In this document: positions 1 to 64,000 of the stretch, one piece after another | Numbering within the stretch: position 1 is the first letter of the stretch | Layout of the letters: each line of letters starts with the position of its first letter | NCBI GenBank assembly: GCA_041690135.1 | Contig: JAWLHY010000002.1 | Coordinates: 64,001-128,000 of the forward strand | Source of the DNA: Armatimonadota bacterium | Lineage (GTDB): Bacteria; Armatimonadota; SYMT01 | Direction of reading: 5' to 3' | DNA: 64,000 bases | Program-made: the position numbers and the translations under genes | Notes under the pieces: model-generated | Database searches by the model: none | What the model was told of the DNA's origin: nothing | What the model saw: only the letters and a program-made list of their open reading frames with translations

Positions 1-263
1 AAGAGGGTCCGGCGCGAAAGCTCTTCCGGCATCTGCCGCGCCGCCAGCCAGATACACACCGCAGTGGAAAGAAAGTTGATGATCGTCAGGGTGACGTCCC
101 GCAGGAAGGTCTCGATGCCCCGCACGCCCGTGGAGGCCAACACCGCGCCGGCTCCCAGGCTGAAGATCGAGAGCATCCAGACGACATACAGGTCCTTGCG
201 GCGGACCGTTTCCACCAGGGCGCTCCAGGTTAGAACGCCGATATGGACGATACGCTCGTTCAT
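1..263 (-). CDS. ABC-2 type transporter permease (runs off left edge)
   Basis: Manual translation MNERIVHIGVLTWSALVETVRRKDLYVVWML...QMPEELSRRTL; hydrophobic; directly downstream of the ABC ATPase. Confidence 0.8.
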   Translation of the reverse strand, partial: MNERIVHIGVLTWSALVETVRRKDLYVVWMLSIFSLGAGAVLASTGVRGIETFLRDVTLTIINFLSTAVCIWLAARQMPEELSRRTL

Positions 264-282
264 CGCTTAACTCTCCCAATCG

Positions 283-1179
283 CTAGTTCTGAGTCACTCG
301 ATTCACGAAGTAATCTTCCAGCGTCCCCTCGCGCTCGCCCGCATCCAGCAGGGTAGCCCGAGGCGCTTTCAACAGATCGAGGGCGCAGCGCCACTCTTCC
401 AGCCGGGGGAACTCCGCCTCCCAGGCGCCGTCTTTCCGCTCCGCCGGGAGAGGCGGCTCGCCCACGCAGGTGAACCGCACCCAGTAGCGCCGGAGCTCTT
501 TCAGAAGCTCATCCACGCGGCGCTCGTCGCGGACCTGCCCCCGGTTGACCAGCACCACGCGGTCGCAAAGCTGCGCCACTTCGGTGAGTTCGTGGGAAGA
601 GAAGAAGATCGTGACGCCCTTCTGCTTCTGCTCCAGCATCAGGTCGCGCAGTTCTTTGCGCCCCAGGGGGTCCAGGCCGCTGCTTACCTCGTCGAGGATC
701 AGGAGCTTCGGGTCTCCCAACAAGGACTGGGCGATTCCCACTCGCTGGAGCATCCCTTTGGAGAACCCCTTGAGGCGATCCCGCTCGCGACCCTTCAGCC
801 CGACCTTCTCCAACAACTCCAGCGATTGCGAGCGCACCGTCCCGTTATCCAGGCCGGCCAACCGCCCGTACATCCAGAGCGTCTCGATCGGAGTCAGCCA
901 GGGGTAGTAAAGGGTCACCTCGGGCAGAAATCCCAGCCGCCGTCGCGCGGCCGGACTGCCGGCCGGCTCCCCCAGCACGCGCACCTCGCCGCCCGCCGGC
1001 TCCAGGAAGCCCATCAACGCCTTGATGGTGGAGGACTTGCCGGCGCCGTTCGGTCCGATAAACCCGACGGTCTCCCCCGGTTCGACCCGCAGGTTGAGAC
1101 CGTTCACCGCCAGCCGCGTCTCGCCGCGCCAGCCCTGGCGGTACGTGATGCGTAGATCTCGCGTCTCAATGGCTGCCAT
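283..1179 (-). CDS. ABC transporter ATP-binding protein
   Basis: Walker A GPNGAGKS, signature FSKGMLQR, Walker B LLILDE, H-loop SSH. Confidence 0.95.
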   Translation of the reverse strand: MAAIETRDLRITYRQGWRGETRLAVNGLNLRVEPGETVGFIGPNGAGKSSTIKALMGFLEPAGGEVRVLGEPAGSPAARRRLGFLPEVTLYYPWLTPIETLWMYGRLAGLDNGTVRSQSLELLEKVGLKGRERDRLKGFSKGMLQRVGIAQSLLGDPKLLILDEVSSGLDPLGRKELRDLMLEQKQKGVTIFFSSHELTEVAQLCDRVVLVNRGQVRDERRVDELLKELRRYWVRFTCVGEPPLPAERKDGAWEAEFPRLEEWRCALDLLKAPRATLLDAGEREGTLEDYFVNRVTQN

Positions 1180-1285
1180 AGTTGTTCCGTGTTCCCACAT
1201 TCGCGGTCCGGCTCGTCCGTTCGATGGAACAACCCACCGGACCGGAAGCCATTATCGGCAGGGGAGAGCGGAAACTAAACGGCGC

Positions 1286-1358
1286 GGGTGTTAGGGTGTT
1301 CGGTGGTCAGGCCCCCCTGTGGGGGGTAAATGTTCGGGTGTTCGAGTGTTCAGGTGGT
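1286..1358 (+). repeat. Degenerate GGTGTTCR/GGTGGTCA octamer array interrupted by a C-run/G-run (CCCCCC-TGT-GGGGGG) hairpin
   Basis: gggtgttagggtgttcggtggtcag ... tgttcgggtgttcgagtgttcaggtggt. Confidence 0.8.
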
Positions 1359-1385
1359 GAACATACGGGACTTAGGAAGGCCCAC

Positions 1386-1547
1386 GATCGTCATTGCGAG
1401 GAGCGGTGAATCCGCAGCAACTTCACAGACCAGATGAGCCTCCCGTCGAAGCACATAGGTCCTGCCATAATCCCTTAAGCGACGTGGCAAGCCCCCTGGC
1501 GAGGGCACTCGTCCTTACACGGACTGGCAACCCCCTGGTCAGGGAAG
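1386..1547 (+). repeat. Dispersed ~120-bp element, copy A (plus a second CCCCCTGGTCAGGG motif)
   Basis: GATCGTCATTGCGAGG...TAAGCGACGTGGCAAGCCCCCTGGCGAGGG; aligns by eye with copies at 11.3, 25.4 and 55.0 kb. Confidence 0.85.
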
Positions 1548-1591
1548 TGGTCTTAAACCAGTCAGCCTGTGGGTGCTCCACATCCTCAGGA

Positions 1592-2056
1592 TCAGTGTTT
1601 GCGATCCAGCGTTTCGAGGAGGCGAACTACCTCTAGGTGCTTTGCCCGCCGTGCCAGAGTGGCGGGAGTATCGCCATCGGAAGTTTGCAGAGCAGGATCA
1701 GCGCCAGCCGCTAATAGGCGCTTTACCACTTTAATCCTTCCACGGTTGGCGGCAACGTGGAGCGCAGTCCAACCCCCTCGCCCCGGTGCATTAACCGACG
1801 CTCCCCGTGCCAGGAGCAATTCGACCGTGGAGCGATGACCCTTGCCCGCGGCAATTTCGAGGTAAGCCGGATCATCTACAGGCACGTCCTGATCCAGCAT
1901 GAACGCAATTGTGGCGTTGTCGCCGCGTCCCACTGCGTCCGCAAGCTCGAGGGAGGCAAGCGGGTGGCTGATCCGATAAAGAATCCGCGAAACCGGCTTC
2001 ACGGCGAACAGGCTGCCTGCCAGCAGAATACCCAGAACGAGAAAACGAGGATGCAT
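1592..2056 (-). CDS. Ankyrin repeat protein with N-terminal hydrophobic segment
   Basis: GWTALHVAA, LLAAGADP, GDTPATLA ankyrin motifs. Confidence 0.85.
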   Translation of the reverse strand: MHPRFLVLGILLAGSLFAVKPVSRILYRISHPLASLELADAVGRGDNATIAFMLDQDVPVDDPAYLEIAAGKGHRSTVELLLARGASVNAPGRGGWTALHVAANRGRIKVVKRLLAAGADPALQTSDGDTPATLARRAKHLEVVRLLETLDRKH

Positions 2057-2172
2057 GGCCAGGCCTCGCCGGATTGAACGCCCGGCAATCCGCACGGCAA
2101 CCGAAACGGTACTTCGATTCGAGCAATCTGCGACTCAAGTCCCATCCCGGAGGTTCCCTCCGGCGACCGGTC

Positions 2173-2829
2173 TCACTCGCGCCGAAGGGTCCCACCCGCA
2201 CCGGATTCTCCCGCGCCCGGTCGACGTGATTGCGCTTCTTCCAGCAGGGTTACGATCTCCGTGGATCTTTTCTCCCGCGCCAGCTCCAGGGCCGTTTTCC
2301 CTTCGCGGTTCCGAAGCGACAGGTTGGGGCTGTAGCGCAGGACGATCTTGACGTTCTCCACGAGGCCATGCTTCGCGGCGATCATCAGCGGGGTCTCCGC
2401 ATCCCCGGACAGGGTGTCCACCGGCGTGCGCCAGTAGAGGAACAGGCGCAGGATCTCGGAGGTGTGCGGGTTCGCGGCCGCCGCGTGCAGCGGAGCCTGG
2501 CCCTCCGCGGATAAGGTTTTGGGGTCGGCGCCGATCTCCAGCAACTCGGTCACGGCTTCCGGACGGTCGCCCGCGGCGGCGATGGCAAGGATCGTGTTCC
2601 CGTCCGGGCCTGGGGTGTTGACGTAGGCTCCGCGACGGATCAGGGACCGGGCGGTCGTTTCGTCCCGCGCCGCCAATGCCTGCGTCAGTTCTCCGTTCAG
2701 CTTATGCGAGCGGTAGAACATGTAGAGCGGTCCCGACGTCCCCAGGACGAGTACAAAAATGACCAGTGAGACCAGGGCTCGCGAGATCTTATTCTCGCTG
2801 CGTAGCGTATCCGGGTGCAAAGTTTCCAT
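2173..2829 (-). CDS. Ankyrin repeat protein with N-terminal TM helix
   Basis: GNTILAIAA, GQAPLHAAA, ETPLMIAA, GKTALELA repeats. Confidence 0.9.
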   Translation of the reverse strand: METLHPDTLRSENKISRALVSLVIFVLVLGTSGPLYMFYRSHKLNGELTQALAARDETTARSLIRRGAYVNTPGPDGNTILAIAAAGDRPEAVTELLEIGADPKTLSAEGQAPLHAAAANPHTSEILRLFLYWRTPVDTLSGDAETPLMIAAKHGLVENVKIVLRYSPNLSLRNREGKTALELAREKRSTEIVTLLEEAQSRRPGAGESGAGGTLRRE

Positions 2830-3111
2830 GGACGTTTGGGAAGGTCAGACCCCGCCAGGGTGGATCCCTTCGGGCACGATGCCTATGGTACAGGATAGTG
2901 CCGGTCACCCGGAAGAGGAAATCCCTTCGCCCATAGGAAGGAAGTGGGGAAGAGGGACTCCGCGGCCCCTCCTCCCCTCAGGTGCCGGCACAGAACAACC
3001 GCATTGTTGTTCCTAGCCGACGAAATTTACGCCCCGAGAGGGTGTCGGGTTCGCCGTTTGTAGGCGTGAGTTTACTCGCCCAGATGCATCGCTTGCTTCT
3101 TTACAACCGCA

Positions 3112-6100
3112 TCAGTTCTGCGAGGGGATCGTCACCACCAGGGCGTAGTTGCCCAGCACCTGCCTGGCCGCCGCCTGGATCTGCTCCCGGGTGACGGCGT
3201 TCACGAGGGTGGGAAACGCCAGGTCGAAGTCCCGTCCCAGTCCCATCGCCTCGTTCCAGGCGAGCCATTTGGCCTGGTCGCGGGTCCGTTCCTGGCGGAG
3301 GGCGTAGCGGCCGATGACGTAGTTCCGCGCCCGTACCAACTCGGCATCGGTGGGAGGCGTGGCGAGGAGCTGCCGGTACTGATCCAGCAGCAGGTTCCGG
3401 ACGGGCTCAAAGGTTCCCATCGGAAGCTCCGTTTTCGGGTCCAGCCGGAAGGCCGGCGTCACCACGTAACCGACGAGATGGCTCTGGTAGAGGAGCGGCT
3501 GGTAGAAAGAACCCAGCTCGTAGCCGAGATCGGCCTTCTCCCGGATGTTCCGGAAGAGCCGCGCCCGCTTGCCTCCGCCCACAATGGCGTCGAGCACCGC
3601 GTAGAGAGCGTAGTTGTCGCGGGTGGCGCCCGGCGTGAGGAAGCCGATCATCACCTGTGCCGCGGGACCTACCCGCTGGAGCGCCTCCACCCGTGGCCGC
3701 TGCAGCGCATCGCGGACCGGAACCGTACCGCTCGCCCCGACCCGGTAGGGGACATCCCGGAATGCCTTCTGCGCCAGGCTGATCGTGCGGTTCGGGTCCA
3801 CGTCGCCAACAATCCCCACCACCATCCGGTTCTGTACGTAGTTCGCCTGCCAGAACTTGCGGACATCCTCGGCGGTAATGCGGTCGAGGGTCTGGGCATA
3901 GCCGGTCATCGGCCGCCCGTAGGGGCTGCGCGGGTAAAGCTGCCCGACCAATCCCTGGTAGGAAGCGCCGGTGAAGTCATCCTGAAGCGTGGCGGCGCGG
4001 CGTTTGAGGATCTCCTTTGCTGCGTTCACCTCTTCTTCGCCGAACCGCGGGTGTGCGAGCACGTCCGCGATCAGCTTCAGGGCGTACTCGTACTGGTCCT
4101 TGCTGGTGACGATGGAGATCTCGGAGAAGTCGAAGCCGGGCAGCGAGCGGAGCGCCCCACCGGCTTTGAGGACTGCCCGCAGGAAACTGTCACCCGGATA
4201 GGTGGTGGAGCCGCGCACCAGCGCCTCCGCCGTCAGCGCGGCGATACCGGCCTGGTCTTCCCGTTCGTCCATCAGCCCGGCGCGCACCAGGCAGACGATA
4301 GAGACCATTTCGGTCGAGTTGTTAGGCCGGCAAAGGAGACGGAGCCCGTTCGAAAGCGTGCTGACCGAAGTGGGCGGCCGTTTCCGCGCCGGAGCCGCGG
4401 GCTTCGCAGCCGGGCGAGCCGGTACAGCCGGTTTAGCTGCCGGGGAGACCGGCCGGGCGGGAGCCGCCGCTGCCGAATCCGGAGTCGCCTCGACCGCCGC
4501 CCCACTCGCAGCCGCATCCGTGAACCCAGCCAGCCGGACCACCGGCACCCCCGCCGCAGCCACCTGCACCCCAAAAGGCTTCCCAACCTTCAACCCCTGG
4601 CCCCCGCGGGGGGCTTCTAACTTTCCAACCCCTACGGGCACGGCCTTCAACCCCGAGCCCCACTCCTGGCTCACGGTAGTCGCTGGGAAGGACAGGGGTT
4701 CCCCAACCTTCCAACCTTCTAACTTTCCAACCTGCAACCCAGCACCAGGCTCTTGGTAAAAGGTAGAAGCTCCCGGCCTCTGCGGGCTAGCTATCCGCGG
4801 TCGGAAGAGCACGGCCGCGGACCGGTTGTTGTCCAGGTACTTCTTCGCCACCGCCTGCACCTGTTCAGCGGTCACCGCCTCGATCTTGCGCAGGTACTCG
4901 GAGGCAAACTGCCAGCGGTTGATTGCGGCATAGTAGCCAAGCGTGCTGGCCTGCCCGGAGTAGGCCTCGTTGTCGAGAGCATAGGCGCCGCGAAGCTCCC
5001 GCTTGGCCAGCGATAGTTCCGCCTCGGGCACCAGGTTGTTGCTAAGGAAATCGATCTCTTTGCGGAGGAGCGCCTCCACCTGCTCCACCCCCGGCCCGGT
5101 CATGGCGGTGAGGAGCAGCAGGCCCTTCTGGCGGCGCGTCTCGAACACGGCCTGGACGGCGCCCGCCCCCTGGAGCAGCCGGGGCAGACGACCGGAACCG
5201 GCGTGTTCCAGAACGGTAAGGAGCACGTCCATTGCGTGGACATCCGGCTCGTCTTTCACGCTGGGCGCGGGATACGCCAGGGCCACGTAGCCGTTCGCGA
5301 AGGGCGCGTTCAACACGCGCCGCTGCGGCTCGGCGCAGGCCATCTCCTCTTCCGGCAGCGGCGCCTCGGTGCTGCCAGGGGTCGGCTCATCCGCCTTGAA
5401 GGCGGCCTTCACGGCCCGCTCCACTCCCGCGGTATCCACATCTCCCACCACGACCACCGTCATATTCGCGGGAACGTAATACTTTCGGTAGAACGCCTTT
5501 ACCGCAGCCAGATCCACCTGGTTGATGAAGCGTGGGGTCCCCCGCACGTCGTGCTTGTACGGGTGCTTTCGATACGCCATTTCGTACAACAGCGTGGAAA
5601 GCGAACGCTCCGGGTTGATACGGATCTGGTTGATCTCCTCCAGGATGATCGACTTTTCGCTCTCGAAGTCCTGGGGCCGGAACTCGGCGTTCCGCAGCGC
5701 ATCGGCTACCACGGAGATCACCTTGCCGACGTAGCGTCCGGCGACCGTGCAGCCGAAGCGGGTGTAATCCTTCTCGGTGGAAGCCTCCAACAACCCGCCC
5801 AGGTTCTCGATCTCACCGTCGATCGAGCCGGGCCCGCCGGTCTCGGTCCCCTTGAAGACCATGTGCTCGATTACGTGGGCCGTGCCCGCGTTCTGCTCAT
5901 CCTCCAGGAACCCCCCGGCGCGGATCCAGACCTGCACCGCCGCCAGGTCGGTGGCGTGGGACTCCTTGACGATGAGGCGGAGGCCGTTCTTGAAGGTGAA
6001 CTCCTTGACCTGGGCCGGATCGAGCGTTCCCGTCCGTCCCGGCAGCGCTACCGCCAGGAGAGCGAGTGCCGCGAGGCACCCGCCCAGCAGACCACGGCGC

Positions 6101-6192
6101 AGCCGGGAGAAGTACCCGGCGGCCTGGGCACGGGTTGAGGTAGGATTACTGGAAAGCGGACCGGTGTGGCGGGGCTGGTGGTGAAAATACAT
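3112..6192 (-). CDS. M16 (pitrilysin/insulinase) zinc peptidase: catalytic and non-catalytic modules in one ORF
   Basis: HVIEH (HxxEH) in the first module; second module (TLSNGL..., GIAALTAEAL) lacks the motif; start uncertain. Confidence 0.9.
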   Translation of the reverse strand: MYFHHQPRHTGPLSSNPTSTRAQAAGYFSRLRRGLLGGCLAALALLAVALPGRTGTLDPAQVKEFTFKNGLRLIVKESHATDLAAVQVWIRAGGFLEDEQNAGTAHVIEHMVFKGTETGGPGSIDGEIENLGGLLEASTEKDYTRFGCTVAGRYVGKVISVVADALRNAEFRPQDFESEKSIILEEINQIRINPERSLSTLLYEMAYRKHPYKHDVRGTPRFINQVDLAAVKAFYRKYYVPANMTVVVVGDVDTAGVERAVKAAFKADEPTPGSTEAPLPEEEMACAEPQRRVLNAPFANGYVALAYPAPSVKDEPDVHAMDVLLTVLEHAGSGRLPRLLQGAGAVQAVFETRRQKGLLLLTAMTGPGVEQVEALLRKEIDFLSNNLVPEAELSLAKRELRGAYALDNEAYSGQASTLGYYAAINRWQFASEYLRKIEAVTAEQVQAVAKKYLDNNRSAAVLFRPRIASPQRPGASTFYQEPGAGLQVGKLEGWKVGEPLSFPATTVSQEWGSGLKAVPVGVGKLEAPRGGQGLKVGKPFGVQVAAAGVPVVRLAGFTDAAASGAAVEATPDSAAAAPARPVSPAAKPAVPARPAAKPAAPARKRPPTSVSTLSNGLRLLCRPNNSTEMVSIVCLVRAGLMDEREDQAGIAALTAEALVRGSTTYPGDSFLRAVLKAGGALRSLPGFDFSEISIVTSKDQYEYALKLIADVLAHPRFGEEEVNAAKEILKRRAATLQDDFTGASYQGLVGQLYPRSPYGRPMTGYAQTLDRITAEDVRKFWQANYVQNRMVVGIVGDVDPNRTISLAQKAFRDVPYRVGASGTVPVRDALQRPRVEALQRVGPAAQVMIGFLTPGATRDNYALYAVLDAIVGGGKRARLFRNIREKADLGYELGSFYQPLLYQSHLVGYVVTPAFRLDPKTELPMGTFEPVRNLLLDQYRQLLATPPTDAELVRARNYVIGRYALRQERTRDQAKWLAWNEAMGLGRDFDLAFPTLVNAVTREQIQAAARQVLGNYALVVTIPSQN
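4579..4740 (-). repeat. AAGGTTGG-type 7/8-mer repeat array inside the M16 linker
   Basis: Exact 17-mer cttctaactttccaacc at 4614-4630 and 4716-4732, plus further ccaacctt units; encodes GLQVGKLEGWKVG / VGKLEA / GLKVGK. Confidence 0.75.
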
Positions 6193-6253
6193 CGACTGCT
6201 CTGGCTCCTGACGTTGCCCGATTCTTCCCCGGTCCCCGGAGTAAATCCTTCCA

Positions 6254-6451
6254 ATGCCCATTGATGCCGAGTTCCTCGAAATGGTCGCCTGCCCGGCCTG
6301 CAAGAGCCAGTTGATCCTCAAGGAGGATAACCGCCTGCTTTGCGTGGCCTGCCGGCGCAGCTATCCCATCCGCGACGAGATCCCCGTGCTGCTGATCGAC
6401 GAGGCCACCATCGAAGAAGATGAAGCGCGGGACGTAAGACCCGACGCCTGA
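6254..6451 (+). CDS. Trm112/YcaR family protein
   Basis: LEMVACPACK...C..C.R.YPIRDEIPVLLIDEA pattern. Confidence 0.9.
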   Translation: MPIDAEFLEMVACPACKSQLILKEDNRLLCVACRRSYPIRDEIPVLLIDEATIEEDEARDVRPDA

Positions 6452-6619
6452 TACGTATACTCCTACCGAAGTGGAAGTCTGCCACTGACAGATCCCCTTT
6501 CCCGACCGTAGGACTGTGTGAAGCGGCGATGAGAAGGCGCTTGAACGAAAACCTCCCCCCGGAAGCTACCGGGCGGCCCTGGCCGCCGGACGGTGACCCC
6601 GACTCGACGGAGAGACGCG

Positions 6620-7216
6620 ATGAGTGAGGTACCGGGCTGGAGCTCGGTCCCGGATGAAGAGATCATCCGCCGCGTCCAGCAGGGCGAGGCGAAGCTGTTC
6701 AGCGTTATCTTCGAGCGGTACTACTCCCGGTTGGAACGTTTCGTACGCCACCTGGGCGTGCCGGACGGCGACCTGGAAGACGTGCTGGCCGAAACGTTCG
6801 CGCGCGCCTTCGGCAAGGTCCAGTCCTTCAACGTCGATAGCGGCACCCGGTACGTGTCCTACCTTTACACGGTAGCCCGGAACCTGGTGACCGACCGGCT
6901 GCGGGAGCGGGGCCGCACGCCGGAGTTGACGCTTCTGGAAGATGCATGGCAGGAGCCGGACACCCGGTCGGAGCCGCCCATTGAGTGGGTGATGCGACAG
7001 GAAGAGGTCGGCCGCATCCGGAAGGCGATGGAGCGCCTGAGCCCTTCCGACCGGGAGATCATCTGCCTGAGTTACGACCGGGGGCTTAACTGTCGCGAAA
7101 TCATGGAAATAATGGGTAAGCCGTCGATCACGTCGGTGACCACCCATCTTTACAAAGCAATGAAACGGCTGCGCGAGTTGGTGCTATCCGCGGAACCGGT
7201 GGCTCCCGGACGCTAG
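6620..7216 (+). CDS. ECF-type sigma-70 factor
   Basis: Region 2 (FSVIFERY, EDVLAETF, YLYTVARN) and region 4 (LSPSDREII...LYKAMKRLR). Confidence 0.92.
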   Translation: MSEVPGWSSVPDEEIIRRVQQGEAKLFSVIFERYYSRLERFVRHLGVPDGDLEDVLAETFARAFGKVQSFNVDSGTRYVSYLYTVARNLVTDRLRERGRTPELTLLEDAWQEPDTRSEPPIEWVMRQEEVGRIRKAMERLSPSDREIICLSYDRGLNCREIMEIMGKPSITSVTTHLYKAMKRLRELVLSAEPVAPGR

Positions 7217-7243
7217 GAGCCCGGCGGATAGGGGAAAGAAGCG

Positions 7244-7861
7244 ATGGCAGACACGAAGCAAGAATTGGCTGCCGACCTGGTCTGGCGCTATGTGGAGTAC
7301 CTGCGCGAACAGGAAGGACGCGCCCCGCTGACGCGAGCGGAGCTCGAGCAGGTGTTCCAGTTGATGGAGACCGCCTCGTCCGTACCGGAGGCGCTGGAGC
7401 CGCAGGTTTCCGAGCAGTGCCGGGCGGCGGTGCGCGCGCGCCTGGAACAGGTAGTTCATCCCACCGCCATCCCTCCAGCGGCCGGACCGGCAGCAGTTCC
7501 GCAGCCCCGCGCCACCCGGAATTGGTTCGCCCTGCCCGTTCCCGCCTGGAGCCTGGGGCTGGCGCTGGCGGCGGTCGCGGTGTTGGGCGGCCTCGTGGGA
7601 ACCGTCGGCGCTTGGCATCGGCCACCGGCCGTTACTCGCTACGTCAAAGTCCCTGTCGATGTAGACGATGTCCAGCCGGTCGAGGAGCGGGAAGTCCACC
7701 AGCTTCTGCACAAAATGGTCCGCAACGAGTTGCCGCCCCAGCAGGAAAAGAACCTGATGTGGCACATGCTCGTCTGCCCCGGCTGCTTCGACGAGTACGT
7801 CAGCATGAAGCACCACGGCCAAACGGCCAAACACGCCGCCTGGACGCTCGCCGGGCACTGA
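7244..7861 (+). CDS. Putative membrane anti-sigma factor with C-terminal HxxxCxxC motif
   Basis: Follows the ECF gene; one TM (LGLALAAVAVLGGLVG); HMLVCPGC after the TM. Confidence 0.75.
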   Translation: MADTKQELAADLVWRYVEYLREQEGRAPLTRAELEQVFQLMETASSVPEALEPQVSEQCRAAVRARLEQVVHPTAIPPAAGPAAVPQPRATRNWFALPVPAWSLGLALAAVAVLGGLVGTVGAWHRPPAVTRYVKVPVDVDDVQPVEEREVHQLLHKMVRNELPPQQEKNLMWHMLVCPGCFDEYVSMKHHGQTAKHAAWTLAGH

Positions 7862-7863
7862 AT

Positions 7864-9114
7864 TTAACAATCCAAAGCGATCGGCGTCGACTCGTGGGAT
7901 AGATCGCGAAGCATGGTGCGGATCGTCTCTTCCATTTCGCGTGTTACCCCGGCTACCACTTCCCGCTTGTTCTTACGATACTCCGCATAGCGTTCTTCCA
8001 GGCGGATGGGGGGAGCCGTTCGGACGATAGCTCGTAGGGGAGCGGTATGCCGGACGGTCCCCAGGACCTCCTTTTGCAGGCGTCCCAATACTTCCAGGAA
8101 CCGTTCGGCCGTCGGCTCGGATGCAATATAGTCCCCGGTGAACGCCACGAAGTTGTGCAGCCGCAGCAGTTCGGCGAAGAGCGGCGCGACGATCCCGGCC
8201 CGCTGGCGGTAGAGGCGCTCCTCGTACTCGGTGTGCTCGTCCGGTAGCACGCCGACCCACGCCCGCAGCTCGTTCGTCAACTGGTGGAGCTGCTCTCCCG
8301 GCGGCTGGCGGTCGTCGACCTTGCTACCGACCGCGTGGGCCACCCGTTCCAGCACTCGCCGGCGCACTGCCGTGATGCGGGTCGTGAGATCCGCGCCCTC
8401 GCCGTCCTCGGGAGGCCGGGTCCCCTCGGCCCGCTCCAGGTTGCCGAGAACGTGGCTCCCGATGCGCAGCAGCCGGGGGTAGGGGCCGGCCTTCGACAAC
8501 GGCTCCAGGCGCAGTTTCCGCTCCAGATCGTGGAGACCCCGCTCGATATAGGGCCGCGGCTCCGCGCAGCAGCGGTACCGGATGGCCAGCGGAACGATCG
8601 GCAGCGCCGGTTCGCGTCCCGCCTTTTGCAGGTCGTCCAGCGCCCAGAAGCCGATCTGCGCCACGCCGCTCTGGAACTCCAGCAGGCGGTCGTTATGTTC
8701 ATAGACCAGACCTTCCGGAAAGATGACCACCTTGCGGTCCATCTCCGCCAGGAGCCGGCGGGTCATGCGCAGCGATTCCCGGTCCGGAAAGCCGCGGATA
8801 ACCGAGTAGACCCCGATCTGGTTGAGCAGGCGACCGCGCGGGCCGTCCAGCGTCTCGCGGGTGGCCAGGAAGTTGAAGCGCTGGTTGAGCCGCTTCGCCA
8901 GCCAGAAGACGACGATGGGGTCGGTCTCCGTGGGGTGGTTGGGACAGAGGAGAGCGCGATGGTCGCGGAGGGCTTCCAGCCGCTCCAGGCAACTCGGCTC
9001 GACCGAGAGCCCGTGGACGTTCCCGAAGAACCGTCCCAGGTGGGGGACGAAGGTGTTGGCGAACCAGAAAAGGCCGGCGTGGTGGCGCGGCGGCACGAAC
9101 ATTGGGTCGAACAT
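7864..9114 (-). CDS. PlsC-family (phospholipid/glycerol) acyltransferase with long C-terminal extension
   Basis: NHPTETD (HxxxxD) and IFPEG motifs. Confidence 0.88.
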   Translation of the reverse strand: MFDPMFVPPRHHAGLFWFANTFVPHLGRFFGNVHGLSVEPSCLERLEALRDHRALLCPNHPTETDPIVVFWLAKRLNQRFNFLATRETLDGPRGRLLNQIGVYSVIRGFPDRESLRMTRRLLAEMDRKVVIFPEGLVYEHNDRLLEFQSGVAQIGFWALDDLQKAGREPALPIVPLAIRYRCCAEPRPYIERGLHDLERKLRLEPLSKAGPYPRLLRIGSHVLGNLERAEGTRPPEDGEGADLTTRITAVRRRVLERVAHAVGSKVDDRQPPGEQLHQLTNELRAWVGVLPDEHTEYEERLYRQRAGIVAPLFAELLRLHNFVAFTGDYIASEPTAERFLEVLGRLQKEVLGTVRHTAPLRAIVRTAPPIRLEERYAEYRKNKREVVAGVTREMEETIRTMLRDLSHESTPIALDC

Positions 9115-10863
9115 CTAGGCCTCCAAGCCCGCCGTACCGGCAAGATGGCCCATCTGGAGGTGGTACATGTCCGCATAGAGGCCGGACTGCGCGATCAGGG
9201 CGTCGTGGGTTCCCTGTTCCACCACCCGTCCCTGGTCCAGCACCACAATTCGGTCCGCGCCGCGGACGATGGAGAGGCGGTGGCTGATGATCAGCGTGGT
9301 CCGGTTCCGCATCAGCCGCTCCAGGGCCTGCTGGATGATCCACTCCGACTCCGGCTCCACGGCGGAAGTCGCCTCGTCCAGGATCAGGATCTCCGGGTCC
9401 GCCAGGAAAGCGCGCGCGATGCTGATCCGCTGGCGCTGCCCGCCGGAGAGCTTCACGCCCCGTTCGCCGATCTCCGTCTCCCAGCCGTTCGGCAGCTCAT
9501 TCTCGATGAAGTCGAGGGCGTTCGCTGCCTCGGCCGCCGCCCGCGCTTCCTCCAGAGACGCCTCGGGGCGTGCGTAGCGGACGTTGTCCAGCACCGTCCC
9601 GCTGAAGAGGAAGGTCTCCTGGAGCACCATGGCCAGGTGGCTGCGCAGGCTGGCCTGGGTCACGTCCCTTACGTCGGTGCCGTCCACGCACACCCGGCCC
9701 GCCTGCGGGTCCCAGAAGCGCGGGATCAGGTTCACCAGGGTGCTCTTGCCCGCGCCGCTGCTGCCGACGATCGCCACGGCTTCGCCCGGGAGCACGTCGA
9801 GGGACAGCCCGTGGAGCACCTGCCGGTCCCCGTAAGAGAAGTACACGTCTTCCAGCGTCACCCGTCCCCGCACTTCCCGCAGCTCGATGGCGTTCGGGGC
9901 ATCGCGGACGCTGACCTCCGCATCGAGAATCTCGAACACGCGAGCCGCCGCCGCCGCGCCGCGCTGGATGAGGTCGTTGATCTGCGCCAGGCTCTGAATC
10001 GGGGAGTAGAGCTGCCACCAGTAGCCGCGGTAGGCGACCAACCCTCCCAGGGTGAAGCGCCCCTGCAGAATGAGCCAGGCCCCCACCCCCACCGCCAGAA
10101 CGTTGCTGAGGAAGCCGACGAACTGCGACATGGGGAAGAAGATCGTCCGCGCGTTCACCGCCTGGTTCTGGAAGGCCCGGTACTCCTCCGTTACCTGCCG
10201 AAAGCGGTGAGATTCGAAGTTCTCCTTGGCGAAGGCCTTCACCACCATCATCCCCAGCAGGTTCTCCTGCAGGCGCGCGCTGACTTCCCCCAGCCGGTCG
10301 CGGGCCGCCCGGTACATCCGCTTCACGCGGACATTGAAGAACCGGACCAGCACCCACACGACGAGGATAGGGGCGATGGTGATGGAGCCGAGGAGGGGGC
10401 TGAGCACCAGCAGGGACGTCGCGACGATGAAGAAGCTGTAAATGCTGGCGACGATCGACTCGGTGCCGTTGATGGCTACTTCCTGCAGCACGTCGATATC
10501 GCCGATCGCGCGGGAGACGAGATCCCCCGAGCGGTGCTCGTGCAGGTACTCCAGCGACTGGCCCTGCAGCTTGTTGTAGACGTCGTTGCGGAGGTCGCGG
10601 ACGAAGCACTGCCCCGCCTTCTCCAGCAGGTTTGTCCGAAACGCGTTCAGCACCACCGCGGAGAGGTGCACGCCCACCATCACGGCCAGGGCGGGGGCCA
10701 ACCGCTCGGGCCGGGCCGGGGTGACCACTTCATCAACGATGTACTTCCAGATCCAGGGGTGGATGAGGGAAAGCGGCGTGGCGAAGAGCAGGCAAAGAAG
10801 GCCCAGAATGACCCGCCCGCGGTACGGCCGCAGATAGCGTAGGATCCGCAAGTAGTGCTGCAT
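9115..10863 (-). CDS. ABC exporter, fused TMD-NBD (MsbA/Sav1866-like)
   Basis: N-terminal TM domain; GSSGAGKS, LSGGQRQR, ILILDEATS. Confidence 0.95.
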   Translation of the reverse strand: MQHYLRILRYLRPYRGRVILGLLCLLFATPLSLIHPWIWKYIVDEVVTPARPERLAPALAVMVGVHLSAVVLNAFRTNLLEKAGQCFVRDLRNDVYNKLQGQSLEYLHEHRSGDLVSRAIGDIDVLQEVAINGTESIVASIYSFFIVATSLLVLSPLLGSITIAPILVVWVLVRFFNVRVKRMYRAARDRLGEVSARLQENLLGMMVVKAFAKENFESHRFRQVTEEYRAFQNQAVNARTIFFPMSQFVGFLSNVLAVGVGAWLILQGRFTLGGLVAYRGYWWQLYSPIQSLAQINDLIQRGAAAAARVFEILDAEVSVRDAPNAIELREVRGRVTLEDVYFSYGDRQVLHGLSLDVLPGEAVAIVGSSGAGKSTLVNLIPRFWDPQAGRVCVDGTDVRDVTQASLRSHLAMVLQETFLFSGTVLDNVRYARPEASLEEARAAAEAANALDFIENELPNGWETEIGERGVKLSGGQRQRISIARAFLADPEILILDEATSAVEPESEWIIQQALERLMRNRTTLIISHRLSIVRGADRIVVLDQGRVVEQGTHDALIAQSGLYADMYHLQMGHLAGTAGLEA

Positions 10864-11003
10864 GACAGGAACATCTTAACGAGTCGAAGTCCGGTCGGCA
10901 CTATCCGTTCACCGGACGAGACCGCTATCATGCGGGAGTAGGACCGGCGGACGGTTTTCGAACCACGCAACCTACCTGCGCAACTGAACGTTGGATGGAC
11001 GTG

Positions 11004-11053
11004 ATGCGTAATGCGTAAGAACCGGAGAGTAATGCGTATTGCGTAATGCGTAA
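11004..11053 (+). repeat. ATGCGTA heptamer array (related GCGTGAG units near 11175-11192)
   Basis: atgcgtaatgcgtaa ... aatgcgtattgcgtaatgcgtaa. Confidence 0.8.
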
Positions 11054-11283
11054 GGTCCGTAAATAGGTCTACATGGGAGGCAAGCTGGCTACCTCGAGCT
11101 GCGGTGAGGCGTGTTGCGTAAGGTTACGTGCGAGGCGGCTGCGAGGGCAGGGGGCGTACCTCGGGCAGGTGGGTGATGCGTGAGGCGTGAGGTGGCCGGG
11201 CTAGATGGTTGCGAGGGCCTGGGCCGTGCCTCGCATGATGGCCGTGCTTCGGCGGTGGGACGGTGGGGAGCGGTTTGGAACGA

Positions 11284-11436
11284 GGTTGCCACGCCCGCAT
11301 AAAGACAACTTCCCTGACCAGGGGGCCTGCCACGTCGGGTAACGGGGTGCAGTTACCCGTCGGCTGTGCTCCGGCGTTGGGGCGGCGGAGGTCTTTGAAG
11401 ACGGATTTGGTCTTACCCCTCCTCGCAGTGACGATC
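11284..11436 (-). repeat. Dispersed ~120-bp element, copy B (most diverged)
   Basis: Reverse complement GATCGTCACTGCGAGGAGG...CGACGTGGCAGGCCCCCTGGTCAGGGAAGTTGTCTT; matches copy A ends including the tail. Confidence 0.8.
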
Positions 11437-11476
11437 ATATTTTTCATGTTGGATTACAGGTAGAGTTCCACTATTT

Positions 11477-14400
11477 ATGGCGGTAGCAATTAGAACCACT
11501 TCCAAACCCCGGACCGTTGCGGCGGCCACCGGTTTCCGTGGCCGGGCGTTGGAGCGAACGCTGCTGCTGTGGAATGCGCCGCTGGTCGCGCTGGCGGCGT
11601 GGGGAGTCGCCCTGACGCAGCGGCATCCGACGGAGGCGTGGGTTCCCGCGCTGCTGGCGCTGGGCTCGATCTGGCTCGCCTGCGTGGCGCTGCACCTGCT
11701 GCTCTGTGCTACCCGGTTCGATGGCGACCTGGTGATCCTGCCGCTCTTTTCGCTGCTGCTGCTGGTCGGGGCTACCTACCAGGTGGGGGTCAAGGGGCTG
11801 GCGGGCGGCCTTACGCCCGTTCCCTATACCAAGGCCGCCCTGCTTGCACTGGCGGTCCTGGCCTTGCTCACCACCGCCGGGCCCTGGTTCAAACGGGTCA
11901 GCATCCTGCTGGAAGAGAAAGTCTGGTGGCGGGTCGCCCGCGATCGGCCCTACTACGAATCGGCGCCGTTCCACGTACTGCTGTTCGGGCTGATGGTGCT
12001 GATGGCGCTGCTCCTGTTGTTCCGGGGCCTGCGGGCGGAGAACGGGGCGGTGATCCAGGTCCAGCTTCCGGGCGGGCTGCAGTTCACCCCCAGCGAAGTC
12101 ATTCGCCTGGCGGTGGCGTTCTTCCTGGCGGATTACCTGGGACGGAACAGCCGGATCCTGCGCAACCTGCGGGAGCCCGTGGGGCGCGTCTGGCCCTTCA
12201 ACCGCATCTATATGGAGAAGCGGACGGAACTGATCGTCCTGCTTACCACCGTTCTGCTCTACTGCCTCTTCTTCTATGCGTTCCGCGACTTCGGTCCGGC
12301 CGCCGTCATCATCGCCCTCACGTTGGCGACCCTATACGCTTCTACGGGGAGACTCCTCACGCCGCTCCTGATCGGCCTGGGGCTCACGCTGCTCATCGCG
12401 ATACCCACCTATCAGGACCTGGCGTTCCACACGTTCCGGAACCGGGCGGAGATGTGGCTGAACCCGTGGGATACGGACTTCATCAACGGCGACCACCAGG
12501 CGCGGATCCTGTGGTCCATCGCCGCGGGCGGCTGGTACGGGATGGGCGTGGGCAACTTCAACCTCTCGCAGACGCTGCCGCTGGCGCGGAACGACGCCGC
12601 CTTCGCCGGGGTAGCTGCCGCGATGGGGATGTGGGTGGCCCTCGCCCTGCTGGGGCTGTTCGCGGCCCTCACCTGGCGCGGGATGCTGGCGGCTCGCCAA
12701 GCGCCCACGGACCGGATGCGCCTCCTGGCCTTCTGCCTCACCTCCCTGCTGGCGTTCCAGGCGATCTGGATCTGCGGGGCGATGGTCCGGGTCTTCCCGT
12801 TCACCGGGATCAACGTGCCGTTCATCAGCACGGGCCTCACCAGCATGCTCTGCTCGGCGGTGGCGCTGGGGACGGTCTGGAACATCTCGCGATTGGGCGC
12901 CGGACGTGTGGGCGGGACCGACGCCACGGAAGCCAGCCCGGAGGTTCTGCGCGGCGTCACGCGGATGGCTCGGCCGGTCACCTGGGCGTTCGCGCTGCCC
13001 GCGGTGGGGCTGGTCCTGTACGGCTGCCCCTGGCTACTGGGCGACCGGACACTGGTCCGCAGCGCCCGCGGCATGGACCGCTCCCGGAACAAGACCCTCT
13101 TCCCGAACCCTTACCTGGAGCGGTTCAAGCAGCGGTTCGACCGGGGCCGGGTGTTCAGCGCGGACGGCCGCCTGCTCGCCGTTTCGAAGCCAACGGCGGA
13201 AGAGGTCGCGGCTATCCGTGAGACTTCCCCCCGGTTTGCCGACAAGATCACGCCGGAGAAGATCGAGAACGGGCAGCGGTTCTACCCCCTCGGTGAGGAT
13301 GCCGCCCAACTCGTGGGATGGACGCCGCAGGGACGGTTCATGGCGCTCCAGGGGAGTGTCGAGACGGTCTGGGACCCCCTTCTCCGGGGCTACAAGCCGG
13401 AGCAGTTGCCGTTCTACTTCCGCACCCGGCACAACCCGGTGATCCGGCCGCCCCAGCCGCAAGACCTGCAGCTCACCATCCAGGCGGATCTCCAGCAGTA
13501 CGCGGTCGAGCGCCTCTCCAAGGCGGTGAAGGACTGGGACGGCAGCGGGGGCGCGGCGGTGGTCTACGACGCCACAACCGGCGAGGTGCTGGCCGCGGCT
13601 ACCGCGCCGACCTTCGACCCGAACGGCCTGACCCTGGAGCGGATGCAGCGGTACACGAAGGAGAACGGGAAGACCCAGGTGCTCTTGAACAAGGCCCTAT
13701 CACGGGAGGCGCTCTACTTCCCCGGCTCCACCTTCAAGCTCCTCACGGCCGGCGCCGCCCTGGAGGAGGGGATCGACGGCAGCGTCACCTGCCGGAACGG
13801 GCACAACGCGGAGGCGATCCGGTGGGAGTACGCCGGCACCCGCTGGCGCCGCGATCCGGGCAAGATCTCCGATTACTCGCGCGGCAGCCACGGCGCGATG
13901 GACCTGGCCGGCAGCCTCGACCGGGCCCTGACCGTCTCCTGCAACGTGTTCTTCGCGAAGCTGGCGGCGGAGGTGGGACCGGAGGCATTTCACGACGCAA
14001 TGGAGCGGGCGGAGCTGACCCGGGTTCCCGACACCCGCCAACTGGCCGAGCACCTGCCGTATAACGGGTTTGGGCAGATCGACGTGAAGGCGAGCCCCCT
14101 GGAGATGGCCATGCTGGCCGGGGCTGCGGGAACGGCGCTGGAAGGGCTGCCGGACGCCTCCGCCGCGCGTCCGCACTGGGTGAAAGCGGTGGTGACCCGC
14201 AGGGGCCCGCGCGAGCCGGACGGTCTGCCCGGTGCGCCGAATCGGAAGCCTTATCGCCCCTTCAAGCCGGAAGTGGCGCAGCGCCTGCGTGAGATGATGG
14301 TTCGCGTGGTCGAAGATCCCAACGGCACTGCTCACTCCGCCTTCTTCTTCCGGAACGGGGAGCGGCGGCTGGACGGCATCACCGTCGGTGGCAAGACCGG

Positions 14401-14737
14401 CACCGCGGAGTTCGAGAAGCCTGTCTCCGGAAAGCGGCGGCCCACCATTGGCCGCCACGCCTGGTTCGTCGGCTTCGCCCGCAGCGACCACGAACTCCAG
14501 CCGCGGACGCTGGCCTTTGCCGTGCTGGTGGAGGACGTCCGGCGCGGCGGTACCGGCGGTCAGGTCTGCGCCCCGGTGGCGCGCGATCTCGTGGCGAAGA
14601 TCCTGCCCCCGCCCGGCGAACCCGCCCCCGGTATCTTCCGCGGCCTGGAGCGCTTCTACCCGGACGTCCTCCGCCCCCGCCTCGGCCCCCTCCAACCCCT
14701 CGGCGACTGGCTCAACCGCACCTTCCAGCGCCGGTAA
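11477..14737 (+). CDS. Fused FtsW/RodA (SEDS) glycosyltransferase - class B penicillin-binding transpeptidase
   Basis: SEDS motifs (FTPSE, RDFGPA, WLNPW, GGWYGMG, FPFTGINVPFIS) followed by PBP motifs STFK, SCN, KTGT. Confidence 0.93.
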   Translation: MAVAIRTTSKPRTVAAATGFRGRALERTLLLWNAPLVALAAWGVALTQRHPTEAWVPALLALGSIWLACVALHLLLCATRFDGDLVILPLFSLLLLVGATYQVGVKGLAGGLTPVPYTKAALLALAVLALLTTAGPWFKRVSILLEEKVWWRVARDRPYYESAPFHVLLFGLMVLMALLLLFRGLRAENGAVIQVQLPGGLQFTPSEVIRLAVAFFLADYLGRNSRILRNLREPVGRVWPFNRIYMEKRTELIVLLTTVLLYCLFFYAFRDFGPAAVIIALTLATLYASTGRLLTPLLIGLGLTLLIAIPTYQDLAFHTFRNRAEMWLNPWDTDFINGDHQARILWSIAAGGWYGMGVGNFNLSQTLPLARNDAAFAGVAAAMGMWVALALLGLFAALTWRGMLAARQAPTDRMRLLAFCLTSLLAFQAIWICGAMVRVFPFTGINVPFISTGLTSMLCSAVALGTVWNISRLGAGRVGGTDATEASPEVLRGVTRMARPVTWAFALPAVGLVLYGCPWLLGDRTLVRSARGMDRSRNKTLFPNPYLERFKQRFDRGRVFSADGRLLAVSKPTAEEVAAIRETSPRFADKITPEKIENGQRFYPLGEDAAQLVGWTPQGRFMALQGSVETVWDPLLRGYKPEQLPFYFRTRHNPVIRPPQPQDLQLTIQADLQQYAVERLSKAVKDWDGSGGAAVVYDATTGEVLAAATAPTFDPNGLTLERMQRYTKENGKTQVLLNKALSREALYFPGSTFKLLTAGAALEEGIDGSVTCRNGHNAEAIRWEYAGTRWRRDPGKISDYSRGSHGAMDLAGSLDRALTVSCNVFFAKLAAEVGPEAFHDAMERAELTRVPDTRQLAEHLPYNGFGQIDVKASPLEMAMLAGAAGTALEGLPDASAARPHWVKAVVTRRGPREPDGLPGAPNRKPYRPFKPEVAQRLREMMVRVVEDPNGTAHSAFFFRNGERRLDGITVGGKTGTAEFEKPVSGKRRPTIGRHAWFVGFARSDHELQPRTLAFAVLVEDVRRGGTGGQVCAPVARDLVAKILPPPGEPAPGIFRGLERFYPDVLRPRLGPLQPLGDWLNRTFQRR

Positions 14738-14769
14738 TCACGGGCGCGGAAAAACCGCGGAGAGAGAAA

Positions 14770-14803
14770 GAACACGAAAACACGAAAGAACGAAGGCACG
14801 AAA
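14770..14803 (+). repeat. Left NNNCACGA octamer array flanking the GxxExxY gene
   Basis: gaacacga aaacacga aagaacga aggcacga. Confidence 0.85.
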
Positions 14804-14836
14804 GCTGGATAACCCGGAAGAGGGAGAGTGCATGTC

Positions 14837-15289
14837 ATGAGCGAGGATGAAGTCGATTATCTGGAGACGCTGGTTATCGGCGGAGAGGGCCTCCGAGTTG
14901 CAGAGCCGGAGCAAACCAGTTATCGATTCGAACCGGTCTCCGGAAGGATCATCCGTGCGGCAGTTCGCGTTCACAAGGCGCTGGGGCCTGGTTTTCGGGA
15001 GGAACTCTACCTCAATGCGATGTGCATCGAGCTGGAGAAGAGCGGCTTACGGTATGGCCGACGTGTTGACTACCCAGTGTACTATGAGGGACAGAAGGTG
15101 GGGACGCACGAACTCGATCTCCTCATTGAGGATTCGATAATCGTCGAACTCAAAGCGGTCTCCGCCATCCTGGAGGTCCACAAGGCACAATTGTTGGCGT
15201 ATCTTCGCGCAGCAAACAAACGCGTGGGTCTGGTGATCAACTTTGGCGAGATGCCTCTCGGCATCAAGCGTCTTCTGAATGGCTACTAA
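14837..15289 (+). CDS. GxxExxY protein (PD-(D/E)XK nuclease superfamily)
   Basis: LGPGFREELY, ELDLLIED..IVELKAV, AQLLAYL, GLVINF. Confidence 0.93.
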   Translation: MSEDEVDYLETLVIGGEGLRVAEPEQTSYRFEPVSGRIIRAAVRVHKALGPGFREELYLNAMCIELEKSGLRYGRRVDYPVYYEGQKVGTHELDLLIEDSIIVELKAVSAILEVHKAQLLAYLRAANKRVGLVINFGEMPLGIKRLLNGY

Positions 15290-15325
15290 TTGGCGCCAGA
15301 CGGACAGAGGCTCCGATCAACTCCA

Positions 15326-15358
15326 TCGTGTTTTCGTCTCTTCGTGCTCTCGTGTTCT
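15326..15358 (-). repeat. Right (inverted) NNNCACGA octamer array flanking the GxxExxY gene
   Basis: tcgtgttttcgtctcttcgtgctctcgtgttc, an imperfect reverse complement of the left array. Confidence 0.85.
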
Positions 15359-15390
15359 CCTTCGGAGAACTGCGGGTTTGAGGTAGTGGC

Positions 15391-16872
15391 TTGATGCTGG
15401 ACCCGAAGAAGCTGTTGGATAGGTTGCCCCGGATCGAGGTGAAGGACCGGCCGTTCCGGTACCTGGGGCGGCGCGTGGTGCAGGCGATGGCGGAGGCGGC
15501 GACCACGAACCTGATCGTGGGCAAGCGTTCGGCGCCGGGGCGGTACCTGGTGGTACGGCTGGTGGAGAGTGAGGACGAGAAGGACCTGTGGGAGCAGCAG
15601 TTCACGGAGAGCCGTCCGGCGATCCTGCGGGAACTGGAGCGGGAAGCGGCCGCGCACGAGATCCAGCCCCGCACAAAGCTGGAAGTCGACCTCGTGGTGC
15701 TCACCGACCGGGAAGCCACGAAAGGCGAGGCGGAGCGTATCCTGTCCACCGTGCTCGACGAGGACGACATCCAGGCGGCGCTCGAGCGGCTGCAAGAAGA
15801 GCGGGAATTGATCCTGCCGCTGCGCGTGCGCACCCTGATCCTGGAGAGCGAGCCCGCCGAGGCGCAGGTCTACCTGGACCACAAGCCCGCCGGGGTTACC
15901 CCCTGTCGGATCGACGACATCTCGGAGGGAGAGCACATCGTAACGCTGGTCCGGCCCGGCTATCTGCCTTACGAGGACACGCTGCGCGTGGTGCCGGGAC
16001 GGACCGGGCAGAAGCTGACCTACCGCGCCGATCTCACTCCGGAGCCGCCGATGGGCGTGGTGGAGGTACGGACCTTTCCGCCGCGCGCCCAGGTAACGAT
16101 CCACGGCGAGACCCGCGAGTCCCCCGCGGACTGGCGGCTGCCGGTGGGGACGGTCCAGGTCCGCGTCGAGCTGGAAAGCTTCGAACCCCAGGAGTTCGCG
16201 GTGGAAGTGCCGTCCACCGGGGAGGGGCGCCCGTACCGGGTGCAGACCCGGCTCCGCTACAACGGCCCCGACCAGGATGAGGTGGTCGGGCGCCTCATCA
16301 TCTACCGGACAACGGACCGTGTTTCCGAGACGCCGGAGGTCGCGCCCGTACCCCCAGCCTCGCCGCAACCGGAGCCCGTTCCGGCCGCCAATCTGATCAG
16401 CGACTTCTTCGGTGACCAGGAAGAAGGCTCCGGCGACTGGCCCGATTGGGACCTGCCCGCCGCTCCACCCATGCCCGGCGCCGCGGTGCAACCCGCTCCC
16501 GCCGCCGCCCCTCCTCCACCCGCGACCTCCGAGGTGGAGATCCTGGGCGAGCGACCGGTCCGGCGCGGTGTGCTCCTGATCGGACGCGAGGACCCGCACG
16601 GGGGACTGGTTCCCGACGTCAAGCTCTTCGACCCGGAGAACAGCGTCTCACGCGGCTGCCATGCCTGGCTTTACATCTATGCGGACCGTTCCACCGGGGC
16701 CGTGTACAACACGTTCCTGGTCGGCAACAACAGCCCCGCGGGCATCCGGGTAGACGGTGCCCTGGTGATGGAGAGCCGGCGCCTCAACGACAACTCCGAG
16801 GTGGAAATCGGCAACTTCCGGATGCGGGTCGTCAAAGAAGTCCCCCAGGCGCGGGTTGAATTCGGCTTTTAG
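15391..16872 (+). CDS. FhaA-like protein: DUF3662-like N-terminus, PEGA repeats, C-terminal FHA domain
   Basis: PEGA (LESEPAEAQVYLD...GVTP; RTFPPRAQVTIHG); FHA (LIGRE, SVSRGCHA, NSPAGIRVDG). Confidence 0.8.
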   Translation: MMLDPKKLLDRLPRIEVKDRPFRYLGRRVVQAMAEAATTNLIVGKRSAPGRYLVVRLVESEDEKDLWEQQFTESRPAILRELEREAAAHEIQPRTKLEVDLVVLTDREATKGEAERILSTVLDEDDIQAALERLQEERELILPLRVRTLILESEPAEAQVYLDHKPAGVTPCRIDDISEGEHIVTLVRPGYLPYEDTLRVVPGRTGQKLTYRADLTPEPPMGVVEVRTFPPRAQVTIHGETRESPADWRLPVGTVQVRVELESFEPQEFAVEVPSTGEGRPYRVQTRLRYNGPDQDEVVGRLIIYRTTDRVSETPEVAPVPPASPQPEPVPAANLISDFFGDQEEGSGDWPDWDLPAAPPMPGAAVQPAPAAAPPPPATSEVEILGERPVRRGVLLIGREDPHGGLVPDVKLFDPENSVSRGCHAWLYIYADRSTGAVYNTFLVGNNSPAGIRVDGALVMESRRLNDNSEVEIGNFRMRVVKEVPQARVEFGF

Positions 16873-16957
16873 CATTGAGGGGGTGAAACGGGATGCAGCC
16901 CAACTGTGGTATCCTACCCTCAAGCGCTCGCCTGCCGACGAGCGCCAAGGAGCGAGG

Positions 16958-17575
16958 ATGAACCTGTTCTACCAGCCGAACCCCAACCTCACCGGGAGAG
17001 CCCTGCCCGCCTTCCTCCTGGAGGAGCCCTACCGCAACGCGATCGTGGATGCCGTCCTCCGGGCGGAACTCCGCGCCAACGCGCACCGGACCCGCTTTCA
17101 TCCCAAGAACTTCCGCAGCCTGGACGCCCACGCCTGGGGCGTGCAGTACCTTATGGAGCGCCTGGAACCCCTTGGCTGCCGGCACAGAGAGCCTGGCGGC
17201 CAGCCGCAAATCGTCACCCCCGGCCCGGAAAGCGCGCGGCTGGTTCTCACCCATGGGCGGCGCGTGGGCAACGAGATCCTGGTGAGCCCCAAGGGATCCG
17301 TCTCCATCACCCACATCCAGGACAACCAGGACCAGCTCGGCCTCAACCTCTTCTCCACCCATCCCGACCGCCGAAATCTCAACTGCCTCACCATCTGGAT
17401 CGTGTCCGATCTGCGGCCCGACTCCCTGGCGATCCACCTGGCCCTTGTCGCGGACCACAGCGACCATGCCTCGCGCCTGCACTGCGTCGACGTCGAAACC
17501 CTGTTCGAAGAGCCCCTCACGGAGCGCACCACCGCTGGCCCCGAGGGTGCCCAGCCGGCTCTCAGCCTGACTTAA
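16958..17575 (+). CDS. Hypothetical protein resembling putative toxins normally paired with XRE-ImmA/IrrE proteins
   Basis: RBS AAGGAG; pattern LEPLG..., PKGS...N..QL..LF, W....L.L recalled from that family (not searched). Confidence 0.55.
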   Translation: MNLFYQPNPNLTGRALPAFLLEEPYRNAIVDAVLRAELRANAHRTRFHPKNFRSLDAHAWGVQYLMERLEPLGCRHREPGGQPQIVTPGPESARLVLTHGRRVGNEILVSPKGSVSITHIQDNQDQLGLNLFSTHPDRRNLNCLTIWIVSDLRPDSLAIHLALVADHSDHASRLHCVDVETLFEEPLTERTTAGPEGAQPALSLT

Positions 17576-17590
17576 GCCCCCGGAGCACTG

Positions 17591-19069
17591 ATGAAGAAGA
17601 AGTGGGTTTTGCCTTTCCTGACCACGCTGCTGTTCGCCGGGACCGTCGCGGCCTCCGCGGCCCCGAAGCGGGCTTCGCGCACGCGACCCCCGAACATCGT
17701 GTACTTCATCATCGATGAGCTCGGCTACTACGAGCTGTCGCACATGGGCCACCCGGTGATGCGGACGCCGAACCTCGATCGGTTTGCGTCCGCGGGCATT
17801 CGCTTCACGCAGGCGCTGGCGGGCGCTCCCGTTTGCGGTCCGAGCCGCGCGTCGCTGATGACCGGCAAGCACATGGGCCACGCCTCCGTGCGGGACAACC
17901 CGGGCTCCACACCCATCCGCGCAGACGAAGAGACCCTCGCCTCCATGCTGAAGAAGGCGGGCTACGCGACCGGCGGCTTTGGGAAGTGGGGCTGCGGCGG
18001 CCGGGGGACTTCCGGGGTGCCCGAGAAGCATGGGTTCGACACCTTCTTCGGTTATTACGATCAGGTCCACGCGCACACGTTCTTCCCGGCTTACCTGGTG
18101 CGCAACAGCCGGGAGGTTCCGCTGCCCGGCAACAACGGCAACCACTACGAGGGGGAGACGTTCAGCCAGTACGTCATCGCGGACGAAGCGAAGAAGTTCA
18201 TCCGAGAGAACCGGGACCAGCCCTTCTTCGCCTACCTGCCCTGGACCCCTCCCCACGGGCGCTGGGGGATGCCGAAGAGCGATCCCTCCTATCAGCTCTA
18301 CAAGGACCGGCCCTGGACCTGGGGACCGCGCGCAGGCGAAGATCAGAAGATCTACGCCGCGATGGTGAACCTGGTCGATCGGCAGGTGGGAGAGGTCCTC
18401 GCGCTGCTGAAGGAGTTGGAGTTGGAAAGGGATACGCTGGTCCTTTTCACCGGCGATAACGGCGGCATGGAGTACTTCAAGGATGCGGAGCATCCGGCGG
18501 GGTTCTTTGGTCCCAACCTCAACCCACGCACCGGAAAGCGGTTCCGCGGCGCCAAGGGCAACCTCTACGAGGGCGGCCTGCGGGTGCCGGCACTGGCCCG
18601 GTGGCCGGGCAAGATCCGGCCGGGCCGCGTGAGCGATCACCCCTGGTACTTCCCGGACCTGATGCCGACCCTGGCGGAAGTGGCCGGAGCGCCCCCGCCT
18701 CCCGATACGGACGGGCTCTCCTTCCTCCCGGAGCTCCTCGGCCGGGAGCAGGTGGGCCGGAAGCAGAAAGTACATCCGTATTTCTACTGGGAGACCCAAC
18801 GGCCGGGCGTGCCCCAGCCCCAGGTAGCGGTGCGGATGAAGCACTGGAAGGCGATCCGGCCCGCACCGAACGCCCCGTGGGAGCTTTACAACCTGGAGCG
18901 TGACGTAGAGGAGACGACCGACCTGGCGGACCGCCGCCCGAAGATCCTCGCCAGAATGCAGGCCCTTGCCCAGGAGGCCCACACGCCGGTCCGCCCGGGC
19001 GAGGTGTACGACCAGGCACTGCTGGACAAAGACCAGCAGGCCGGCCGGTATCGCCCAGCCATGCAGTGA
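17591..19069 (+). CDS. Arylsulfatase
   Basis: Signal peptide; PNIVYFIIDELG, CGPSRASLMTG (CxPxR), GDNG, KGNLYEGGLRVP. Confidence 0.95.
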   Translation: MKKKWVLPFLTTLLFAGTVAASAAPKRASRTRPPNIVYFIIDELGYYELSHMGHPVMRTPNLDRFASAGIRFTQALAGAPVCGPSRASLMTGKHMGHASVRDNPGSTPIRADEETLASMLKKAGYATGGFGKWGCGGRGTSGVPEKHGFDTFFGYYDQVHAHTFFPAYLVRNSREVPLPGNNGNHYEGETFSQYVIADEAKKFIRENRDQPFFAYLPWTPPHGRWGMPKSDPSYQLYKDRPWTWGPRAGEDQKIYAAMVNLVDRQVGEVLALLKELELERDTLVLFTGDNGGMEYFKDAEHPAGFFGPNLNPRTGKRFRGAKGNLYEGGLRVPALARWPGKIRPGRVSDHPWYFPDLMPTLAEVAGAPPPPDTDGLSFLPELLGREQVGRKQKVHPYFYWETQRPGVPQPQVAVRMKHWKAIRPAPNAPWELYNLERDVEETTDLADRRPKILARMQALAQEAHTPVRPGEVYDQALLDKDQQAGRYRPAMQ

Positions 19070-20256
19070 TGGGTCGGGTTCGAAAGAGAGCTATGCCAGC
19101 ACGCGGATGGATTCTCACGCTTCTTCTTGCCGCGACCGTCGCCGTCGCCGGGCGTACGGACCCTCCTCGTATCACTCGCGTCTGGCTCACGCACCGTAGC
19201 CCGGACCCCGGCAAAATCGTGGTGAACTGGGAGACGGACCGGCCCGGCCCCTCCGTTGTCCGGTACGGGACCACCCCCGCCTACGGCAGCGTCGCGCGGA
19301 GCGACACCCCGGTCACCCTCCACCACGTCGAGATCCCGCTCCACCGGAAGGGCGGCGTCTATCATTACCGCGTCGAGACCGGTGATGCCGCCTCGGCCGA
19401 CGCCACGTTCAAGGCCTATCCCGAGGACCGCCTACGGGTGGCCGTCGCCGCCAACTGGCCGGGCACCACCGACCTCGGGGCGCTGGAGCGCGAGGACGTC
19501 CATCTCCTGCTCACTGGAGGCGATCACATTTCCAACCTGTGGAACGCCTGTGGGGCCGGGGTGAAGGACTGCACGAAGCCGTTCGGGCAACTGGTGGACC
19601 GCTTCCCCACGCTATTCCGCTCGACCCCGTTTATGCCGGTCCTCGGCAACCATGACCGGGAGATTCGCCCCCGCGGGCCGAAGCCGCCCGCGGAGCCGGT
19701 CTACGACATCGAGGCCACCGCCTACCGCCGCTTCTTCGAGTTGCCCGCCGACGAGTGGAAGTGGCACTTCGACGTGCCGGAGTTCGGGGTCCGCTTCGTC
19801 GCTCTCGACTTCAACCACCTCTCCGACCAGGGCACCACCTGGCAGACCTGCCATCCCCTGGGGAAAGACTCGGAGCAGTACGCGTGGTACCGGGACCTGA
19901 TGGAGAAGACCCGGACGCCCTTCGTCGTGACCCTCTACAACGAGCGCCACGCCACCGTCCGCGCCCAGGCCGGCGGCGACTGGGGCCGGATGATCTCCCG
20001 CGGCACCCTGGCGATCACCGGCTTCGGACACTTCGCCGAGCGCGCGGAGGTGGACGGCTGCTCCTACTACAACACCGCCCTCGTCGCGGGCGCGCGTTAC
20101 CCGGACCCCCACTCCCGCTTCCTTGCCGGCGAGAAGAGCTACCTCGTCCTCACCTTCGAGAAGAACCCCCGCCGCCTCACCGTCGAGGTCAAACGCCTCC
20201 ACGACGGCGCCGTCCTCCACCGCAACGAGCACCACCCCCGCACCACGCCGGAGTGA
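19066..20256 (+). CDS. Purple-acid-phosphatase-like metallophosphoesterase with N-terminal FN3-like domain
   Basis: VNWETD, YHYRV, TGGD, LGNHD, GFGH; start may be a few codons downstream. Confidence 0.8.
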   Translation: MMGRVRKRAMPARGWILTLLLAATVAVAGRTDPPRITRVWLTHRSPDPGKIVVNWETDRPGPSVVRYGTTPAYGSVARSDTPVTLHHVEIPLHRKGGVYHYRVETGDAASADATFKAYPEDRLRVAVAANWPGTTDLGALEREDVHLLLTGGDHISNLWNACGAGVKDCTKPFGQLVDRFPTLFRSTPFMPVLGNHDREIRPRGPKPPAEPVYDIEATAYRRFFELPADEWKWHFDVPEFGVRFVALDFNHLSDQGTTWQTCHPLGKDSEQYAWYRDLMEKTRTPFVVTLYNERHATVRAQAGGDWGRMISRGTLAITGFGHFAERAEVDGCSYYNTALVAGARYPDPHSRFLAGEKSYLVLTFEKNPRRLTVEVKRLHDGAVLHRNEHHPRTTPE

Positions 20257-20467
20257 CGAAGGGATCATTCCAACCGCTTTGGCCGCTGATGGTTCCTCTC
20301 CTGGTAGCCGCATCCACCACTGTCAACCAACTGCACGTGCTAGCCCGGACTCGGAGCGTCGTTCCCCAGTCACCCGCATGGCCCTCTTCCTACGCTTTCT
20401 CGGAGTGACGAAAGTCCGGCGCCAAAGAAACAAAGGGCTGGCTGGATGTGAAGCTGTTTGGAGGCCT

Positions 20468-21262
20468 TTACTTTGCGTCTGCAATATCGCGTTCGTGTAT
20501 CCAGCCCTCTAACTCCTGGCCATCGTATTTGAAGGTAATTCTACAACGAATGATCTCGTATTCCGGTGAGATCGGATGTATTACACGCTCCTGTATCACG
20601 GCGCGAGTTCCATTCGGTACTTTGGCCACTCGGTGCTCTTCACCCCAGGCGTCATCACGAGCAGAAACGCTTACCGCTCCGCGATCATTCCGCAGACGGA
20701 CTTTGTCACCTCTCTTGAAGACATCCTGAGCAGCGGTGTCAGCGAAGTAGAGATTACCGATTTCAACCTGTGTCTCCATCGGTCCAGTTTCGCTAGCGTC
20801 TTCCCATCGACCGTTGGGTGCGAGCACCGCTTTCCCCACCGTGAATGTACCGGTTGTAGCTTCGCCAGGACGGTAAGCGAACACCATCGCAGCCTGTGCC
20901 TCTTCTCGCTTGGCGAGTTGAATCACCGCTTCCTGCAGGGCTGTCTCAACCTCCTCTCGAGAGTGCCCAAGCGGGATCACGATCCTCCCGGAGACGCGTC
21001 GCGCAGTGCCGATACTTACGTCCTCCGGATCACCAGAGAAGGTGAAGGCCACTCCCGACTCAGGCGCTGTGGGCAGATTTGCCTGCTGCTGCGCCGACGA
21101 CTCTGACCTTTCGATGTTGGTCGATGCCACTGGGTTCGAATATGCGCGCTCCGCCGCAGGTTCGCATCCGGTTAGCAGAGTCCCGCAAAGCACACCCAGG
21201 GCCGACACCGCCAGTAGCTTGTTGGTGACAGGAAACAACATCCTTTGCTTCTCCGATGGCAA
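20468..21262 (-). CDS. Hypothetical lipoprotein with C-terminal SH3-like segment
   Basis: Lipobox LLTGC; C-terminal ...LEGWIHERDI; atypical codon usage. Confidence 0.7.
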   Translation of the reverse strand: MPSEKQRMLFPVTNKLLAVSALGVLCGTLLTGCEPAAERAYSNPVASTNIERSESSAQQQANLPTAPESGVAFTFSGDPEDVSIGTARRVSGRIVIPLGHSREEVETALQEAVIQLAKREEAQAAMVFAYRPGEATTGTFTVGKAVLAPNGRWEDASETGPMETQVEIGNLYFADTAAQDVFKRGDKVRLRNDRGAVSVSARDDAWGEEHRVAKVPNGTRAVIQERVIHPISPEYEIIRCRITFKYDGQELEGWIHERDIADAK

Positions 21263-21408
21263 GAAAAGACTTCCAAGGCATGGCTTTTCGCCCGCGCAAC
21301 TCCAAGTCGAGGCCTCGGCCGACGACTCAGGCAGGGAGCCCGCCGCGCTTCTGTTCCCGCTCCTCCTGGAAGCAACCTTCCTCCGGTCACCGTGTCTATG
21401 GCCTTACG

Positions 21409-21693
21409 ATGCCAATTCTCACCGGACCAACCGAGCCTCGGAAACACAGCCGTGCCCTCTGGCTAGCCCTGTTGGGAGTGCCGGCCCTCCTCCTGGGAGG
21501 CCTGTTGGTAGTGCCCTTCTTTATCACGATGCGCATCCAACTTGGCCCGAACCATTCCTTTTGCGTGGTGGCAACGACTGGATCAAGACTCCCTATGGGC
21601 GTCCACCAGGGATACGGATCGAGTTACACACAGGTGTTGATCACTTCGGGTGACCGGTTGGGTGACATCGCCTATCTTCTCACCTGGGACTGA
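21409..21693 (+). CDS. Small single-TM hypothetical protein
   Basis: LWLALLGVPALLLGGLLVVPFF TM; resembles 50318-50671. Confidence 0.55.
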   Translation: MPILTGPTEPRKHSRALWLALLGVPALLLGGLLVVPFFITMRIQLGPNHSFCVVATTGSRLPMGVHQGYGSSYTQVLITSGDRLGDIAYLLTWD

Positions 21694-21746
21694 AGCTCCC
21701 ATGTGGTCCCTCGCCGACTTCACTAACCGGGCGTCGATGAAACTTC

Positions 21747-22820
21747 TCAAGCCTTCCTGATCGGGGCCAGCTCCAGGGTGAGCCGGTTCTGCGCTCCCTC
21801 GTTGCGCTGGTTGCGCGTGGGGGAGTAGTCGTATGCCTCGACCGTCTTGCCGTCGGCGCTGAACTCGAGAAGCCGCAGCCAGCCGTCGCCGCCCTTCGGC
21901 CGCATTTGGAAGTTCACCAGCACCTGGTGCACCTCACGACCGCCGGGCGTCCGGGTCGTCACCCGGCCCAGGCCGTCCCCCAGGACGTGGCCGTTGAGCG
22001 TCAGCACGAAGTTCTCGTGCTTCGCGATGAGGTTGTCCCACAGTTCCTCGCCGTCGGAGACGTCGTCCCGCGTGGCCTTTGCTACCCCGTAGGCGTGGGG
22101 GTTCCACTTCTGGTTCGGTCCGTGCTGCTTCCAGTTGTAGCGGGTGTCGTCGAAGTAGATGTAGGCGTGGGTGATCAGGATGGCTTCGCGGTCGCTGTGC
22201 TTCCGCGCGACTTCATTGGCCCACCGGACCACGTCGGCCCGGGGACCGAACTCCAGGGCCAGCACCAGGAACTTCCGGTCGTTCGCGGTGAACAGGTGGT
22301 AGCTGTTCTCCATCCGCTCCGGCTCCCGGTCGTAGGTGCCGCCGAAGGTCGGACGGTCGCGGTAGCGGGAGACCGGCAGGTAGTCGGTCAGCAGTGTGGT
22401 CCGGTCCTTGCAAACACCGCCCTGGCTGTAGTCGTGGTTGCCGGGGCAGAAGACGTAGGGCAGCCGGGCCTCGTCGAGCACCTTCAGCGCCTTCGAGGCG
22501 TTCTCCCATTCCGCCTGGGTGCTCCGGTTGGTGATGTCCCCCAGGTGCAGCACCCAGGCGATGTTCCGGGCCTGCCGGTTCTCCGCCAGCCACCGCGTCT
22601 GGGCCACGAACGTCTCCGGGTACTTCTCGCTGTAGTTCTGCGTGTCGGGAAGCACGGCCACGGTGAACGAGCCTTTAGCGGGTTTCGGGGGCTCGCCATC
22701 GAGGAGCTTGCCATCGGCATAGGGGTCGGGCTTCGTTTCCTGGGCCGCGACGGCTCCGAGGGGGGCCAGGGCGAGGGCTGCCCCGTGAGTCAGAACGGTT
22801 CGACGGGTGATTGGGCGCAT
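21747..22820 (-). CDS. Tat-exported calcineurin-like metallophosphoesterase
   Basis: TRRTVL Tat motif; LPDTQ, HLGD, GNHD, THAY, NGH. Confidence 0.9.
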   Translation of the reverse strand: MRPITRRTVLTHGAALALAPLGAVAAQETKPDPYADGKLLDGEPPKPAKGSFTVAVLPDTQNYSEKYPETFVAQTRWLAENRQARNIAWVLHLGDITNRSTQAEWENASKALKVLDEARLPYVFCPGNHDYSQGGVCKDRTTLLTDYLPVSRYRDRPTFGGTYDREPERMENSYHLFTANDRKFLVLALEFGPRADVVRWANEVARKHSDREAILITHAYIYFDDTRYNWKQHGPNQKWNPHAYGVAKATRDDVSDGEELWDNLIAKHENFVLTLNGHVLGDGLGRVTTRTPGGREVHQVLVNFQMRPKGGDGWLRLLEFSADGKTVEAYDYSPTRNQRNEGAQNRLTLELAPIRKA

Positions 22821-23014
22821 GATCGGTTCGCTCCCGCAAGGACGCACGCCACCGGTCCGGGTGGAGGGGCGTGAAGGGGTTGGTGTGGATTCCCGGTGCC
22901 TGGCACACTGCCGGACGGCGAAGACACTCTGGGCTTAGTATCTACGCAAACTGGTTCATAGTCGCCATAAGAGTACCTTAACACTGGCGGATGGGCCGGG
23001 GCGCGATGGGGCTC

Positions 23015-23608
23015 TCACGCCGCCCGTAAGCGCTGCTGGTAGTTCCGGATTCTCTGTTCGAACTCCCTCAGGAACGGCTCATTCTCGGCGTCCACATCCA
23101 ATGTGCGGGCGAAGCTGACCTCCTCGAGAAGTTGCTTGCACTCCTCGGGAGTAGCCCCATCCACGCCAAACAGGATTCCCGTAGGCCACTCATGCTGGCA
23201 GTAGGCAAACCATCTCAAAAGCGCACCCAGCAGGCTTTTCCGGATGCCTGCGTTCTCGGGTTCCAGCTCGTAGGCTTCTCGTAGGAGCTGCTGCTCGGAT
23301 CGATACTCTATCTGCGCGTGCAGCGCCGCGGAGGCATACAGATTCTGGGCTGTCTTCGCGAGCCAGAAGGTGCTCCACACTTCGCTACGGCGGTAACCGT
23401 CGAGCAGAACCGGGAAGATCAGGTGTTCGTAGAGCTCATGCCGGATCCGGTGCCCGAAGTCACCGCTTTCCAAAAACGACCGGACCCAGGCCCGACGGTC
23501 GTCATCCGGCGTGAAGGAGGCGATAAAGCGCTGAAGCGCGGAGGACGCCTCCGGTCTGCGCCCTTCAGCGAGAAGGCGCTGAAACTCCTGATAGTGTTGC
23601 AAGTCCAT
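23015..23608 (-). CDS. Hypothetical all-helical protein
   Basis: Coherent [12 protein letters not shown]...[10 protein letters not shown]; no family recognised. Confidence 0.65.
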
Positions 23609-23629
23609 GCTACTGGTTATGAGGCCGTG

Positions 23630-23911
23630 GGAAAGCTGAAGGGGAGGAAGGAAGAGGGGGAGAGCCTGCTGGACCGGACCACCGTCCTGTTCGGCAGCAA
23701 CCTGGGGAATGCGTCCAGCCACTCGGTAAAGAACCTGCCGGTCCTGCTGGCGGGAGGGGGCTTCCGTCACGGGCAGCACCTGGCCTTTAATCCGGACCAA
23801 CCGCCGCCGCTCTGCAACCTCTACGTGAGCATGCTGCAGCGCCTCGGTCTGGAAACCGACCGCTTCGGTTCCAGCACCGGCACCCTCTCCGGATTGGAGC
23901 CGGTCGGTTGA
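23630..23911 (+). pseudogene. C-terminal remnant of a DUF1552 family gene
   Basis: [34 protein letters not shown]...[12 protein letters not shown]...FGSSTG; N-terminal part absent. Confidence 0.75.
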
Positions 23912-23943
23912 TCAATGAAACAATACGCGGATCCAAAGGGCGC

Positions 23944-24519
23944 CTAGCCGATGGTTGGGTCCTCAAGACCGGGGGTGGGCTTCTCCAACTCTTGTGTCCC
24001 ACAGGACTGCGCCAGGAAGGCCCGCCCCACCCGCGTGCACTCCTCGTCGCACCATACATTGTGAATCGACACCGGCCGGTCGCCCTTCTTCCCCGCCGCG
24101 AGATCCCGCTTCGTCGGGTGACCGGCGATCAGCACCGGGCGCACGTCTCCCAGCCGCTGGAGGTTGGCCTGCGCGGCCCGAGCCCAGGACACGGGGACCC
24201 CTTGCAGCTCCCAGCCGTGGAACAGGCGCTGGATCGTGATCTCGGAATCGCAGCCGAACTCGCCCGACCAGCCGTCGGGGAGCGCGCGAAGACAGCGGGC
24301 GGCGGCGGCAAACTCTCCCAGGTCGTTGCCCAGGTAGCGCAGGCTGGCTTCCGCCGGGGTGATCACTCCCGAGGCGTAAACGGCGCGGATCCCGGGCTTC
24401 ACGATGTGACACCACGCCCAGGAAATGCCGAGGTCGGAGGGGTTCTTGCTGCCCACCATGCCGGAGTCGCTGTAGCAGGCGATGATGGGGCGGTCGGCGA
24501 GGGAGGCGACTCGGTTCAT
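23944..24519 (-). CDS. RNase H-like protein
   Basis: YSDSG, NDLGE, CDSE, GHP, NVWCD correspond to the RNase HI D-E-D-H-D residues; RBS GGAG. Confidence 0.75.
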   Translation of the reverse strand: MNRVASLADRPIIACYSDSGMVGSKNPSDLGISWAWCHIVKPGIRAVYASGVITPAEASLRYLGNDLGEFAAAARCLRALPDGWSGEFGCDSEITIQRLFHGWELQGVPVSWARAAQANLQRLGDVRPVLIAGHPTKRDLAAGKKGDRPVSIHNVWCDEECTRVGRAFLAQSCGTQELEKPTPGLEDPTIG

Positions 24520-24662
24520 ACTCCGTGGTTCCCCACGCCCCACCCGATTCCCCTCTTGCCGCCCGTCGCGGTTGCGCAACTTCACGGGCGGGCGGGGCCC
24601 CGCAAACTCCGGGCGAAGTTTGCTGTTGGAGGGGGAGTTTGTGTTGGTGGCAGGCACAAAAA

Positions 24663-24690
24663 CCCGGTTCAAGAGATCTCTTGAACCGGG
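24663..24690 (-). terminator. Intrinsic terminator after tRNA-Pro
   Basis: Perfect 28-bp palindrome cccggttcaagaga/tctcttgaaccggg followed by TTTTT on the minus strand. Confidence 0.85.
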
Positions 24691-24703
24691 CCTTTGAACT
24701 GGA

Positions 24704-24777
24704 TCGGGGTGATAGGATTTGAACCTACGACCTCAGCGTCCCGAACGCTGCGCTCTACCAAGCTGAGCCACACCCCG
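24704..24777 (-). tRNA. tRNA-Pro (CGG)
   Basis: CGGGGTG acceptor stem, D-arm AGCTTGGTAGAGC, CAGCG-TTCGGGA-CGCTG anticodon arm, GGTTCAAATCC T-arm; CCA not in register (ATCCA). Confidence 0.97.
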
Positions 24778-24830
24778 TTTTCGCACAGGCGGCCCCTCGC
24801 CTTTCCGGTGGGGGGAGCCTGACGAGCGAA

Positions 24831-24859
24831 ATCATAGCATGGGACCCGGTGGTCGTCAA
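24831..24859 (-). promoter_or_regulatory. Sigma-70 promoter of tRNA-Pro
   Basis: TTGACG-17 nt-TATGAT on the minus strand. Confidence 0.85.
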
Positions 24860-24974
24860 TATGCGCGTGGAGATTCCCCACTGCTGCCAATGTCGGGCGG
24901 CAGCGGGCATCTTTCCAGAGTGGGAGGCTCCCGGTCCGGCGGTAGGCGCCGCACCGCAGTGTCCCTCCTTCAAG

Positions 24975-25094
24975 ATGCCCGTGCCTATTACCCTTCAATA
25001 CATCCTGGCGGCGGCGGCCCTGGCGGTCCTGGGGATCGTGGTCGCGCTGGCGTACCTGGCGCTGGCGACACGCGTGGGCGCGGATAGGGATTAG
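24975..25094 (+). CDS. 39-aa single-TM small protein
   Basis: MPVPITLQYILAAAALAVLGIVVALAYLALATRVGADRD; GC3-rich codons. Confidence 0.5.
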   Translation: MPVPITLQYILAAAALAVLGIVVALAYLALATRVGADRD

Positions 25095-25320
25095 GACTAG
25101 GATTGCGATGAGGATGAGGATCGAGGGGATAAGGATCGGGTGGATAAAGATAAGGATAATGAGACCCGCTTCACGACGGGTTTCCTGACCGGGGGTGGGG
25201 CGGATAAGGATCGAGGGGATAAAGATCGGGCGGATAAGGATAAGGATAATGAGACCCGCTTCGCGACGGGTGCCCTGACCAGGGGGCGGAGTGGATTAGG
25301 ATCAGGATGAGGATTAAGAG
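25082..25320 (+). repeat. GGATAA/GGATTA/GGATGA hexamer arrays with a 90-bp tandem duplication
   Basis: tcgaggggat at 25121 and 25211; each unit ends in a CCTGACCRGGGG motif. Confidence 0.9.
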
Positions 25321-25337
25321 TTCCGAGTAATGACGGG

Positions 25338-25458
25338 TTCCCTGACCGGGGGGATGGCCACGGCGCTTACGGGATCTGGTTCAGAAGGCTTGGTGCTTCG
25401 GCGGAGGGCTCATCAGGCTCGGGGAAGTTGCTGCGGGTCTATCGCTTCTCGCCATGAC
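25338..25458 (-). repeat. Dispersed ~120-bp element, copy C
   Basis: Reverse complement GTCATGGCGAGAAGCGATAGACCCGCAGCAACTTCCC...GATGAG...CCGAAGCAC...GTAAGCGCCGTGGCCATCCCCCCGGTCAGGG. Confidence 0.85.
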
Positions 25459-25472
25459 TACCGTTTTCGTTG

Positions 25473-25510
25473 CCTGACTGCCTGACCACCCGACCACCCG
25501 ACCACCCGAC
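25473..25510 (-). repeat. CCCGACCA octamer array (GGTGGTCG family)
   Basis: cctgactg cctgacca cccgacca cccgacca cccgac. Confidence 0.85.
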
Positions 25511-25584
25511 TTGCCAAGCGCGGGCCCCGCGGTCGGTTCACGCCGGGGGGCCCGCGTTCGTAAGCTCTCGTTTGGCTGGCACGC

Positions 25585-26679
25585 TTACCGGTACGTGTCC
25601 AGCGTCAGGCGGTTGCCGGTGCGGTCCCAATCGACGCGCATGCCGGCGGTGCGGCTGAGGTATTCGGTGGGGACGTAGATCTCGCCGTTGATCGAGATCG
25701 GCGTCGAGGTCAGCCGCTGGGTGCGGTCGCCGCGTACCACCACGGAGTCCTCGCCCGCGTAGCCGCGGACCGGGCCGTCCGGCGTGTTGAGCGTGAAGTT
25801 CAGATCGCCGCGCCGGTGGACGTAGCGCCATTCCGCGGCATCCGCGATCGGACGCAGCGGTACGTAGAGTTGACCGTTCATCCGCAGCGGCTGGGCGTCG
25901 CCGAACCGGACGATCCGCCCGTCGAGCCGGACTTCCGTATCGCTCCGGAGTTCCTCCCGCTCGCCGAGAACCTGGTCGTTTTCGAAACGGCCATTAAGCG
26001 TGTTCCGTGCCACGTACCGGTAATTGTTGCGATCGTTGAACGCCACGCGGTTGTCCAGCCGGATGCCGAAATCGGCGCCGCGGTCCAGGGAAACGTCGCG
26101 GAAGTTGCGGTCCCGGTCCCGGTTGAGGTAGGAGTAGATGGCGCCGCCCAGGCCGCCCAGGAGCGCGCCCTTCAGCCAGTCGTCGTCACCCAGGATACCG
26201 CCCAGGATCGCCCCGGCGCCGGCGCCATAGCCGACCCATTTCCAGTCGAAGCTGTCTCCGCTCTGGCGACGAGCGACGATCCGCCCGTCAGAGGTCCGCT
26301 GAACGTCGTCATCCCCCAGGCTCGCCAGTGTGCCGTCGATGCTCACGCGCTGACCGTCGGGGAGCCACGCGCGCTGGAACTCCATGTCGATGATGCCGGG
26401 CCGGTTGTTGTTCGACCGCTGGACCTGCGTGATGGTGCCTTCAAAGCGGGTTCCTTCGGGGAAGCCGCTCCGGTCGGCGGGATCGATCCGGGCCGCCACT
26501 CGCTGTCCCACCCGGGCGTTGCGGCTGCTCAGGCTCTGATCCAACTCGGCGTGAACCACCGTGTTCGCCGGAATGAAAATTCGGTCGCTCTGCGCCGCTG
26601 CCTCGCGCGTTGTGCCCGCTATTCCCAGGCTCGCGACGAGGACCGGCAGAAACGCCCGTGCTGTCAGTCGTGCATCCAT
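25585..26679 (-). CDS. Secreted protein with glycine zipper and C-terminal copper-amine-oxidase-N/stalk-like domain
   Basis: Signal peptide; GAGAGAILGG zipper; GQLYVPLRPIA and GEIYVPTEYL motifs. Confidence 0.8.
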   Translation of the reverse strand: MDARLTARAFLPVLVASLGIAGTTREAAAQSDRIFIPANTVVHAELDQSLSSRNARVGQRVAARIDPADRSGFPEGTRFEGTITQVQRSNNNRPGIIDMEFQRAWLPDGQRVSIDGTLASLGDDDVQRTSDGRIVARRQSGDSFDWKWVGYGAGAGAILGGILGDDDWLKGALLGGLGGAIYSYLNRDRDRNFRDVSLDRGADFGIRLDNRVAFNDRNNYRYVARNTLNGRFENDQVLGEREELRSDTEVRLDGRIVRFGDAQPLRMNGQLYVPLRPIADAAEWRYVHRRGDLNFTLNTPDGPVRGYAGEDSVVVRGDRTQRLTSTPISINGEIYVPTEYLSRTAGMRVDWDRTGNRLTLDTYR

Positions 26680-27183
26680 CGTTTGGAACTCCCCCTCTCC
26701 CCAATCATTGGGGCCAAAACTGCTTTCGGGATCGCCCTTTCGTACCCGGCTCTGTCTCTAATAAAACTCAATCGAGGGAGTGTGCCCTCGTCCATTGGCA
26801 GGAGCACAGCCGCATCTTTGGTTTGAGGAGGTGGTGGGAGGCGCCCGTATCCCCGGCCCCTCAGGGATAGTATTTCCGGAATGCTCCCGAACTGTGAACA
26901 CGCGGCGAACGCCGCAATCCTCCGGCGGTTAGGCGGGCAGCAGGCAGCCGGGGGCGCCTGCTGCTGCTCTCCAGGAGAGAACGGGGGCGGTCAGGGAAGG
27001 CTCGGGACGTAAGGATTGGTCAGCGAGCGCTCCGGTCAATAAAACAGTGAAGACGTCGGAGAGCACGGTAGTGGGAACTGGGAGAGGAATGCCGACGTCT
27101 GGAGTAGTAGGAGTCCGTATGGGGTGCTGGTCCGGCGTGGGACCGGCGAGGCAACGGACCCAGGGAAAAGGAAGGGGAGTACG

Positions 27184-27369
27184 GTGCAGTACCTGACGGT
27201 GCGGGAAAGCGTCCGTCGACTGCGGGCCGCCGGATTAGACGCGAAGCCGCGGACGGTGCGCCGGTGGATTGAGGAACGGAAGGTGCGGGACGTCTGGGTT
27301 CTAGGCGACCACACTTTTATTTACGAAGGCGAGCTCGAAGCGCTGATCTCAGGTGAGCGTGCGGGCTGA
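27184..27369 (+). CDS. Small helix-turn-helix (excisionase/MerR-like) protein
   Basis: GTG start with AAGGAAGGGGA RBS; YLTVRE...RTVRRWIEE. Confidence 0.7.
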   Translation: MQYLTVRESVRRLRAAGLDAKPRTVRRWIEERKVRDVWVLGDHTFIYEGELEALISGERAG

Positions 27370-27373
27370 AAGA

Positions 27374-27402
27374 CGGGGCGTCCCGGCATTCGGGACGCCC
27401 CG
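27374..27402. terminator. GC-rich hairpin, putative terminator
   Basis: cggggcgtcccg-gcatt-cgggacgccccg, 12-bp perfect stem. Confidence 0.6.
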
Positions 27403-27439
27403 AGTGCGTGTGCCCTGACCCGACCGGAGGCCGGCCGAC

Positions 27440-27865
27440 GTGCCCCTGCCCGACCGTTCCACTCCCGATCCGCCTGCGAACCCCGGCCCGATCCCCAGCC
27501 GGAACCCCAACCGGGTGCGGGACCACCTGGCGAACGAACGCACCTTCCTGGCCTGGATTCGCACCGCGGTGGCGTTGATGGGCTTTGGTGTGGTGATCGT
27601 CCGTTTGCGTTACCTGTTGCCGCCAGGAATGCAGGAACGCAGCCACGGTTGGGAACTGGGCCTATTGTTCGCCCTGGTGGGCCTGTCGACCGTCCTGCTG
27701 GCGACCTTCGAATACTTCGCCATCCGCAACGCGATCGAGACGGAGAGCTACGAGCCGAAGGGCCGCTGGATCATCCTGCTTAGCCTGGCCGTCAGCCTCA
27801 TCGGCGCGGGCATTCTCTACTACGTGCTGTCCACCCCTATCACGGCCCTTCCGGGTGTGCCCTGA
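27440..27865 (+). CDS. YidH/DUF202 family membrane protein
   Basis: RDHLANERTFLAWIRT signature. Confidence 0.92.
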   Translation: MPLPDRSTPDPPANPGPIPSRNPNRVRDHLANERTFLAWIRTAVALMGFGVVIVRLRYLLPPGMQERSHGWELGLLFALVGLSTVLLATFEYFAIRNAIETESYEPKGRWIILLSLAVSLIGAGILYYVLSTPITALPGVP

Positions 27866-28012
27866 TCGCGCGGAATGGCTGTTATCCCGGCGGCCCATGC
27901 AACCCGGGGAGGGAAGCGCTCCGAACGGGGCATACTGTAAGCGCAGAGCGAGGGAGGACGCCCCTCTTGCCTCCCTTACGTGAATCGGCCCTGCGAGACC
28001 GGAGAGCTGGAG

Positions 28013-28417
28013 ATGAAACGAATCCTGTTGGCCTATGACGGTTCGGAGCCCGCGAAGCATGCGGCGATTCGTGCTGCCGACCTGGCGCGCCACCTGGACG
28101 CGACCGTTACGGTGCTGGTGGTCGGCGAACTCATGGAAAGCGGCTACGGGACCGTGCTGCCCGTAGTGGAGGCCGAGGTGTACGACGGCGTGGCCGAAGA
28201 AGGCGCGCAGGCGGTACGAGACGCGGGCGCACCGGCGGAAGCACAGGTGGCGTGGGGACGCCCAGCGGATAAGATCGTGGAGACGGCAGGCGAGCAGGGG
28301 GCGGAGATGGTGGTGATCGGACACCGCGGCCTCGGCGGGCTGAAGTCCCTGTTGCTGGGGAGCGTCGCCAAGCACGTGATCGACCACGCCCCCTGCTCGG
28401 TGCTGGTGGTGCGGTAA
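28013..28417 (+). CDS. Universal stress protein
   Basis: ILLAYDGS, GHRGLGG..LLLGSVA..V...APCSVLVVR. Confidence 0.95.
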   Translation: MKRILLAYDGSEPAKHAAIRAADLARHLDATVTVLVVGELMESGYGTVLPVVEAEVYDGVAEEGAQAVRDAGAPAEAQVAWGRPADKIVETAGEQGAEMVVIGHRGLGGLKSLLLGSVAKHVIDHAPCSVLVVR

Positions 28418-28421
28418 GCCG

Positions 28422-28931
28422 TTACTTCCCGTACAGCTTCACGTACTTCGCCGGGTTCTTCTCGAAAGTCGCCTTCGTTTGTGCCGTGGCGAAGAGGTAG
28501 TGCTGCCCCTTGTACTCCATGTGCGGGGACTCGCTGCCGGCCAGGAAAAGCTCGCCGGTCACCACGTCCGGCTGCTTCTTCAGGTGGTCGGGCGCCTTGA
28601 GGAAGCCGGACGTGCAGCCCTCGCAGCAAAGGTAGTACAGGTTGTTGTTCAGCACCACGCGGTTGGCGGCGCCGATCTTGGCGACCGGGTTCTCCAGGAT
28701 CGGGCAGTTCGCCACTTCCTTCAGGTACTTCTCCGGTTTCTGGCGGAAGGCGGTTACGCACTTCTCGCAGCAGAAGTAGGTACGCTTCCGGTTGATCTGG
28801 ATCATGGGCGCCTTGGAGATGTCGGTAACGGCCTTGCCGCTTACCGGGCAGGCCCGTTTGCTCTGGGCGCCGGCCGTGGTCGCGGCAAGACCGACGACCA
28901 GCAGGGCCACTCCGAAGAGGCAGGCTTTCAT
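28422..28931 (-). CDS. Secreted YHS/TRASH repeat protein
   Basis: CPVSG..YFCCEKC, CPIL..YLCCEGC, DVVTG..YKGQHYLF; signal peptide. Confidence 0.85.
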   Translation of the reverse strand: MKACLFGVALLVVGLAATTAGAQSKRACPVSGKAVTDISKAPMIQINRKRTYFCCEKCVTAFRQKPEKYLKEVANCPILENPVAKIGAANRVVLNNNLYYLCCEGCTSGFLKAPDHLKKQPDVVTGELFLAGSESPHMEYKGQHYLFATAQTKATFEKNPAKYVKLYGK

Positions 28932-29102
28932 GGCTCTTTACTCCTTGCCTTTTGACTTGAGGGGAAGGGCTCCCGAATCGGTCTCCGCGGCGGCCGGGGC
29001 GACAGCGGGGATTCCGAGCAGCAGTGCTCGCAGCGGGTGCCGGGGCTCGATGATAGTTTCCCATTTCGCCACTTCGGCCGGTATCCCTTCCTGGGGATGC
29101 CC

Positions 29103-29157
29103 CGATAAGGATTAGGACTACGATTAAGATTAGGACGGGGACTACGATTGGGATTGC
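29103..29157 (+). repeat. GGATTA/CGATTA hexamer array
   Basis: cgataaggattaggactacgattaagattaggacgggaactacgattgggattg. Confidence 0.8.
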
Positions 29158-29294
29158 GGTCACGGACAGGGTCGGAGCGGGCAAGGCTGCCTCCGGCCTC
29201 CTATAATGTTCAGACCGGAGGGGTTCGCGGTGATGGTGCGCCGGTATCCCTTTCGCACGCTTCCTTTTCGACACGGCTACGGTAATCGATCTTC

Positions 29295-29852
29295 ATGACC
29301 TCTCCCGGACTGGAGGAATTTGATCTCGGACCTTCTGCCCAGCCGGGGGTTCCGCCGCCCGGGCAGTGGCCGGCCTCCTCTCGCCGGGCTGCCGGCTGCG
29401 GCCTGGGATGCCTGGGGCTGGTGCTGCTGCAGGCCCTCCTGATCTGGGCGGCGATGTGGCTCCCCTTCATGGCGCCCGAAGGCGTGGACATCAGCCTGAA
29501 AGCACCGGAGCACGTGACCGTTGGCCAGACGTTTCCGCTCACGATCACCGTGCGGAACCGGGGAGACCAGCCGATCCAGGTGATGAACATCGTCGTGGAC
29601 CGGCAGACGACGGCGCAGTTGACCCTGTCCAATCCCCAGCCCGCGCCCCGGTCGGCGCAGGGGGCGGGAGAGGGGCAGATCTGGACCTACGCCCAGGAAG
29701 TCGCGCCCGGAAAGAGCTGGACGGTGCGCTTCGACGCCAGCGCGCGCGGGGCGGGCATGCTCAAGGGGATGATCATGGTGCAGGCGCCCCTGGTACCGAA
29801 ATCCGTGCCGTACAAGATCGAGGCCGTGATGCCCCCGCCAAAGAAGAAATAG
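29295..29852 (+). CDS. Membrane-anchored Ig-like hypothetical protein
   Basis: GCGLGC plus TM, then beta-rich domain (VGQTFPLTITVRNRG); TATAAT at 29202. Confidence 0.75.
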   Translation: MTSPGLEEFDLGPSAQPGVPPPGQWPASSRRAAGCGLGCLGLVLLQALLIWAAMWLPFMAPEGVDISLKAPEHVTVGQTFPLTITVRNRGDQPIQVMNIVVDRQTTAQLTLSNPQPAPRSAQGAGEGQIWTYAQEVAPGKSWTVRFDASARGAGMLKGMIMVQAPLVPKSVPYKIEAVMPPPKKK

Positions 29853-29884
29853 CCCCGCCCTCGCCTCGCTCGTTGGTTTCTCGT

Positions 29885-29975
29885 TCCTTCCCGGCTCCTT
29901 CCCGGCTCCTTCCCGGCTCCTTCCCGGCTCCTTCTTCGTTCCTTATCGTTATCCTTATCGCCCCTCTCCTTATCC
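29885..29975. repeat. (TCCTTCCCGGC)x4.5 tandem repeat followed by inverted TTATCC/TTATCG hexamer array
   Basis: 11-mers at 29885-29934; ccttatcgttatccttatcg...ccttatcc at 29941-29975. Confidence 0.9.
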
Positions 29976-30956
29976 ACCGGGTGTCCAGGCCAGCGCCCGC
30001 ACCTCGCCGAACTCCCTGGGCAGCTTGGACCAGCTATCCCCGCCGTCGAGACTGCGGTAGAGTTGGCCGGAGATGCTGGAAGCGTAGACCCGGTTCGGGT
30101 CCGCGGGATGGAAGGCGATATTCCACACGGTGCTGTTCGTGATCTGGGGAAGGCCCAGGCGTTCCCACGTCTCTCCCGCGTCCGGCGTGCGGTAGAGCGC
30201 CCCCTGGTTTCCCGGAGGACCGTTTCCCGCGCCGATCCACACTGTGTGCGGATCGTGCGGCGACACAACACAGGCGCGCGTGTACGGCCAGGGAAACTCG
30301 CGGCTTACGTGGAGGGGCGCCCAGGTTTCCCCGTCGTCCGCGCTCCGGTTCACGTCGTTGTTGGTGGTGGCGAGCAGGACGCGTTTGCCTGTCCCCCGAC
30401 GCTGTCGGACACTCGCCAGGCCGTGGATATCGGGACTGGAGAGCCCTTCGCCGAGCTCGTCCCAGGTCCGGCCACCGTCCCGGCTGCGGCGGAGACCACC
30501 AATCTCGATTCCGGCATAGATCGTGGAAGCGTCCGGATCGATCAGAACGCAGGTGACGCGGGGCGTGAGTGGCGCCCCATTGACACACCGGTCCGGCATC
30601 GGCGCGTTCAGTCGCTCCCAGGTCCGGCCGTCGTCCTCGCTGCGATAGATGGCGGCCGGGCAGGTCCCTGCCAGAAGATGGTCCGGATTCCGCGGGTCGC
30701 GAGCCAGCGACCAGATTTGGCGGTCCAGCGAGGAACCCAGGCGTTCCCAGCGGTCCGCGCCGTCTCGGGAGACGAACAGGCCCGTCTCGGTGCCGAGGTG
30801 CAGGCAGTTCGGGTCGTCCGGGTGCACCAGCAACGCGCGTACGTCGCCCTCCATCGGGGCGCCGGCGCTCGCACGGGCAAAGGTCAGGCCACCGTCGCGG
30901 CTGCGCCAGAGGCTCTGGCCCACGGTTCCGACATAGACGCGAGTGCTATCCGCCAT
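29970..30956 (-). CDS. BNR/Asp-box repeat (WD40/YVTN-like beta-propeller) protein
   Basis: Repeated RSRDGG.TW / SEDDGRTW / SLDGGDSW Asp-boxes. Confidence 0.9.
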   Translation of the reverse strand: MADSTRVYVGTVGQSLWRSRDGGLTFARASAGAPMEGDVRALLVHPDDPNCLHLGTETGLFVSRDGADRWERLGSSLDRQIWSLARDPRNPDHLLAGTCPAAIYRSEDDGRTWERLNAPMPDRCVNGAPLTPRVTCVLIDPDASTIYAGIEIGGLRRSRDGGRTWDELGEGLSSPDIHGLASVRQRRGTGKRVLLATTNNDVNRSADDGETWAPLHVSREFPWPYTRACVVSPHDPHTVWIGAGNGPPGNQGALYRTPDAGETWERLGLPQITNSTVWNIAFHPADPNRVYASSISGQLYRSLDGGDSWSKLPREFGEVRALAWTPGG

Positions 30957-31043
30957 CCTGCATTCCTTCCCGACGCCCTACCGGCCCTCTCCGTGGGTAC
31001 GCCGGCGCGTCGTCCTCTCTACCGTATACTGCACAGCGCTACT

Positions 31044-31150
31044 ACCCACCTCTCACCTCACACTCATCTCGTTCAAGGCAGGGCAACCAGAGCCGGTGCC
31101 CCTACAGGGCGCTCTCACCGTTCCCACCCCTCACCCCCCACCTCTCACCT
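31044..31150. repeat. CTCACCT-like heptamer arrays
   Basis: cccacctctcacctcacactcatctc ... cccacccctcacccccacctctcacctc. Confidence 0.6.
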
Positions 31151-31305
31151 CGCCATGCCTGCCAGGAGACTCACTCTGTGGTAAGCTCAATCACAGGCAC
31201 GCAGGAACGGTTTCCGGCGGGCTGGAACAGGGCACTGCAGGATCCCGGCGTGGGCGACCCTGGCGACAGGGTATAACCGCGCGTAGCCATTGCGGGAGAA
31301 AGCCA

Positions 31306-32013
31306 ATGCTGTTTACGAGGCGGGAAGCGAAGCCCCCTTCCTGGCAGAGGGAAGGGCGGGACGAACGGGAAGGGCCGCGTGTTCTGGCGCGGGGCGAGAA
31401 GTCGATTATCCGGGAGTGGGAGCGCGTTGATATCGACCGGTGGATCGCCTGGCCGCGCCACCGAGACCCCTTCTTCGAGAGCTACAACGCCCCGTTGATG
31501 TCGGTTCGGCAGCGCGACGATTACTATCGCCAGCGGCTCAACTCCGTGGACACCCGGCAGTACAGCGTTGATGACCTGTTCGGAGAGCTCGTCGGAAGAA
31601 TCTCGCTCCGGGAGATCGATCTCCGCATGGGAGCCTCGGTCCTGGGGATCTCTTTCCACCCGGAACGGTTGAACCAGGGTCTGGGAAGTGACGCACTTCG
31701 GGCCTTCCTGGGTTATTACTTTCAGGGTCTGCAAATGCAGGCGCTCTTCCTCGACGTGGCCGCCTTCAACCAGCGGGCGTATCGCGTCTACGAGAAGTGC
31801 GGGTTCCGGAAGTGTGGGCAGCGCTGGGGTGAGCCGCAGACGGACCTTCCCGGCGTCTTCCGCAAAAAGGAATACGAGGAGATTCGCCCGCTGTTCAAGT
31901 GGGAATATGGACTGATGCGGCCACTCCTCATCGACATGGTGATCCGGCGCGAAGACTGGGAGCGGTTGCGCGCCGAACGGGAGACCCGAGAAACCACCTC
32001 GCGGCTCCGCTAA
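31306..32013 (+). CDS. GNAT (RimJ/RimL-like) N-acetyltransferase
   Basis: NQGLGSDAL, FNQRAYRVYEKCGF. Confidence 0.88.
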   Translation: MLFTRREAKPPSWQREGRDEREGPRVLARGEKSIIREWERVDIDRWIAWPRHRDPFFESYNAPLMSVRQRDDYYRQRLNSVDTRQYSVDDLFGELVGRISLREIDLRMGASVLGISFHPERLNQGLGSDALRAFLGYYFQGLQMQALFLDVAAFNQRAYRVYEKCGFRKCGQRWGEPQTDLPGVFRKKEYEEIRPLFKWEYGLMRPLLIDMVIRREDWERLRAERETRETTSRLR

Positions 32014-32029
32014 GAAACACGAACGGTTC

Positions 32030-33601
32030 ATGGAATTCTACAGTGCGCTACTGGCCTGGGCAGCGGAGCCGGGGTTTTCGCCCCTTCAGGCCGTACGGAT
32101 CGCTCTGGCGCTGGTCGCCTTGCCATTCCTCTATCGCGCACTGCAGGAAAGGCCCGAGGAACCGTCTTCCGAGCCGACGAGTGCGGCTCGGCGGGTCCGC
32201 CCGCTCGTGTTCGCCGTATTGGGCGCCGGAGTGCTCTACCTGCTCACCGACCGCTGGTCGCCGGCCCCCACTCCCTCGGAGCCGGGCCGGGGTTTTCAGT
32301 CGTTCAGCAGCGGCGTGCTTTACTACCGCCTCGGGTTTTCGCAGATGGCGGATCTCGTTCCGCCGCCGGACGAGAAGCCTTCCCACCGGGCCGCCGGGGT
32401 GGAGCAGTTGCGCGCGGCGGTGAAGCAGCTTCCGAAGAGTGTCTACCTGCGGCGCTACCTCGGCATCGCCCTGGCGGAGCGCGGGCAGTACGAAGCGGCT
32501 CTGGCCGAGCTGGAAGAGGCCACGGAAGTGCTCTCAGAGCGGGCTCCGCAGCGCGCCCGCGATGAGTTGGCGATCTGGCAGGCGTTCTTTGGCCCGCAGA
32601 AGCCGTCGCGAGAAGCGATCGACGCCCATGCGGCCCGCCTCCGCGCCTTCAACCTGGGCTGGATTGGAAAAGTAGGGTTGCTGGCCGCCTACCAGCGAGT
32701 GGGGGCCAACGTGCCGGAACTCCGGAGCGAAGTACGGCAGGGCGCGGGAACCTACGTCCGGCGACTCTCCACGGCCGGGATGATAGTTCTGCTCCTGATC
32801 CCCCAACTGGCGCTCATTGCGGTGGTCGTCGGCGGCGTGTTGATCTCCGACCGCGTTTTGCAGCCGGCGCCCAAGGCGTATCACGCCACGGCGCCGATCC
32901 TCCTGGAGAGCTTCATCCTGATGCTGGCGCTCGGCATGGTGCCGGGCTGGATCGCCTTTCCGGGTGGGAGAGAAGGGAGACCCGCGCCGGAGACCCAGCC
33001 TACGGCGTTTGCCTGGCTGCTGATAGCCGCGGATCTTTTCCAGCTTCTGGCGCTCGGCTACCTGTGGCTGCGCCTGCGCCAGCGCGGCCTCGGTCTGGAG
33101 GAGATCGGCCTCTCGCGCCGGGGGCTGGGGGCCAACATCCTCATCGGGGTGGTGGCCGCCGCAGTGGTGATACCCGGGGCCTATTTTCTTGGTTTCTTCA
33201 CCCAGTGGGTGGGCGAGCGTTACTTCCCCAGCATCGCCCCACCCTACCACCCCCTGGGAATCCTGACCGCCACTTCCAGCAGTTGGGAGATTCGCGGCGC
33301 GCTCTTCGTGGGAGCCGTCATCGGCGCTCCTTTTCTGGAAGAGATCTTCTTCCGGGGGGCACTGTTCGGCGCTCTCCGGCGCCGCCGGAACTTCTGGACC
33401 GCGCTGCTGGCGAGTTCGGCCTTCTTCTCCATCCTGCACCCGCAGTTGCCGCTCGGGTTTGTGCCCATCGCCGCCCTGGGCGGGGCCTTCGCCGCCCTGT
33501 ACGAGTGGCGGCAGTCGCTGGTGCCGGGCATGGTGGCCCACGCCCTGAACAACAGCATCCCGTTCCTGATGCTGAACCTGATGTTCCCGGCCAGTGGCTG
33601 A
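32030..33601 (+). CDS. CPBP (CAAX-protease-like) intramembrane metalloprotease with TPR-like region
   Basis: LEEIFFRG, FSILH, AHALNN; YLGIALAERGQYEAAL TPR-like helix pair. Confidence 0.88.
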   Translation: MEFYSALLAWAAEPGFSPLQAVRIALALVALPFLYRALQERPEEPSSEPTSAARRVRPLVFAVLGAGVLYLLTDRWSPAPTPSEPGRGFQSFSSGVLYYRLGFSQMADLVPPPDEKPSHRAAGVEQLRAAVKQLPKSVYLRRYLGIALAERGQYEAALAELEEATEVLSERAPQRARDELAIWQAFFGPQKPSREAIDAHAARLRAFNLGWIGKVGLLAAYQRVGANVPELRSEVRQGAGTYVRRLSTAGMIVLLLIPQLALIAVVVGGVLISDRVLQPAPKAYHATAPILLESFILMLALGMVPGWIAFPGGREGRPAPETQPTAFAWLLIAADLFQLLALGYLWLRLRQRGLGLEEIGLSRRGLGANILIGVVAAAVVIPGAYFLGFFTQWVGERYFPSIAPPYHPLGILTATSSSWEIRGALFVGAVIGAPFLEEIFFRGALFGALRRRRNFWTALLASSAFFSILHPQLPLGFVPIAALGGAFAALYEWRQSLVPGMVAHALNNSIPFLMLNLMFPASG

Positions 33602-33824
33602 AGGAAGCCCCAATAGCATCCCTACGGCTTTGAGACAGTAGCCCTCGCGGGTATCAGGAAATAGATGACGGCCGGGTGTTGCTTGTTTGGAGGATGAGGA
33701 AGGACGGGCTTTACTCATCCCGACCCGGACTACCGGGCGCCATCGCCTGACGGCTTGTCGAGCCTCGCTATAATAATCGTGGTCACAGGCCGGGGCCGTC
33801 CGACCAATCCGGACCGGACAAAGG

Positions 33825-35030
33825 ATGATCCCGATGAACATAACGGCAACGCTGCCGCAAGGCGCATCAGATCGGTTCCGGTCCCAAGGTCCGCAGCCAG
33901 TGGGGGGCCCGCGCGTACTCATCCTTTCTGCAAAATTCGGGGGCGGCCACAAGACGGCCGCCGAGGCGATTCTCCACTGGTGGCAGCAAAACGTGGATGC
34001 CGGCGAGATCCGCGTGCTGGACTATTTCGAGGAGTTCGTTTCCCCCGTCACCACCCGCGCGGCCAGCATCGGCTACACCCAGAGTGTGCGCCTGCTGCCG
34101 GCGGCCTATCGCCTGTTCTACGAGGCGACCGCCGGTTTGAAGCCGGATTCCGCCGCCCAGCAGTGGCTGAATAGCCTGGGACGAGAAGAGTTTTACGAGT
34201 ACCTGACACGGCACCCGCAGGACCTCATCGTCGCCGTGCACCCGACGCCGGCCGGGGCACTTTCGGAGCTACGCCGCACGGGGCGTCTTCACTGCCCCAC
34301 CGCTACCGTGGTCACCGACTTTGTGGTCCACAGCCAGTGGATCCATCCGGGCACCGATCTTTATCTGGTCGGCAGCGAGTGCGTGGAGCAGGGCCTCATC
34401 GATCGGGGCGTGCCGCGGGAGAAGATCCGGGTCACCGGCATTCCGATCCGGGTGAATAAGGCGCTGCTGGATCAGCGGGAGGTGCTGCGGGAGAAGTGGG
34501 CGCTGCGACCGGACCTGCCGACCGTACTGGTGATGACGGGCGCGCAGGGCATGATGCGCCGGCCCCAGAAGCTGTTCCACACCGTCGCCTCTCGGCCGGT
34601 GCAGGGGTTCTTCATCTGCGGCAAAGACCGGGCGCTCTATACCCGGCTACGGCTGTGGGCCGACCGGTACCCGAATTTCCGGATCATGCCGTTCGTGCGC
34701 GTCATTCCCGAATTGATGTGCGTCTCCGACGTACTCGTGACGAAGGCCGGGGGCCTCACGACCTCCGAAGCGCTGGCCATGGAACTGCCGTTGATCATTT
34801 TCCATCCCATTCCCGGGCAGGAGTACGCCAACCGCGACTACCTGCTGCGTTCCGGTGCGGCACTCGTCGCCGATAACGTGCGGGATCTGGGCGGCGTTCT
34901 GGATGAAGTTTGCCGCCATCCTTCGCGACTGGCGGAGATGCGACAGGCCATCCAACACATCCGGCGGCCGGATGCCGCCGCGGATGCGGGACGGGAGATG
35001 CTGCGGCTGCTGGGCGAGGAGCCATCGTGA
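33825..35030 (+). CDS. MGDG synthase/UgtP-like GT28 diacylglycerol glycosyltransferase
   Basis: GGGHKTAA, HPTP, TVVTDF..HSQW, VTGIPI, TKAGGLTTSEA, PIPGQE..N. Confidence 0.92.
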   Translation: MIPMNITATLPQGASDRFRSQGPQPVGGPRVLILSAKFGGGHKTAAEAILHWWQQNVDAGEIRVLDYFEEFVSPVTTRAASIGYTQSVRLLPAAYRLFYEATAGLKPDSAAQQWLNSLGREEFYEYLTRHPQDLIVAVHPTPAGALSELRRTGRLHCPTATVVTDFVVHSQWIHPGTDLYLVGSECVEQGLIDRGVPREKIRVTGIPIRVNKALLDQREVLREKWALRPDLPTVLVMTGAQGMMRRPQKLFHTVASRPVQGFFICGKDRALYTRLRLWADRYPNFRIMPFVRVIPELMCVSDVLVTKAGGLTTSEALAMELPLIIFHPIPGQEYANRDYLLRSGAALVADNVRDLGGVLDEVCRHPSRLAEMRQAIQHIRRPDAAADAGREMLRLLGEEPS

Positions 35031-36310
35031 TCGAGAACGCCATCGACGTCCGCAAGTCGCTCCTGGTCCGGTTAAGCATCGTCCTCTTCTTCGCCGAATT
35101 GGCACACGGGATGTTGCTGTACGGCATCATCGTCGACCTGGTGCAGCACCGCTTCCCCGCCGAAGGATTCCTCCTGTTCGGGGTACTTCCCGTTAAGGAA
35201 GAAGTCGCCGCGCTCTGCCTGGCTGCCTATACCCTCGCGGAACTGGTCTTCAAGGTTCCGGCCGGGCATCAAGTGGACCGGACCGGGCCGGACGGCCCGC
35301 TGCGCGTGGGGCTGGTGCTTTCGTTCCTGACCGTCCCCATCATCCTGCTCTCACGGGATCCCCACTGGATGCTCCTGGGATCTTTCCTGCACGGGGTGGG
35401 GGCCGCTCCCATCTGGCCGGCGGTGATCTCCGCCTGGACCCGAGGCCGCAGCGCGCGGGAGCGGGGAGAGATCATGGGCCAGATTCTTACCGGCTGGATG
35501 GCGGGATTGGGCACCGGCGTGATCGCGGGTAAATTCCTGGTGGCGCTCTCCGGGCGCGCGGAGCTGGTGGTGAACTACACCCCCCTGGTCCTCTGGACCA
35601 CAACCTTCGGAGCCGCGGTGTGGGGAGGGCAGTCGCTCGGGATCGGGCCGGCGCACGGGAGCGTGGAAGCCGGTGCGGAACCGGAGACCGGCGGGTTTCC
35701 GCCGGAACTCAAAGTGATGGGCATCGGCCTGTTCCTGCAAAACCTGGCTTTCGGCTCGCTTATCATCCCGTTCAACCTGGTGGCGGAACAGCACCTGCAG
35801 TTGAATCCGCTGCAAGTCGGGTTGGCTCTCCTCCTGGGCGGCGGTCCGGCGGTACTCCTGTTGAGCCCGTTGGGGCGCCTGGCGGACCGGTTCGGGCGGC
35901 GGCGGGCCGTCATCGGCTCGATGTTCGTGGTGGCCCCGCTCATCGCCGTGACGCCCTTCCTGCGCTTTCTTCCGGTGGGGGCGTGGGGCCGCCTGGCGAT
36001 CATGATCCCGGGCCTGCTGCTGGCGGGAGCCGCGTACGCCTTCTTGCTTCCGGCCTGGCACGCTCTTGCCCTGGGCCGCATCCCGGAACAGCAGCGGGGC
36101 CGCTCGCTGGCGTTGCTGATGAGCGTCGAAATGGCGGCCCTCGCCGGAGGTCACGTGCTGGGCACGCCGATCTACACCCGCTGGAGTTTTGCCGCGCCGT
36201 TCGTCCTTGCCGGCATCGTCTTCGGTACCCTGGCGCTGATCTATGCGCTGGGCTTCGTCCTGCCGCCGGAAACACACGAAGAGCCGCACGTGGTGGACGT
36301 GGGGCCATAG
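35027..36310 (+). CDS. MFS transporter, LtaA-like
   Basis: About 12 TMs, GRLADRFGRR; TM1 LFFAELAHGM resembles LtaA (from memory); GTGA overlap with the glycosyltransferase. Confidence 0.85.
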   Translation: MIENAIDVRKSLLVRLSIVLFFAELAHGMLLYGIIVDLVQHRFPAEGFLLFGVLPVKEEVAALCLAAYTLAELVFKVPAGHQVDRTGPDGPLRVGLVLSFLTVPIILLSRDPHWMLLGSFLHGVGAAPIWPAVISAWTRGRSARERGEIMGQILTGWMAGLGTGVIAGKFLVALSGRAELVVNYTPLVLWTTTFGAAVWGGQSLGIGPAHGSVEAGAEPETGGFPPELKVMGIGLFLQNLAFGSLIIPFNLVAEQHLQLNPLQVGLALLLGGGPAVLLLSPLGRLADRFGRRRAVIGSMFVVAPLIAVTPFLRFLPVGAWGRLAIMIPGLLLAGAAYAFLLPAWHALALGRIPEQQRGRSLALLMSVEMAALAGGHVLGTPIYTRWSFAAPFVLAGIVFGTLALIYALGFVLPPETHEEPHVVDVGP

Positions 36311-36873
36311 CGACGGACCAGCGCCTCGCGGGAGATCCACACGTGGCGGACCACCGCCGCTTCCCCGGAGCCCGCGACCGCCCTCTCCCCGTGGGGATGG
36401 TCACGCCGGAGCAGGAGCTTCTGCCACCAGGTGAACCACCGCTCCACGGGGCGCTCCCGGACGGGGAACACCTCGAACCCGTAACGGCGGATGCCCCGGT
36501 GGAACAGCGTGCGGGCATGGAGCGCCTTCACCTCGGCGAAGCGGGGGTCGCGGACCAGTTCCCGCGCGAGGCGAGGCACCTCGCGGTCCGCCAGGAGCAG
36601 CAGGCCCAGCCCCAACCCTGTCGAGTCCGCCTGCGCCGACAGGGGGGCCAGCCCCTCGCGGCGGAAGTGCACCTCCATCACCGTGTCCCCCTCGCAGACG
36701 CGCGTACCGCACTTCAGCACGATCTCGGGGCCCCGGTAGGGGAACAGATTGAAGGCGAACAGCGAACCGGGCTCACCGCCGAGGATCTCCGTGCGGTAAA
36801 CCCGGGCAAAGTACGCCTCCAGAAGGCGCCAGTGCCACGGCAGCGGGCGAGGCAGGGCGGGGGTTGAGGGCAT
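36241..36873 (-). CDS. YkoP-like protein
   Basis: YRG..I.L..G..V..GD.VMEVHF, HRGIRRYGFE, HPHG, WISRE.L..RYG. Confidence 0.75.
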   Translation of the reverse strand: MPSTPALPRPLPWHWRLLEAYFARVYRTEILGGEPGSLFAFNLFPYRGPEIVLKCGTRVCEGDTVMEVHFRREGLAPLSAQADSTGLGLGLLLLADREVPRLARELVRDPRFAEVKALHARTLFHRGIRRYGFEVFPVRERPVERWFTWWQKLLLRRDHPHGERAVAGSGEAAVVRHVWISREALVRRYGPTSTTCGSSCVSGGRTKPSA

Positions 36874-37421
36874 ATCGGAAGAGGGAGACTCGGATCGGGT
36901 GGAGCGCCAACTCCCGAATCTGATGCTCTACTCCAGTATACTCTTCCGGACCGCGACGGTGGAAGGTGAGGAGCACCGGAGCGGACCACGGGATTTTGGT
37001 CCCTGCGTGAGCGGCGGGCAATTACAACAGGAGACCATACCCAAGGTCGCGAAGGCCCGCCTCGCAGCGGGACTCCGGGCAGGACCCTGGAGGTTCTACG
37101 GTTCATTCAAGGTCCATTCTAATCCCCGTAAGGGTCCCTGGCACCAACTGGAAACTCCGACTTCAGGTTGCGCCTTTGGACCCGATGCATGCTCGGAACT
37201 TTGGTACCCTGTCGCGGTCCCTGACGGAGTCCGGCTGTGAGGCCGGCCTTCGCGAGTCAAGACTCCCGGATCCCGAATTCGGAAGTGGTTCGCCGCCAAC
37301 GCACGCGAGTGGGGTCGCTTGCAAGCGGGATAGGAGCTGGTAATCAGGTTCTGTAGGTCCACACTCCAGAGGCACCGATAGGCGGCCTCCGGCTGTTGCC
37401 GCAACGAAACACGGCAAGCTC

Positions 37422-39293
37422 TCAGAAGTTGGGCCTGGGAACCGCCAGGCTAAAGCCCCAGTCACCGGTTCCGTTGTCGATCTTCACCAGGATACGGTTC
37501 GTTCCCTCATGGAGGTGGACCGGCACCTCGTCGCTGCCCGCGGCGTAGGCGCGGCGGGCTTCGTTCTCGTGGACCACCCTGCCATTCAGCCAGATCTTGA
37601 TGCCGTCCGAACTACCGCACTGCAGCACGGCGTCCCGGGCGTGGATGGAATCGATTTCGGCGTAGGCATAGGCGACAGACCACTCTCCCGGCCCGAGGCA
37701 GCGGTTGAACGGCAGGTAACCCTGCTTGTTGGCCTTCAGCGTTTGCCACCGGTACGTCTGCTCGTCGTAGACGTACTGCGCGTCGGGTGAGATCGCGCCG
37801 TTCTCCTGCCAGAACTCCTCCACGGGCGTCGGCTGCTCCAGCGTCACATGACCGGGAGTGGGACTCTTGAAGGGACCCATCACCTGCCACTCCAGGATGT
37901 AGCCCTGCCCGGACTCGCGCTGGGCGGCGTCCCAACTGGCGCGTAGGTCCTTCGGGTCGACCGGCGCGAAGTTTTTCCCGCTGGTGGGGACGAGCGTCTT
38001 CTTCGTATCCAGGGGCGGCAGCAGGTCACCGTGGGCGGCGATCAGCTCGTCGCACATTTCCACGATCTGGTCCAGGGTGAGAGTCGCCGCGGTGAGCGGG
38101 TCGTTCATGGCGGCGTGGTAGACGTGGTCGCGACGACCCTCCAGCGCGGCCCGGATGAACAACTCATGCTGGATCACGTGCGGCATCATGTAGCCCACGA
38201 GCTGCGGCGGGAGCTCGCCGACGGTGGTGGGCTGCAGCCCCGCCCGGTCCACGAGGGTGGGTACTTCTACGATGGCATCTGACGGAAGGTTGGAGATGGA
38301 GCCCCGGTTCGGCTGGTTGCCATAGACGACGCTCGGTTTGCCGGTGACCATCGAGTGGATGATGATGCTGCCGTACTCGTGGCTCTTGTGGATCTCGATC
38401 GGCGCGTCGGACTTGCTGAAGGTCTTCATGCGCTCGAACTCGTCCACGATGCCGTCGCACCGGCGGAGGTATTCGTCGATCGGCACGTCGAACCGGGCGA
38501 TCATTTCTGGTCCGTGGGGAATGAAGAACGAGCAGTACTCCGCGTTGTGCTCGCTCGACTCGGTCACGAAGTAGCCGAGCCGCTGCATCAACTCGTAGCG
38601 GACCCGGTTGGTCGCGAAGATCTTGGGGTCGCCGGCGGCCTCGAAGAGCCGGGGGTAGAGGTCCACACCCTGCTTCTCGATCTTCAGGTAGAACGCCATG
38701 TGGTTGATGCCGGCGCAGATGAAGGCCACCTGCTCCGGGTCCTCGCCGATATCGCGCATGATCCGGTTGAAGGTGCCCTGCACACTGTGGCAGAGGCCCA
38801 CCGCCGGCACGTTGCTGGTCCGCGCGATGGTCTGCATGTTCATGCACATCGGGTTGGAGTAGTTGAGGAGGGTGGCGCGCGGGCAGACCTCCTCCATGTC
38901 CCGGCAGAGGTCGCGGATGAGCGGGAAGGTGCGCAGCGCCCGGAAGAGGCCGCCGGGTCCCGTGGTATCGGCAATCGTGAAGTTGAGCCCGTATTTCCGC
39001 GGGATCTCGAAGTCGACCAGCGTGGAGTTGAAACCCCCGATCTGGACCATGTTGATCACGAAGTCGGCGTCCCGCAGGGCCTCTCGCCGGTCCATCGTCG
39101 CCTCGATCCGGGGCTCCGCTCCGAGCGCGCGCGCCACCTTGCGACAGAGGTTGGCCCCGACTTCCAGGCGGTCGGGATCGATGTCCATGTAGGAGAAGGT
39201 CGCGTTCCGGAATTCCGGGTAGCTGAGGATGTCCCCGGTGAGGTTTTTTGAGAAGACGACGCTGCCCGCGCCGATCATAGCGACTTTGATCAC
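37422..39293 (-). CDS. GH4 alpha-galactosidase/alpha-glucosidase with extra C-terminal beta-sandwich domain
   Basis: [38 protein letters not shown]. Confidence 0.93.
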
Positions 39294-39457
39294 GTTGCTC
39301 TCTCCCGCTGGTCGCCGTCAGGTCCCTGCAAACCGTCGCCCCGGACTTTCTCAAGCCACCGGGAAGACGCATTTCAGATTATCCGACCTTCGGGTGTTTG
39401 CCGCCCACCCCGCCTGGGATAATCACCTTACGGCAGCATCAAGATCGGGGGCACTCC

Positions 39458-40639
39458 ATGGCTATCATCGTGCAGAAGTACGGCGGCTCGTCCGTTGCGG
39501 ACGTGGGCAAGATCCAGGAGGTCGCGCGCAAGATCGCGGACCGGCGGGCCCAGGGGGACGACCTGGTGGTGGTGGTCTCCGCGATGGGGGATACCACGGA
39601 CAACCTTCTCGACCTGGCGCGGGAGGTGACCGGGAACCCACCGCGGCGGGAACTGGACATGCTCCTGACCGCGGGCGAGCGGATCTCGATGGCGCTGCTG
39701 TCGATGGCCCTCAACGCCTTCGGGGTGCCGGCCATCAGTTTTACCGGCAGCCAGAGTGGCATCATCACCAGCGACAGTCACTCCAACGCGCGGATCGTGG
39801 AGGTCCGGCCCTACCGGATCCTGCAAGAGCTGACCCAGGGGAAGGTGGTCATTGTGGCGGGGTATCAGGGGGTCTCCTTCAAGAAGGAGGTGACTACCCT
39901 GGGAAGAGGCGGTTCCGACACGACGGCCGTGGCCCTCGCCGCGGCCCTGGGCGCCGAAGCTTGCGAGATCTACTCCGACGTGGACGGTGTCTTCTCGGCG
40001 GACCCGCGGGTCTGCCCCCAGGCGCGGAAGTTGCAGGAGATCTCCTACGAGGAGATGCAGACCCTGGCCGAGTCCGGCGCCAAGGTTTTGAACGCCCAGG
40101 CCGTGGAGTTTGCCCGTCGCGCCGGCATCGTGATCCACGCGCGCGCCACGGCCGGAGGGGAAGGGACCCTCGTCCGGGAGACCCCCGTCGGGCTGCGCGT
40201 CTCCGGCGTGGCGGGCCAGTGCGGCCTGGCCGTGCTGCGTCTCTCGCAGCCCCAGCGCCTGGAGGAGATTCTGGAGTTTCTCGATGCGGCCGGCGCCCCC
40301 CCGAGCGAGTTGTTCGCCGACCCCGAGGCCGGTTCCGCCACGCTGCTGTTCTCGCTGGACAATATTCACAACTTTCCGGCGGTGCGGACGGACCTGGAAG
40401 CTCGCTTCGAAGGCGCAGTTGCCTGTCGAGATCACGTCGGCTCCGCCACCGTGGTTGGGGTGGGCATCGGCGCGGACGGGTCCTTCACGCGACGAGCCCT
40501 GGAAGCGGTGGAACTGCTGGGGGTGCCCCTGCTGGGAGTGAACACCTCTTCCCTGCGGATCCTGCTGCTGGTGCCGGAGGACCGGGTCAAGGACTGTGTC
40601 CGGCGCCTCCACGAAGAGTTCCTGGAGCGCACGGGGTGA
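39458..40639 (+). CDS. lysC: Aspartate kinase
   Basis: [43 protein letters not shown]. Confidence 0.95.
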
Positions 40640-40813
40640 GGGGACGATAGGTCCCCCTCTCTTAGTGAACACAGCGTGTTCCCTGCTGGTGGGGACCCAC
40701 TGGGTGGGGGTTGGCTGCTGGCAGCGACCATTCCGCAGGGGAAGATCACTCTCTCTTTACCGGCCCGCAATGGGTCCGGGTAGTAGTCCGCCTGCTCCCT
40801 TATCTGTACCAAA

Positions 40814-40851
40814 TTGACATTTGAATAAAATCGCGCCTTATGTGCTACAAT
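40814..40851 (+). promoter_or_regulatory. Sigma-70-like promoter
   Basis: AT-rich patch with TTGACA/TTGAAT and extended -10 TG-C-TACAAT. Confidence 0.6.
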
Positions 40852-41044
40852 GGCCCGCCTGGTCGCGTCAACGCAAGCCGGAGGGTCGGTGGCCCTTAGG
40901 ATTTGCGGAATCGGCCTCGCCTCCCGAGCACCCACGGGAGGCGAGTGGCGGTCCCTTCCGGCGCCTCCCCTACGAGGTCCCGACGCGACTCTGGCAGGTC
41001 GAAACCCCGTGCCACCGGATGCGGTGGCGTTCAGGAGTGCACTG

Positions 41045-42571
41045 TTGTATACGCACCCGAGATACCTGCCCTGGGCGCGCCTGGGCGCGCGATTTCTCCG
41101 TTCAGCCCTGGCCGGAACTTTCCTTTCCGGTACTCTCCTGCTCCTGGTCGGCGCCGCGACGGCGAGCCCGCGGCCCGCGGCTCCACCTGCTACTCGCTAT
41201 CGAGCTACTCTCATCAACGCGCCCACCGGACGGGTCGCCTTTCCCCTGGCGATCAGCAGCAATAATGCGATCGCCGGCCAGATCGAGACCGGACAAGAGG
41301 ACGCCGATGGCTTCACCATCTACCATGCCTTCGTCTGGCGCAACGGCGTGCTGACCGAACTGCCGACCCTCGGCGGTCCCAGCGCACGGGCCCTCGGAGT
41401 CAACAGCAACGGCGATGTGGTCGGCGAGTCCCAGCGGGAGGAAAGCGGGGCCTACCACGCATTTCTCTGGCGCAACAACCAGATGATCGACCTGGGCCAG
41501 GTCCTGGGCGCCGAAGAAGCCAGCGCCGCGCTCGGGATCAACGATGTGGGGCAGGTGGTCGGCACTCTCGGGCATTCCTATTTTGGGGACGCCTTTGTCT
41601 GGAGCCAGGCGAACGGCGTCACCAATCTGGGACCGGGCTCCGCGCGGGGTATCAATGCCTCGGGCACCGTCGTGGGAGCCATCCGCACGGACGAAGGGCA
41701 GAACCTTCCGGCGGTGTGGGAAGAAGGCGTGCTGCAGGTGCTCCCGGACCTCGGTGGCAAGCTCAATAACTATGCGTCCGCGGTGAACGACAGCGGCGTT
41801 ATCGTCGGAACGTCGGAGGACCTGCAGGGCAACATGAAGCCGGCGAGGTGGCAGCGCACCGGCGGCGAGTATGCGATCACCGACCTGGGAGTGCTGCCCT
41901 CGGAGAGCCAGTTCCCGAACACCTACGGGGCAGCCACCGGGATCAACAACAATGGCCAGATCGTGGGGCAGTCGGATTACCGTGCCTTCATCTGGCAGAA
42001 TAATGTGATGGCGCCGCTGGCGGATCTCGTGCCGCTTTCGGAGCGCTACTTCGTTACCTTCGCCGCCGGTATCAACCACCTGGGCAACCTGGCGGTGGAC
42101 GGTATCCAGTTCGTGAATAACGTCGGCTCGGTACCGCGCGCGGGCTTGCTGACGCCCGGCCAAGCCCCTACCACCGGCGCGGAACTCTCCGGCCTGTGGG
42201 ATACGGCCCAGCAGGGCCGACGGCTCCCGAAGGTGCGCCAGACCGGCCGGGGCCGGGGCGCCAAGTACCAGATCTCCGGCACGTTCGTCGTTAAGAACAC
42301 CGGAGGGACGGCGGCGAAGAAGCCGAAGGTCGGCTTCTATCTCTCGAACGACGGAGACCCGAATAATCCGGTGCCCGACCTGGGCCTGCTCAAGGCCTAT
42401 CCGGTCCTGAACGCCGGGAAGTCACGCGGGGTCGCCATCTCCGTCTCCATTCCGCTGTCGAAGGGCATCGATCCTCGTGGCAAGTACGTCATCGCCGTGG
42501 TGGACCCGCTGAACGCGATCGACGAACAGGACGAGGAGAACAACGTCGTCGTCTACGGTCCGCTGCAGTAA
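41045..42571 (+). CDS. Secreted HAF-repeat protein with C-terminal CARDB-like domain
   Basis: YHAFVW, YHAFLW, A.GIN..G.VVG repeats; VDPLNAIDEQDEENN; TTG start 7 nt after AGGAG (start inferred). Confidence 0.85.
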   Translation: MYTHPRYLPWARLGARFLRSALAGTFLSGTLLLLVGAATASPRPAAPPATRYRATLINAPTGRVAFPLAISSNNAIAGQIETGQEDADGFTIYHAFVWRNGVLTELPTLGGPSARALGVNSNGDVVGESQREESGAYHAFLWRNNQMIDLGQVLGAEEASAALGINDVGQVVGTLGHSYFGDAFVWSQANGVTNLGPGSARGINASGTVVGAIRTDEGQNLPAVWEEGVLQVLPDLGGKLNNYASAVNDSGVIVGTSEDLQGNMKPARWQRTGGEYAITDLGVLPSESQFPNTYGAATGINNNGQIVGQSDYRAFIWQNNVMAPLADLVPLSERYFVTFAAGINHLGNLAVDGIQFVNNVGSVPRAGLLTPGQAPTTGAELSGLWDTAQQGRRLPKVRQTGRGRGAKYQISGTFVVKNTGGTAAKKPKVGFYLSNDGDPNNPVPDLGLLKAYPVLNAGKSRGVAISVSIPLSKGIDPRGKYVIAVVDPLNAIDEQDEENNVVVYGPLQ

Positions 42572-42603
42572 CCGGAGGCCGACAAAGACGACGCTCGCGC
42601 GAC

Positions 42604-42638
42604 AGGCGGGGCACACACGTGCCCCGCCTATTATTTTT
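42604..42638 (+). terminator. Intrinsic terminator
   Basis: aggcggggcac-acac-gtgccccgcct then attattttt. Confidence 0.85.
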
Positions 42639-42724
42639 GAAAGGCTGATGGGCCGTCCAGTCCGCCTACCTCTGCTCCAAACCTCTGGAGGCTTGGAGCC
42701 GTTCTGGGGTTCAGGGATCCACCG

Positions 42725-43204
42725 ATGAACGATCTTCGTCTACGCTGCATCCACGCCGGCCTGGGAACTCTCGGCCAGGGATGCCTGGAAGTGGTTCAGA
42801 TGCACCCGCTTTTTGAGGTGGTGGGTCTGGTCGATCCGGACCCGGCGGCCCGTACGCGAGCCTGCGCGCAGGCCGGCCTACCGGAGGAGATGGCATTCGA
42901 GGAACTGGAAGAGGCGCTGATGGTGTGCGATCCGGATGCGGTGATCGTCACGGTCGCTGCGGCGCTCCGGTCCGACCTCATCATCCAGGTGCTGGCCGCG
43001 GACCTCCACGTGCTGTCGGCGCACCCCTTCGCCGTTTCGGACGAAGAGGCGCGCCGGTGCGCCACAATTGCGCTCAACCGCGGCGTTCGGTTGATGGTTC
43101 TGCGAGCGGAAGGTCCCACGCCGGACCAGCTCGAGCAGTTCCACGCCTACGTGACGGAGGGGGTCGAACCGCCGACGAGTGCCCGGCGCGTGGTTCAGGA
43201 ATAG
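42725..43204 (+). CDS. Short Gfo/Idh/MocA-family protein (NAD-binding domain only)
   Basis: AGLGTLG, VVGLVDPD, PDAVIV, LHVLSAHP; 159 aa. Confidence 0.75.
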   Translation: MNDLRLRCIHAGLGTLGQGCLEVVQMHPLFEVVGLVDPDPAARTRACAQAGLPEEMAFEELEEALMVCDPDAVIVTVAAALRSDLIIQVLAADLHVLSAHPFAVSDEEARRCATIALNRGVRLMVLRAEGPTPDQLEQFHAYVTEGVEPPTSARRVVQE

Positions 43205-43215
43205 CCGGACAGCGA

Positions 43216-43866
43216 CTACGCTCCGCCGCGACGTAGCCGCTCCAGTTCCGCGCGCAGCGCCGCCACTTCCTGCTCGGCGGCCTCTGCCCGGCGGCGTTCC
43301 TCTTCGTGTGTCAACAGCATGGTTCCGTCGCGGGTATAGACGCGGAGCAGTTCGTCCTCATCGAACCCGAACCAGACGCCTAACTGTGCGCTCCACACCC
43401 GCCCATCCGGCTCGCGGGGGATCTGTCGGTAACGGTCGTCAACCATCCGCCAGAGACGGAGGTCGCCGGTCGGCGGGTCGGTGTAGAGGTACTCCGGAAC
43501 CTGCAGATCACGTTCGTAGCGTTCCGGCTTGGCCTCCACGTCGCGGGCGAAGGAGGAGCGAGAGCGGATCTCCGCCACGAACTGGAGCGGAGCATCCCGC
43601 CAGGCCAGGTAGACCCGCTTCGGGCTCTTCGGCACGGGCTGATCGATGACGGCGACGTCCGGCGCCAGGTACTTGGAGAAGCTTTCCGGCTCCCAGTAGA
43701 GACAGGTCTCCCCTGTCACCCATCGATCGGGAAAGTGCGCCTGGAGAGCGCCGACCAGGTATAACTGCTGCCGGAAGTGGGCAGGAGTTTCGGGCACCGT
43801 GTCCTCCTCGTGAACCGGATAGAGATCGTGCTCATCCGCAGGTGGGACTGCTACCAGCGGTTCCAT
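43216..43866 (-). CDS. Uma2 (DUF820) family endonuclease
   Basis: ETPAH, LAPDVAV, FVAEIRSRS, K...Y....VPEY..DP, C-terminal coiled coil. Confidence 0.9.
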   Translation of the reverse strand: MEPLVAVPPADEHDLYPVHEEDTVPETPAHFRQQLYLVGALQAHFPDRWVTGETCLYWEPESFSKYLAPDVAVIDQPVPKSPKRVYLAWRDAPLQFVAEIRSRSSFARDVEAKPERYERDLQVPEYLYTDPPTGDLRLWRMVDDRYRQIPREPDGRVWSAQLGVWFGFDEDELLRVYTRDGTMLLTHEEERRRAEAAEQEVAALRAELERLRRGGA

Positions 43867-43912
43867 CTTTGCCTCCAGGCGCTTGCGTTGGACAGACCGG
43901 GAACGGTCAGGA

Positions 43913-45064
43913 TCAGGGGATCCAGTCGGCCACGAAGACGTTCGTCTCGCCCCGCTGCTTGGCGTTGCGGTTGCTGGCCCAGACCATTTTCTTGCCGTCC
44001 GGGCTGAACATCGGGAAGCCGTCGAACGCGGGATCGAAGGTCACGCGCTCCAGGTTCTTGCCGTCCAGGTCGATCAGGTACAGCTCGAAGTTCGGCGGGC
44101 GGCCGCGAGGGTCGTCCATGTTGCTGGCGAAGATCAGCCGCTTGCCGTCGGGGGTGAAGAACGGGCAGAAGTTCGCGTGACCGTTCGACGTGACCTGCCG
44201 CTTGCCGGTGCCGTCCACGTTCATCACGTAGAGCTCCATCTTGCTTGGCTTCACCCAGTTCTTGGCCAGCAGGTCGCGGTAGACCTTGCGGTCCTCTTCC
44301 GATTGCGGGTGGTTCGCCCGGTAGCAGATCATCTTGCTGTCCGGTGAGAAAAACGCGCCGCCGTCGTAGCCCAACTCAGTCGTCAGGCGCTTCACGTTAC
44401 TCCCGTCCACGTCCATCACGTAAAGGTCGAGGTCCCCGTCGCGCATGGAGGTGAAGACGATCTTCTTGCCGTCGGGCGACACGGTGGCTTCCGCGTCGTA
44501 GCCGGGCGTCTTGGTGAGGGCCTTCACATCCGAGCCGTCCGGTTTGGCGGTGAAGATGTCGTAGGTGGGGTAGACGGCCCACACGTAGCCCGCGCTCTGG
44601 TCCGGCGGCGGCGGCGGCGCATCGCCACCCAGGTGGGTGCTGGCGTAGAGAATCCGCTTGCCGTCCTTGAGGAAGTAGCTGCAGGTGGTGCGTCCCTTGC
44701 CGGTGCTGACCATCCGCGGGTTGCTGCCGTCGGCCCCCATCACGAAGATCTGGTCCGCCTTCAGGTTATCGCGGGTCGACTGCAGAATGATCTGCTTGCC
44801 GTCGAACGACCAGTAGGCCTCGGCGTTCTCGCCACCGAAGGTGAGCTGGCGCACGTTGGTCAGGTGCTTCTCGCCCTCGCGGGCCAGGTTCTGGGCCCCG
44901 GACACGACGGAGAGGGCGGCGGATTGCGGTGCGGCCGCTTTCGCCGCGGCGGCTTCCGCCGGCTTTGCGAAGAGGTCGGGCGCGCGGAAGAAGTAATACT
45001 CCAGGCCCGCCACCGCCGCCACGACGGTGGAGATCTGGAGCAGGGTCTCGGCTTTCTTGGTCAT
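43913..45064 (-). CDS. TolB-like PD40-repeat beta-propeller protein
   Basis: GENAEAYWSFDGK, YDAEATVSPDG, YDGGAFFSPD, FDGFPMFSPDG. Confidence 0.9.
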   Translation of the reverse strand: MTKKAETLLQISTVVAAVAGLEYYFFRAPDLFAKPAEAAAAKAAAPQSAALSVVSGAQNLAREGEKHLTNVRQLTFGGENAEAYWSFDGKQIILQSTRDNLKADQIFVMGADGSNPRMVSTGKGRTTCSYFLKDGKRILYASTHLGGDAPPPPPDQSAGYVWAVYPTYDIFTAKPDGSDVKALTKTPGYDAEATVSPDGKKIVFTSMRDGDLDLYVMDVDGSNVKRLTTELGYDGGAFFSPDSKMICYRANHPQSEEDRKVYRDLLAKNWVKPSKMELYVMNVDGTGKRQVTSNGHANFCPFFTPDGKRLIFASNMDDPRGRPPNFELYLIDLDGKNLERVTFDPAFDGFPMFSPDGKKMVWASNRNAKQRGETNVFVADWIP

Positions 45065-45082
45065 CAGGGTTCGAGTGGTTTC

Positions 45083-46969
45083 CTATCGAGGCGCGGGGAT
45101 GATGGAGACCTTCACCCGCTGCTTATTGCGGATCACGACGAGTTGGACCGGCTTTTTCGGTACCGCACTGCCGAGTACCACGGTATACTCCTGCACGTTG
45201 CGGATCATTTTGCCGTCGAATTCAACCAGGACGTCGCCTTCCCGGAGGCCTGCCTTTTCGGCGGGGCTGCCCTCGCGGACCCCCTGGAGCGCCACCCCTT
45301 CCACGTTCGCGGAGTAGTCCGGAATGGTGCCCAGGTAGACCCGGAATCCGCCGCCCCCGCCGCTTGCCACGCGCGGCTCCTCCTTCGCCCGGGTAAACGC
45401 CGGGCGTGGGGTCATCCAACTCACGCGCTGGGTCACGTCGGCCACCAGCCGGGCGATCTTTTCCACCCCCGCGGCGTTCACCTTCTCCCAGGTATCGGAC
45501 GGTCGGTGGTAGTCCGCGTGCGGCCCCGTGAAGAAGAAAAGCACCGGAATGTTGCGGGCGTAGAACGACTGTTGATCGCTGCCGCCGAAGCCGGACATGG
45601 TCGACTCGTTACCCTTGAGCGTGAGCCGATGGGGAGCGTTCACCTCCTCCAGCAACTTTGCCCACGCCGGAGAACTCCCGGTCCCGATCACCTGGACCGA
45701 GTCGTTCCCCATGCGACCGATCATGTCCATGTTGAGCATCGCGACGACCCGTTCCATCGGAATTGTCGGGTTCTTCGTCCAGTGGAGGGAGCCCAGCAGA
45801 CCGATCTCCTCCCCGCTGAAGCCCATGAAGGCGACGCTGCGACCCAACTTCTCGCGGTGGGCCGCGAAGTAGTGGGCCAGTTCCAGCAACCCGGCGGTCC
45901 CGGAGGCGTTATCGTCGGCGCCGTGGTGGATCGCCGGCTCACTCGAGTTATGGAGCGAGCCTTCGCCTCCCATTCCCAGGTGGTCGTAGTGCGCGCCGAT
46001 TACCACGACCTCGTTCTTGAGCTGGGGATCGCTGCCTTCCACCAGGCCGATCACGTTGCGGGTGGGCGCGGTGCGTCGCTCCACCTGGATGCGGACCCCG
46101 ATTCGCGCGTCTGGGATCAGGAAAGACTGGGTCTTTCCATGCGCGATCATCACCTGCAGGTCCTTCAGGGTACGATCCATCGGCGCCAGTAGCCGGTCCA
46201 CGAACTTGGGGTGGACGATGGCGGCGGGAATCCCGGCGTCGGCGGAAGCCGATCCGAGCGGCACCGCGCGCCGGCTCCCAGGGCCGGAGTGGTGGCCATG
46301 CCCCGGCGCCTCGCCGAAGAACACCGGGTGGTCGCCCAGCGGTCCCGTAACCAGCAGGATCGCCGCCGCTCCCTTCTCCCGAGCGGTCATCGTCTTGTAC
46401 GTCAACTGGGCGTAGGGACCGAACTTGCCGGTGTCGTCCATGTCGGGCGTGTGGCGGAGAACCACCACGATCTTGCCCTTGACGTCGAGTCCCTTGTAGT
46501 CGTCGTAACCCAGGTCCGGCTTGCTGATGCCGTAACCGGCGAAGACGACGGGCGCGTAGGCCGACCCGTTCTTGCTGAACCCGAGCGGCAGGAAGTCCTC
46601 ACCGGGCGCCAGGGTCGTCACCTGCTCCTTCCGCCGGAAGGAGACCCGGTTGTCGGTCCCCATCTCCACGCCGGTGAACACTGGGAAGGTTTGGAAGAAC
46701 GTATCGTTCTCCCCGGCCGGCTTGAGCCCGGCGGCCCGGAACCGCTCGGCGAGGTACTCGCCCGCGCGGTCGTTTCCCTCGGTTCCGGAGCCCCGCCCCT
46801 GGAGTTCCTCCGAGGCGAGGTAGCGGACGTGGGCCACCACCTCCGGGGCCGTGATGCGTGGATCGCCGACCTCCTCCGGACGAGGCGGCGCGGCGAAGGG
46901 GGACCCGGCCAGCAAGACCGAAGCCAGGGCAGCCGATCCCAGGATAAGGGCGTGACGTGGGGGTTTCAT
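45083..46969 (-). CDS. M28 aminopeptidase with PA and PDZ domains
   Basis: GAHYDHLG, GADDNASG, SGEEIGL, NMDMIG, SD, DYHRPSD; C-terminal PDZ. Confidence 0.93.
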   Translation of the reverse strand: MKPPRHALILGSAALASVLLAGSPFAAPPRPEEVGDPRITAPEVVAHVRYLASEELQGRGSGTEGNDRAGEYLAERFRAAGLKPAGENDTFFQTFPVFTGVEMGTDNRVSFRRKEQVTTLAPGEDFLPLGFSKNGSAYAPVVFAGYGISKPDLGYDDYKGLDVKGKIVVVLRHTPDMDDTGKFGPYAQLTYKTMTAREKGAAAILLVTGPLGDHPVFFGEAPGHGHHSGPGSRRAVPLGSASADAGIPAAIVHPKFVDRLLAPMDRTLKDLQVMIAHGKTQSFLIPDARIGVRIQVERRTAPTRNVIGLVEGSDPQLKNEVVVIGAHYDHLGMGGEGSLHNSSEPAIHHGADDNASGTAGLLELAHYFAAHREKLGRSVAFMGFSGEEIGLLGSLHWTKNPTIPMERVVAMLNMDMIGRMGNDSVQVIGTGSSPAWAKLLEEVNAPHRLTLKGNESTMSGFGGSDQQSFYARNIPVLFFFTGPHADYHRPSDTWEKVNAAGVEKIARLVADVTQRVSWMTPRPAFTRAKEEPRVASGGGGGFRVYLGTIPDYSANVEGVALQGVREGSPAEKAGLREGDVLVEFDGKMIRNVQEYTVVLGSAVPKKPVQLVVIRNKQRVKVSIIPAPR

Positions 46970-47195
46970 ACAGCGTTGTTAGACCGCGAGGGGTGAAAGG
47001 AGTTTCCCTCTGTTGTTTATACGCAGTGCGAAAGGGGGAATGCTCCATCAGAAACAGGTAAGGGCTTGGGCCCCAAGAATTAGCTAAATCGCCGAACAAA
47101 AAGGGAGATGTTAGTAAACCTCCGCGGATCTAAGGCACATAAGAGATAGCGCGGTCATCCAATGCGCTGTCGTCCATTTGGCGGAGTTGGGGAGA

Positions 47196-48383
47196 ATGAC
47201 GGAACCTGGCCGACTGTTGTGCTCGGATTGCGGCACGGAAAACGAGGCGCAAGCGCGGTTCTGCAACTACTGCGGTGGTGCCGTGACGCGACCCTGGGGT
47301 CTGGAGAGCGATCCGCACCGGGCGGGTGCAGTCCGGACGGATCCTACGGGAGGGGCCAGCCGGAGCGGTACGCGCGCGCACGCCGCGGCAGGATCACGCG
47401 GGCCCAGTGCCCCCTTGGCCGCCGAACCGATCCCCTCTGAGGAGGAGACGATCGAGTTGCTGGAACTCCTTGCCCGGCCTTCCACCCTGGATCCCACGCT
47501 CACGCAGTCCGACTGGACCCCACCGCTGGCGAACCCTCCGGCCGGACTCGCCAGTCCGAGTGTGCGGGGTGGGAGTGGCAACGCTGGCCCCGAGTCGCCC
47601 AGCACGACCGTGGGCACCGTCCCGCCGCCCACGAACTGCAAAGGGGCGGGAGCCGCTACGGCGCTGGCGGCGCCTCCGAAGCAGGGTGTTCGCCCGGGGT
47701 CCCGCAGAAGTAGCTCGTGGCTCCGCACCCTATCCTGGATTGCCGGGGCCACCCTGCTTACCGGGCTGCTGGGTTACCTGGGAGCCGTGTTCCTGATCAA
47801 ACCAGTAAAGGAAGACCGGATCTCCGCTCATCAAGCACCGCCGGCGATGGCCGGGGGAAGACTTTCCGTAGAGGTACCTACTGGTCTTCCTTCTAATTCG
47901 CTCCGCGTCACGGTAGTCCGGGCCAATCAGCCGGTGAAAACGGCCCGTGGGGAACTCTTGAAGGGAGTGCCTCCGGAAAAGATTGGAGGAGTTACCCTGG
48001 AACCGGGGTCGTACATCGTGCGTTTCCTCTACCGGCAGACCCCCCTCCGGGAAGTACGTGCGGAAATCCGCCGGGGACAGGATACGATTATCCAGCCTTC
48101 CCGCTGGCAGCTTGCGGATATTGAGTATACCGCCGGGGAAGCCGCGGCCCGCCTGGGCGGTCCGGATCAGCACGGCGACTCCGATGTGGTCCACTTCCGC
48201 CGCACGCTTACGCTCGATCCGGACCATATCAACGCACATCTCCAGATGGCGGCGTACGAGTTACTGAACGGCAAGCGTTCGGACGTGGAGCGCCACCTCG
48301 GCAACATCCGCCGACTCGCTCCCCAGCACCCGGACCTGGTCCAATTGGAAGCGCTGCTCAAGAAACGCAAGAGAGGAAGCTGA
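47196..48383 (+). CDS. Zinc-ribbon / TM / TPR-like protein
   Basis: CSDCG..N...ARFCNYCG; one TM; C-terminal TPR-like helices. Confidence 0.8.
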   Translation: MTEPGRLLCSDCGTENEAQARFCNYCGGAVTRPWGLESDPHRAGAVRTDPTGGASRSGTRAHAAAGSRGPSAPLAAEPIPSEEETIELLELLARPSTLDPTLTQSDWTPPLANPPAGLASPSVRGGSGNAGPESPSTTVGTVPPPTNCKGAGAATALAAPPKQGVRPGSRRSSSWLRTLSWIAGATLLTGLLGYLGAVFLIKPVKEDRISAHQAPPAMAGGRLSVEVPTGLPSNSLRVTVVRANQPVKTARGELLKGVPPEKIGGVTLEPGSYIVRFLYRQTPLREVRAEIRRGQDTIIQPSRWQLADIEYTAGEAAARLGGPDQHGDSDVVHFRRTLTLDPDHINAHLQMAAYELLNGKRSDVERHLGNIRRLAPQHPDLVQLEALLKKRKRGS

Positions 48384-49027
48384 TGTATCGCAACCAGATC
48401 TTACCGATCCTTGCCGGCCTGGCAGCCACGCTGACCGCTGGCGCCCTGCTTGCGGCGCCGGAACCGGGTGGCCGTTTCTACGAGCGCCTGCGGGAAGCCG
48501 AAGAGAAGCTTTCGGTGCCGCGCAAGAGCAATGGAAGCGGCGGGTCCGGCTCTCCGATGCGCACATACCGGCCCCGTGCGCGCCGGTTTTCCTCCGCGGC
48601 CGCCAAACGCTGGCCCGGCTTCAAGCCCGCTGAAGTCTCATACTCCATCGATCCGCGCTCCGAGGATGCCACCAGTCCTAAGACGACGGGCGATATGATC
48701 CTCATCGCGGAACCGGAAGACGTTCCGGTCTTCTTCAACCTGAAGGGGGGCGCGCAACTCCTCGACACGACCCAGGCGGTGGTGAAGGCGGTGAAGCCGC
48801 AGAAGATCATGGTGGTGGCGTGGGCGCCGGAAGTCCGCGGCAAGAGCACCATTTTCATGCCCGTGAAGGCGGGCCACATTACCACGGTGCGCATGGTCTT
48901 CCCAGATAACCGGAAGAAGAAGCCGGTCGAGGCCAGGCCCGCGCCGAAGCCCGAGTCGGAAAGCACGAAGGCGCCGATGGGTGAGGAGAAGCCGGCGGAG
49001 CCGGAAAAATCCGCGGGCGCCGAATAG
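48383..49027 (+). CDS. Secreted hypothetical protein
   Basis: Signal peptide; TGATG overlap with the upstream gene. Confidence 0.7.
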   Translation: MYRNQILPILAGLAATLTAGALLAAPEPGGRFYERLREAEEKLSVPRKSNGSGGSGSPMRTYRPRARRFSSAAAKRWPGFKPAEVSYSIDPRSEDATSPKTTGDMILIAEPEDVPVFFNLKGGAQLLDTTQAVVKAVKPQKIMVVAWAPEVRGKSTIFMPVKAGHITTVRMVFPDNRKKKPVEARPAPKPESESTKAPMGEEKPAEPEKSAGAE

Positions 49028-49029
49028 GC

Positions 49030-49061
49030 ACCCCTGGCCCCCTGGCCCCTAACCCCTGGCC
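49030..49061. repeat. CCCCTGG heptamer array between convergent genes
   Basis: acccctggcccctggcccctaacccctggc-like tandem units. Confidence 0.7.
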
Positions 49062-50275
49062 TCCAGTATCGCTTCACAGGCTCGCTGGGCCTCTTCCAGG
49101 GCCGCCACGACTTCCCGTTCTCCGGTCAGCGCCGCCCGGAGCTGGAGGGCGAGCTGCCGCTCCAACTCCGGATACTCCGGCACGGCCGGTGCGGTCAGCG
49201 CCGCAGTGCGCAGCGTCTCCTCCGCCAGGGCGAAGCGGCGTTGGGCCAGGGTCCCTTCCCGCAACCCTTCCCGCAACTCCCGCAAGGCATCGGTGCGTGC
49301 TGGGAGGGCGCCCTGTTTCCCCTCTGCTAACTGGCGCTCGGTGGAAGTCAGGTAGCGCAGCAGTTCCACTGCGGCCTCCGGGTCCGGACAACGCGCCGGA
49401 ATTGCAAAGGCCGAACACCCGCTCCACACGGCGCGTTTTCCGCTGGACCCGGTCGGGTAGGGCGCCACACCGTGCCAGCCCGCAACCGCCGAGAAGCACG
49501 GGTCGCAGAGCAAGTGCGCCGTGCCGGGAAAGTCGCAGGCCAACGCGCACTTCCCCAGGCGGAAACGCTCGGAAACTTCCGTATAACCCAGCTCCGGTGT
49601 TTCCGCCGGGACGGCTTCCCAGCGCAGCAGCAGGTCCCGCAGGAGCTGCAACGCCCACTCGCCGGCCCGGCTGTAGAACAGGGGGCGTCCGTCCGGCCCG
49701 AAGCAAGTCCCGCCCACGCTGGTTACGATCTCCGCGAAGGTAGCGACCAGACCTGTACCTTTCCCCGGAAAGGCGAACCCGTGGCAGGTGTCCGCGCGCG
49801 TGAAATACTGGGCCACGGCCGCCAGGTCTTCCCAGGTCTCCGGCACCCGGAGTTCCCGCCCCCCGGATGCTTCCCGGAACCATTGCCGCTCGCGACGGTC
49901 GTCGAAAAAGTCCGACCGGTAGAACAGCAGCCGCGCTTCCTGGGCACGGGGCAGTTGGTAGACCTGGCCCTCCAAGCGGCAGAGGTCCAGCGCCGCCGGC
50001 TCGAACGCGGAGAGTTCCACAGGTGGGAGCCTGTCGTCGAGGAGACGCAGGTAAGGCGCGAAAGCGGCCGTGTACTGGCTGTGCAGGCTGATCAGGTGGT
50101 ACGGCTCACCCGCCGGGAGCGCTGCCTGGAAGTGCTCGATCAGCTCGGAGAGAGGGGCCCGGTAGGCAACCTCCACCGCCAGCCCCGTCTCTTCGGTGAA
50201 TTGCGGCAGCCGGTCATAAAGCGGCGCGTACGCTTCTCCTTCGACCAGCGCGACTCGCAGAACCGTTCTTGCCAT
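49049..50275 (-). CDS. Sugar-type ABC solute-binding-protein fold, no signal peptide
   Basis: LFYRSD, PETWEDL..VA, AVELLRYLTS; N-terminus lacks hydrophobic leader or lipobox. Confidence 0.85.
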   Translation of the reverse strand: MARTVLRVALVEGEAYAPLYDRLPQFTEETGLAVEVAYRAPLSELIEHFQAALPAGEPYHLISLHSQYTAAFAPYLRLLDDRLPPVELSAFEPAALDLCRLEGQVYQLPRAQEARLLFYRSDFFDDRRERQWFREASGGRELRVPETWEDLAAVAQYFTRADTCHGFAFPGKGTGLVATFAEIVTSVGGTCFGPDGRPLFYSRAGEWALQLLRDLLLRWEAVPAETPELGYTEVSERFRLGKCALACDFPGTAHLLCDPCFSAVAGWHGVAPYPTGSSGKRAVWSGCSAFAIPARCPDPEAAVELLRYLTSTERQLAEGKQGALPARTDALRELREGLREGTLAQRRFALAEETLRTAALTAPAVPEYPELERQLALQLRAALTGEREVVAALEEAQRACEAILEARG

Positions 50276-50317
50276 TCTGCCATCCACTCTCCCATCCCAC
50301 CACCGAGTGCCGTTCCG

Positions 50318-50671
50318 CTAGGGCCCGATCAGGACCAAGGGGCCCAACCTGTACTGCCGCCGGTTCAAGATCACCAGAGGACCATTCGGATCCAAGGGCC
50401 GCGTGAGGCTGTAGTACTTGGCATTCCAGGTACTACGACCACCACCCGACCCCCGCAAAACCAGTTGTAGATTACGGAATTTCACCGGTTCCCGGTTAGA
50501 GGGGCCGATCAGCGTCCAGCCAGCAAGCCGGAGTGGGAATGGCAGGAATGAAACCGCCAGGATCGCAATTCCTCCGCTCAAGATCAGCAGTACTGCCAGG
50601 GTGGCCAGGACCCACCGGACGCCCGCCCGCCGATGGGTGTCCGGTTCGCCGGTACGATCAAGTGCCTTCAT
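50318..50671 (-). CDS. Small single-TM hypothetical protein
   Basis: RBS GGAGG; TM WVLATLAVLLILSGGIAILAVSF. Confidence 0.6.
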   Translation of the reverse strand: MKALDRTGEPDTHRRAGVRWVLATLAVLLILSGGIAILAVSFLPFPLRLAGWTLIGPSNREPVKFRNLQLVLRGSGGGRSTWNAKYYSLTRPLDPNGPLVILNRRQYRLGPLVLIGP

Positions 50672-50684
50672 AGCGGTCCTCCGC

Positions 50685-52898
50685 CTACCGGATGCGTCGA
50701 CCGGTAAAGTACAGCAGCTTGTTCGGCTTGTTGAAGACGATGGAAGACGGCTTGAACTTCCAGCCCGGCAGGCCGGCCACCGCCCGGTACTTCACACCTT
50801 TCTGAAACCCCGCGGCGCTGAACAAGCCGGTCGCATCCGACTTCGCCGGTTTGGGCACGGAGCGTCCCCGTCGCCCGATCGGCACGAAGGTGACGGTGAC
50901 CCCGTTGATCCCGTTGGTCAGGTGATCCCCCGCGAAGCCGAAGAGGGTATACCCATCCACCTCCGCGCTGAAGTCGAGATCCGCGCGCTCGCTCGAGAAC
51001 TCCAGGAAAGCGGGAGTAAATCTGTACCCGGTGAGAGTCGGGGTGACGCGGTAGGTGACGAACGGCTGGACATTCGCGCGGCTCCAGGTGCCGGACTTGT
51101 TGGTGGTCACCGGGGCCGGAGCCGCCGCGTTGCCTTTGACCACCTGAAAGGTCAACTTCACCCCGGGAAGGTAGCCGAACGGTCCCAAAATGGTTCCGGA
51201 CACCGCGTAGGGAGGTACGTAGGCGCCCGCGTAGGCACCGGGAGTGAAGGGGCCGCGTGCGTCCCCGACGTAATCCTCCGGAACCCCATTGTCGTTGTCT
51301 CCCAACGGTAGGGGCGGCTGGTCAGGCGCTTCCTTCTCAAACGCAAACGCGGGAATCTGTAAGGTACGAAGGGTCACCAGGTTGCCGTTGGGGCGCGGCC
51401 GGAGGTCTCCCTGCGCCGGGTTCCGGAACTGGGGCTGCAGGGTATTGATCCGGTTGTCGCGCCGGAGCTGGGCGGCGTTGCAGTCCGCGCTGGCGCAGCC
51501 ACTCCCCGCCGCCTCCACTCCCAGGGGAGTGTTCTGCGGACCGTTCCAGAGTACGTTACCCCGGATGTAGAGGTGAGTGTCCGCATGGAAAGCCGCGGGA
51601 ATATTGGAACCCGGCGTGGGGGTCACGGCACCTTCCACGTAAAGGTGTCCCCCGCGGGTGCGCAGCGGTGCCGGGTTGTAGAAGACGTTGTTATAGACGT
51701 AAACCCGAGCATTGGGAATCGGCTCCCGGGCCGACGGATCCGTGGTTCCCCAGCCTCCGGCCGCCAGGTGGGCAGCGCAGTTCGCCGTGGCATTGTTATT
51801 CCCGTTCTCCGGGGCTTCCGCGCAGAACCGTCGGCCGTGCCAGAACGCCATCAGGGGAAAGCCCTGCGGGGTTCGACCATCTTGATAGGTGCCGATGCGG
51901 TGGAAGGTGTTGTACGCGAGGAGCACGTTGAACCCGCCCGCCGTGCCTACCCCTATGCCCGGCACGTCGTGGACGATATTGTTCACGAACTTGACGTCGT
52001 AGGCGTCGTAGTGAAGCCAGGGCGAGCGCATAAGCTCGAAGTTGGAATCACCGCCGGCCAGGAAGCCTTGCCCGCTGTAGTAGAGCTCATTGCGTTCGGC
52101 CCGGAGGTAGGCGGAGCCGCCCTGCAGCTGGACGGCCCATCCACCGATGTCATGCACCCGGTTCGAGAGCAAATGCCCATACTGCACGGCAAAAAAGCGG
52201 ACTCCGGCATTCACCGCGCCGTGGATATCGTTGTTCTCCAGGTAGACGTGTTGGGATCGCTCCACCCGCACCGCGTCGGCGACCCGCTCCTTCACGTCCG
52301 GAAGCGTCGGGTTGGGCCCGTTGATCTCGACGTTGCGGACCAGCACGTGGTCGCACTCTGCGATCCGCAGCAGCGAGTCCCCGATGGAAGCTTCCTGGCC
52401 GAGCAGGCTTAGCTGGAGATCTTCCAGGTAAAGATACTTCAACCGCTCGAACTCGAGGCCGCCGGAGATGTTCACGGTGCCGGGGCCCAGCTCGGCACGA
52501 AAGATGATCGGATGCTGGAACGTCCCCTCCCGCATTCCGGCCAGGTAGCCGAACTTGTTGCGGTTCACCGGGTCGAAGCGATAGAAGCCGGGCTGAAGGT
52601 TGATGCGGTAACCGACGTTCGGAACCGCGAATTCGATGATGCGCTGCCAGGCGATGCGCAGGCTCTGCACTGGCTGCTCCGGCAACGTGCCCGGGTTGTT
52701 GTCGCTGCCCAGGATGGGGTTGACGTAGAGGTCCACCACGGTGGGCTTGCCCGGGTCGTAAGGCCGGGTGACTCCCTGCGCGCCGATCGGACCGGCCGCA
52801 TCAACGCGACGCCCGCTGCCGCCGAGGGCCGCCACGATGCCGAGAATCAACAACCCCAGGAGCGCGCCGGTCGTTCCGGCCTGTTTAACTCGTCGCAT
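50685..52898 (-). CDS. Secreted right-handed parallel beta-helix protein with C-terminal prealbumin-like repeats
   Basis: LYVNP..GSDNNPG, VYLENNDIH, FVNNIVHD; two SGTI/GV.VTF repeat domains. Confidence 0.85.
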   Translation of the reverse strand: MRRVKQAGTTGALLGLLILGIVAALGGSGRRVDAAGPIGAQGVTRPYDPGKPTVVDLYVNPILGSDNNPGTLPEQPVQSLRIAWQRIIEFAVPNVGYRINLQPGFYRFDPVNRNKFGYLAGMREGTFQHPIIFRAELGPGTVNISGGLEFERLKYLYLEDLQLSLLGQEASIGDSLLRIAECDHVLVRNVEINGPNPTLPDVKERVADAVRVERSQHVYLENNDIHGAVNAGVRFFAVQYGHLLSNRVHDIGGWAVQLQGGSAYLRAERNELYYSGQGFLAGGDSNFELMRSPWLHYDAYDVKFVNNIVHDVPGIGVGTAGGFNVLLAYNTFHRIGTYQDGRTPQGFPLMAFWHGRRFCAEAPENGNNNATANCAAHLAAGGWGTTDPSAREPIPNARVYVYNNVFYNPAPLRTRGGHLYVEGAVTPTPGSNIPAAFHADTHLYIRGNVLWNGPQNTPLGVEAAGSGCASADCNAAQLRRDNRINTLQPQFRNPAQGDLRPRPNGNLVTLRTLQIPAFAFEKEAPDQPPLPLGDNDNGVPEDYVGDARGPFTPGAYAGAYVPPYAVSGTILGPFGYLPGVKLTFQVVKGNAAAPAPVTTNKSGTWSRANVQPFVTYRVTPTLTGYRFTPAFLEFSSERADLDFSAEVDGYTLFGFAGDHLTNGINGVTVTFVPIGRRGRSVPKPAKSDATGLFSAAGFQKGVKYRAVAGLPGWKFKPSSIVFNKPNKLLYFTGRRIR

Positions 52899-53149
52899 AC
52901 TACTCTCTCTTGACGCAGGCTCTGGACGCGCAAAATACCGTCGAGGCGGCGTGCGACCCGGCGAATGCGCCTTATAGTTAGCCCCTGGCCGCCTGGGAAC
53001 CTGCCGCCGACCGTACTTCCCTGGAAATCGCGGCCTGGAATCCCGACCGCGGAGCGACCCTACTAGGATTATCGTCCGCACCCACCGGTTGCTTCCACTC
53101 TCTGCCACCGAGTTTGCGCCTCCGGAGAAATTGACCGCCGCGCCCGGCG

Positions 53150-53178
53150 TTGTCACGAGTTAAACGGACGTTTAAACT
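53150..53178 (+). promoter_or_regulatory. tolC promoter with overlapping palindromic operator
   Basis: TTGTCA-17 nt-TAAACT; TTAAACG-GA-CGTTTAA at 53160-53175. Confidence 0.75.
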
Positions 53179-53261
53179 TAGGCGGCAAACGGCCGGGTCG
53201 TTGGCACCGCCGGCTGAAAAGGGAGCGGGACCCCCGTTCCCGATGGGGAGGCAGGTAGGGA

Positions 53262-54872
53262 GTGAAGATGCCCGAAAAGCAAGCGGGACAGAGCAAGCAT
53301 GGTGTGATGCGGCAGCGGCGCTGGCGCGGTACGATGGTGAGTCTACTGGGTGCGCTGGTAGCGGTTCCCGCGGCCGCGCAAGCGCCGAATGCGCCTCCTC
53401 CCCCGACGGCACCCACGACTCCAGCCCGCCCGCCGGAGGGGGCTCCGCCGGCCGCGCCAGGGCTCCCGGCGCCGGCTGGAACCCCGACCGTGCTTACGTT
53501 GGATCAAGCCGTCCGCGCGGCCCTGGCGCAGAACCCGTCTCTGGATGAGGCGCAGGCGGCGGTCCGGCGGGCGGAAGGAATCGTCGCCGAAGCCCGGGCG
53601 ATTCAACGCCCCCGCCTGGATGGGAATGCCCAGTTCACGCTTCAGGGGCCTATTCCGAGTTTCGTCTTCACCCAGCCGCCGGATCAGCCGGGGGGACAGC
53701 CGCGCCGGCAGGAGATCTCCTTCGGCCGGTCCTTCACCAAGACTTTCAACCTCTCCGCGACGTACGACGTGGACCCGTTCGGCCGCAACCGCGACACGAT
53801 CCGGGCCGCCCAGCGGAACCGGGAAGCCGTGGAAGGCGGCCTGGCGACGACGCAGAATGAACTGGTCTTTGCCACCCAGAACCTGTACCTCGCCACGCTC
53901 CGGTCGCAGGAGTTGATCCGCGTCGCCCAGGAGTCGCTCGAGTCGGCCGCGGAACAGCTCCGCGTGTCCGAGGCGGGGTTCCGGGCCGGTACCGCCGCGG
54001 AGTTCGACGTGATCCGGGGACGGGTGCAGGTCGCGAACGTACGGCAGACGCTGGTGACCGCGGGGGCCAGTTACCGCCGCGCCCTGGCGGCACTGGCGGA
54101 GATCCTTAGTCTGGAGCCGAGCGAACGCCTGGAACTCGTGCCGGTGGCTCTGCCTCCGGAACCGCCGGCCGCGCCCGGGCTGGGTGCCCAACTGGCACCT
54201 CCCGCCCCGGCTCCACCCGCGGCCGAGGCGTCGGCCGTGCAGCCGGACAGCGTCCTGGCGCCGGCCCAGCCCTTGCCGGACACCCTGGCCGAGGCCCTGG
54301 CCGAAGCCCTGGAGCGCCGCCCGGAAGTCTACAGCGCCATTCAACTCCAACGCGCCGCGGAGGCCCGGTTAGCATTCCAGCGTAAGGGCAACCGGCCGAA
54401 CGTTACGCTTTCCGGCGGCGTGCTCTACGCTCCGGACCAGGCGGGCCTCGCCTTCGAGACGACCACCTGGAGCATCGTCGGCAACATCGCCGTGCCGATC
54501 TGGGACGCGGGGCTCACGCGCGCCCGCACCCGGCAGGCCCGCGCCGATGTCGCCGCCGCCGCCGCGGACGTGGAGAGCGCCCGCGACGCCGTGACGGAGG
54601 AAGTCAAGCGCGCCCTCCTCGACCTGGAGGACGCCGCCGAGCGCCGTCGCTCCGCCGCCGCGAATACTGTGCAGGCTCGCGAGGCCCTCCGCATCGCCCA
54701 GGTGCGGTACAACGCCGGCCTGGCGCCCGTGGTGGAGGTGATCGACGCGGAAGCCGCCCTCACCCAGGCCCGGACCAACGAGGTCAATGCCGCCTACGAT
54801 TACCTGGCCGCCCTGGCCTTCCTAAACCGCAGCCTGGGACGGTATACGCCGGTAGTGGAAGCGGGGCGGTAG
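53262..54872 (+). CDS. TolC-family outer membrane protein
   Basis: LTLDQAVRAALAQNP, ALERRPE, PIWDAG, RYNAGLA..EVIDAE. Confidence 0.92.
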   Translation: MKMPEKQAGQSKHGVMRQRRWRGTMVSLLGALVAVPAAAQAPNAPPPPTAPTTPARPPEGAPPAAPGLPAPAGTPTVLTLDQAVRAALAQNPSLDEAQAAVRRAEGIVAEARAIQRPRLDGNAQFTLQGPIPSFVFTQPPDQPGGQPRRQEISFGRSFTKTFNLSATYDVDPFGRNRDTIRAAQRNREAVEGGLATTQNELVFATQNLYLATLRSQELIRVAQESLESAAEQLRVSEAGFRAGTAAEFDVIRGRVQVANVRQTLVTAGASYRRALAALAEILSLEPSERLELVPVALPPEPPAAPGLGAQLAPPAPAPPAAEASAVQPDSVLAPAQPLPDTLAEALAEALERRPEVYSAIQLQRAAEARLAFQRKGNRPNVTLSGGVLYAPDQAGLAFETTTWSIVGNIAVPIWDAGLTRARTRQARADVAAAAADVESARDAVTEEVKRALLDLEDAAERRRSAAANTVQAREALRIAQVRYNAGLAPVVEVIDAEAALTQARTNEVNAAYDYLAALAFLNRSLGRYTPVVEAGR

Positions 54873-54887
54873 GCCTCTCAGGAGGGC

Positions 54888-55382
54888 AGGTTGTGGGGTG
54901 GTCAGGCGTTCGGCCTCCCGGTGGGGATAAACACCTGGGCCACCCTACGGGCAGTGAATGTCCGGGTGTTCCGGGACTGGTCCAGATCGTCATTGCGAGG
55001 CGCGATAGACCCGCACCAACTTCCCTGAATTGGATGAGTCTTGGGCCGAAGCACTCAGCTCCTTGAATCAGAACCTGTAAGCGACGTGGCAAACCCCCTG
55101 GTCAGGGCAGTCGCAATTACAGCGATGGGCAGTCCTCTGGTTAGGGCACCTGCCTTCTCGGACCTTTATCCGCACCCTGGTCCTAATTCACGCGTCCCCT
55201 GGTCTGGGAGCCTGTAAGCGACTTACACCGCCTTGGGCCTCTCCAGTGCTCAACGTTTATTCCGCTACAGAGGGACCCAGCGCCGGAAAGCCTGAACTGG
55301 GGAAAGCCCGAACACCCGACCACCCGACCACCTGACCACCCGACCACCTGACCACCTGAACGCCCGAGCACCCGAACACCCG
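54888..55382 (+). mobile_element. Composite MITE-like repeat: element copy D (54985-55110) between inverted GGTGKTCR octamer arrays
   Basis: Left ggtggtcaggcgttcgg...gggtgttccggg; core GATCGTCATTGCGAGG...GTAAGCGACGTGGCAAACCCCCTGGTCAGGG; right (CCCGACCA/CCTGACCA)x~9 at 55307-55382; mobility inferred. Confidence 0.65.
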
Positions 55383-55433
55383 CCCCACCACCAAAAGCAG
55401 GTCTCCCGATCGGCGCTCCCGAACCGTGTCGAT

Positions 55434-56945
55434 ATGGAAACGGCTTCCGACTCCCCTTTCGACCTGATCGTCCGCGGCGAGGTCCTCGATCCTTCGCAGG
55501 GCCTCCGCGGCCGGTACGACCTGGGCATCCGCGACGGGCGGGTCGCCGCGGTGGCGCCCAGCCTGGAAGGGCACCCCATGCGGGAGTGGCTGGATGCGGG
55601 CGACGCCCTCGTCGGTCCCGGCTTCATCGATATTCATGCGCACGTCTATGCCGGGGTCACCTCCTGGGGGGTGTGGCCCGACCCGCCCTGCCTGCGCTCT
55701 GGCGTAACGACCGTAGTTGACGCCGGCAGCCCCGGCTGGACCATGCTCCAGGGTTTCCGCTGGCTCATCCACGAGCGCTCCCGGGTGCGCGCCCTCTGCT
55801 TCCTCCACATCTCCGGCATCGGCCTGGTGAACGCCTGGGTGGACGAGTGCCGCGACATCAGCCATCTTGACCCCCTCACCGTCGGGGAGCATGCCGCGGA
55901 GAACGACGACCTGGTGGTCGGCATCAAGGTCCGCCAGGGCCTGGAGCAGGTCGGCGAGCACGGCGTCGAACCCCTGAAACTGGCGATCGAAGCCGCCCGC
56001 CGCGCGGACTCGCATCGGGAGTGTCTCGCGCCAAGCCGGTGCGAAGGGGGAACGAAGCTCTCGCAAAGCCGCAAAGGCGCAAAGGGAAACGGTGTTCAGG
56101 TGTTCGGGTGTTCCGGTGTTCCGGCGGGAAGGCAGCCACTCGCAAACGCGGACACCTCATCCTCAAAGTTACGGCGAAACAAACAGCCAGAGACGACGCT
56201 GTTGCACACCAACCCGGCTACTGACAGCGGGGGTTTCCCTTACGCAATACGCAATACGCATTACGAAACTCCCGTAATGTGCCACATCGCCCCCGGCATT
56301 CCCCTGGCACAGGTGCTGGAACTCCTGCGGCCGGGGGATATCGTGACCCACTGCTTCCAGGGTCGAGGGGCGGAGTTGGAGAACCTGACGGACTCCCGCG
56401 GTCGCCTGCTGCCGGAGGTGCTGGACGCCCGGCAGCGCGGGGTGGTGATGGACGTGGGGCACGGCGGCGGCAGCTTCCGGTGGGAGGTGGCGGAACGGGC
56501 GCTGGAGCAGAACTTCCTGCCGGACGTGATCAGCACCGATCTCCACGCCTACAACATGCATGGGCCCCTATTTGATATGGCCGCCACCCTGACCAAGTTC
56601 CTGTACCTCGGTATGCCGCTGGAGCAGGTGGTCGCCTGCGCCACCGTGGCGCCCGCCCGAAGTATCGGCCGTCCGGACCTGGGCACTCTCGCCGTCGGCA
56701 GCCCCGCCGACCTCACCGTTTTTCGGATCGCCAACGAGCCGGTCGAGATGTGGGACGCCCACTTCCAGCGCCGCACCTGGGACCGGCGCCTGAAGGTGGA
56801 AGCCACCATTCGCGCCGGTGTGGTCTACCGTCCGGAAGAGGTGGAGCCGGAAACGGAAGAGGAGATCACCCGGCGCTGCCGCCGGCGGGGCCCCGAAGCC
56901 CTGAAGCACGCCTGGAAAGCGCAACTGGGACGGGAGGCGCGCTGA
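55434..56945 (+). CDS. Amidohydrolase (dihydroorotase-like/deacetylase family) with in-frame insert
   Basis: PGFIDIHAH, GVTTVVDAGS, GIKVR, MCH, DIVTHCF, DVGHGGGSF, ISTDLH. Confidence 0.9.
   Translation: METASDSPFDLIVRGEVLDPSQGLRGRYDLGIRDGRVAAVAPSLEGHPMREWLDAGDALVGPGFIDIHAHVYAGVTSWGVWPDPPCLRSGVTTVVDAGSPGWTMLQGFRWLIHERSRVRALCFLHISGIGLVNAWVDECRDISHLDPLTVGEHAAENDDLVVGIKVRQGLEQVGEHGVEPLKLAIEAARRADSHRECLAPSRCEGGTKLSQSRKGAKGNGVQVFGCSGVPAGRQPLANADTSSSKLRRNKQPETTLLHTNPATDSGGFPYAIRNTHYETPVMCHIAPGIPLAQVLELLRPGDIVTHCFQGRGAELENLTDSRGRLLPEVLDARQRGVVMDVGHGGGSFRWEVAERALEQNFLPDVISTDLHAYNMHGPLFDMAATLTKFLYLGMPLEQVVACATVAPARSIGRPDLGTLAVGSPADLTVFRIANEPVEMWDAHFQRRTWDRRLKVEATIRAGVVYRPEEVEPETEEEITRRCRRRGPEALKHAWKAQLGREAR
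56010..56267 (+). repeat. 258-nt in-frame insert containing three short-repeat families
   Basis: cgcaaagccgcaaaggcgcaaag; ggtgttcaggtgttcgggtgttccggtgtt; tacgcaatacgcaatacgcattacg; boundaries approximate. Confidence 0.8.
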
Positions 56946-56949
56946 GATG

Positions 56950-57858
56950 CTACTCGACAGCGCTTCGCTCCCGGAGCAGTTCCGCCACCCGCCGCTTGGC
57001 GTTCCGCACCGCGAGCTGTAAAGGGGTGCGGCCCGCGTGGTCCCTCGCGTGGGGATCGGCGCCGGCGTCGAGCAGCAGGGCTACCACCCGCCGGCTGTCG
57101 TTTCTCTCGGCCGCCCGGTGTAGCGGCGTTCGGCCGGCCTCGTCCTGGGCATGTAACTCCGCTTTGTGCTGGAGCAGCCACGCGCCTCCCCGGGCATCGC
57201 CGTGGTGAGCGAACGCGTGCAGCAGGGTGCGCCCGTCGTTTCCATTCACGTCGGCCCCCCGGTGGACCAGGATCTCGGCGATGTCGTAGTGCCCGTTGCC
57301 GTGCCGCTGGTAATGGCCGAGCGCAAACCAGAGCGCCTGCTGGAAATCCGCGCAGGCCGTCGCCCCGGGGTCCAGGAGCAGGTGGGCGATCGCGGTGTTT
57401 CCCCCATGCCAGGCGGCCATCGCGAGCGGCGACATCCGCCAGGGCGCTTCCGGGTTCCGTGTGTCGGCGGCGCAGACGTCGGCCCCGAAGGCGATCAGCA
57501 ACTCGGCCGTTGCCAGCAGGTCCGCCGCCGTCCCCAGAGCATTCCGGCCCAGGGCCGACGCGGCGCAGTGGTGGAGCGGCGTCATGCCATGGGCGTCTGC
57601 GGTCTGCGCGAGGTGGGTGTGGGTCTCGAGCAGCGCTCGAACCAGTTCCGTGCGACCTAGGGCGGCCGCGGAGAAGAGGTCGAGCCGGGCTCCCGCCTCG
57701 AGCAGCGCGCGCACGACTGCCTCGGCGCCCGCTTCCGCCGCGAGACAGAGCTCCGAGCCGGCGAGGGCCGTCTGGGCGTCCTTCAGCCGCAACGTTCTAT
57801 GGTCCGCCGATCGGCTACCGGGGCGCTCATCTCTGCTAGCAGGAGGCTCACTCGGCAT
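56950..57858 (-). CDS. Ankyrin repeat protein
   Basis: LDLFSAAALG, GMTPLHH, GRTLLH, GRTPLHRAA, GRTPLQLA. Confidence 0.88.
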   Translation of the reverse strand: MPSEPPASRDERPGSRSADHRTLRLKDAQTALAGSELCLAAEAGAEAVVRALLEAGARLDLFSAAALGRTELVRALLETHTHLAQTADAHGMTPLHHCAASALGRNALGTAADLLATAELLIAFGADVCAADTRNPEAPWRMSPLAMAAWHGGNTAIAHLLLDPGATACADFQQALWFALGHYQRHGNGHYDIAEILVHRGADVNGNDGRTLLHAFAHHGDARGGAWLLQHKAELHAQDEAGRTPLHRAAERNDSRRVVALLLDAGADPHARDHAGRTPLQLAVRNAKRRVAELLRERSAVE

Positions 57859-58367
57859 TCCAAACCAGCTTCTGGAATCACGTGAAGCAAACGGTGCCGC
57901 CTCAACGTATATCTGCCCAAAACACAGTTGCGCTGGGCCGGCGAGGCGAAGGCTGGCGCGGGACGCGGGAAATCCGCCTGGGAGTGAACTCTGTCCAGTA
58001 GATTGATGAAGGAAGGATACTCACAGTGCCAGGATGAACTGGCAATCAGGCGGGATGTAGTTCACCCTTTGTCCATCCGCCTGGTTTGTAGAGTGCTATC
58101 CCCGGAATGACTGGTTTACTGGAATTCCGCCGAATACTGAGGGTTTCCGCACATGAGCCTGTAGCTCGCATGCGTGGGGGTCACGTGCTTATCGACCGAA
58201 GCGAACCGGTAGGTCTTCGCATTGAGCAAGGGGACGTGTGGTAGTACGTTGAGCTTGCGATGGAAGATTGTGGTGTCCTGGTAAGAGCTCTGGTCAGCAG
58301 CAACGGGACGTACTTAAAGGGCACGGAATCCGGCAGGCACTCGCCGTAGCTGGAGGCGATTGAACGC

Positions 58368-59510
58368 ATGGGGGAGACGAAACTGGCCCGGCGCGCCTTG
58401 CTGGCGGTTGCTCCGAGAATACTCGCCGGACTCTGCCTGACGACAGTGGCGCGGTTAGCGAGAGCACAAGCGGCTGGCGAAACCACTCCGGAAGCCTGGA
58501 TGCCGGCGAATGCACACGAGATTCCCGGTCGCTTCAGTACCACTGTCACGGTGACGGGAACGGTGAGGGAGTTGCTGGAGAGGAGCGAGGACACGTTTCT
58601 GTACGTAATGTTGGATGACTTCCAGAAACCGATCTTCGTGAAAGCGCGCCTGAGCTTGGGCCGGCCGGAACGGCTTCATAAGTACCAGGTGACGGGCATC
58701 GTACTGCGAGATACAGCGGATCCGCGTATTCAGGGTGGCTATTACATTTTGGCGGACACGCAAGAGCACTGGGCGCAACAACTTACTCCGCCGGAGGAAG
58801 CGAACAGGTCGGAGTGGGCGTTCCCGGCCGCTGCGGGCGGGGCAGTTTTACTGGGTGTTATGGGTGTTGGTCTTGCGCTCTCTCGACAGCGGGCTCGGCC
58901 TCTCCTGCCCCCCGGCCCCTCGAAAGAGCCGGACATCGCGAAGGCGAGGGAAAGGTTAACGCCAGTGGCCGGGACGCCGGCGAGTGGTGGGAGCGCGCAT
59001 ATACCGCCAACGGGTCAAAACAGGCCGCAGGCCCCCACGGAGCCGGGTTCCAACGTACCAGGAGCAAGCACGTTGGCACAGTGGGGCACGGTAACCTGCA
59101 ACGAAACGGGCCGAAAGGTCCCCCTGGTGGGCGAACGAATCCAGGTTGGACGAAAGCACCCCGAAGTGCCGCTTCCCGACGATGACCGATCAATATCCGG
59201 CACTCATGGAGCCTTCTCCTACGAACACAGCCAGGCATTCTACGAGGATCGGAGTACCAACGGAACCCTGATCAATGGTGAACGAATTCACAAGCGTAAG
59301 GTGTCCTTACACGATGGCGCGACAGTGCAGATTGGCAGGAGCACGTGGACATTCGCCCTGGTGACCGCTGCACCCAAGCCCCAGGGAGAACGGAGATTGT
59401 CTCGGAGCCTAACCGTTCGGGGAAGCAGCGGCGAGGCCCTCGCGGAGCGTCATGGCAACGGTGGCACCTCCACCTACTCGGCTGCTACGAGCTCCGACGG
59501 AGATGATTGA
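58368..59510 (+). CDS. Membrane FHA-domain protein with N-terminal OB-fold-like segment
   Basis: Signal-like N-terminus, VTVTGTV...YQVTGIV, TM, then FHA (QVGR, SISGTHG, STNGTLING). Confidence 0.85.
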   Translation: MGETKLARRALLAVAPRILAGLCLTTVARLARAQAAGETTPEAWMPANAHEIPGRFSTTVTVTGTVRELLERSEDTFLYVMLDDFQKPIFVKARLSLGRPERLHKYQVTGIVLRDTADPRIQGGYYILADTQEHWAQQLTPPEEANRSEWAFPAAAGGAVLLGVMGVGLALSRQRARPLLPPGPSKEPDIAKARERLTPVAGTPASGGSAHIPPTGQNRPQAPTEPGSNVPGASTLAQWGTVTCNETGRKVPLVGERIQVGRKHPEVPLPDDDRSISGTHGAFSYEHSQAFYEDRSTNGTLINGERIHKRKVSLHDGATVQIGRSTWTFALVTAAPKPQGERRLSRSLTVRGSSGEALAERHGNGGTSTYSAATSSDGDD

Positions 59511-59748
59511 GCCGGCCGCTACCACGGCGTCTATCGCGCCGCCGCGGGCGGTGACCGAATTCGTGGAGCCGGAGAAGGATCTCGAGGTCTCTCCCCCACT
59601 TCCGGCACAGCGGAATTCCACCAGGCGTCCACGTACTGTCCACAGTAAACCCATGCGCCCACGAACTTCGTCCAACGATGCTTCCCGAGATCCGAAAGCG
59701 AAAGGGAGCGGACGGAAGCGCACTTTGGCTGAACGGATCAAGCGATGA
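59503..59748 (+). CDS. Small low-complexity ORF (or frameshifted tail of the FHA gene)
   Basis: Overlaps the FHA stop and the kinase start (ATGA). Confidence 0.35.
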   Translation: MIEPAATTASIAPPRAVTEFVEPEKDLEVSPPLPAQRNSTRRPRTVHSKPMRPRTSSNDASRDPKAKGSGRKRTLAERIKR

Positions 59749-61373
59749 CAACAGTGCCCAGCCGGATTGGGAAGTACGCAGTGGTTCGCGAACTTGGCCG
59801 TGGACGCATGGGCGTCGTCTACGAGGTGCGCGACTCACAACCGGGACGGCGAGTAGCGTTGAAGATACTGCTTCCGGAACTCGCGGCGGACCAGTGGTTC
59901 GTGCAGCGGTTCCTCAACGAAGGGAGAAGCGCCGCCGCTCTTTCCCACCCGAACGTCGTAACGGTTTTTGAAGCCGGAGAGGTGGACGGTCAATACTTCC
60001 TGGCGATGGAGTATGTGGAAGGGATTGACCTCGCGCGTTTGATCCGGGAGCAGGGAGCCCTGGATGCCAGGCTCGCAGTGGACATACTGGAAAAGATCGC
60101 CGCCGGGCTCGACGCTATTCACGAGCAGGGAATTGTCCACCGGGACATTAAGCCCGATAACGTGTTGCTGGACCAGCGCGGGATGGTCAAAATCAGCGAC
60201 TTTGGGATCGCCCGAGGGGACGATGCCGCGGATGCATTCGCCGGGGGGCGGGGCCAAAGCGGCGGCGCTTCCCACCGCGGCAGAAGAGCGGATGCGATCA
60301 TCGGAACCCCGGAGTACATGTCACCTGAGCAGGCGTTAGGGAGGCCTGTCGATGCCCGCAGCGACATCTATTCCCTCGCGTGCGTGGCATATGAAATGTT
60401 TTCCGGAGAGCCCCCGTTCGGGCGAACGACGGTGGAGCGAACGGCATTATCCATCTTGGGGGCACATGCCCGTAGCGAGGCCCCACCGCTCGGCTCCCGC
60501 CGGAGCGGCGTGCCGCGCCATTTCGAACGAGCGCTGGCTCGTGCCCTATCCAAATCGCCCGAGAAGCGGTTCCCAACCGCAACCGCCTTTGTAGCGGCGC
60601 TCAACGTGAAAGAACCGCCGGTTGTGCCGGGATCCCGGCGGTCTCCCTGGTCTTACGCCGTAGTCTCCGTCAGTGGGGTGATTGCCTCGGCCGGCCTCTT
60701 TACTCTGCTGATCCCCTCTCCGCCGGAGATCGCCACTACCGCAATTCCGTCCGCAACGGTGGCGGTGAAATACCAGGCGCGCCTGGAGCCACGTGGCCCC
60801 GCGTTCACGTGGGAGTGGGGATCGGCAAATCCCCCGCCTGGGTTTCAACTCACCCCGACGGGTGAGCTAAGCGGTACCCCCATGGACGTAGGCACTCTTC
60901 CGTTGATTGTTCGCGTCAGTCGTCGCGGTAAGAGCGCTACGCGGGAACTCTTGCTTACCATTCAAAGCAACCCGGAGGCGGCAGTCTCTCATGCCAAGGA
61001 AGCAAGACGCTTTCGCCTGCGCGCTGACAAGATTGTGCGTGATGGGCAAGAGGAAATGAGATGTGCCAGAGATCAGGCAGCCATTATCCTCATTTCCGAC
61101 CGGGTCCTCAAAGACCGCACAGAGGCCCGCCGGAACGCCCTGGTGGCAGCGGAACGAGCTTTACACCTGGATGCGAAGTGTAGAATGGGCTACACAGAGC
61201 AAACCCGGGTGCTGTATTCGTGGATCCAGAGCGATGAGGACACCCCCGCGATGTCGCGCCTCTCCAGTGCGCTCACGGCGGGCCTGAAACAGTTTCCCGG
61301 AGATGCGGAGCTGACGGCCCGCCTCCGGCAGGCGAGATCCGAGTTCCCGGATTTCCCCTGGCCCAAGGAATAG
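59745..61373 (+). CDS. Hanks-type Ser/Thr protein kinase with TM, putative Ig domain and helical C-terminus
   Basis: LGRGRMG, VALK, HRDIKPDN, DFG, GTPEYMSPEQ; PPGFQLTPTGELSGTP. Confidence 0.93.
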   Translation: MTTVPSRIGKYAVVRELGRGRMGVVYEVRDSQPGRRVALKILLPELAADQWFVQRFLNEGRSAAALSHPNVVTVFEAGEVDGQYFLAMEYVEGIDLARLIREQGALDARLAVDILEKIAAGLDAIHEQGIVHRDIKPDNVLLDQRGMVKISDFGIARGDDAADAFAGGRGQSGGASHRGRRADAIIGTPEYMSPEQALGRPVDARSDIYSLACVAYEMFSGEPPFGRTTVERTALSILGAHARSEAPPLGSRRSGVPRHFERALARALSKSPEKRFPTATAFVAALNVKEPPVVPGSRRSPWSYAVVSVSGVIASAGLFTLLIPSPPEIATTAIPSATVAVKYQARLEPRGPAFTWEWGSANPPPGFQLTPTGELSGTPMDVGTLPLIVRVSRRGKSATRELLLTIQSNPEAAVSHAKEARRFRLRADKIVRDGQEEMRCARDQAAIILISDRVLKDRTEARRNALVAAERALHLDAKCRMGYTEQTRVLYSWIQSDEDTPAMSRLSSALTAGLKQFPGDAELTARLRQARSEFPDFPWPKE

Positions 61374-61419
61374 ATGGATTGCTTCCCTTCGAGTGTCGCA
61401 GAAGGAAAGGTGCACGGAG

Positions 61420-64000
61420 ATGGGCACGAAAATGGAGAGGAAGAGATTGCATTTTGGCGTATCGCTCGCCGCAATCGGCACGTGCTTCCTGGTGGGGACA
61501 TTCACGGCTTGTATTGCGCAAGACATTTCGGACGCTGAGTTCATCAAACAGCGAAATGCCGAACTGGCGCGGATCACCGGCAGTCCCACCACGCGCACGG
61601 TTCGCACCGTAGTGAAGTACGTCGAGCGAGTAGTGGTGGACCAAAAGGCGGTGCAGGCAAAGTATCTGGAAGGGCGAGAGGAGGGACGGAGAGAGGTCCT
61701 GGCGCAGATCCGGAAGGCGCCGCCCGCCGCCAGCATACTTGCAACTGCCGACGAGGAAGTTCTGAAAATTGTGCAAATCAAGGGCAAGCCGCGCGTCATC
61801 CACCATCAGCACCTGAAGGCACGGTTTGTAGACGGCCGAAATCAACCCAGAGCGGGCATGCGTGTCATCCCCGTAATTCTTCAACGCGACGCGGACGGGA
61901 AGCCGCTCCCGGAGAAAGCGTGGCCGGCAGTCGTCGCTGATACGGAGGGTCGCGTGGAAGTGCGGGATCTGCCCGTCCCCTGTGCCGTCCGCTGGGAATT
62001 GCCGCAAGAAGGGGTCCGGTTCACGGAAGTATCCGAGTGGTCGTTCCAGGACCCGCAGGCGGCACAGGTTGCCGTAACGGAATATTCGAAGGACGCGACT
62101 ATCGCCTGGAACCTCCCCCCACTCGTGCCCAACGAACGGATTGCCCGGAAGCCCACCGGGTTACTGCAACTGGCGACGAAGGAACTTCGGGGCCTTCTTC
62201 TGGCGCTGGCGCCAAAGTCCAAAGCGATACCACGCGGCAAGCCTACCGGAAAGCCACCAGCCAGGCAAAACACCGCCAAACCGGCAGTGGCTCCGAAAAT
62301 CCAGGCCGAAGCCGAGAGCTTGTTGAATGCTGCCAGAAGCGCTTATGAGGATGGCGCGGAGAACCTCAAGATTGCGGACCGAGAGCTATACTCCCTTGAC
62401 AGCAGCATCCGGACTCGCGCCGTGGCCAAGCTCCGGGAGGCGATTGCGGCCGCGGAGGCGGCTTCCAGGCTCCTCCGGTTTAAGGATGCCCGCGCATGCG
62501 ATTACCAGGCGCGCGCCGTCTACTGGCTTCCGGAGAAAGGGTCCAAAGAGCTTGCCCTTAGGAAACTCCAGGCAGGGCTGAAGCTTCTTCCGCGGAACCC
62601 GCTACTCCTGAAGGCACTGGAGGAACTCCGTAATTCGCCGGACGAGGCGGACCGCATCCGGCTTGTGGCACGCAAACGCCTCGCAAACGCGGAAGCGCAG
62701 CGAGAAAAGGATGGATTGACGGACGGCACCCGCAAATTGCTGGAGGAAGTGATCCGGGAAGCTACGCAGACAATCGTGTTGAACAACGATCTTGCCGACG
62801 CCTATCTGCTCGCAGGGCGCGCCAGGCTCGGTCTGGATCAAGTCAAGGAGGCTAAAGTGTTCGTGGAGGCCGCTGTAGTGCGGTTTCCCCTGCACATAGA
62901 ACTCAAGGACCTTCTCGGTCATATCCTGAAGGTCCTCGAAGGGTGCCAAGACCCAATCGTAGCCCATCACATCCAGAATGCGGAGGCAATTGTGCTGGTA
63001 CGCAACATCGCTGACTTCACGATCTCCGGCCTACCTTCCGACACAAGTCTTCACGTGCCGGCCGCCCTTCTCGCCGGGAAGCTGGGCCAACCGGGCAAGT
63101 CCTGTGAAGTAGCCGATGAAACCCGCCAGGAAATGCACAGCCTGGAGGAACTGCCGGTGGAACGCCGGGCCGGCAAAGTCCACTTTCAGTTGCCGGTTTA
63201 CGCTCTGGGAAACCGGGAATTCCCCATTCGCGCCGATCGCGAGACGGGCGAAGCGGTGTGGGAGGGGCTCCTGACCATCGACGCACGGAAGAATCGACCG
63301 GATCCTTACGCGACAGAGAATCTGCTGGAGGCGCCGAAGCTCAACCTGATTCGGATCAAGAAACTGGATTTGAAAGCGGCGGATGTTTTGGTCACAAAGG
63401 CCGCGCTGGAAGAAGGGCTCAACATCGCGTTCGATGACCTCCTGCCGGGTCAGAAGCCTCCCAAGAAACCAAAGGTGATCCCGGCCGGTAAGGTGCTCGC
63501 CAGACGGACAATGGAAACAATGCAGTCGTGGTGGGAGGAGACGCCCGACTATGCCATCCATTTCCGGGTATCGCCGACAGCGCGTATCTTCGATGAGGAT
63601 CGGAAGGGCCAACCGCTCAAGGATAGAGCGGAATTGGAGGGCCGTATCACGAAGAGCACATTGCTGGCGGACGTGCTGCGCTTGAAATCTGCCGCAGCCG
63701 GTAACGTAGCGGGCATCACCGTGGGGGCGACGGAAGGCACGATCATCCGGACTCTCGGGGAGCCGGAAGAGCGCGGGACCGACGGAGGTCGTGCCGCTCT
63801 CGCCTACCTGGATCGCGGCCTGCTCTTCCGCCTCCAGGGGGATCGGGTTGCGGAGATTGACGTCCTTCGGTCAGCGCAGTTGCTGCGGTCCGGCACCACC
63901 GCGTTCGCGCCCCGCACGCTGGCCCGTGTATTTCTGGATGAGTTCGAGACCTACCCCGAGGCTCGGTTTCCGACTGCCCAGGCATTCAAGCGCTTCCTCG
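61420..64000 (+). CDS. Large secreted protein with TPR-like region (runs off right edge)
   Basis: Manually read open frame 1 from MGTKMERKRLHFGVSLAAIGTCFLVG to ...AQAFKRFL with no stop; LADAYLLAGRARLGL TPR-like helices; absent from the ORF track because truncated. Confidence 0.85.
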   Translation, partial: MGTKMERKRLHFGVSLAAIGTCFLVGTFTACIAQDISDAEFIKQRNAELARITGSPTTRTVRTVVKYVERVVVDQKAVQAKYLEGREEGRREVLAQIRKAPPAASILATADEEVLKIVQIKGKPRVIHHQHLKARFVDGRNQPRAGMRVIPVILQRDADGKPLPEKAWPAVVADTEGRVEVRDLPVPCAVRWELPQEGVRFTEVSEWSFQDPQAAQVAVTEYSKDATIAWNLPPLVPNERIARKPTGLLQLATKELRGLLLALAPKSKAIPRGKPTGKPPARQNTAKPAVAPKIQAEAESLLNAARSAYEDGAENLKIADRELYSLDSSIRTRAVAKLREAIAAAEAASRLLRFKDARACDYQARAVYWLPEKGSKELALRKLQAGLKLLPRNPLLLKALEELRNSPDEADRIRLVARKRLANAEAQREKDGLTDGTRKLLEEVIREATQTIVLNNDLADAYLLAGRARLGLDQVKEAKVFVEAAVVRFPLHIELKDLLGHILKVLEGCQDPIVAHHIQNAEAIVLVRNIADFTISGLPSDTSLHVPAALLAGKLGQPGKSCEVADETRQEMHSLEELPVERRAGKVHFQLPVYALGNREFPIRADRETGEAVWEGLLTIDARKNRPDPYATENLLEAPKLNLIRIKKLDLKAADVLVTKAALEEGLNIAFDDLLPGQKPPKKPKVIPAGKVLARRTMETMQSWWEETPDYAIHFRVSPTARIFDEDRKGQPLKDRAELEGRITKSTLLADVLRLKSAAAGNVAGITVGATEGTIIRTLGEPEERGTDGGRAALAYLDRGLLFRLQGDRVAEIDVLRSAQLLRSGTTAFAPRTLARVFLDEFETYPEARFPTAQAFKRFL

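What the first reader, a model, noticed from the sequence alone, without database searches (positions are those of the whole stretch)
1286..56267. Candidate repeat-driven mobile or intervening-sequence system linking intergenic elements, bracketed genes and coding inserts
Seen: several 6-8-mer tandem families (GGTGTTCR, ATGCGTA, GGATAA, CACGAAA, CGCAAAG, GGTTGGAA). They occur beside a 4-copy 120-bp element, as inverted brackets around genes (one a GxxExxY nuclease), and in frame inside two enzymes. GGTGTTCR and ATGCGTA are found both intergenically and inside the amidohydrolase. Established: GxxExxY and Uma2 are PD-(D/E)XK-type proteins, and Rickettsia palindromic elements set a precedent for repeats entering coding frames. 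Inference: one transposase-free mechanism (nuclease-assisted, or RNA stem-loop excision) spreads these modules and tolerates coding insertions.
Basis: partly seen in the sequence, partly recalled or inferred. Interest (0 to 1): 0.8.

Follow-up and report, generated by a model that had tools for sequence, protein, structure and literature searches.

The report
Repeat-armed selfish gene cassettes and inserts
Short tandem repeats in this genome form the paired inverted arms of small one-gene selfish cassettes found across many phyla, and they also sit as extra in-frame loops inside otherwise normal enzymes.

Summary
The arrays are real. The window has 28 arrays of period 6-8, against 1-12 in 20 simulations. 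They belong to a genome-wide, mostly intergenic population.

Three different things are mixed in the finding.

(1) IVS-type cassettes. Each holds one ORF, either a GxxExxY nuclease or a four-helix-bundle 23S_rRNA_IVP protein, between inverted arms built of tandem 7-9-mers.
- Own genome: 6 of 6 full-length GxxExxY genes and 6 of 8 IVP genes are bracketed. Uma2 genes: 0 of 35.
- Other genomes: 24 of 28 and 59 of 79 GxxExxY loci, and 25 of 29 IVP loci.
- The window's cassette (14769-15358) lies between two genes that abut in three relatives.

(2) A composite dispersed element of about 160 nt, with 91 full copies. It has strand-specific arrays upstream and hexamer-hairpin modules downstream.

(3) Lineage-specific in-frame inserts made of several array types. 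One is 86 aa in the amidohydrolase. A second is in QueA, elsewhere in the genome. Orthologues show empty sites for both.

The M16 "insert" is a stop-free spacer between two genes that are separate in relatives.

More than 90% of arrays have no inverted partner. I found no evidence of RNA removal of the inserts, and one common mechanism is not shown. This is a new variant of a known kind (IVS-like elements outside rRNA).

The parts
1286..1356 (+). GGTGTTCR octamer arrays with an embedded G/C hairpin. This is the upstream module of composite element copy 1.
   Evidence: Upstream arrays of this unit type recur strand-specifically at the element genome-wide.
1372..1555 (+). Composite dispersed element, core copy 1 (about 160 nt, ending in a GGCAAGCCCCCTGGTCAGGG hairpin module).
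   Evidence: nhmmer hit C2:65372-65555, E 1.9e-49. There are 91 full copies in the genome.
4583..4746 (-). Stop-free spacer between two M16 peptidase genes that are fused into ORF 3112-6321. It holds a 48-nt dispersed module (4583-4630) and the GGTTGGAA array (4703-4733).
   Evidence: In relatives the two halves are separate open frames 27-206 nt apart.
11000..11053 (.). ATGCGTA heptamer arrays in the divergent intergenic region, next to element copy 2.
11281..11441 (-). Composite dispersed element, core copy 2.
   Evidence: nhmmer hit C2:75441-75281.
14769..14801 (+). 5' arm of the GxxExxY cassette: a purine-rich tandem array of ACACGAA-type units.
   Evidence: It pairs with the 3' arm in the RNA MFE and centroid folds.
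14828..15289 (+). GxxExxY protein gene (PD-(D/E)XK nuclease fold). The GxxExxY motif and the D...ExK motif are intact.
   Evidence: PF13366 E 2.4e-36. TIGR04256 E 2.6e-38. Alignment A1. Weak Cas4 likeness.
15326..15358 (+). 3' arm of the GxxExxY cassette: the pyrimidine-rich reverse complement of the 5' arm.
25078..25320 (-). Tandem modules of 67-90 nt, each a GGATAA-type hexamer array plus a CCCTGACCAGGGG hairpin. This is the downstream part of element copy 3.
   Evidence: period 90, 2.1 copies; D3, D5. The same architecture is seen at other copies.
25310..25477 (-). Composite dispersed element, core copy 3.
   Evidence: nhmmer hit C2:89477-89310.
25464..25518 (-). GCCTGAC / GACCACCC arrays (complement of GGTGGTC). 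This is the upstream module of copy 3.
   Evidence: (D1).
54878..55392 (+). Inverted array bracket (arms 54878-54913 and 55324-55359) around element core copy 4 (54968-55156). The right arm is part of the 9.5-copy CCCGACCA array.
   Evidence: Only 3 of 89 element copies tested are bracketed in this way.
55434..56945 (+). Amidohydrolase/deacetylase-family metallohydrolase gene that carries the insert.
   Evidence: NF006689 E 5e-114, with the two matched stretches on either side of the insert (best stretch: residues 276-474 on profile positions 183-379). Pfam Amidohydro_1 and Amidohydro_3.
56010..56267 (+). Lineage-specific in-frame insert of 86 codons. It is a mosaic of CGCCAAG/CGCAAAG (GxxExxY-arm type), GGTGTTC and TACGCAA arrays, with about 100 nt of unique sequence.
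   Evidence: Orthologues and an own paralogue lack it. Only the array parts recur elsewhere in the genome. Residues 199-275 are modelled without secondary structure at pLDDT 23-31.

Best explanation
The window samples a genome-wide population of short tandem-repeat modules (units of 6-10 nt). These play at least three roles.

(a) Arms of IVS-type selfish cassettes. A defined subset of arrays are the terminal inverted arms of such cassettes. Each cassette is 0.45-0.75 kb and holds one ORF, either a GxxExxY PD-(D/E)XK nuclease or a four-helix-bundle S23p/23S_rRNA_IVP protein. The arms are 25-60 nt and built of tandem 7-9-mers. On either strand the 5' arm is purine/G-rich and the 3' arm pyrimidine-rich.
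- Shown: the cassette at 14769-15358 lies between a PBP gene and a PEGA gene that abut in relatives, so it is an insertion.
- Inferred: in a transcript from either strand the arms close a long stem around the ORF. As with rRNA intervening sequences of the same ORF family, RNase III cuts that stem and uncouples the cassette from the host operon.
- Inferred: spread occurs at the DNA level through the arms. GxxExxY arms keep the consensus TTCACC(RCAGAGR)n across phyla. That suggests recognition of the repeated units by a protein, most simply the encoded nuclease.

(b) Modules of a composite dispersed element. The same unit families flank a non-coding element of about 160 nt.

(c) Coding inserts. 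Mosaics of several array types have landed inside coding regions. There they persist as in-frame, probably disordered loops that are translated, not removed.
For: Cassette architecture in the own genome:
- 6 of 6 full-length PF13366 loci have inverted arms scoring 34 or more. A truncated seventh locus shows one arm.
- 6 of 8 over-cut-off PF05635 loci have arms with z above 8. A seventh has GTTGAAG arms farther out.
- Controls: 5 of 200 random small genes reach z above 6. Only 1 of 200 reaches a score of 40, and that one is itself a GxxExxY gene.

Generality:
- GxxExxY loci are bracketed in 24 of 28 evaluable loci from other genomes of the phylum.
- They are bracketed in 59 of 79 evaluable loci from many phyla, including Acidobacteriota, Verrucomicrobiota, Cyanobacteria, Bacteroidota, Chloroflexota, Proteobacteria and Methanosarcinales.
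- IVP loci are bracketed in 25 of 29 evaluable loci; 22 of these have tandem-like arms with very different units.

Polarity of the arms:
- The 5' arm is purine-rich in 81 of 86 GxxExxY brackets.
- The 5' arm has G above C in 32 of 33 IVP brackets.

Insertion:
- The PBP and PEGA genes are 0 to about 100 nt apart in G001, G002 and G003, against 653 nt here.

Stem:
- The arms pair in both the MFE and the centroid RNA fold.

Coding inserts:
- Amidohydrolase orthologues in G001-G004 match residues 5-192 and 279-500, and the two matches lie 0-27 nt apart in their DNA.
- Alignment A2 shows the gap, with conserved residues on both sides.
- Residues 199-275, inside the insert, are modelled without secondary structure at low confidence.
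- QueA orthologues in G001, G002, G004 and G005 lack about 35-43 residues made of AGGCAGA and GAACTCG arrays.

Precedent: S23p-encoding rRNA IVS elements have terminal inverted repeats that form a 28-bp stem cut by RNase III (PMC4990558; passages read).
Against: - No RNA data could be obtained (see Tried and rejected), so processing of the stem is pure analogy.
- Arm mismatches show no excess of G:U-compatible over A:C types (118 v 117 for GxxExxY, 53 v 44 for IVP). Selection on a sense-strand RNA stem is not shown.
- Arm unit type barely follows the GxxExxY protein tree. There were 45 changes, against 46-52 in the 10 shuffles printed of the 200 run. Nuclease-arm co-evolution is therefore unsupported.
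- No target-site duplication was evident (by eye).
- IVP cassettes encode no nuclease.
- Only 46 of 940 intergenic arrays have an inverted partner within 1.5 kb.
- Only 3 of 89 copies of the 160-nt element are bracketed.
- Mini-bracket interiors show no GxxExxY or IVP remnants among the 172 intervals searched.
- Most arrays are thus not explained by cassettes.
- My gene calls genome-wide come from a crude GC3 heuristic.
Confidence: 0.55

Rival explanations
1. One transposase-free mechanism, nuclease-assisted or by RNA stem-loop excision, spreads all arrays, the 160-nt element, the bracketed genes and the coding inserts. GxxExxY, Uma2, DUF559 and four-helix-bundle genes would be its agents.
For: - The same unit families serve as IVP cassette arms, as flanks of the element and as parts of the inserts. 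Examples are GGTGTTCGGG, GGATAA and GTTGAAG.
- The amidohydrolase insert begins with GxxExxY-type arm sequence.
- 37 of 75, 31 of 69 and 32 of 60 arrays of the three largest families share homologous flanks with another array of the family. That fits movement as part of larger units.
- One of 2 DUF559 hits lies inside a bracket with 49-nt arms.
Against: - Uma2 genes are bracketed in 0 of 35 cases.
- More than 90% of arrays have no inverted partner.
- The coding inserts have no complementary arms.
- The 160-nt element is rarely bracketed, 3 of 89 copies.
- Bracket interiors hold no decayed nuclease genes.
- There are 1,777 merged array loci but only 7 GxxExxY loci and 8 over-cut-off IVP loci.
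Confidence: 0.15
2. Arrays arise where they lie, by replication slippage on 6-8-nt units (the long simple sequence repeats known from other bacteria). Cassettes merely carry or attract such slippage-prone sequence. Arrays, element and inserts then share no mobility mechanism.
For: - Heptanucleotide repeats are reported as the commonest class of long simple repeats in many bacteria, with polymerase slippage proposed as the cause (Mrazek et al. 2007, as cited in PMC4679880; passages read).
- There are hundreds of distinct units.
- 104 adjacent pairs of arrays have different units.
- Arm unit type changes almost freely on the protein tree.
- IVP arms differ in unit from cassette to cassette.
Against: - The inserts hold about 70-100 nt of non-repetitive sequence as well as arrays.
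- The AGGCAGA + GAACTCG combination recurs at 4 places.
- About half of the arrays in the top families share flanks.
- The GxxExxY arm consensus is conserved across phyla. Independent slippage does not predict that.
Confidence: 0.2
3. The coding inserts and bracketed segments are true intervening sequences. They are removed from the RNA, or from the protein, so the host products are unaltered.
For: - rRNA IVS elements of the S23p type are excised from RNA (PMC4990558; passages read).
- The cassette arms can form a long stem.
Against: - RNase III excision is not followed by ligation in the cited system, so it would break an mRNA.
- The amidohydrolase and QueA inserts are not flanked by complementary arms.
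- Both inserts are a multiple of three in length and free of stops, as expected if they are translated.
- No intron or intein family was hit.
Confidence: 0.05
4. Solitary arrays are arrays of binding sites for a regulator of transcription or translation, as proposed for the TAACTGA repeats of Beggiatoaceae. They would have nothing to do with mobility.
For: - They are strongly intergenic: 72 of 92 AAGGAT arrays, 72 of 92 AACCTTC arrays and 52 of 73 AACACCCG arrays.
- Some families show a strand bias relative to co-directional neighbouring genes: ACACGGAG 12:1, AACACCCG 18:6.
- Precedent: PMC4679880 (passages read).
Against: - The type of intergenic region does not differ from background.
- The largest family shows no strand bias, 21:22.
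- Dozens of unrelated units would need dozens of regulators.
- Arrays also occur inside coding regions.
Confidence: 0.1

Closest known systems
Intervening sequences (IVS) of bacterial 23S rRNA that encode an S23p / four-helix-bundle protein (Leptospira, Coxiella)
   Same: Both are small selfish elements (about 430-760 nt in the literature, 450-750 nt here). Both hold one short ORF of family PF05635 bounded by terminal inverted repeats that form a stem of about 28 bp or more. Both are sporadic in distribution (PMC4990558, passages read).
   Different: Here the elements lie between protein-coding genes, not in an rRNA helix. Their arms are tandem arrays of 7-9-nt units with a fixed purine-to-pyrimidine polarity. 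A second, unrelated ORF family (GxxExxY nuclease) uses the same architecture. RNase III processing is untested.
Rickettsia palindromic elements (RPE) inserted in frame into genes
   Same: Repeat-derived DNA is inserted into coding regions without breaking the frame, adding a peptide segment to otherwise conserved proteins. The comparison rests on my recollection of RPEs; no paper on them was read.
   Different: The inserts here are not copies of one palindromic consensus. Only their tandem-array parts recur elsewhere, they have no complementary ends, and each is a different mosaic.
Intergenic heptamer repeats: cyanobacterial STRR sequences, TAACTGA repeats of Beggiatoaceae/Cyanobacteria/Bacteroidetes, and the long simple sequence repeats of Mrazek et al.
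   Same: Both are tandem arrays of 2 to about 20 copies of 7-nt (here 6-8-nt) units. Both are mostly intergenic, with recurrent units within a genome (PMC4679880, passages read). STRR is recalled, not read.
   Different: Those reports describe direct repeats of one or a few units and propose regulatory roles; PMC4679880 counted 169 direct sets and one indirect repeat. None, as far as I could search, links arrays as inverted arms to GxxExxY or IVP genes.
Tandem repeats of Borg elements that create disordered regions in proteins
   Same: Tandem repeats inside ORFs add new, probably disordered protein segments (PMC9879509; abstract seen in a search listing only).
   Different: That paper's account of repeat units and frame was not read. 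Here the units are 7-8 nt, so a whole number of codons needs three copies or a mix of arrays. The inserts also include non-repeat sequence.
MITE-like / TIR DNA transposons and REP/BIME elements
   Same: They share terminal inverted repeats and short non-coding derivatives. Here about 15 'mini-brackets' of 140-290 nt have GxxExxY-type arms. The composite dispersed element is built of hairpin modules.
   Different: No recognised transposase is present and no target-site duplication was seen. The copies are not near-identical, and arms differ between cassettes within one genome. Whether a RAYT-type gene exists in this genome was not tested.

Membership tests
GxxExxY protein (TIGR04256 / Pfam PDDEXK_3) | Match to the family model above its curated cut-off. 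| tested here: met
   PF13366 scores 125.1 bits against a cut-off of 22. TIGR04256 scores 130.9 bits against a cut-off of 35.
GxxExxY protein (TIGR04256 / Pfam PDDEXK_3) | GxxExxY motif and the PD-(D/E)XK catalytic residues. | tested here: met
   G19, E22, Y25, D61 and K73 are invariant in 13 sequences, and E71 is nearly invariant. Catalysis itself was not tested.
rRNA intervening sequence (IVS) element of the S23p type | ORF of the S23p / 23S_rRNA_IVP family. | tested here: not met
   The window's cassette carries PF13366, not PF05635. Eight other loci in the genome carry PF05635, and 6 of them have the same arm architecture.
rRNA intervening sequence (IVS) element of the S23p type | Terminal inverted repeats that form a long stem around the ORF. 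| tested here: met
   The 33-nt arms 14769-14801 and 15326-15358 pair in the MFE and centroid folds.
rRNA intervening sequence (IVS) element of the S23p type | Location inside a helix of 23S or 16S rRNA. | tested here: not met
   The cassette lies between a FtsW/transpeptidase gene and a PEGA-domain gene. Rfam found no rRNA in the window.
rRNA intervening sequence (IVS) element of the S23p type | Excision from the precursor RNA by RNase III. | not testable with these tools
   No sequencing run was listed for this genome.
rRNA intervening sequence (IVS) element of the S23p type | Sporadic presence: an insertion relative to related genomes. | tested here: met
   The flanking genes are 0 to about 100 nt apart in G001, G002 and G003.
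TIR DNA transposon / MITE | An encoded or trans-acting transposase of a known family. | tested here: not met
   The only ORF is a 153-aa PD-(D/E)XK protein. No transposase family was hit in the cassette.
TIR DNA transposon / MITE | Target-site duplication flanking the inverted repeats. | tested here: inconclusive
   The 12-nt outer flanks of 86 brackets showed no evident duplication by eye. The ends of the alignments are not exact.
Rickettsia-palindromic-element-like coding insert | In-frame insertion that is absent from orthologues. | tested here: met
   Amidohydrolase residues 193-278 are absent from orthologues. QueA carries about 35-43 extra residues.
Rickettsia-palindromic-element-like coding insert | The insert is a copy of one dispersed palindromic consensus element. 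| tested here: not met
   Only the tandem-array parts of the insert match elsewhere in the genome. It has no complementary ends.
Uma2 (PF05685) as part of the system | Genes bracketed by, or enriched next to, the inverted arrays. | tested here: not met
   0 of 35 Uma2 loci have flanking inverted repeats with z above 6. This includes the window's gene 43216-43866, z -0.6.
Known RNA family (Rfam) for the 160-nt element | Match to an Rfam covariance model. | tested here: not met
   There was no match at gathering score in the window. There was none at E up to 1 in 54850-55420.

The most novel reading that the evidence does not exclude
GxxExxY and four-helix-bundle genes are the cargo of a very widespread class of mobile cassettes that has not been described as such. 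The class occurs in bacteria of many phyla and in some archaea. Its ends are not fixed sequences but inverted arrays of short tandem units with a purine-to-pyrimidine polarity. These ends are recognised as repeated units or as a hairpin/cruciform, with the GxxExxY nuclease as the mobilising or homing enzyme. The abundant solitary heptamer and octamer arrays of such genomes, including cyanobacterial STRR-type repeats, and the in-frame array inserts in enzymes would then be footprints or half-sites of this system.
Probability: 0.25. Interest if true: 0.85.

Novelty: new variant of a known kind. Interest (0 to 1): 0.7.

Why it matters
GxxExxY and 23S_rRNA_IVP proteins are large, uncharacterised families with many paralogues per genome.

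- **A shared architecture.** Both families sit in the same kind of cassette. For GxxExxY the arm consensus is conserved from Planctomycetota to Cyanobacteria and Methanosarcinales. This yields concrete tests: whether the protein binds or cuts its own arms, and whether RNase III cuts the stem.
- **A link to rRNA elements.** It connects the classical rRNA intervening sequences to a much larger population outside rRNA.
- **A partial origin for an old puzzle.** It offers a partial origin for the heptamer repeats of bacteria, so far unexplained in the papers I read.
- **A source of new protein segments.** Array mosaics have added long loops to housekeeping enzymes here, including QueA.
- **A caution for annotation.** Stop-free array spacers fuse neighbouring genes into one ORF (M16 peptidases). 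Cassette arms are also read into protein ends.

Tried and rejected
**RNA evidence.** The look-up of sequencing runs listed no run for window:53000-58000 and no RNA holder.

**RNA versus DNA selection on the arms.** I counted G:U against A:C mismatches. There was no asymmetry, so the test does not discriminate.

**Co-inheritance of arm unit and nuclease.** There were 45 changes on a quick tree of 86 short proteins, with 76 labelled rows. The 10 shuffles printed, of the 200 run, gave 46-52. This is inconclusive. Ten rows labelled 'other' were left out of the count. One search was an empty script.

**Are the 160-nt element copies cargo of brackets?** Only 3 of 89 copies are. Rejected.

**Is the 160-nt element a structured RNA?**
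- The alifold structure is 91.8% paired, against 89.5% mean (90.5% maximum) in 200 column shuffles.
- 3 pairs change on both sides, against a mean of 2.6 in the shuffles.
- This is compatible with structure but not shown. Rfam gave no match.

**Are mini-brackets decayed GxxExxY or IVP genes?** Own HMMs over six-frame translations of 172 bracket intervals found only the known cassettes. Rejected at that sensitivity.

**Do other bracketed ORFs belong to a family?** 34 ORFs from 16 brackets were scanned with Pfam. Six are PF05635. Three ORFs have other Pfam hits: a CobW-domain ORF and an LRR ORF, which look like ordinary genes between chance array pairs, and one ORF with a weaker PF05635 hit. Twenty-five have no hit.

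**Position and strand of solitary arrays.** Region type does not differ from background. The strand bias is mixed.

**Defence role.** PADLOC gave only weak Cas4 and PDC-S05 hits. No solved structure matched by sequence.

**Literature.** No paper held 'GxxExxY' in a relevant sense. 'PDDEXK_3' occurs in one survey paper, seen in the listing only. No paper held any of five arm 15-mers. Searches combining IVS protein, four-helix bundle and inverted repeat, or heptamer with Planctomycetes, found nothing on such cassettes. Subscription journals and database curators' notes were not searchable.

Full report
**Setting**

The window is G000:C2:64001-128000 of a 9.1-Mb, 25-contig genome with 65% G+C. 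Gene content looks planctomycete-like: sulfatase, ankyrin, PEGA, FHA and Ser/Thr kinase genes, and PSCyt2/PSD1 elsewhere in the genome. That assignment is an inference. Rfam at gathering score finds only one tRNA, at 24704-24777.

**1. The observation**

The arrays exceed chance:
- The window holds 28 arrays of period 6-8, against 1-12 in 20 third-order Markov simulations.
- Contig C2 holds 374, against 125-150 in three simulations.

Genome-wide there are 6,901 TRF rows, with 755, 893 and 801 of period 6, 7 and 8. The units recur: AAGGAT 92, AACCTTC 91-92, AACACCCG 73, AATCCT 60, AATACGC 48, AATGCGT 47.

The large families are mostly intergenic: 72 of 92, 72 of 92 and 52 of 73 for the first three. 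About 21% of the genome is non-coding by my crude GC3-based gene caller. That caller limits every 'coding/intergenic' count below.

**2. The '120-bp element'**

This is a composite dispersed element.
- Iterated nhmmer finds 123 hits, 91 of them covering at least 120 model positions. Four of these lie in the window.
- Oriented copies share one architecture. Upstream are GGTGTTCG- or GGCATTCA-type octamer arrays, often with a G/C hairpin. Then comes a core of about 110 nt that ends in a GGCAAGCCCCCTGGTCAGGG hairpin. Downstream is a variable number of 65-90-nt modules, each a TTATCC-type hexamer array plus the same hairpin.
- The neighbours are strand-specific. 29 of 91 copies have an array within 300 nt upstream and 37 of 91 downstream, with different unit types on the two sides.
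- The GGATAA arrays at 25078-25320 are these downstream modules, read on the other strand.
- Rfam has no match.
- A consensus fold is 91.8% paired but hardly exceeds column shuffles (89.5% mean). Structure is therefore compatible but not shown.

**3. The bracketed gene, and what it belongs to**

ORF 14828-15289 is a GxxExxY protein (PF13366, TIGR04256). Its GxxExxY and D...ExK motifs are intact. It lies between arms 14769-14801 (ACACGAA-type units) and 15326-15358 (their complement).

*Own genome*
- All 6 full-length PF13366 loci have such inverted arms, each with a different unit: CGCAGAG, CGCCAAG, CACAGATTT, CGCAAAGG, GACACAGAGG, ACACGAA. A truncated seventh locus shows one arm.
- Starting instead from inverted array pairs, I found that six brackets hold PF05635 (23S_rRNA_IVP, four-helix bundle) genes.
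- Conversely, 6 of 8 over-cut-off PF05635 loci are bracketed with z above 8. A seventh has arms farther out. Their arm units are AGGCAGA, GAGTAA, GGTGTTCGGG, GGATAA, ATTGCAA, GACAATTG and GTTGAAG. These overlap the families of the finding.
- Uma2 genes are not bracketed, 0 of 35.
- Of 200 random small genes, 5 reach z above 6. Only one reaches a score of 40, and it is a GxxExxY gene.
- DUF559 has two partial hits. One lies inside a bracket with non-tandem 49-nt arms.

*Other genomes*
- In other genomes of the phylum, 24 of 28 evaluable GxxExxY loci are bracketed.
- So are 25 of 29 evaluable IVP loci. In 22 of these the arms are tandem-like, mostly heptamers of very different sequence.
- A scan of one genome per species returned 80 GxxExxY loci. 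They come from Acidobacteriota, Verrucomicrobiota, Cyanobacteria, Bacteroidota, Chloroflexota, Proteobacteria, Omnitrophota, Methanosarcinales and others. 59 of 79 evaluable loci are bracketed.

*Properties of the arms*
- GxxExxY arms share a consensus, TTCACC or TTAACC followed by two to four units of the type CRCNRAG. 76 of 86 brackets hold at least two such 7-mers.
- There is a polarity rule. The 5' arm is purine-rich in 81 of 86 GxxExxY brackets and has G above C in 32 of 33 IVP brackets. Because inverted repeats are symmetric, this holds on either strand.

**4. Is the cassette an insertion?**

Yes. The FtsW/transpeptidase gene (11477-14737) and the PEGA gene (15391-16872) are 653 nt apart here. 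They overlap or lie about 22 to about 100 nt apart in G003, G001 and G002. In G004 and G005 the upstream neighbour within 1.5 kb is different. G005 carries a small inverted TATTGCG-array bracket there.

In the own genome, 6 of 7 GxxExxY genes and 5 of 8 IVP genes lie between two genes on their own strand. That fits co-transcription with host operons, but the numbers are small.

**5. The coding inserts**

*Amidohydrolase (55434-56945)*
- Orthologues in G001-G004 (63-74% identity) match residues 5-192 and 279-500. The two matches lie 0-27 nt apart in their DNA. An own paralogue also lacks the segment.
- Alignment A2 shows the gap between conserved blocks.
- The NCBIfam profile matches in two stretches on either side of the insert; the best one puts residues 276-474 on profile positions 183-379.
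- A low-depth AlphaFold model (mean pLDDT 62) puts residues 199-275 in a segment without secondary structure at pLDDT 23-31. That segment lies between helix 179-198 and strand 281-285.
- The insert (56010-56267, 86 codons) is a mosaic of GxxExxY-type arm sequence (CGCCAAG, CGCAAAG), GGTGTTC units, about 100 nt of unique sequence and TACGCAA units.
- Only the arrays recur elsewhere in the genome, and the two ends are not complementary.

*M16 case*
This one is different. In G001, G002, G003 and G005 the two halves of ORF 3112-6321 are adjacent but separate open frames. The array therefore lies in a stop-free inter-gene spacer.

*Genome-wide screen*
- 138 arrays of recurrent families lie at least 80 codons inside predicted genes of 300 aa or more. 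59 of them have coding-like GC3 on both sides.
- I checked six of these genes with Pfam. Three are single enzymes or domain proteins interrupted at the array: QueA, a radical-SAM/SPASM protein and a PSCyt2/PSD1 protein.
- For QueA, relatives G001, G002, G004 and G005 lack about 35-43 residues made of AGGCAGA and GAACTCG arrays.
- In-frame array inserts are thus recurrent in this genome.

**6. How much do cassettes explain?**

Little of the total.
- Of 940 intergenic array loci, 46 have an inverted partner within 1.5 kb (score 36 or more) and 44 have a direct one.
- Only 3 of 89 element copies are bracketed.
- About 15 'mini-brackets' of 140-290 nt carry GxxExxY-type arms but no detectable gene remnant.
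- About half of the arrays of the largest families share homologous flanks with another array of the family (37 of 75, 31 of 69, 32 of 60). There are 104 adjacent array pairs with different units, and some combinations recur. Many arrays are therefore parts of larger dispersed units.

**7. Mechanism**

*Shown*
- The architecture, its specificity for two gene families, and its breadth across phyla.
- The insertion status of one cassette and two coding inserts.

*Inferred*
- The arms form a stem in the transcript; they pair in the MFE and centroid folds.
- That stem is cut by RNase III, as in S23p-encoding rRNA IVS elements. Those have 28-bp terminal stems and are excised without ligation (PMC4990558; passages read).
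- Spread uses the arms at the DNA level, with the GxxExxY nuclease as the likeliest agent for its own cassettes.

*Against or open*
- There is no G:U over A:C excess in arm mismatches.
- Arm unit type does not follow the protein tree.
- No target duplication was seen.
- IVP cassettes have no nuclease.
- No RNA data were available.
- Nothing suggests that the coding inserts are removed. They are open in frame and lack complementary ends.

**8. Comparison and novelty**

The closest known kind is the rRNA intervening sequence with an S23p ORF. The cassettes here share the ORF family (in part), the size and the terminal stem. They fail the defining location in rRNA.

Solitary arrays resemble the heptamer repeats described in Beggiatoaceae, Cyanobacteria and Bacteroidetes (PMC4679880; passages read). 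The coding inserts work like Rickettsia palindromic elements (recalled, not read) but are not copies of one element.

I found no paper describing inverted tandem-array arms around GxxExxY or IVP genes. Subscription journals and curators' family notes could not be searched, so prior knowledge cannot be excluded.

My verdict is a new variant of a known kind.

Noticed in passing
window 37047-37255: Another dispersed inverted-repeat element. Its 31-nt arms (TCGCGAAGGCCCGCCTCGCAGCGGGACTCCG and its complement) each contain a hairpin and lie 147 nt apart. The same arms occur in clusters elsewhere, for example at C1:242632-243768, C3:643321-643995 and C1:1171747-1173280.
   Followed up: partly
window 3112-6321 (-): Two adjacent M16 peptidase genes are read as one 1069-aa ORF, because the array-bearing spacer between them has no in-frame stop. 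Relatives have two genes. An annotation pipeline would probably call this a fusion.
   Followed up: yes
G000:C13:115630-116787 (locus L185): QueA carries an in-frame insert of about 35-43 residues made of AGGCAGA x5 and GAACTCG x4 arrays. The insert is absent from four relatives. The same pair of arrays recurs at 4 places in the genome.
   Followed up: yes
G000:C9:44382-45665 (L183) and G000:C2:475024-477894 (L182): A radical-SAM/SPASM protein and a PSCyt2/PSD1 protein have their Pfam domain matches interrupted at a GCCTTCT array and a TACGCAA array respectively. These are probably further in-frame inserts. They were not checked against relatives.
   Followed up: partly
L002 (G004:C559), 3' end of the amidohydrolase orthologue: The orthologue's C-terminal tail reads TTEPRRGEVHHGVHHGATEARRG, which looks like a translated CACGGAG-type cassette arm. 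If so, the ORF in that relative runs into arm sequence.
   Followed up: no
L065:1240-1490 (G005, upstream of the PEGA orthologue): A small inverted bracket of TATTGCG / CGCAATA heptamer arrays with about 100 nt between the arms, and a further CGCAATA array downstream. This shows that array brackets also exist in a related genus.
   Followed up: no
G000:C11:151153-151702 and G000:C24:4567-5308: The genome's two DUF559 (Vsr-like endonuclease) fragments lie in or next to brackets with 40-49-nt non-tandem inverted arms.
   Followed up: partly
G000:C5:238228-239155: This GxxExxY gene is flanked on each side by a complete mini-bracket of about 240 nt with the same CGCAGAG-type arms. The cassette therefore has nested or duplicated ends.
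   Followed up: partly
G000:C3:184546-185224 (L051): Three nested inverted-repeat pairs with different arms lie around about 500 nt that holds no ORF with a Pfam hit.
   Followed up: partly
window 29885-29959: A perfect 4.5-copy array of the 11-mer TCCTTCCCGGC is followed by TCCTTA hexamers. It lies just downstream of the DUF11-domain gene and overlaps the 3' end (29970 on the - strand) of the BNR/Sortilin-like gene.
   Followed up: no
window 14828-15289 and other cassette genes: Cassette ORFs and bracket interiors have much lower third-position G+C (about 0.4-0.7) than host genes (about 0.8-0.9). The GC3-based caller therefore missed them. This fits foreign origin or weak codon adaptation.
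   Followed up: no
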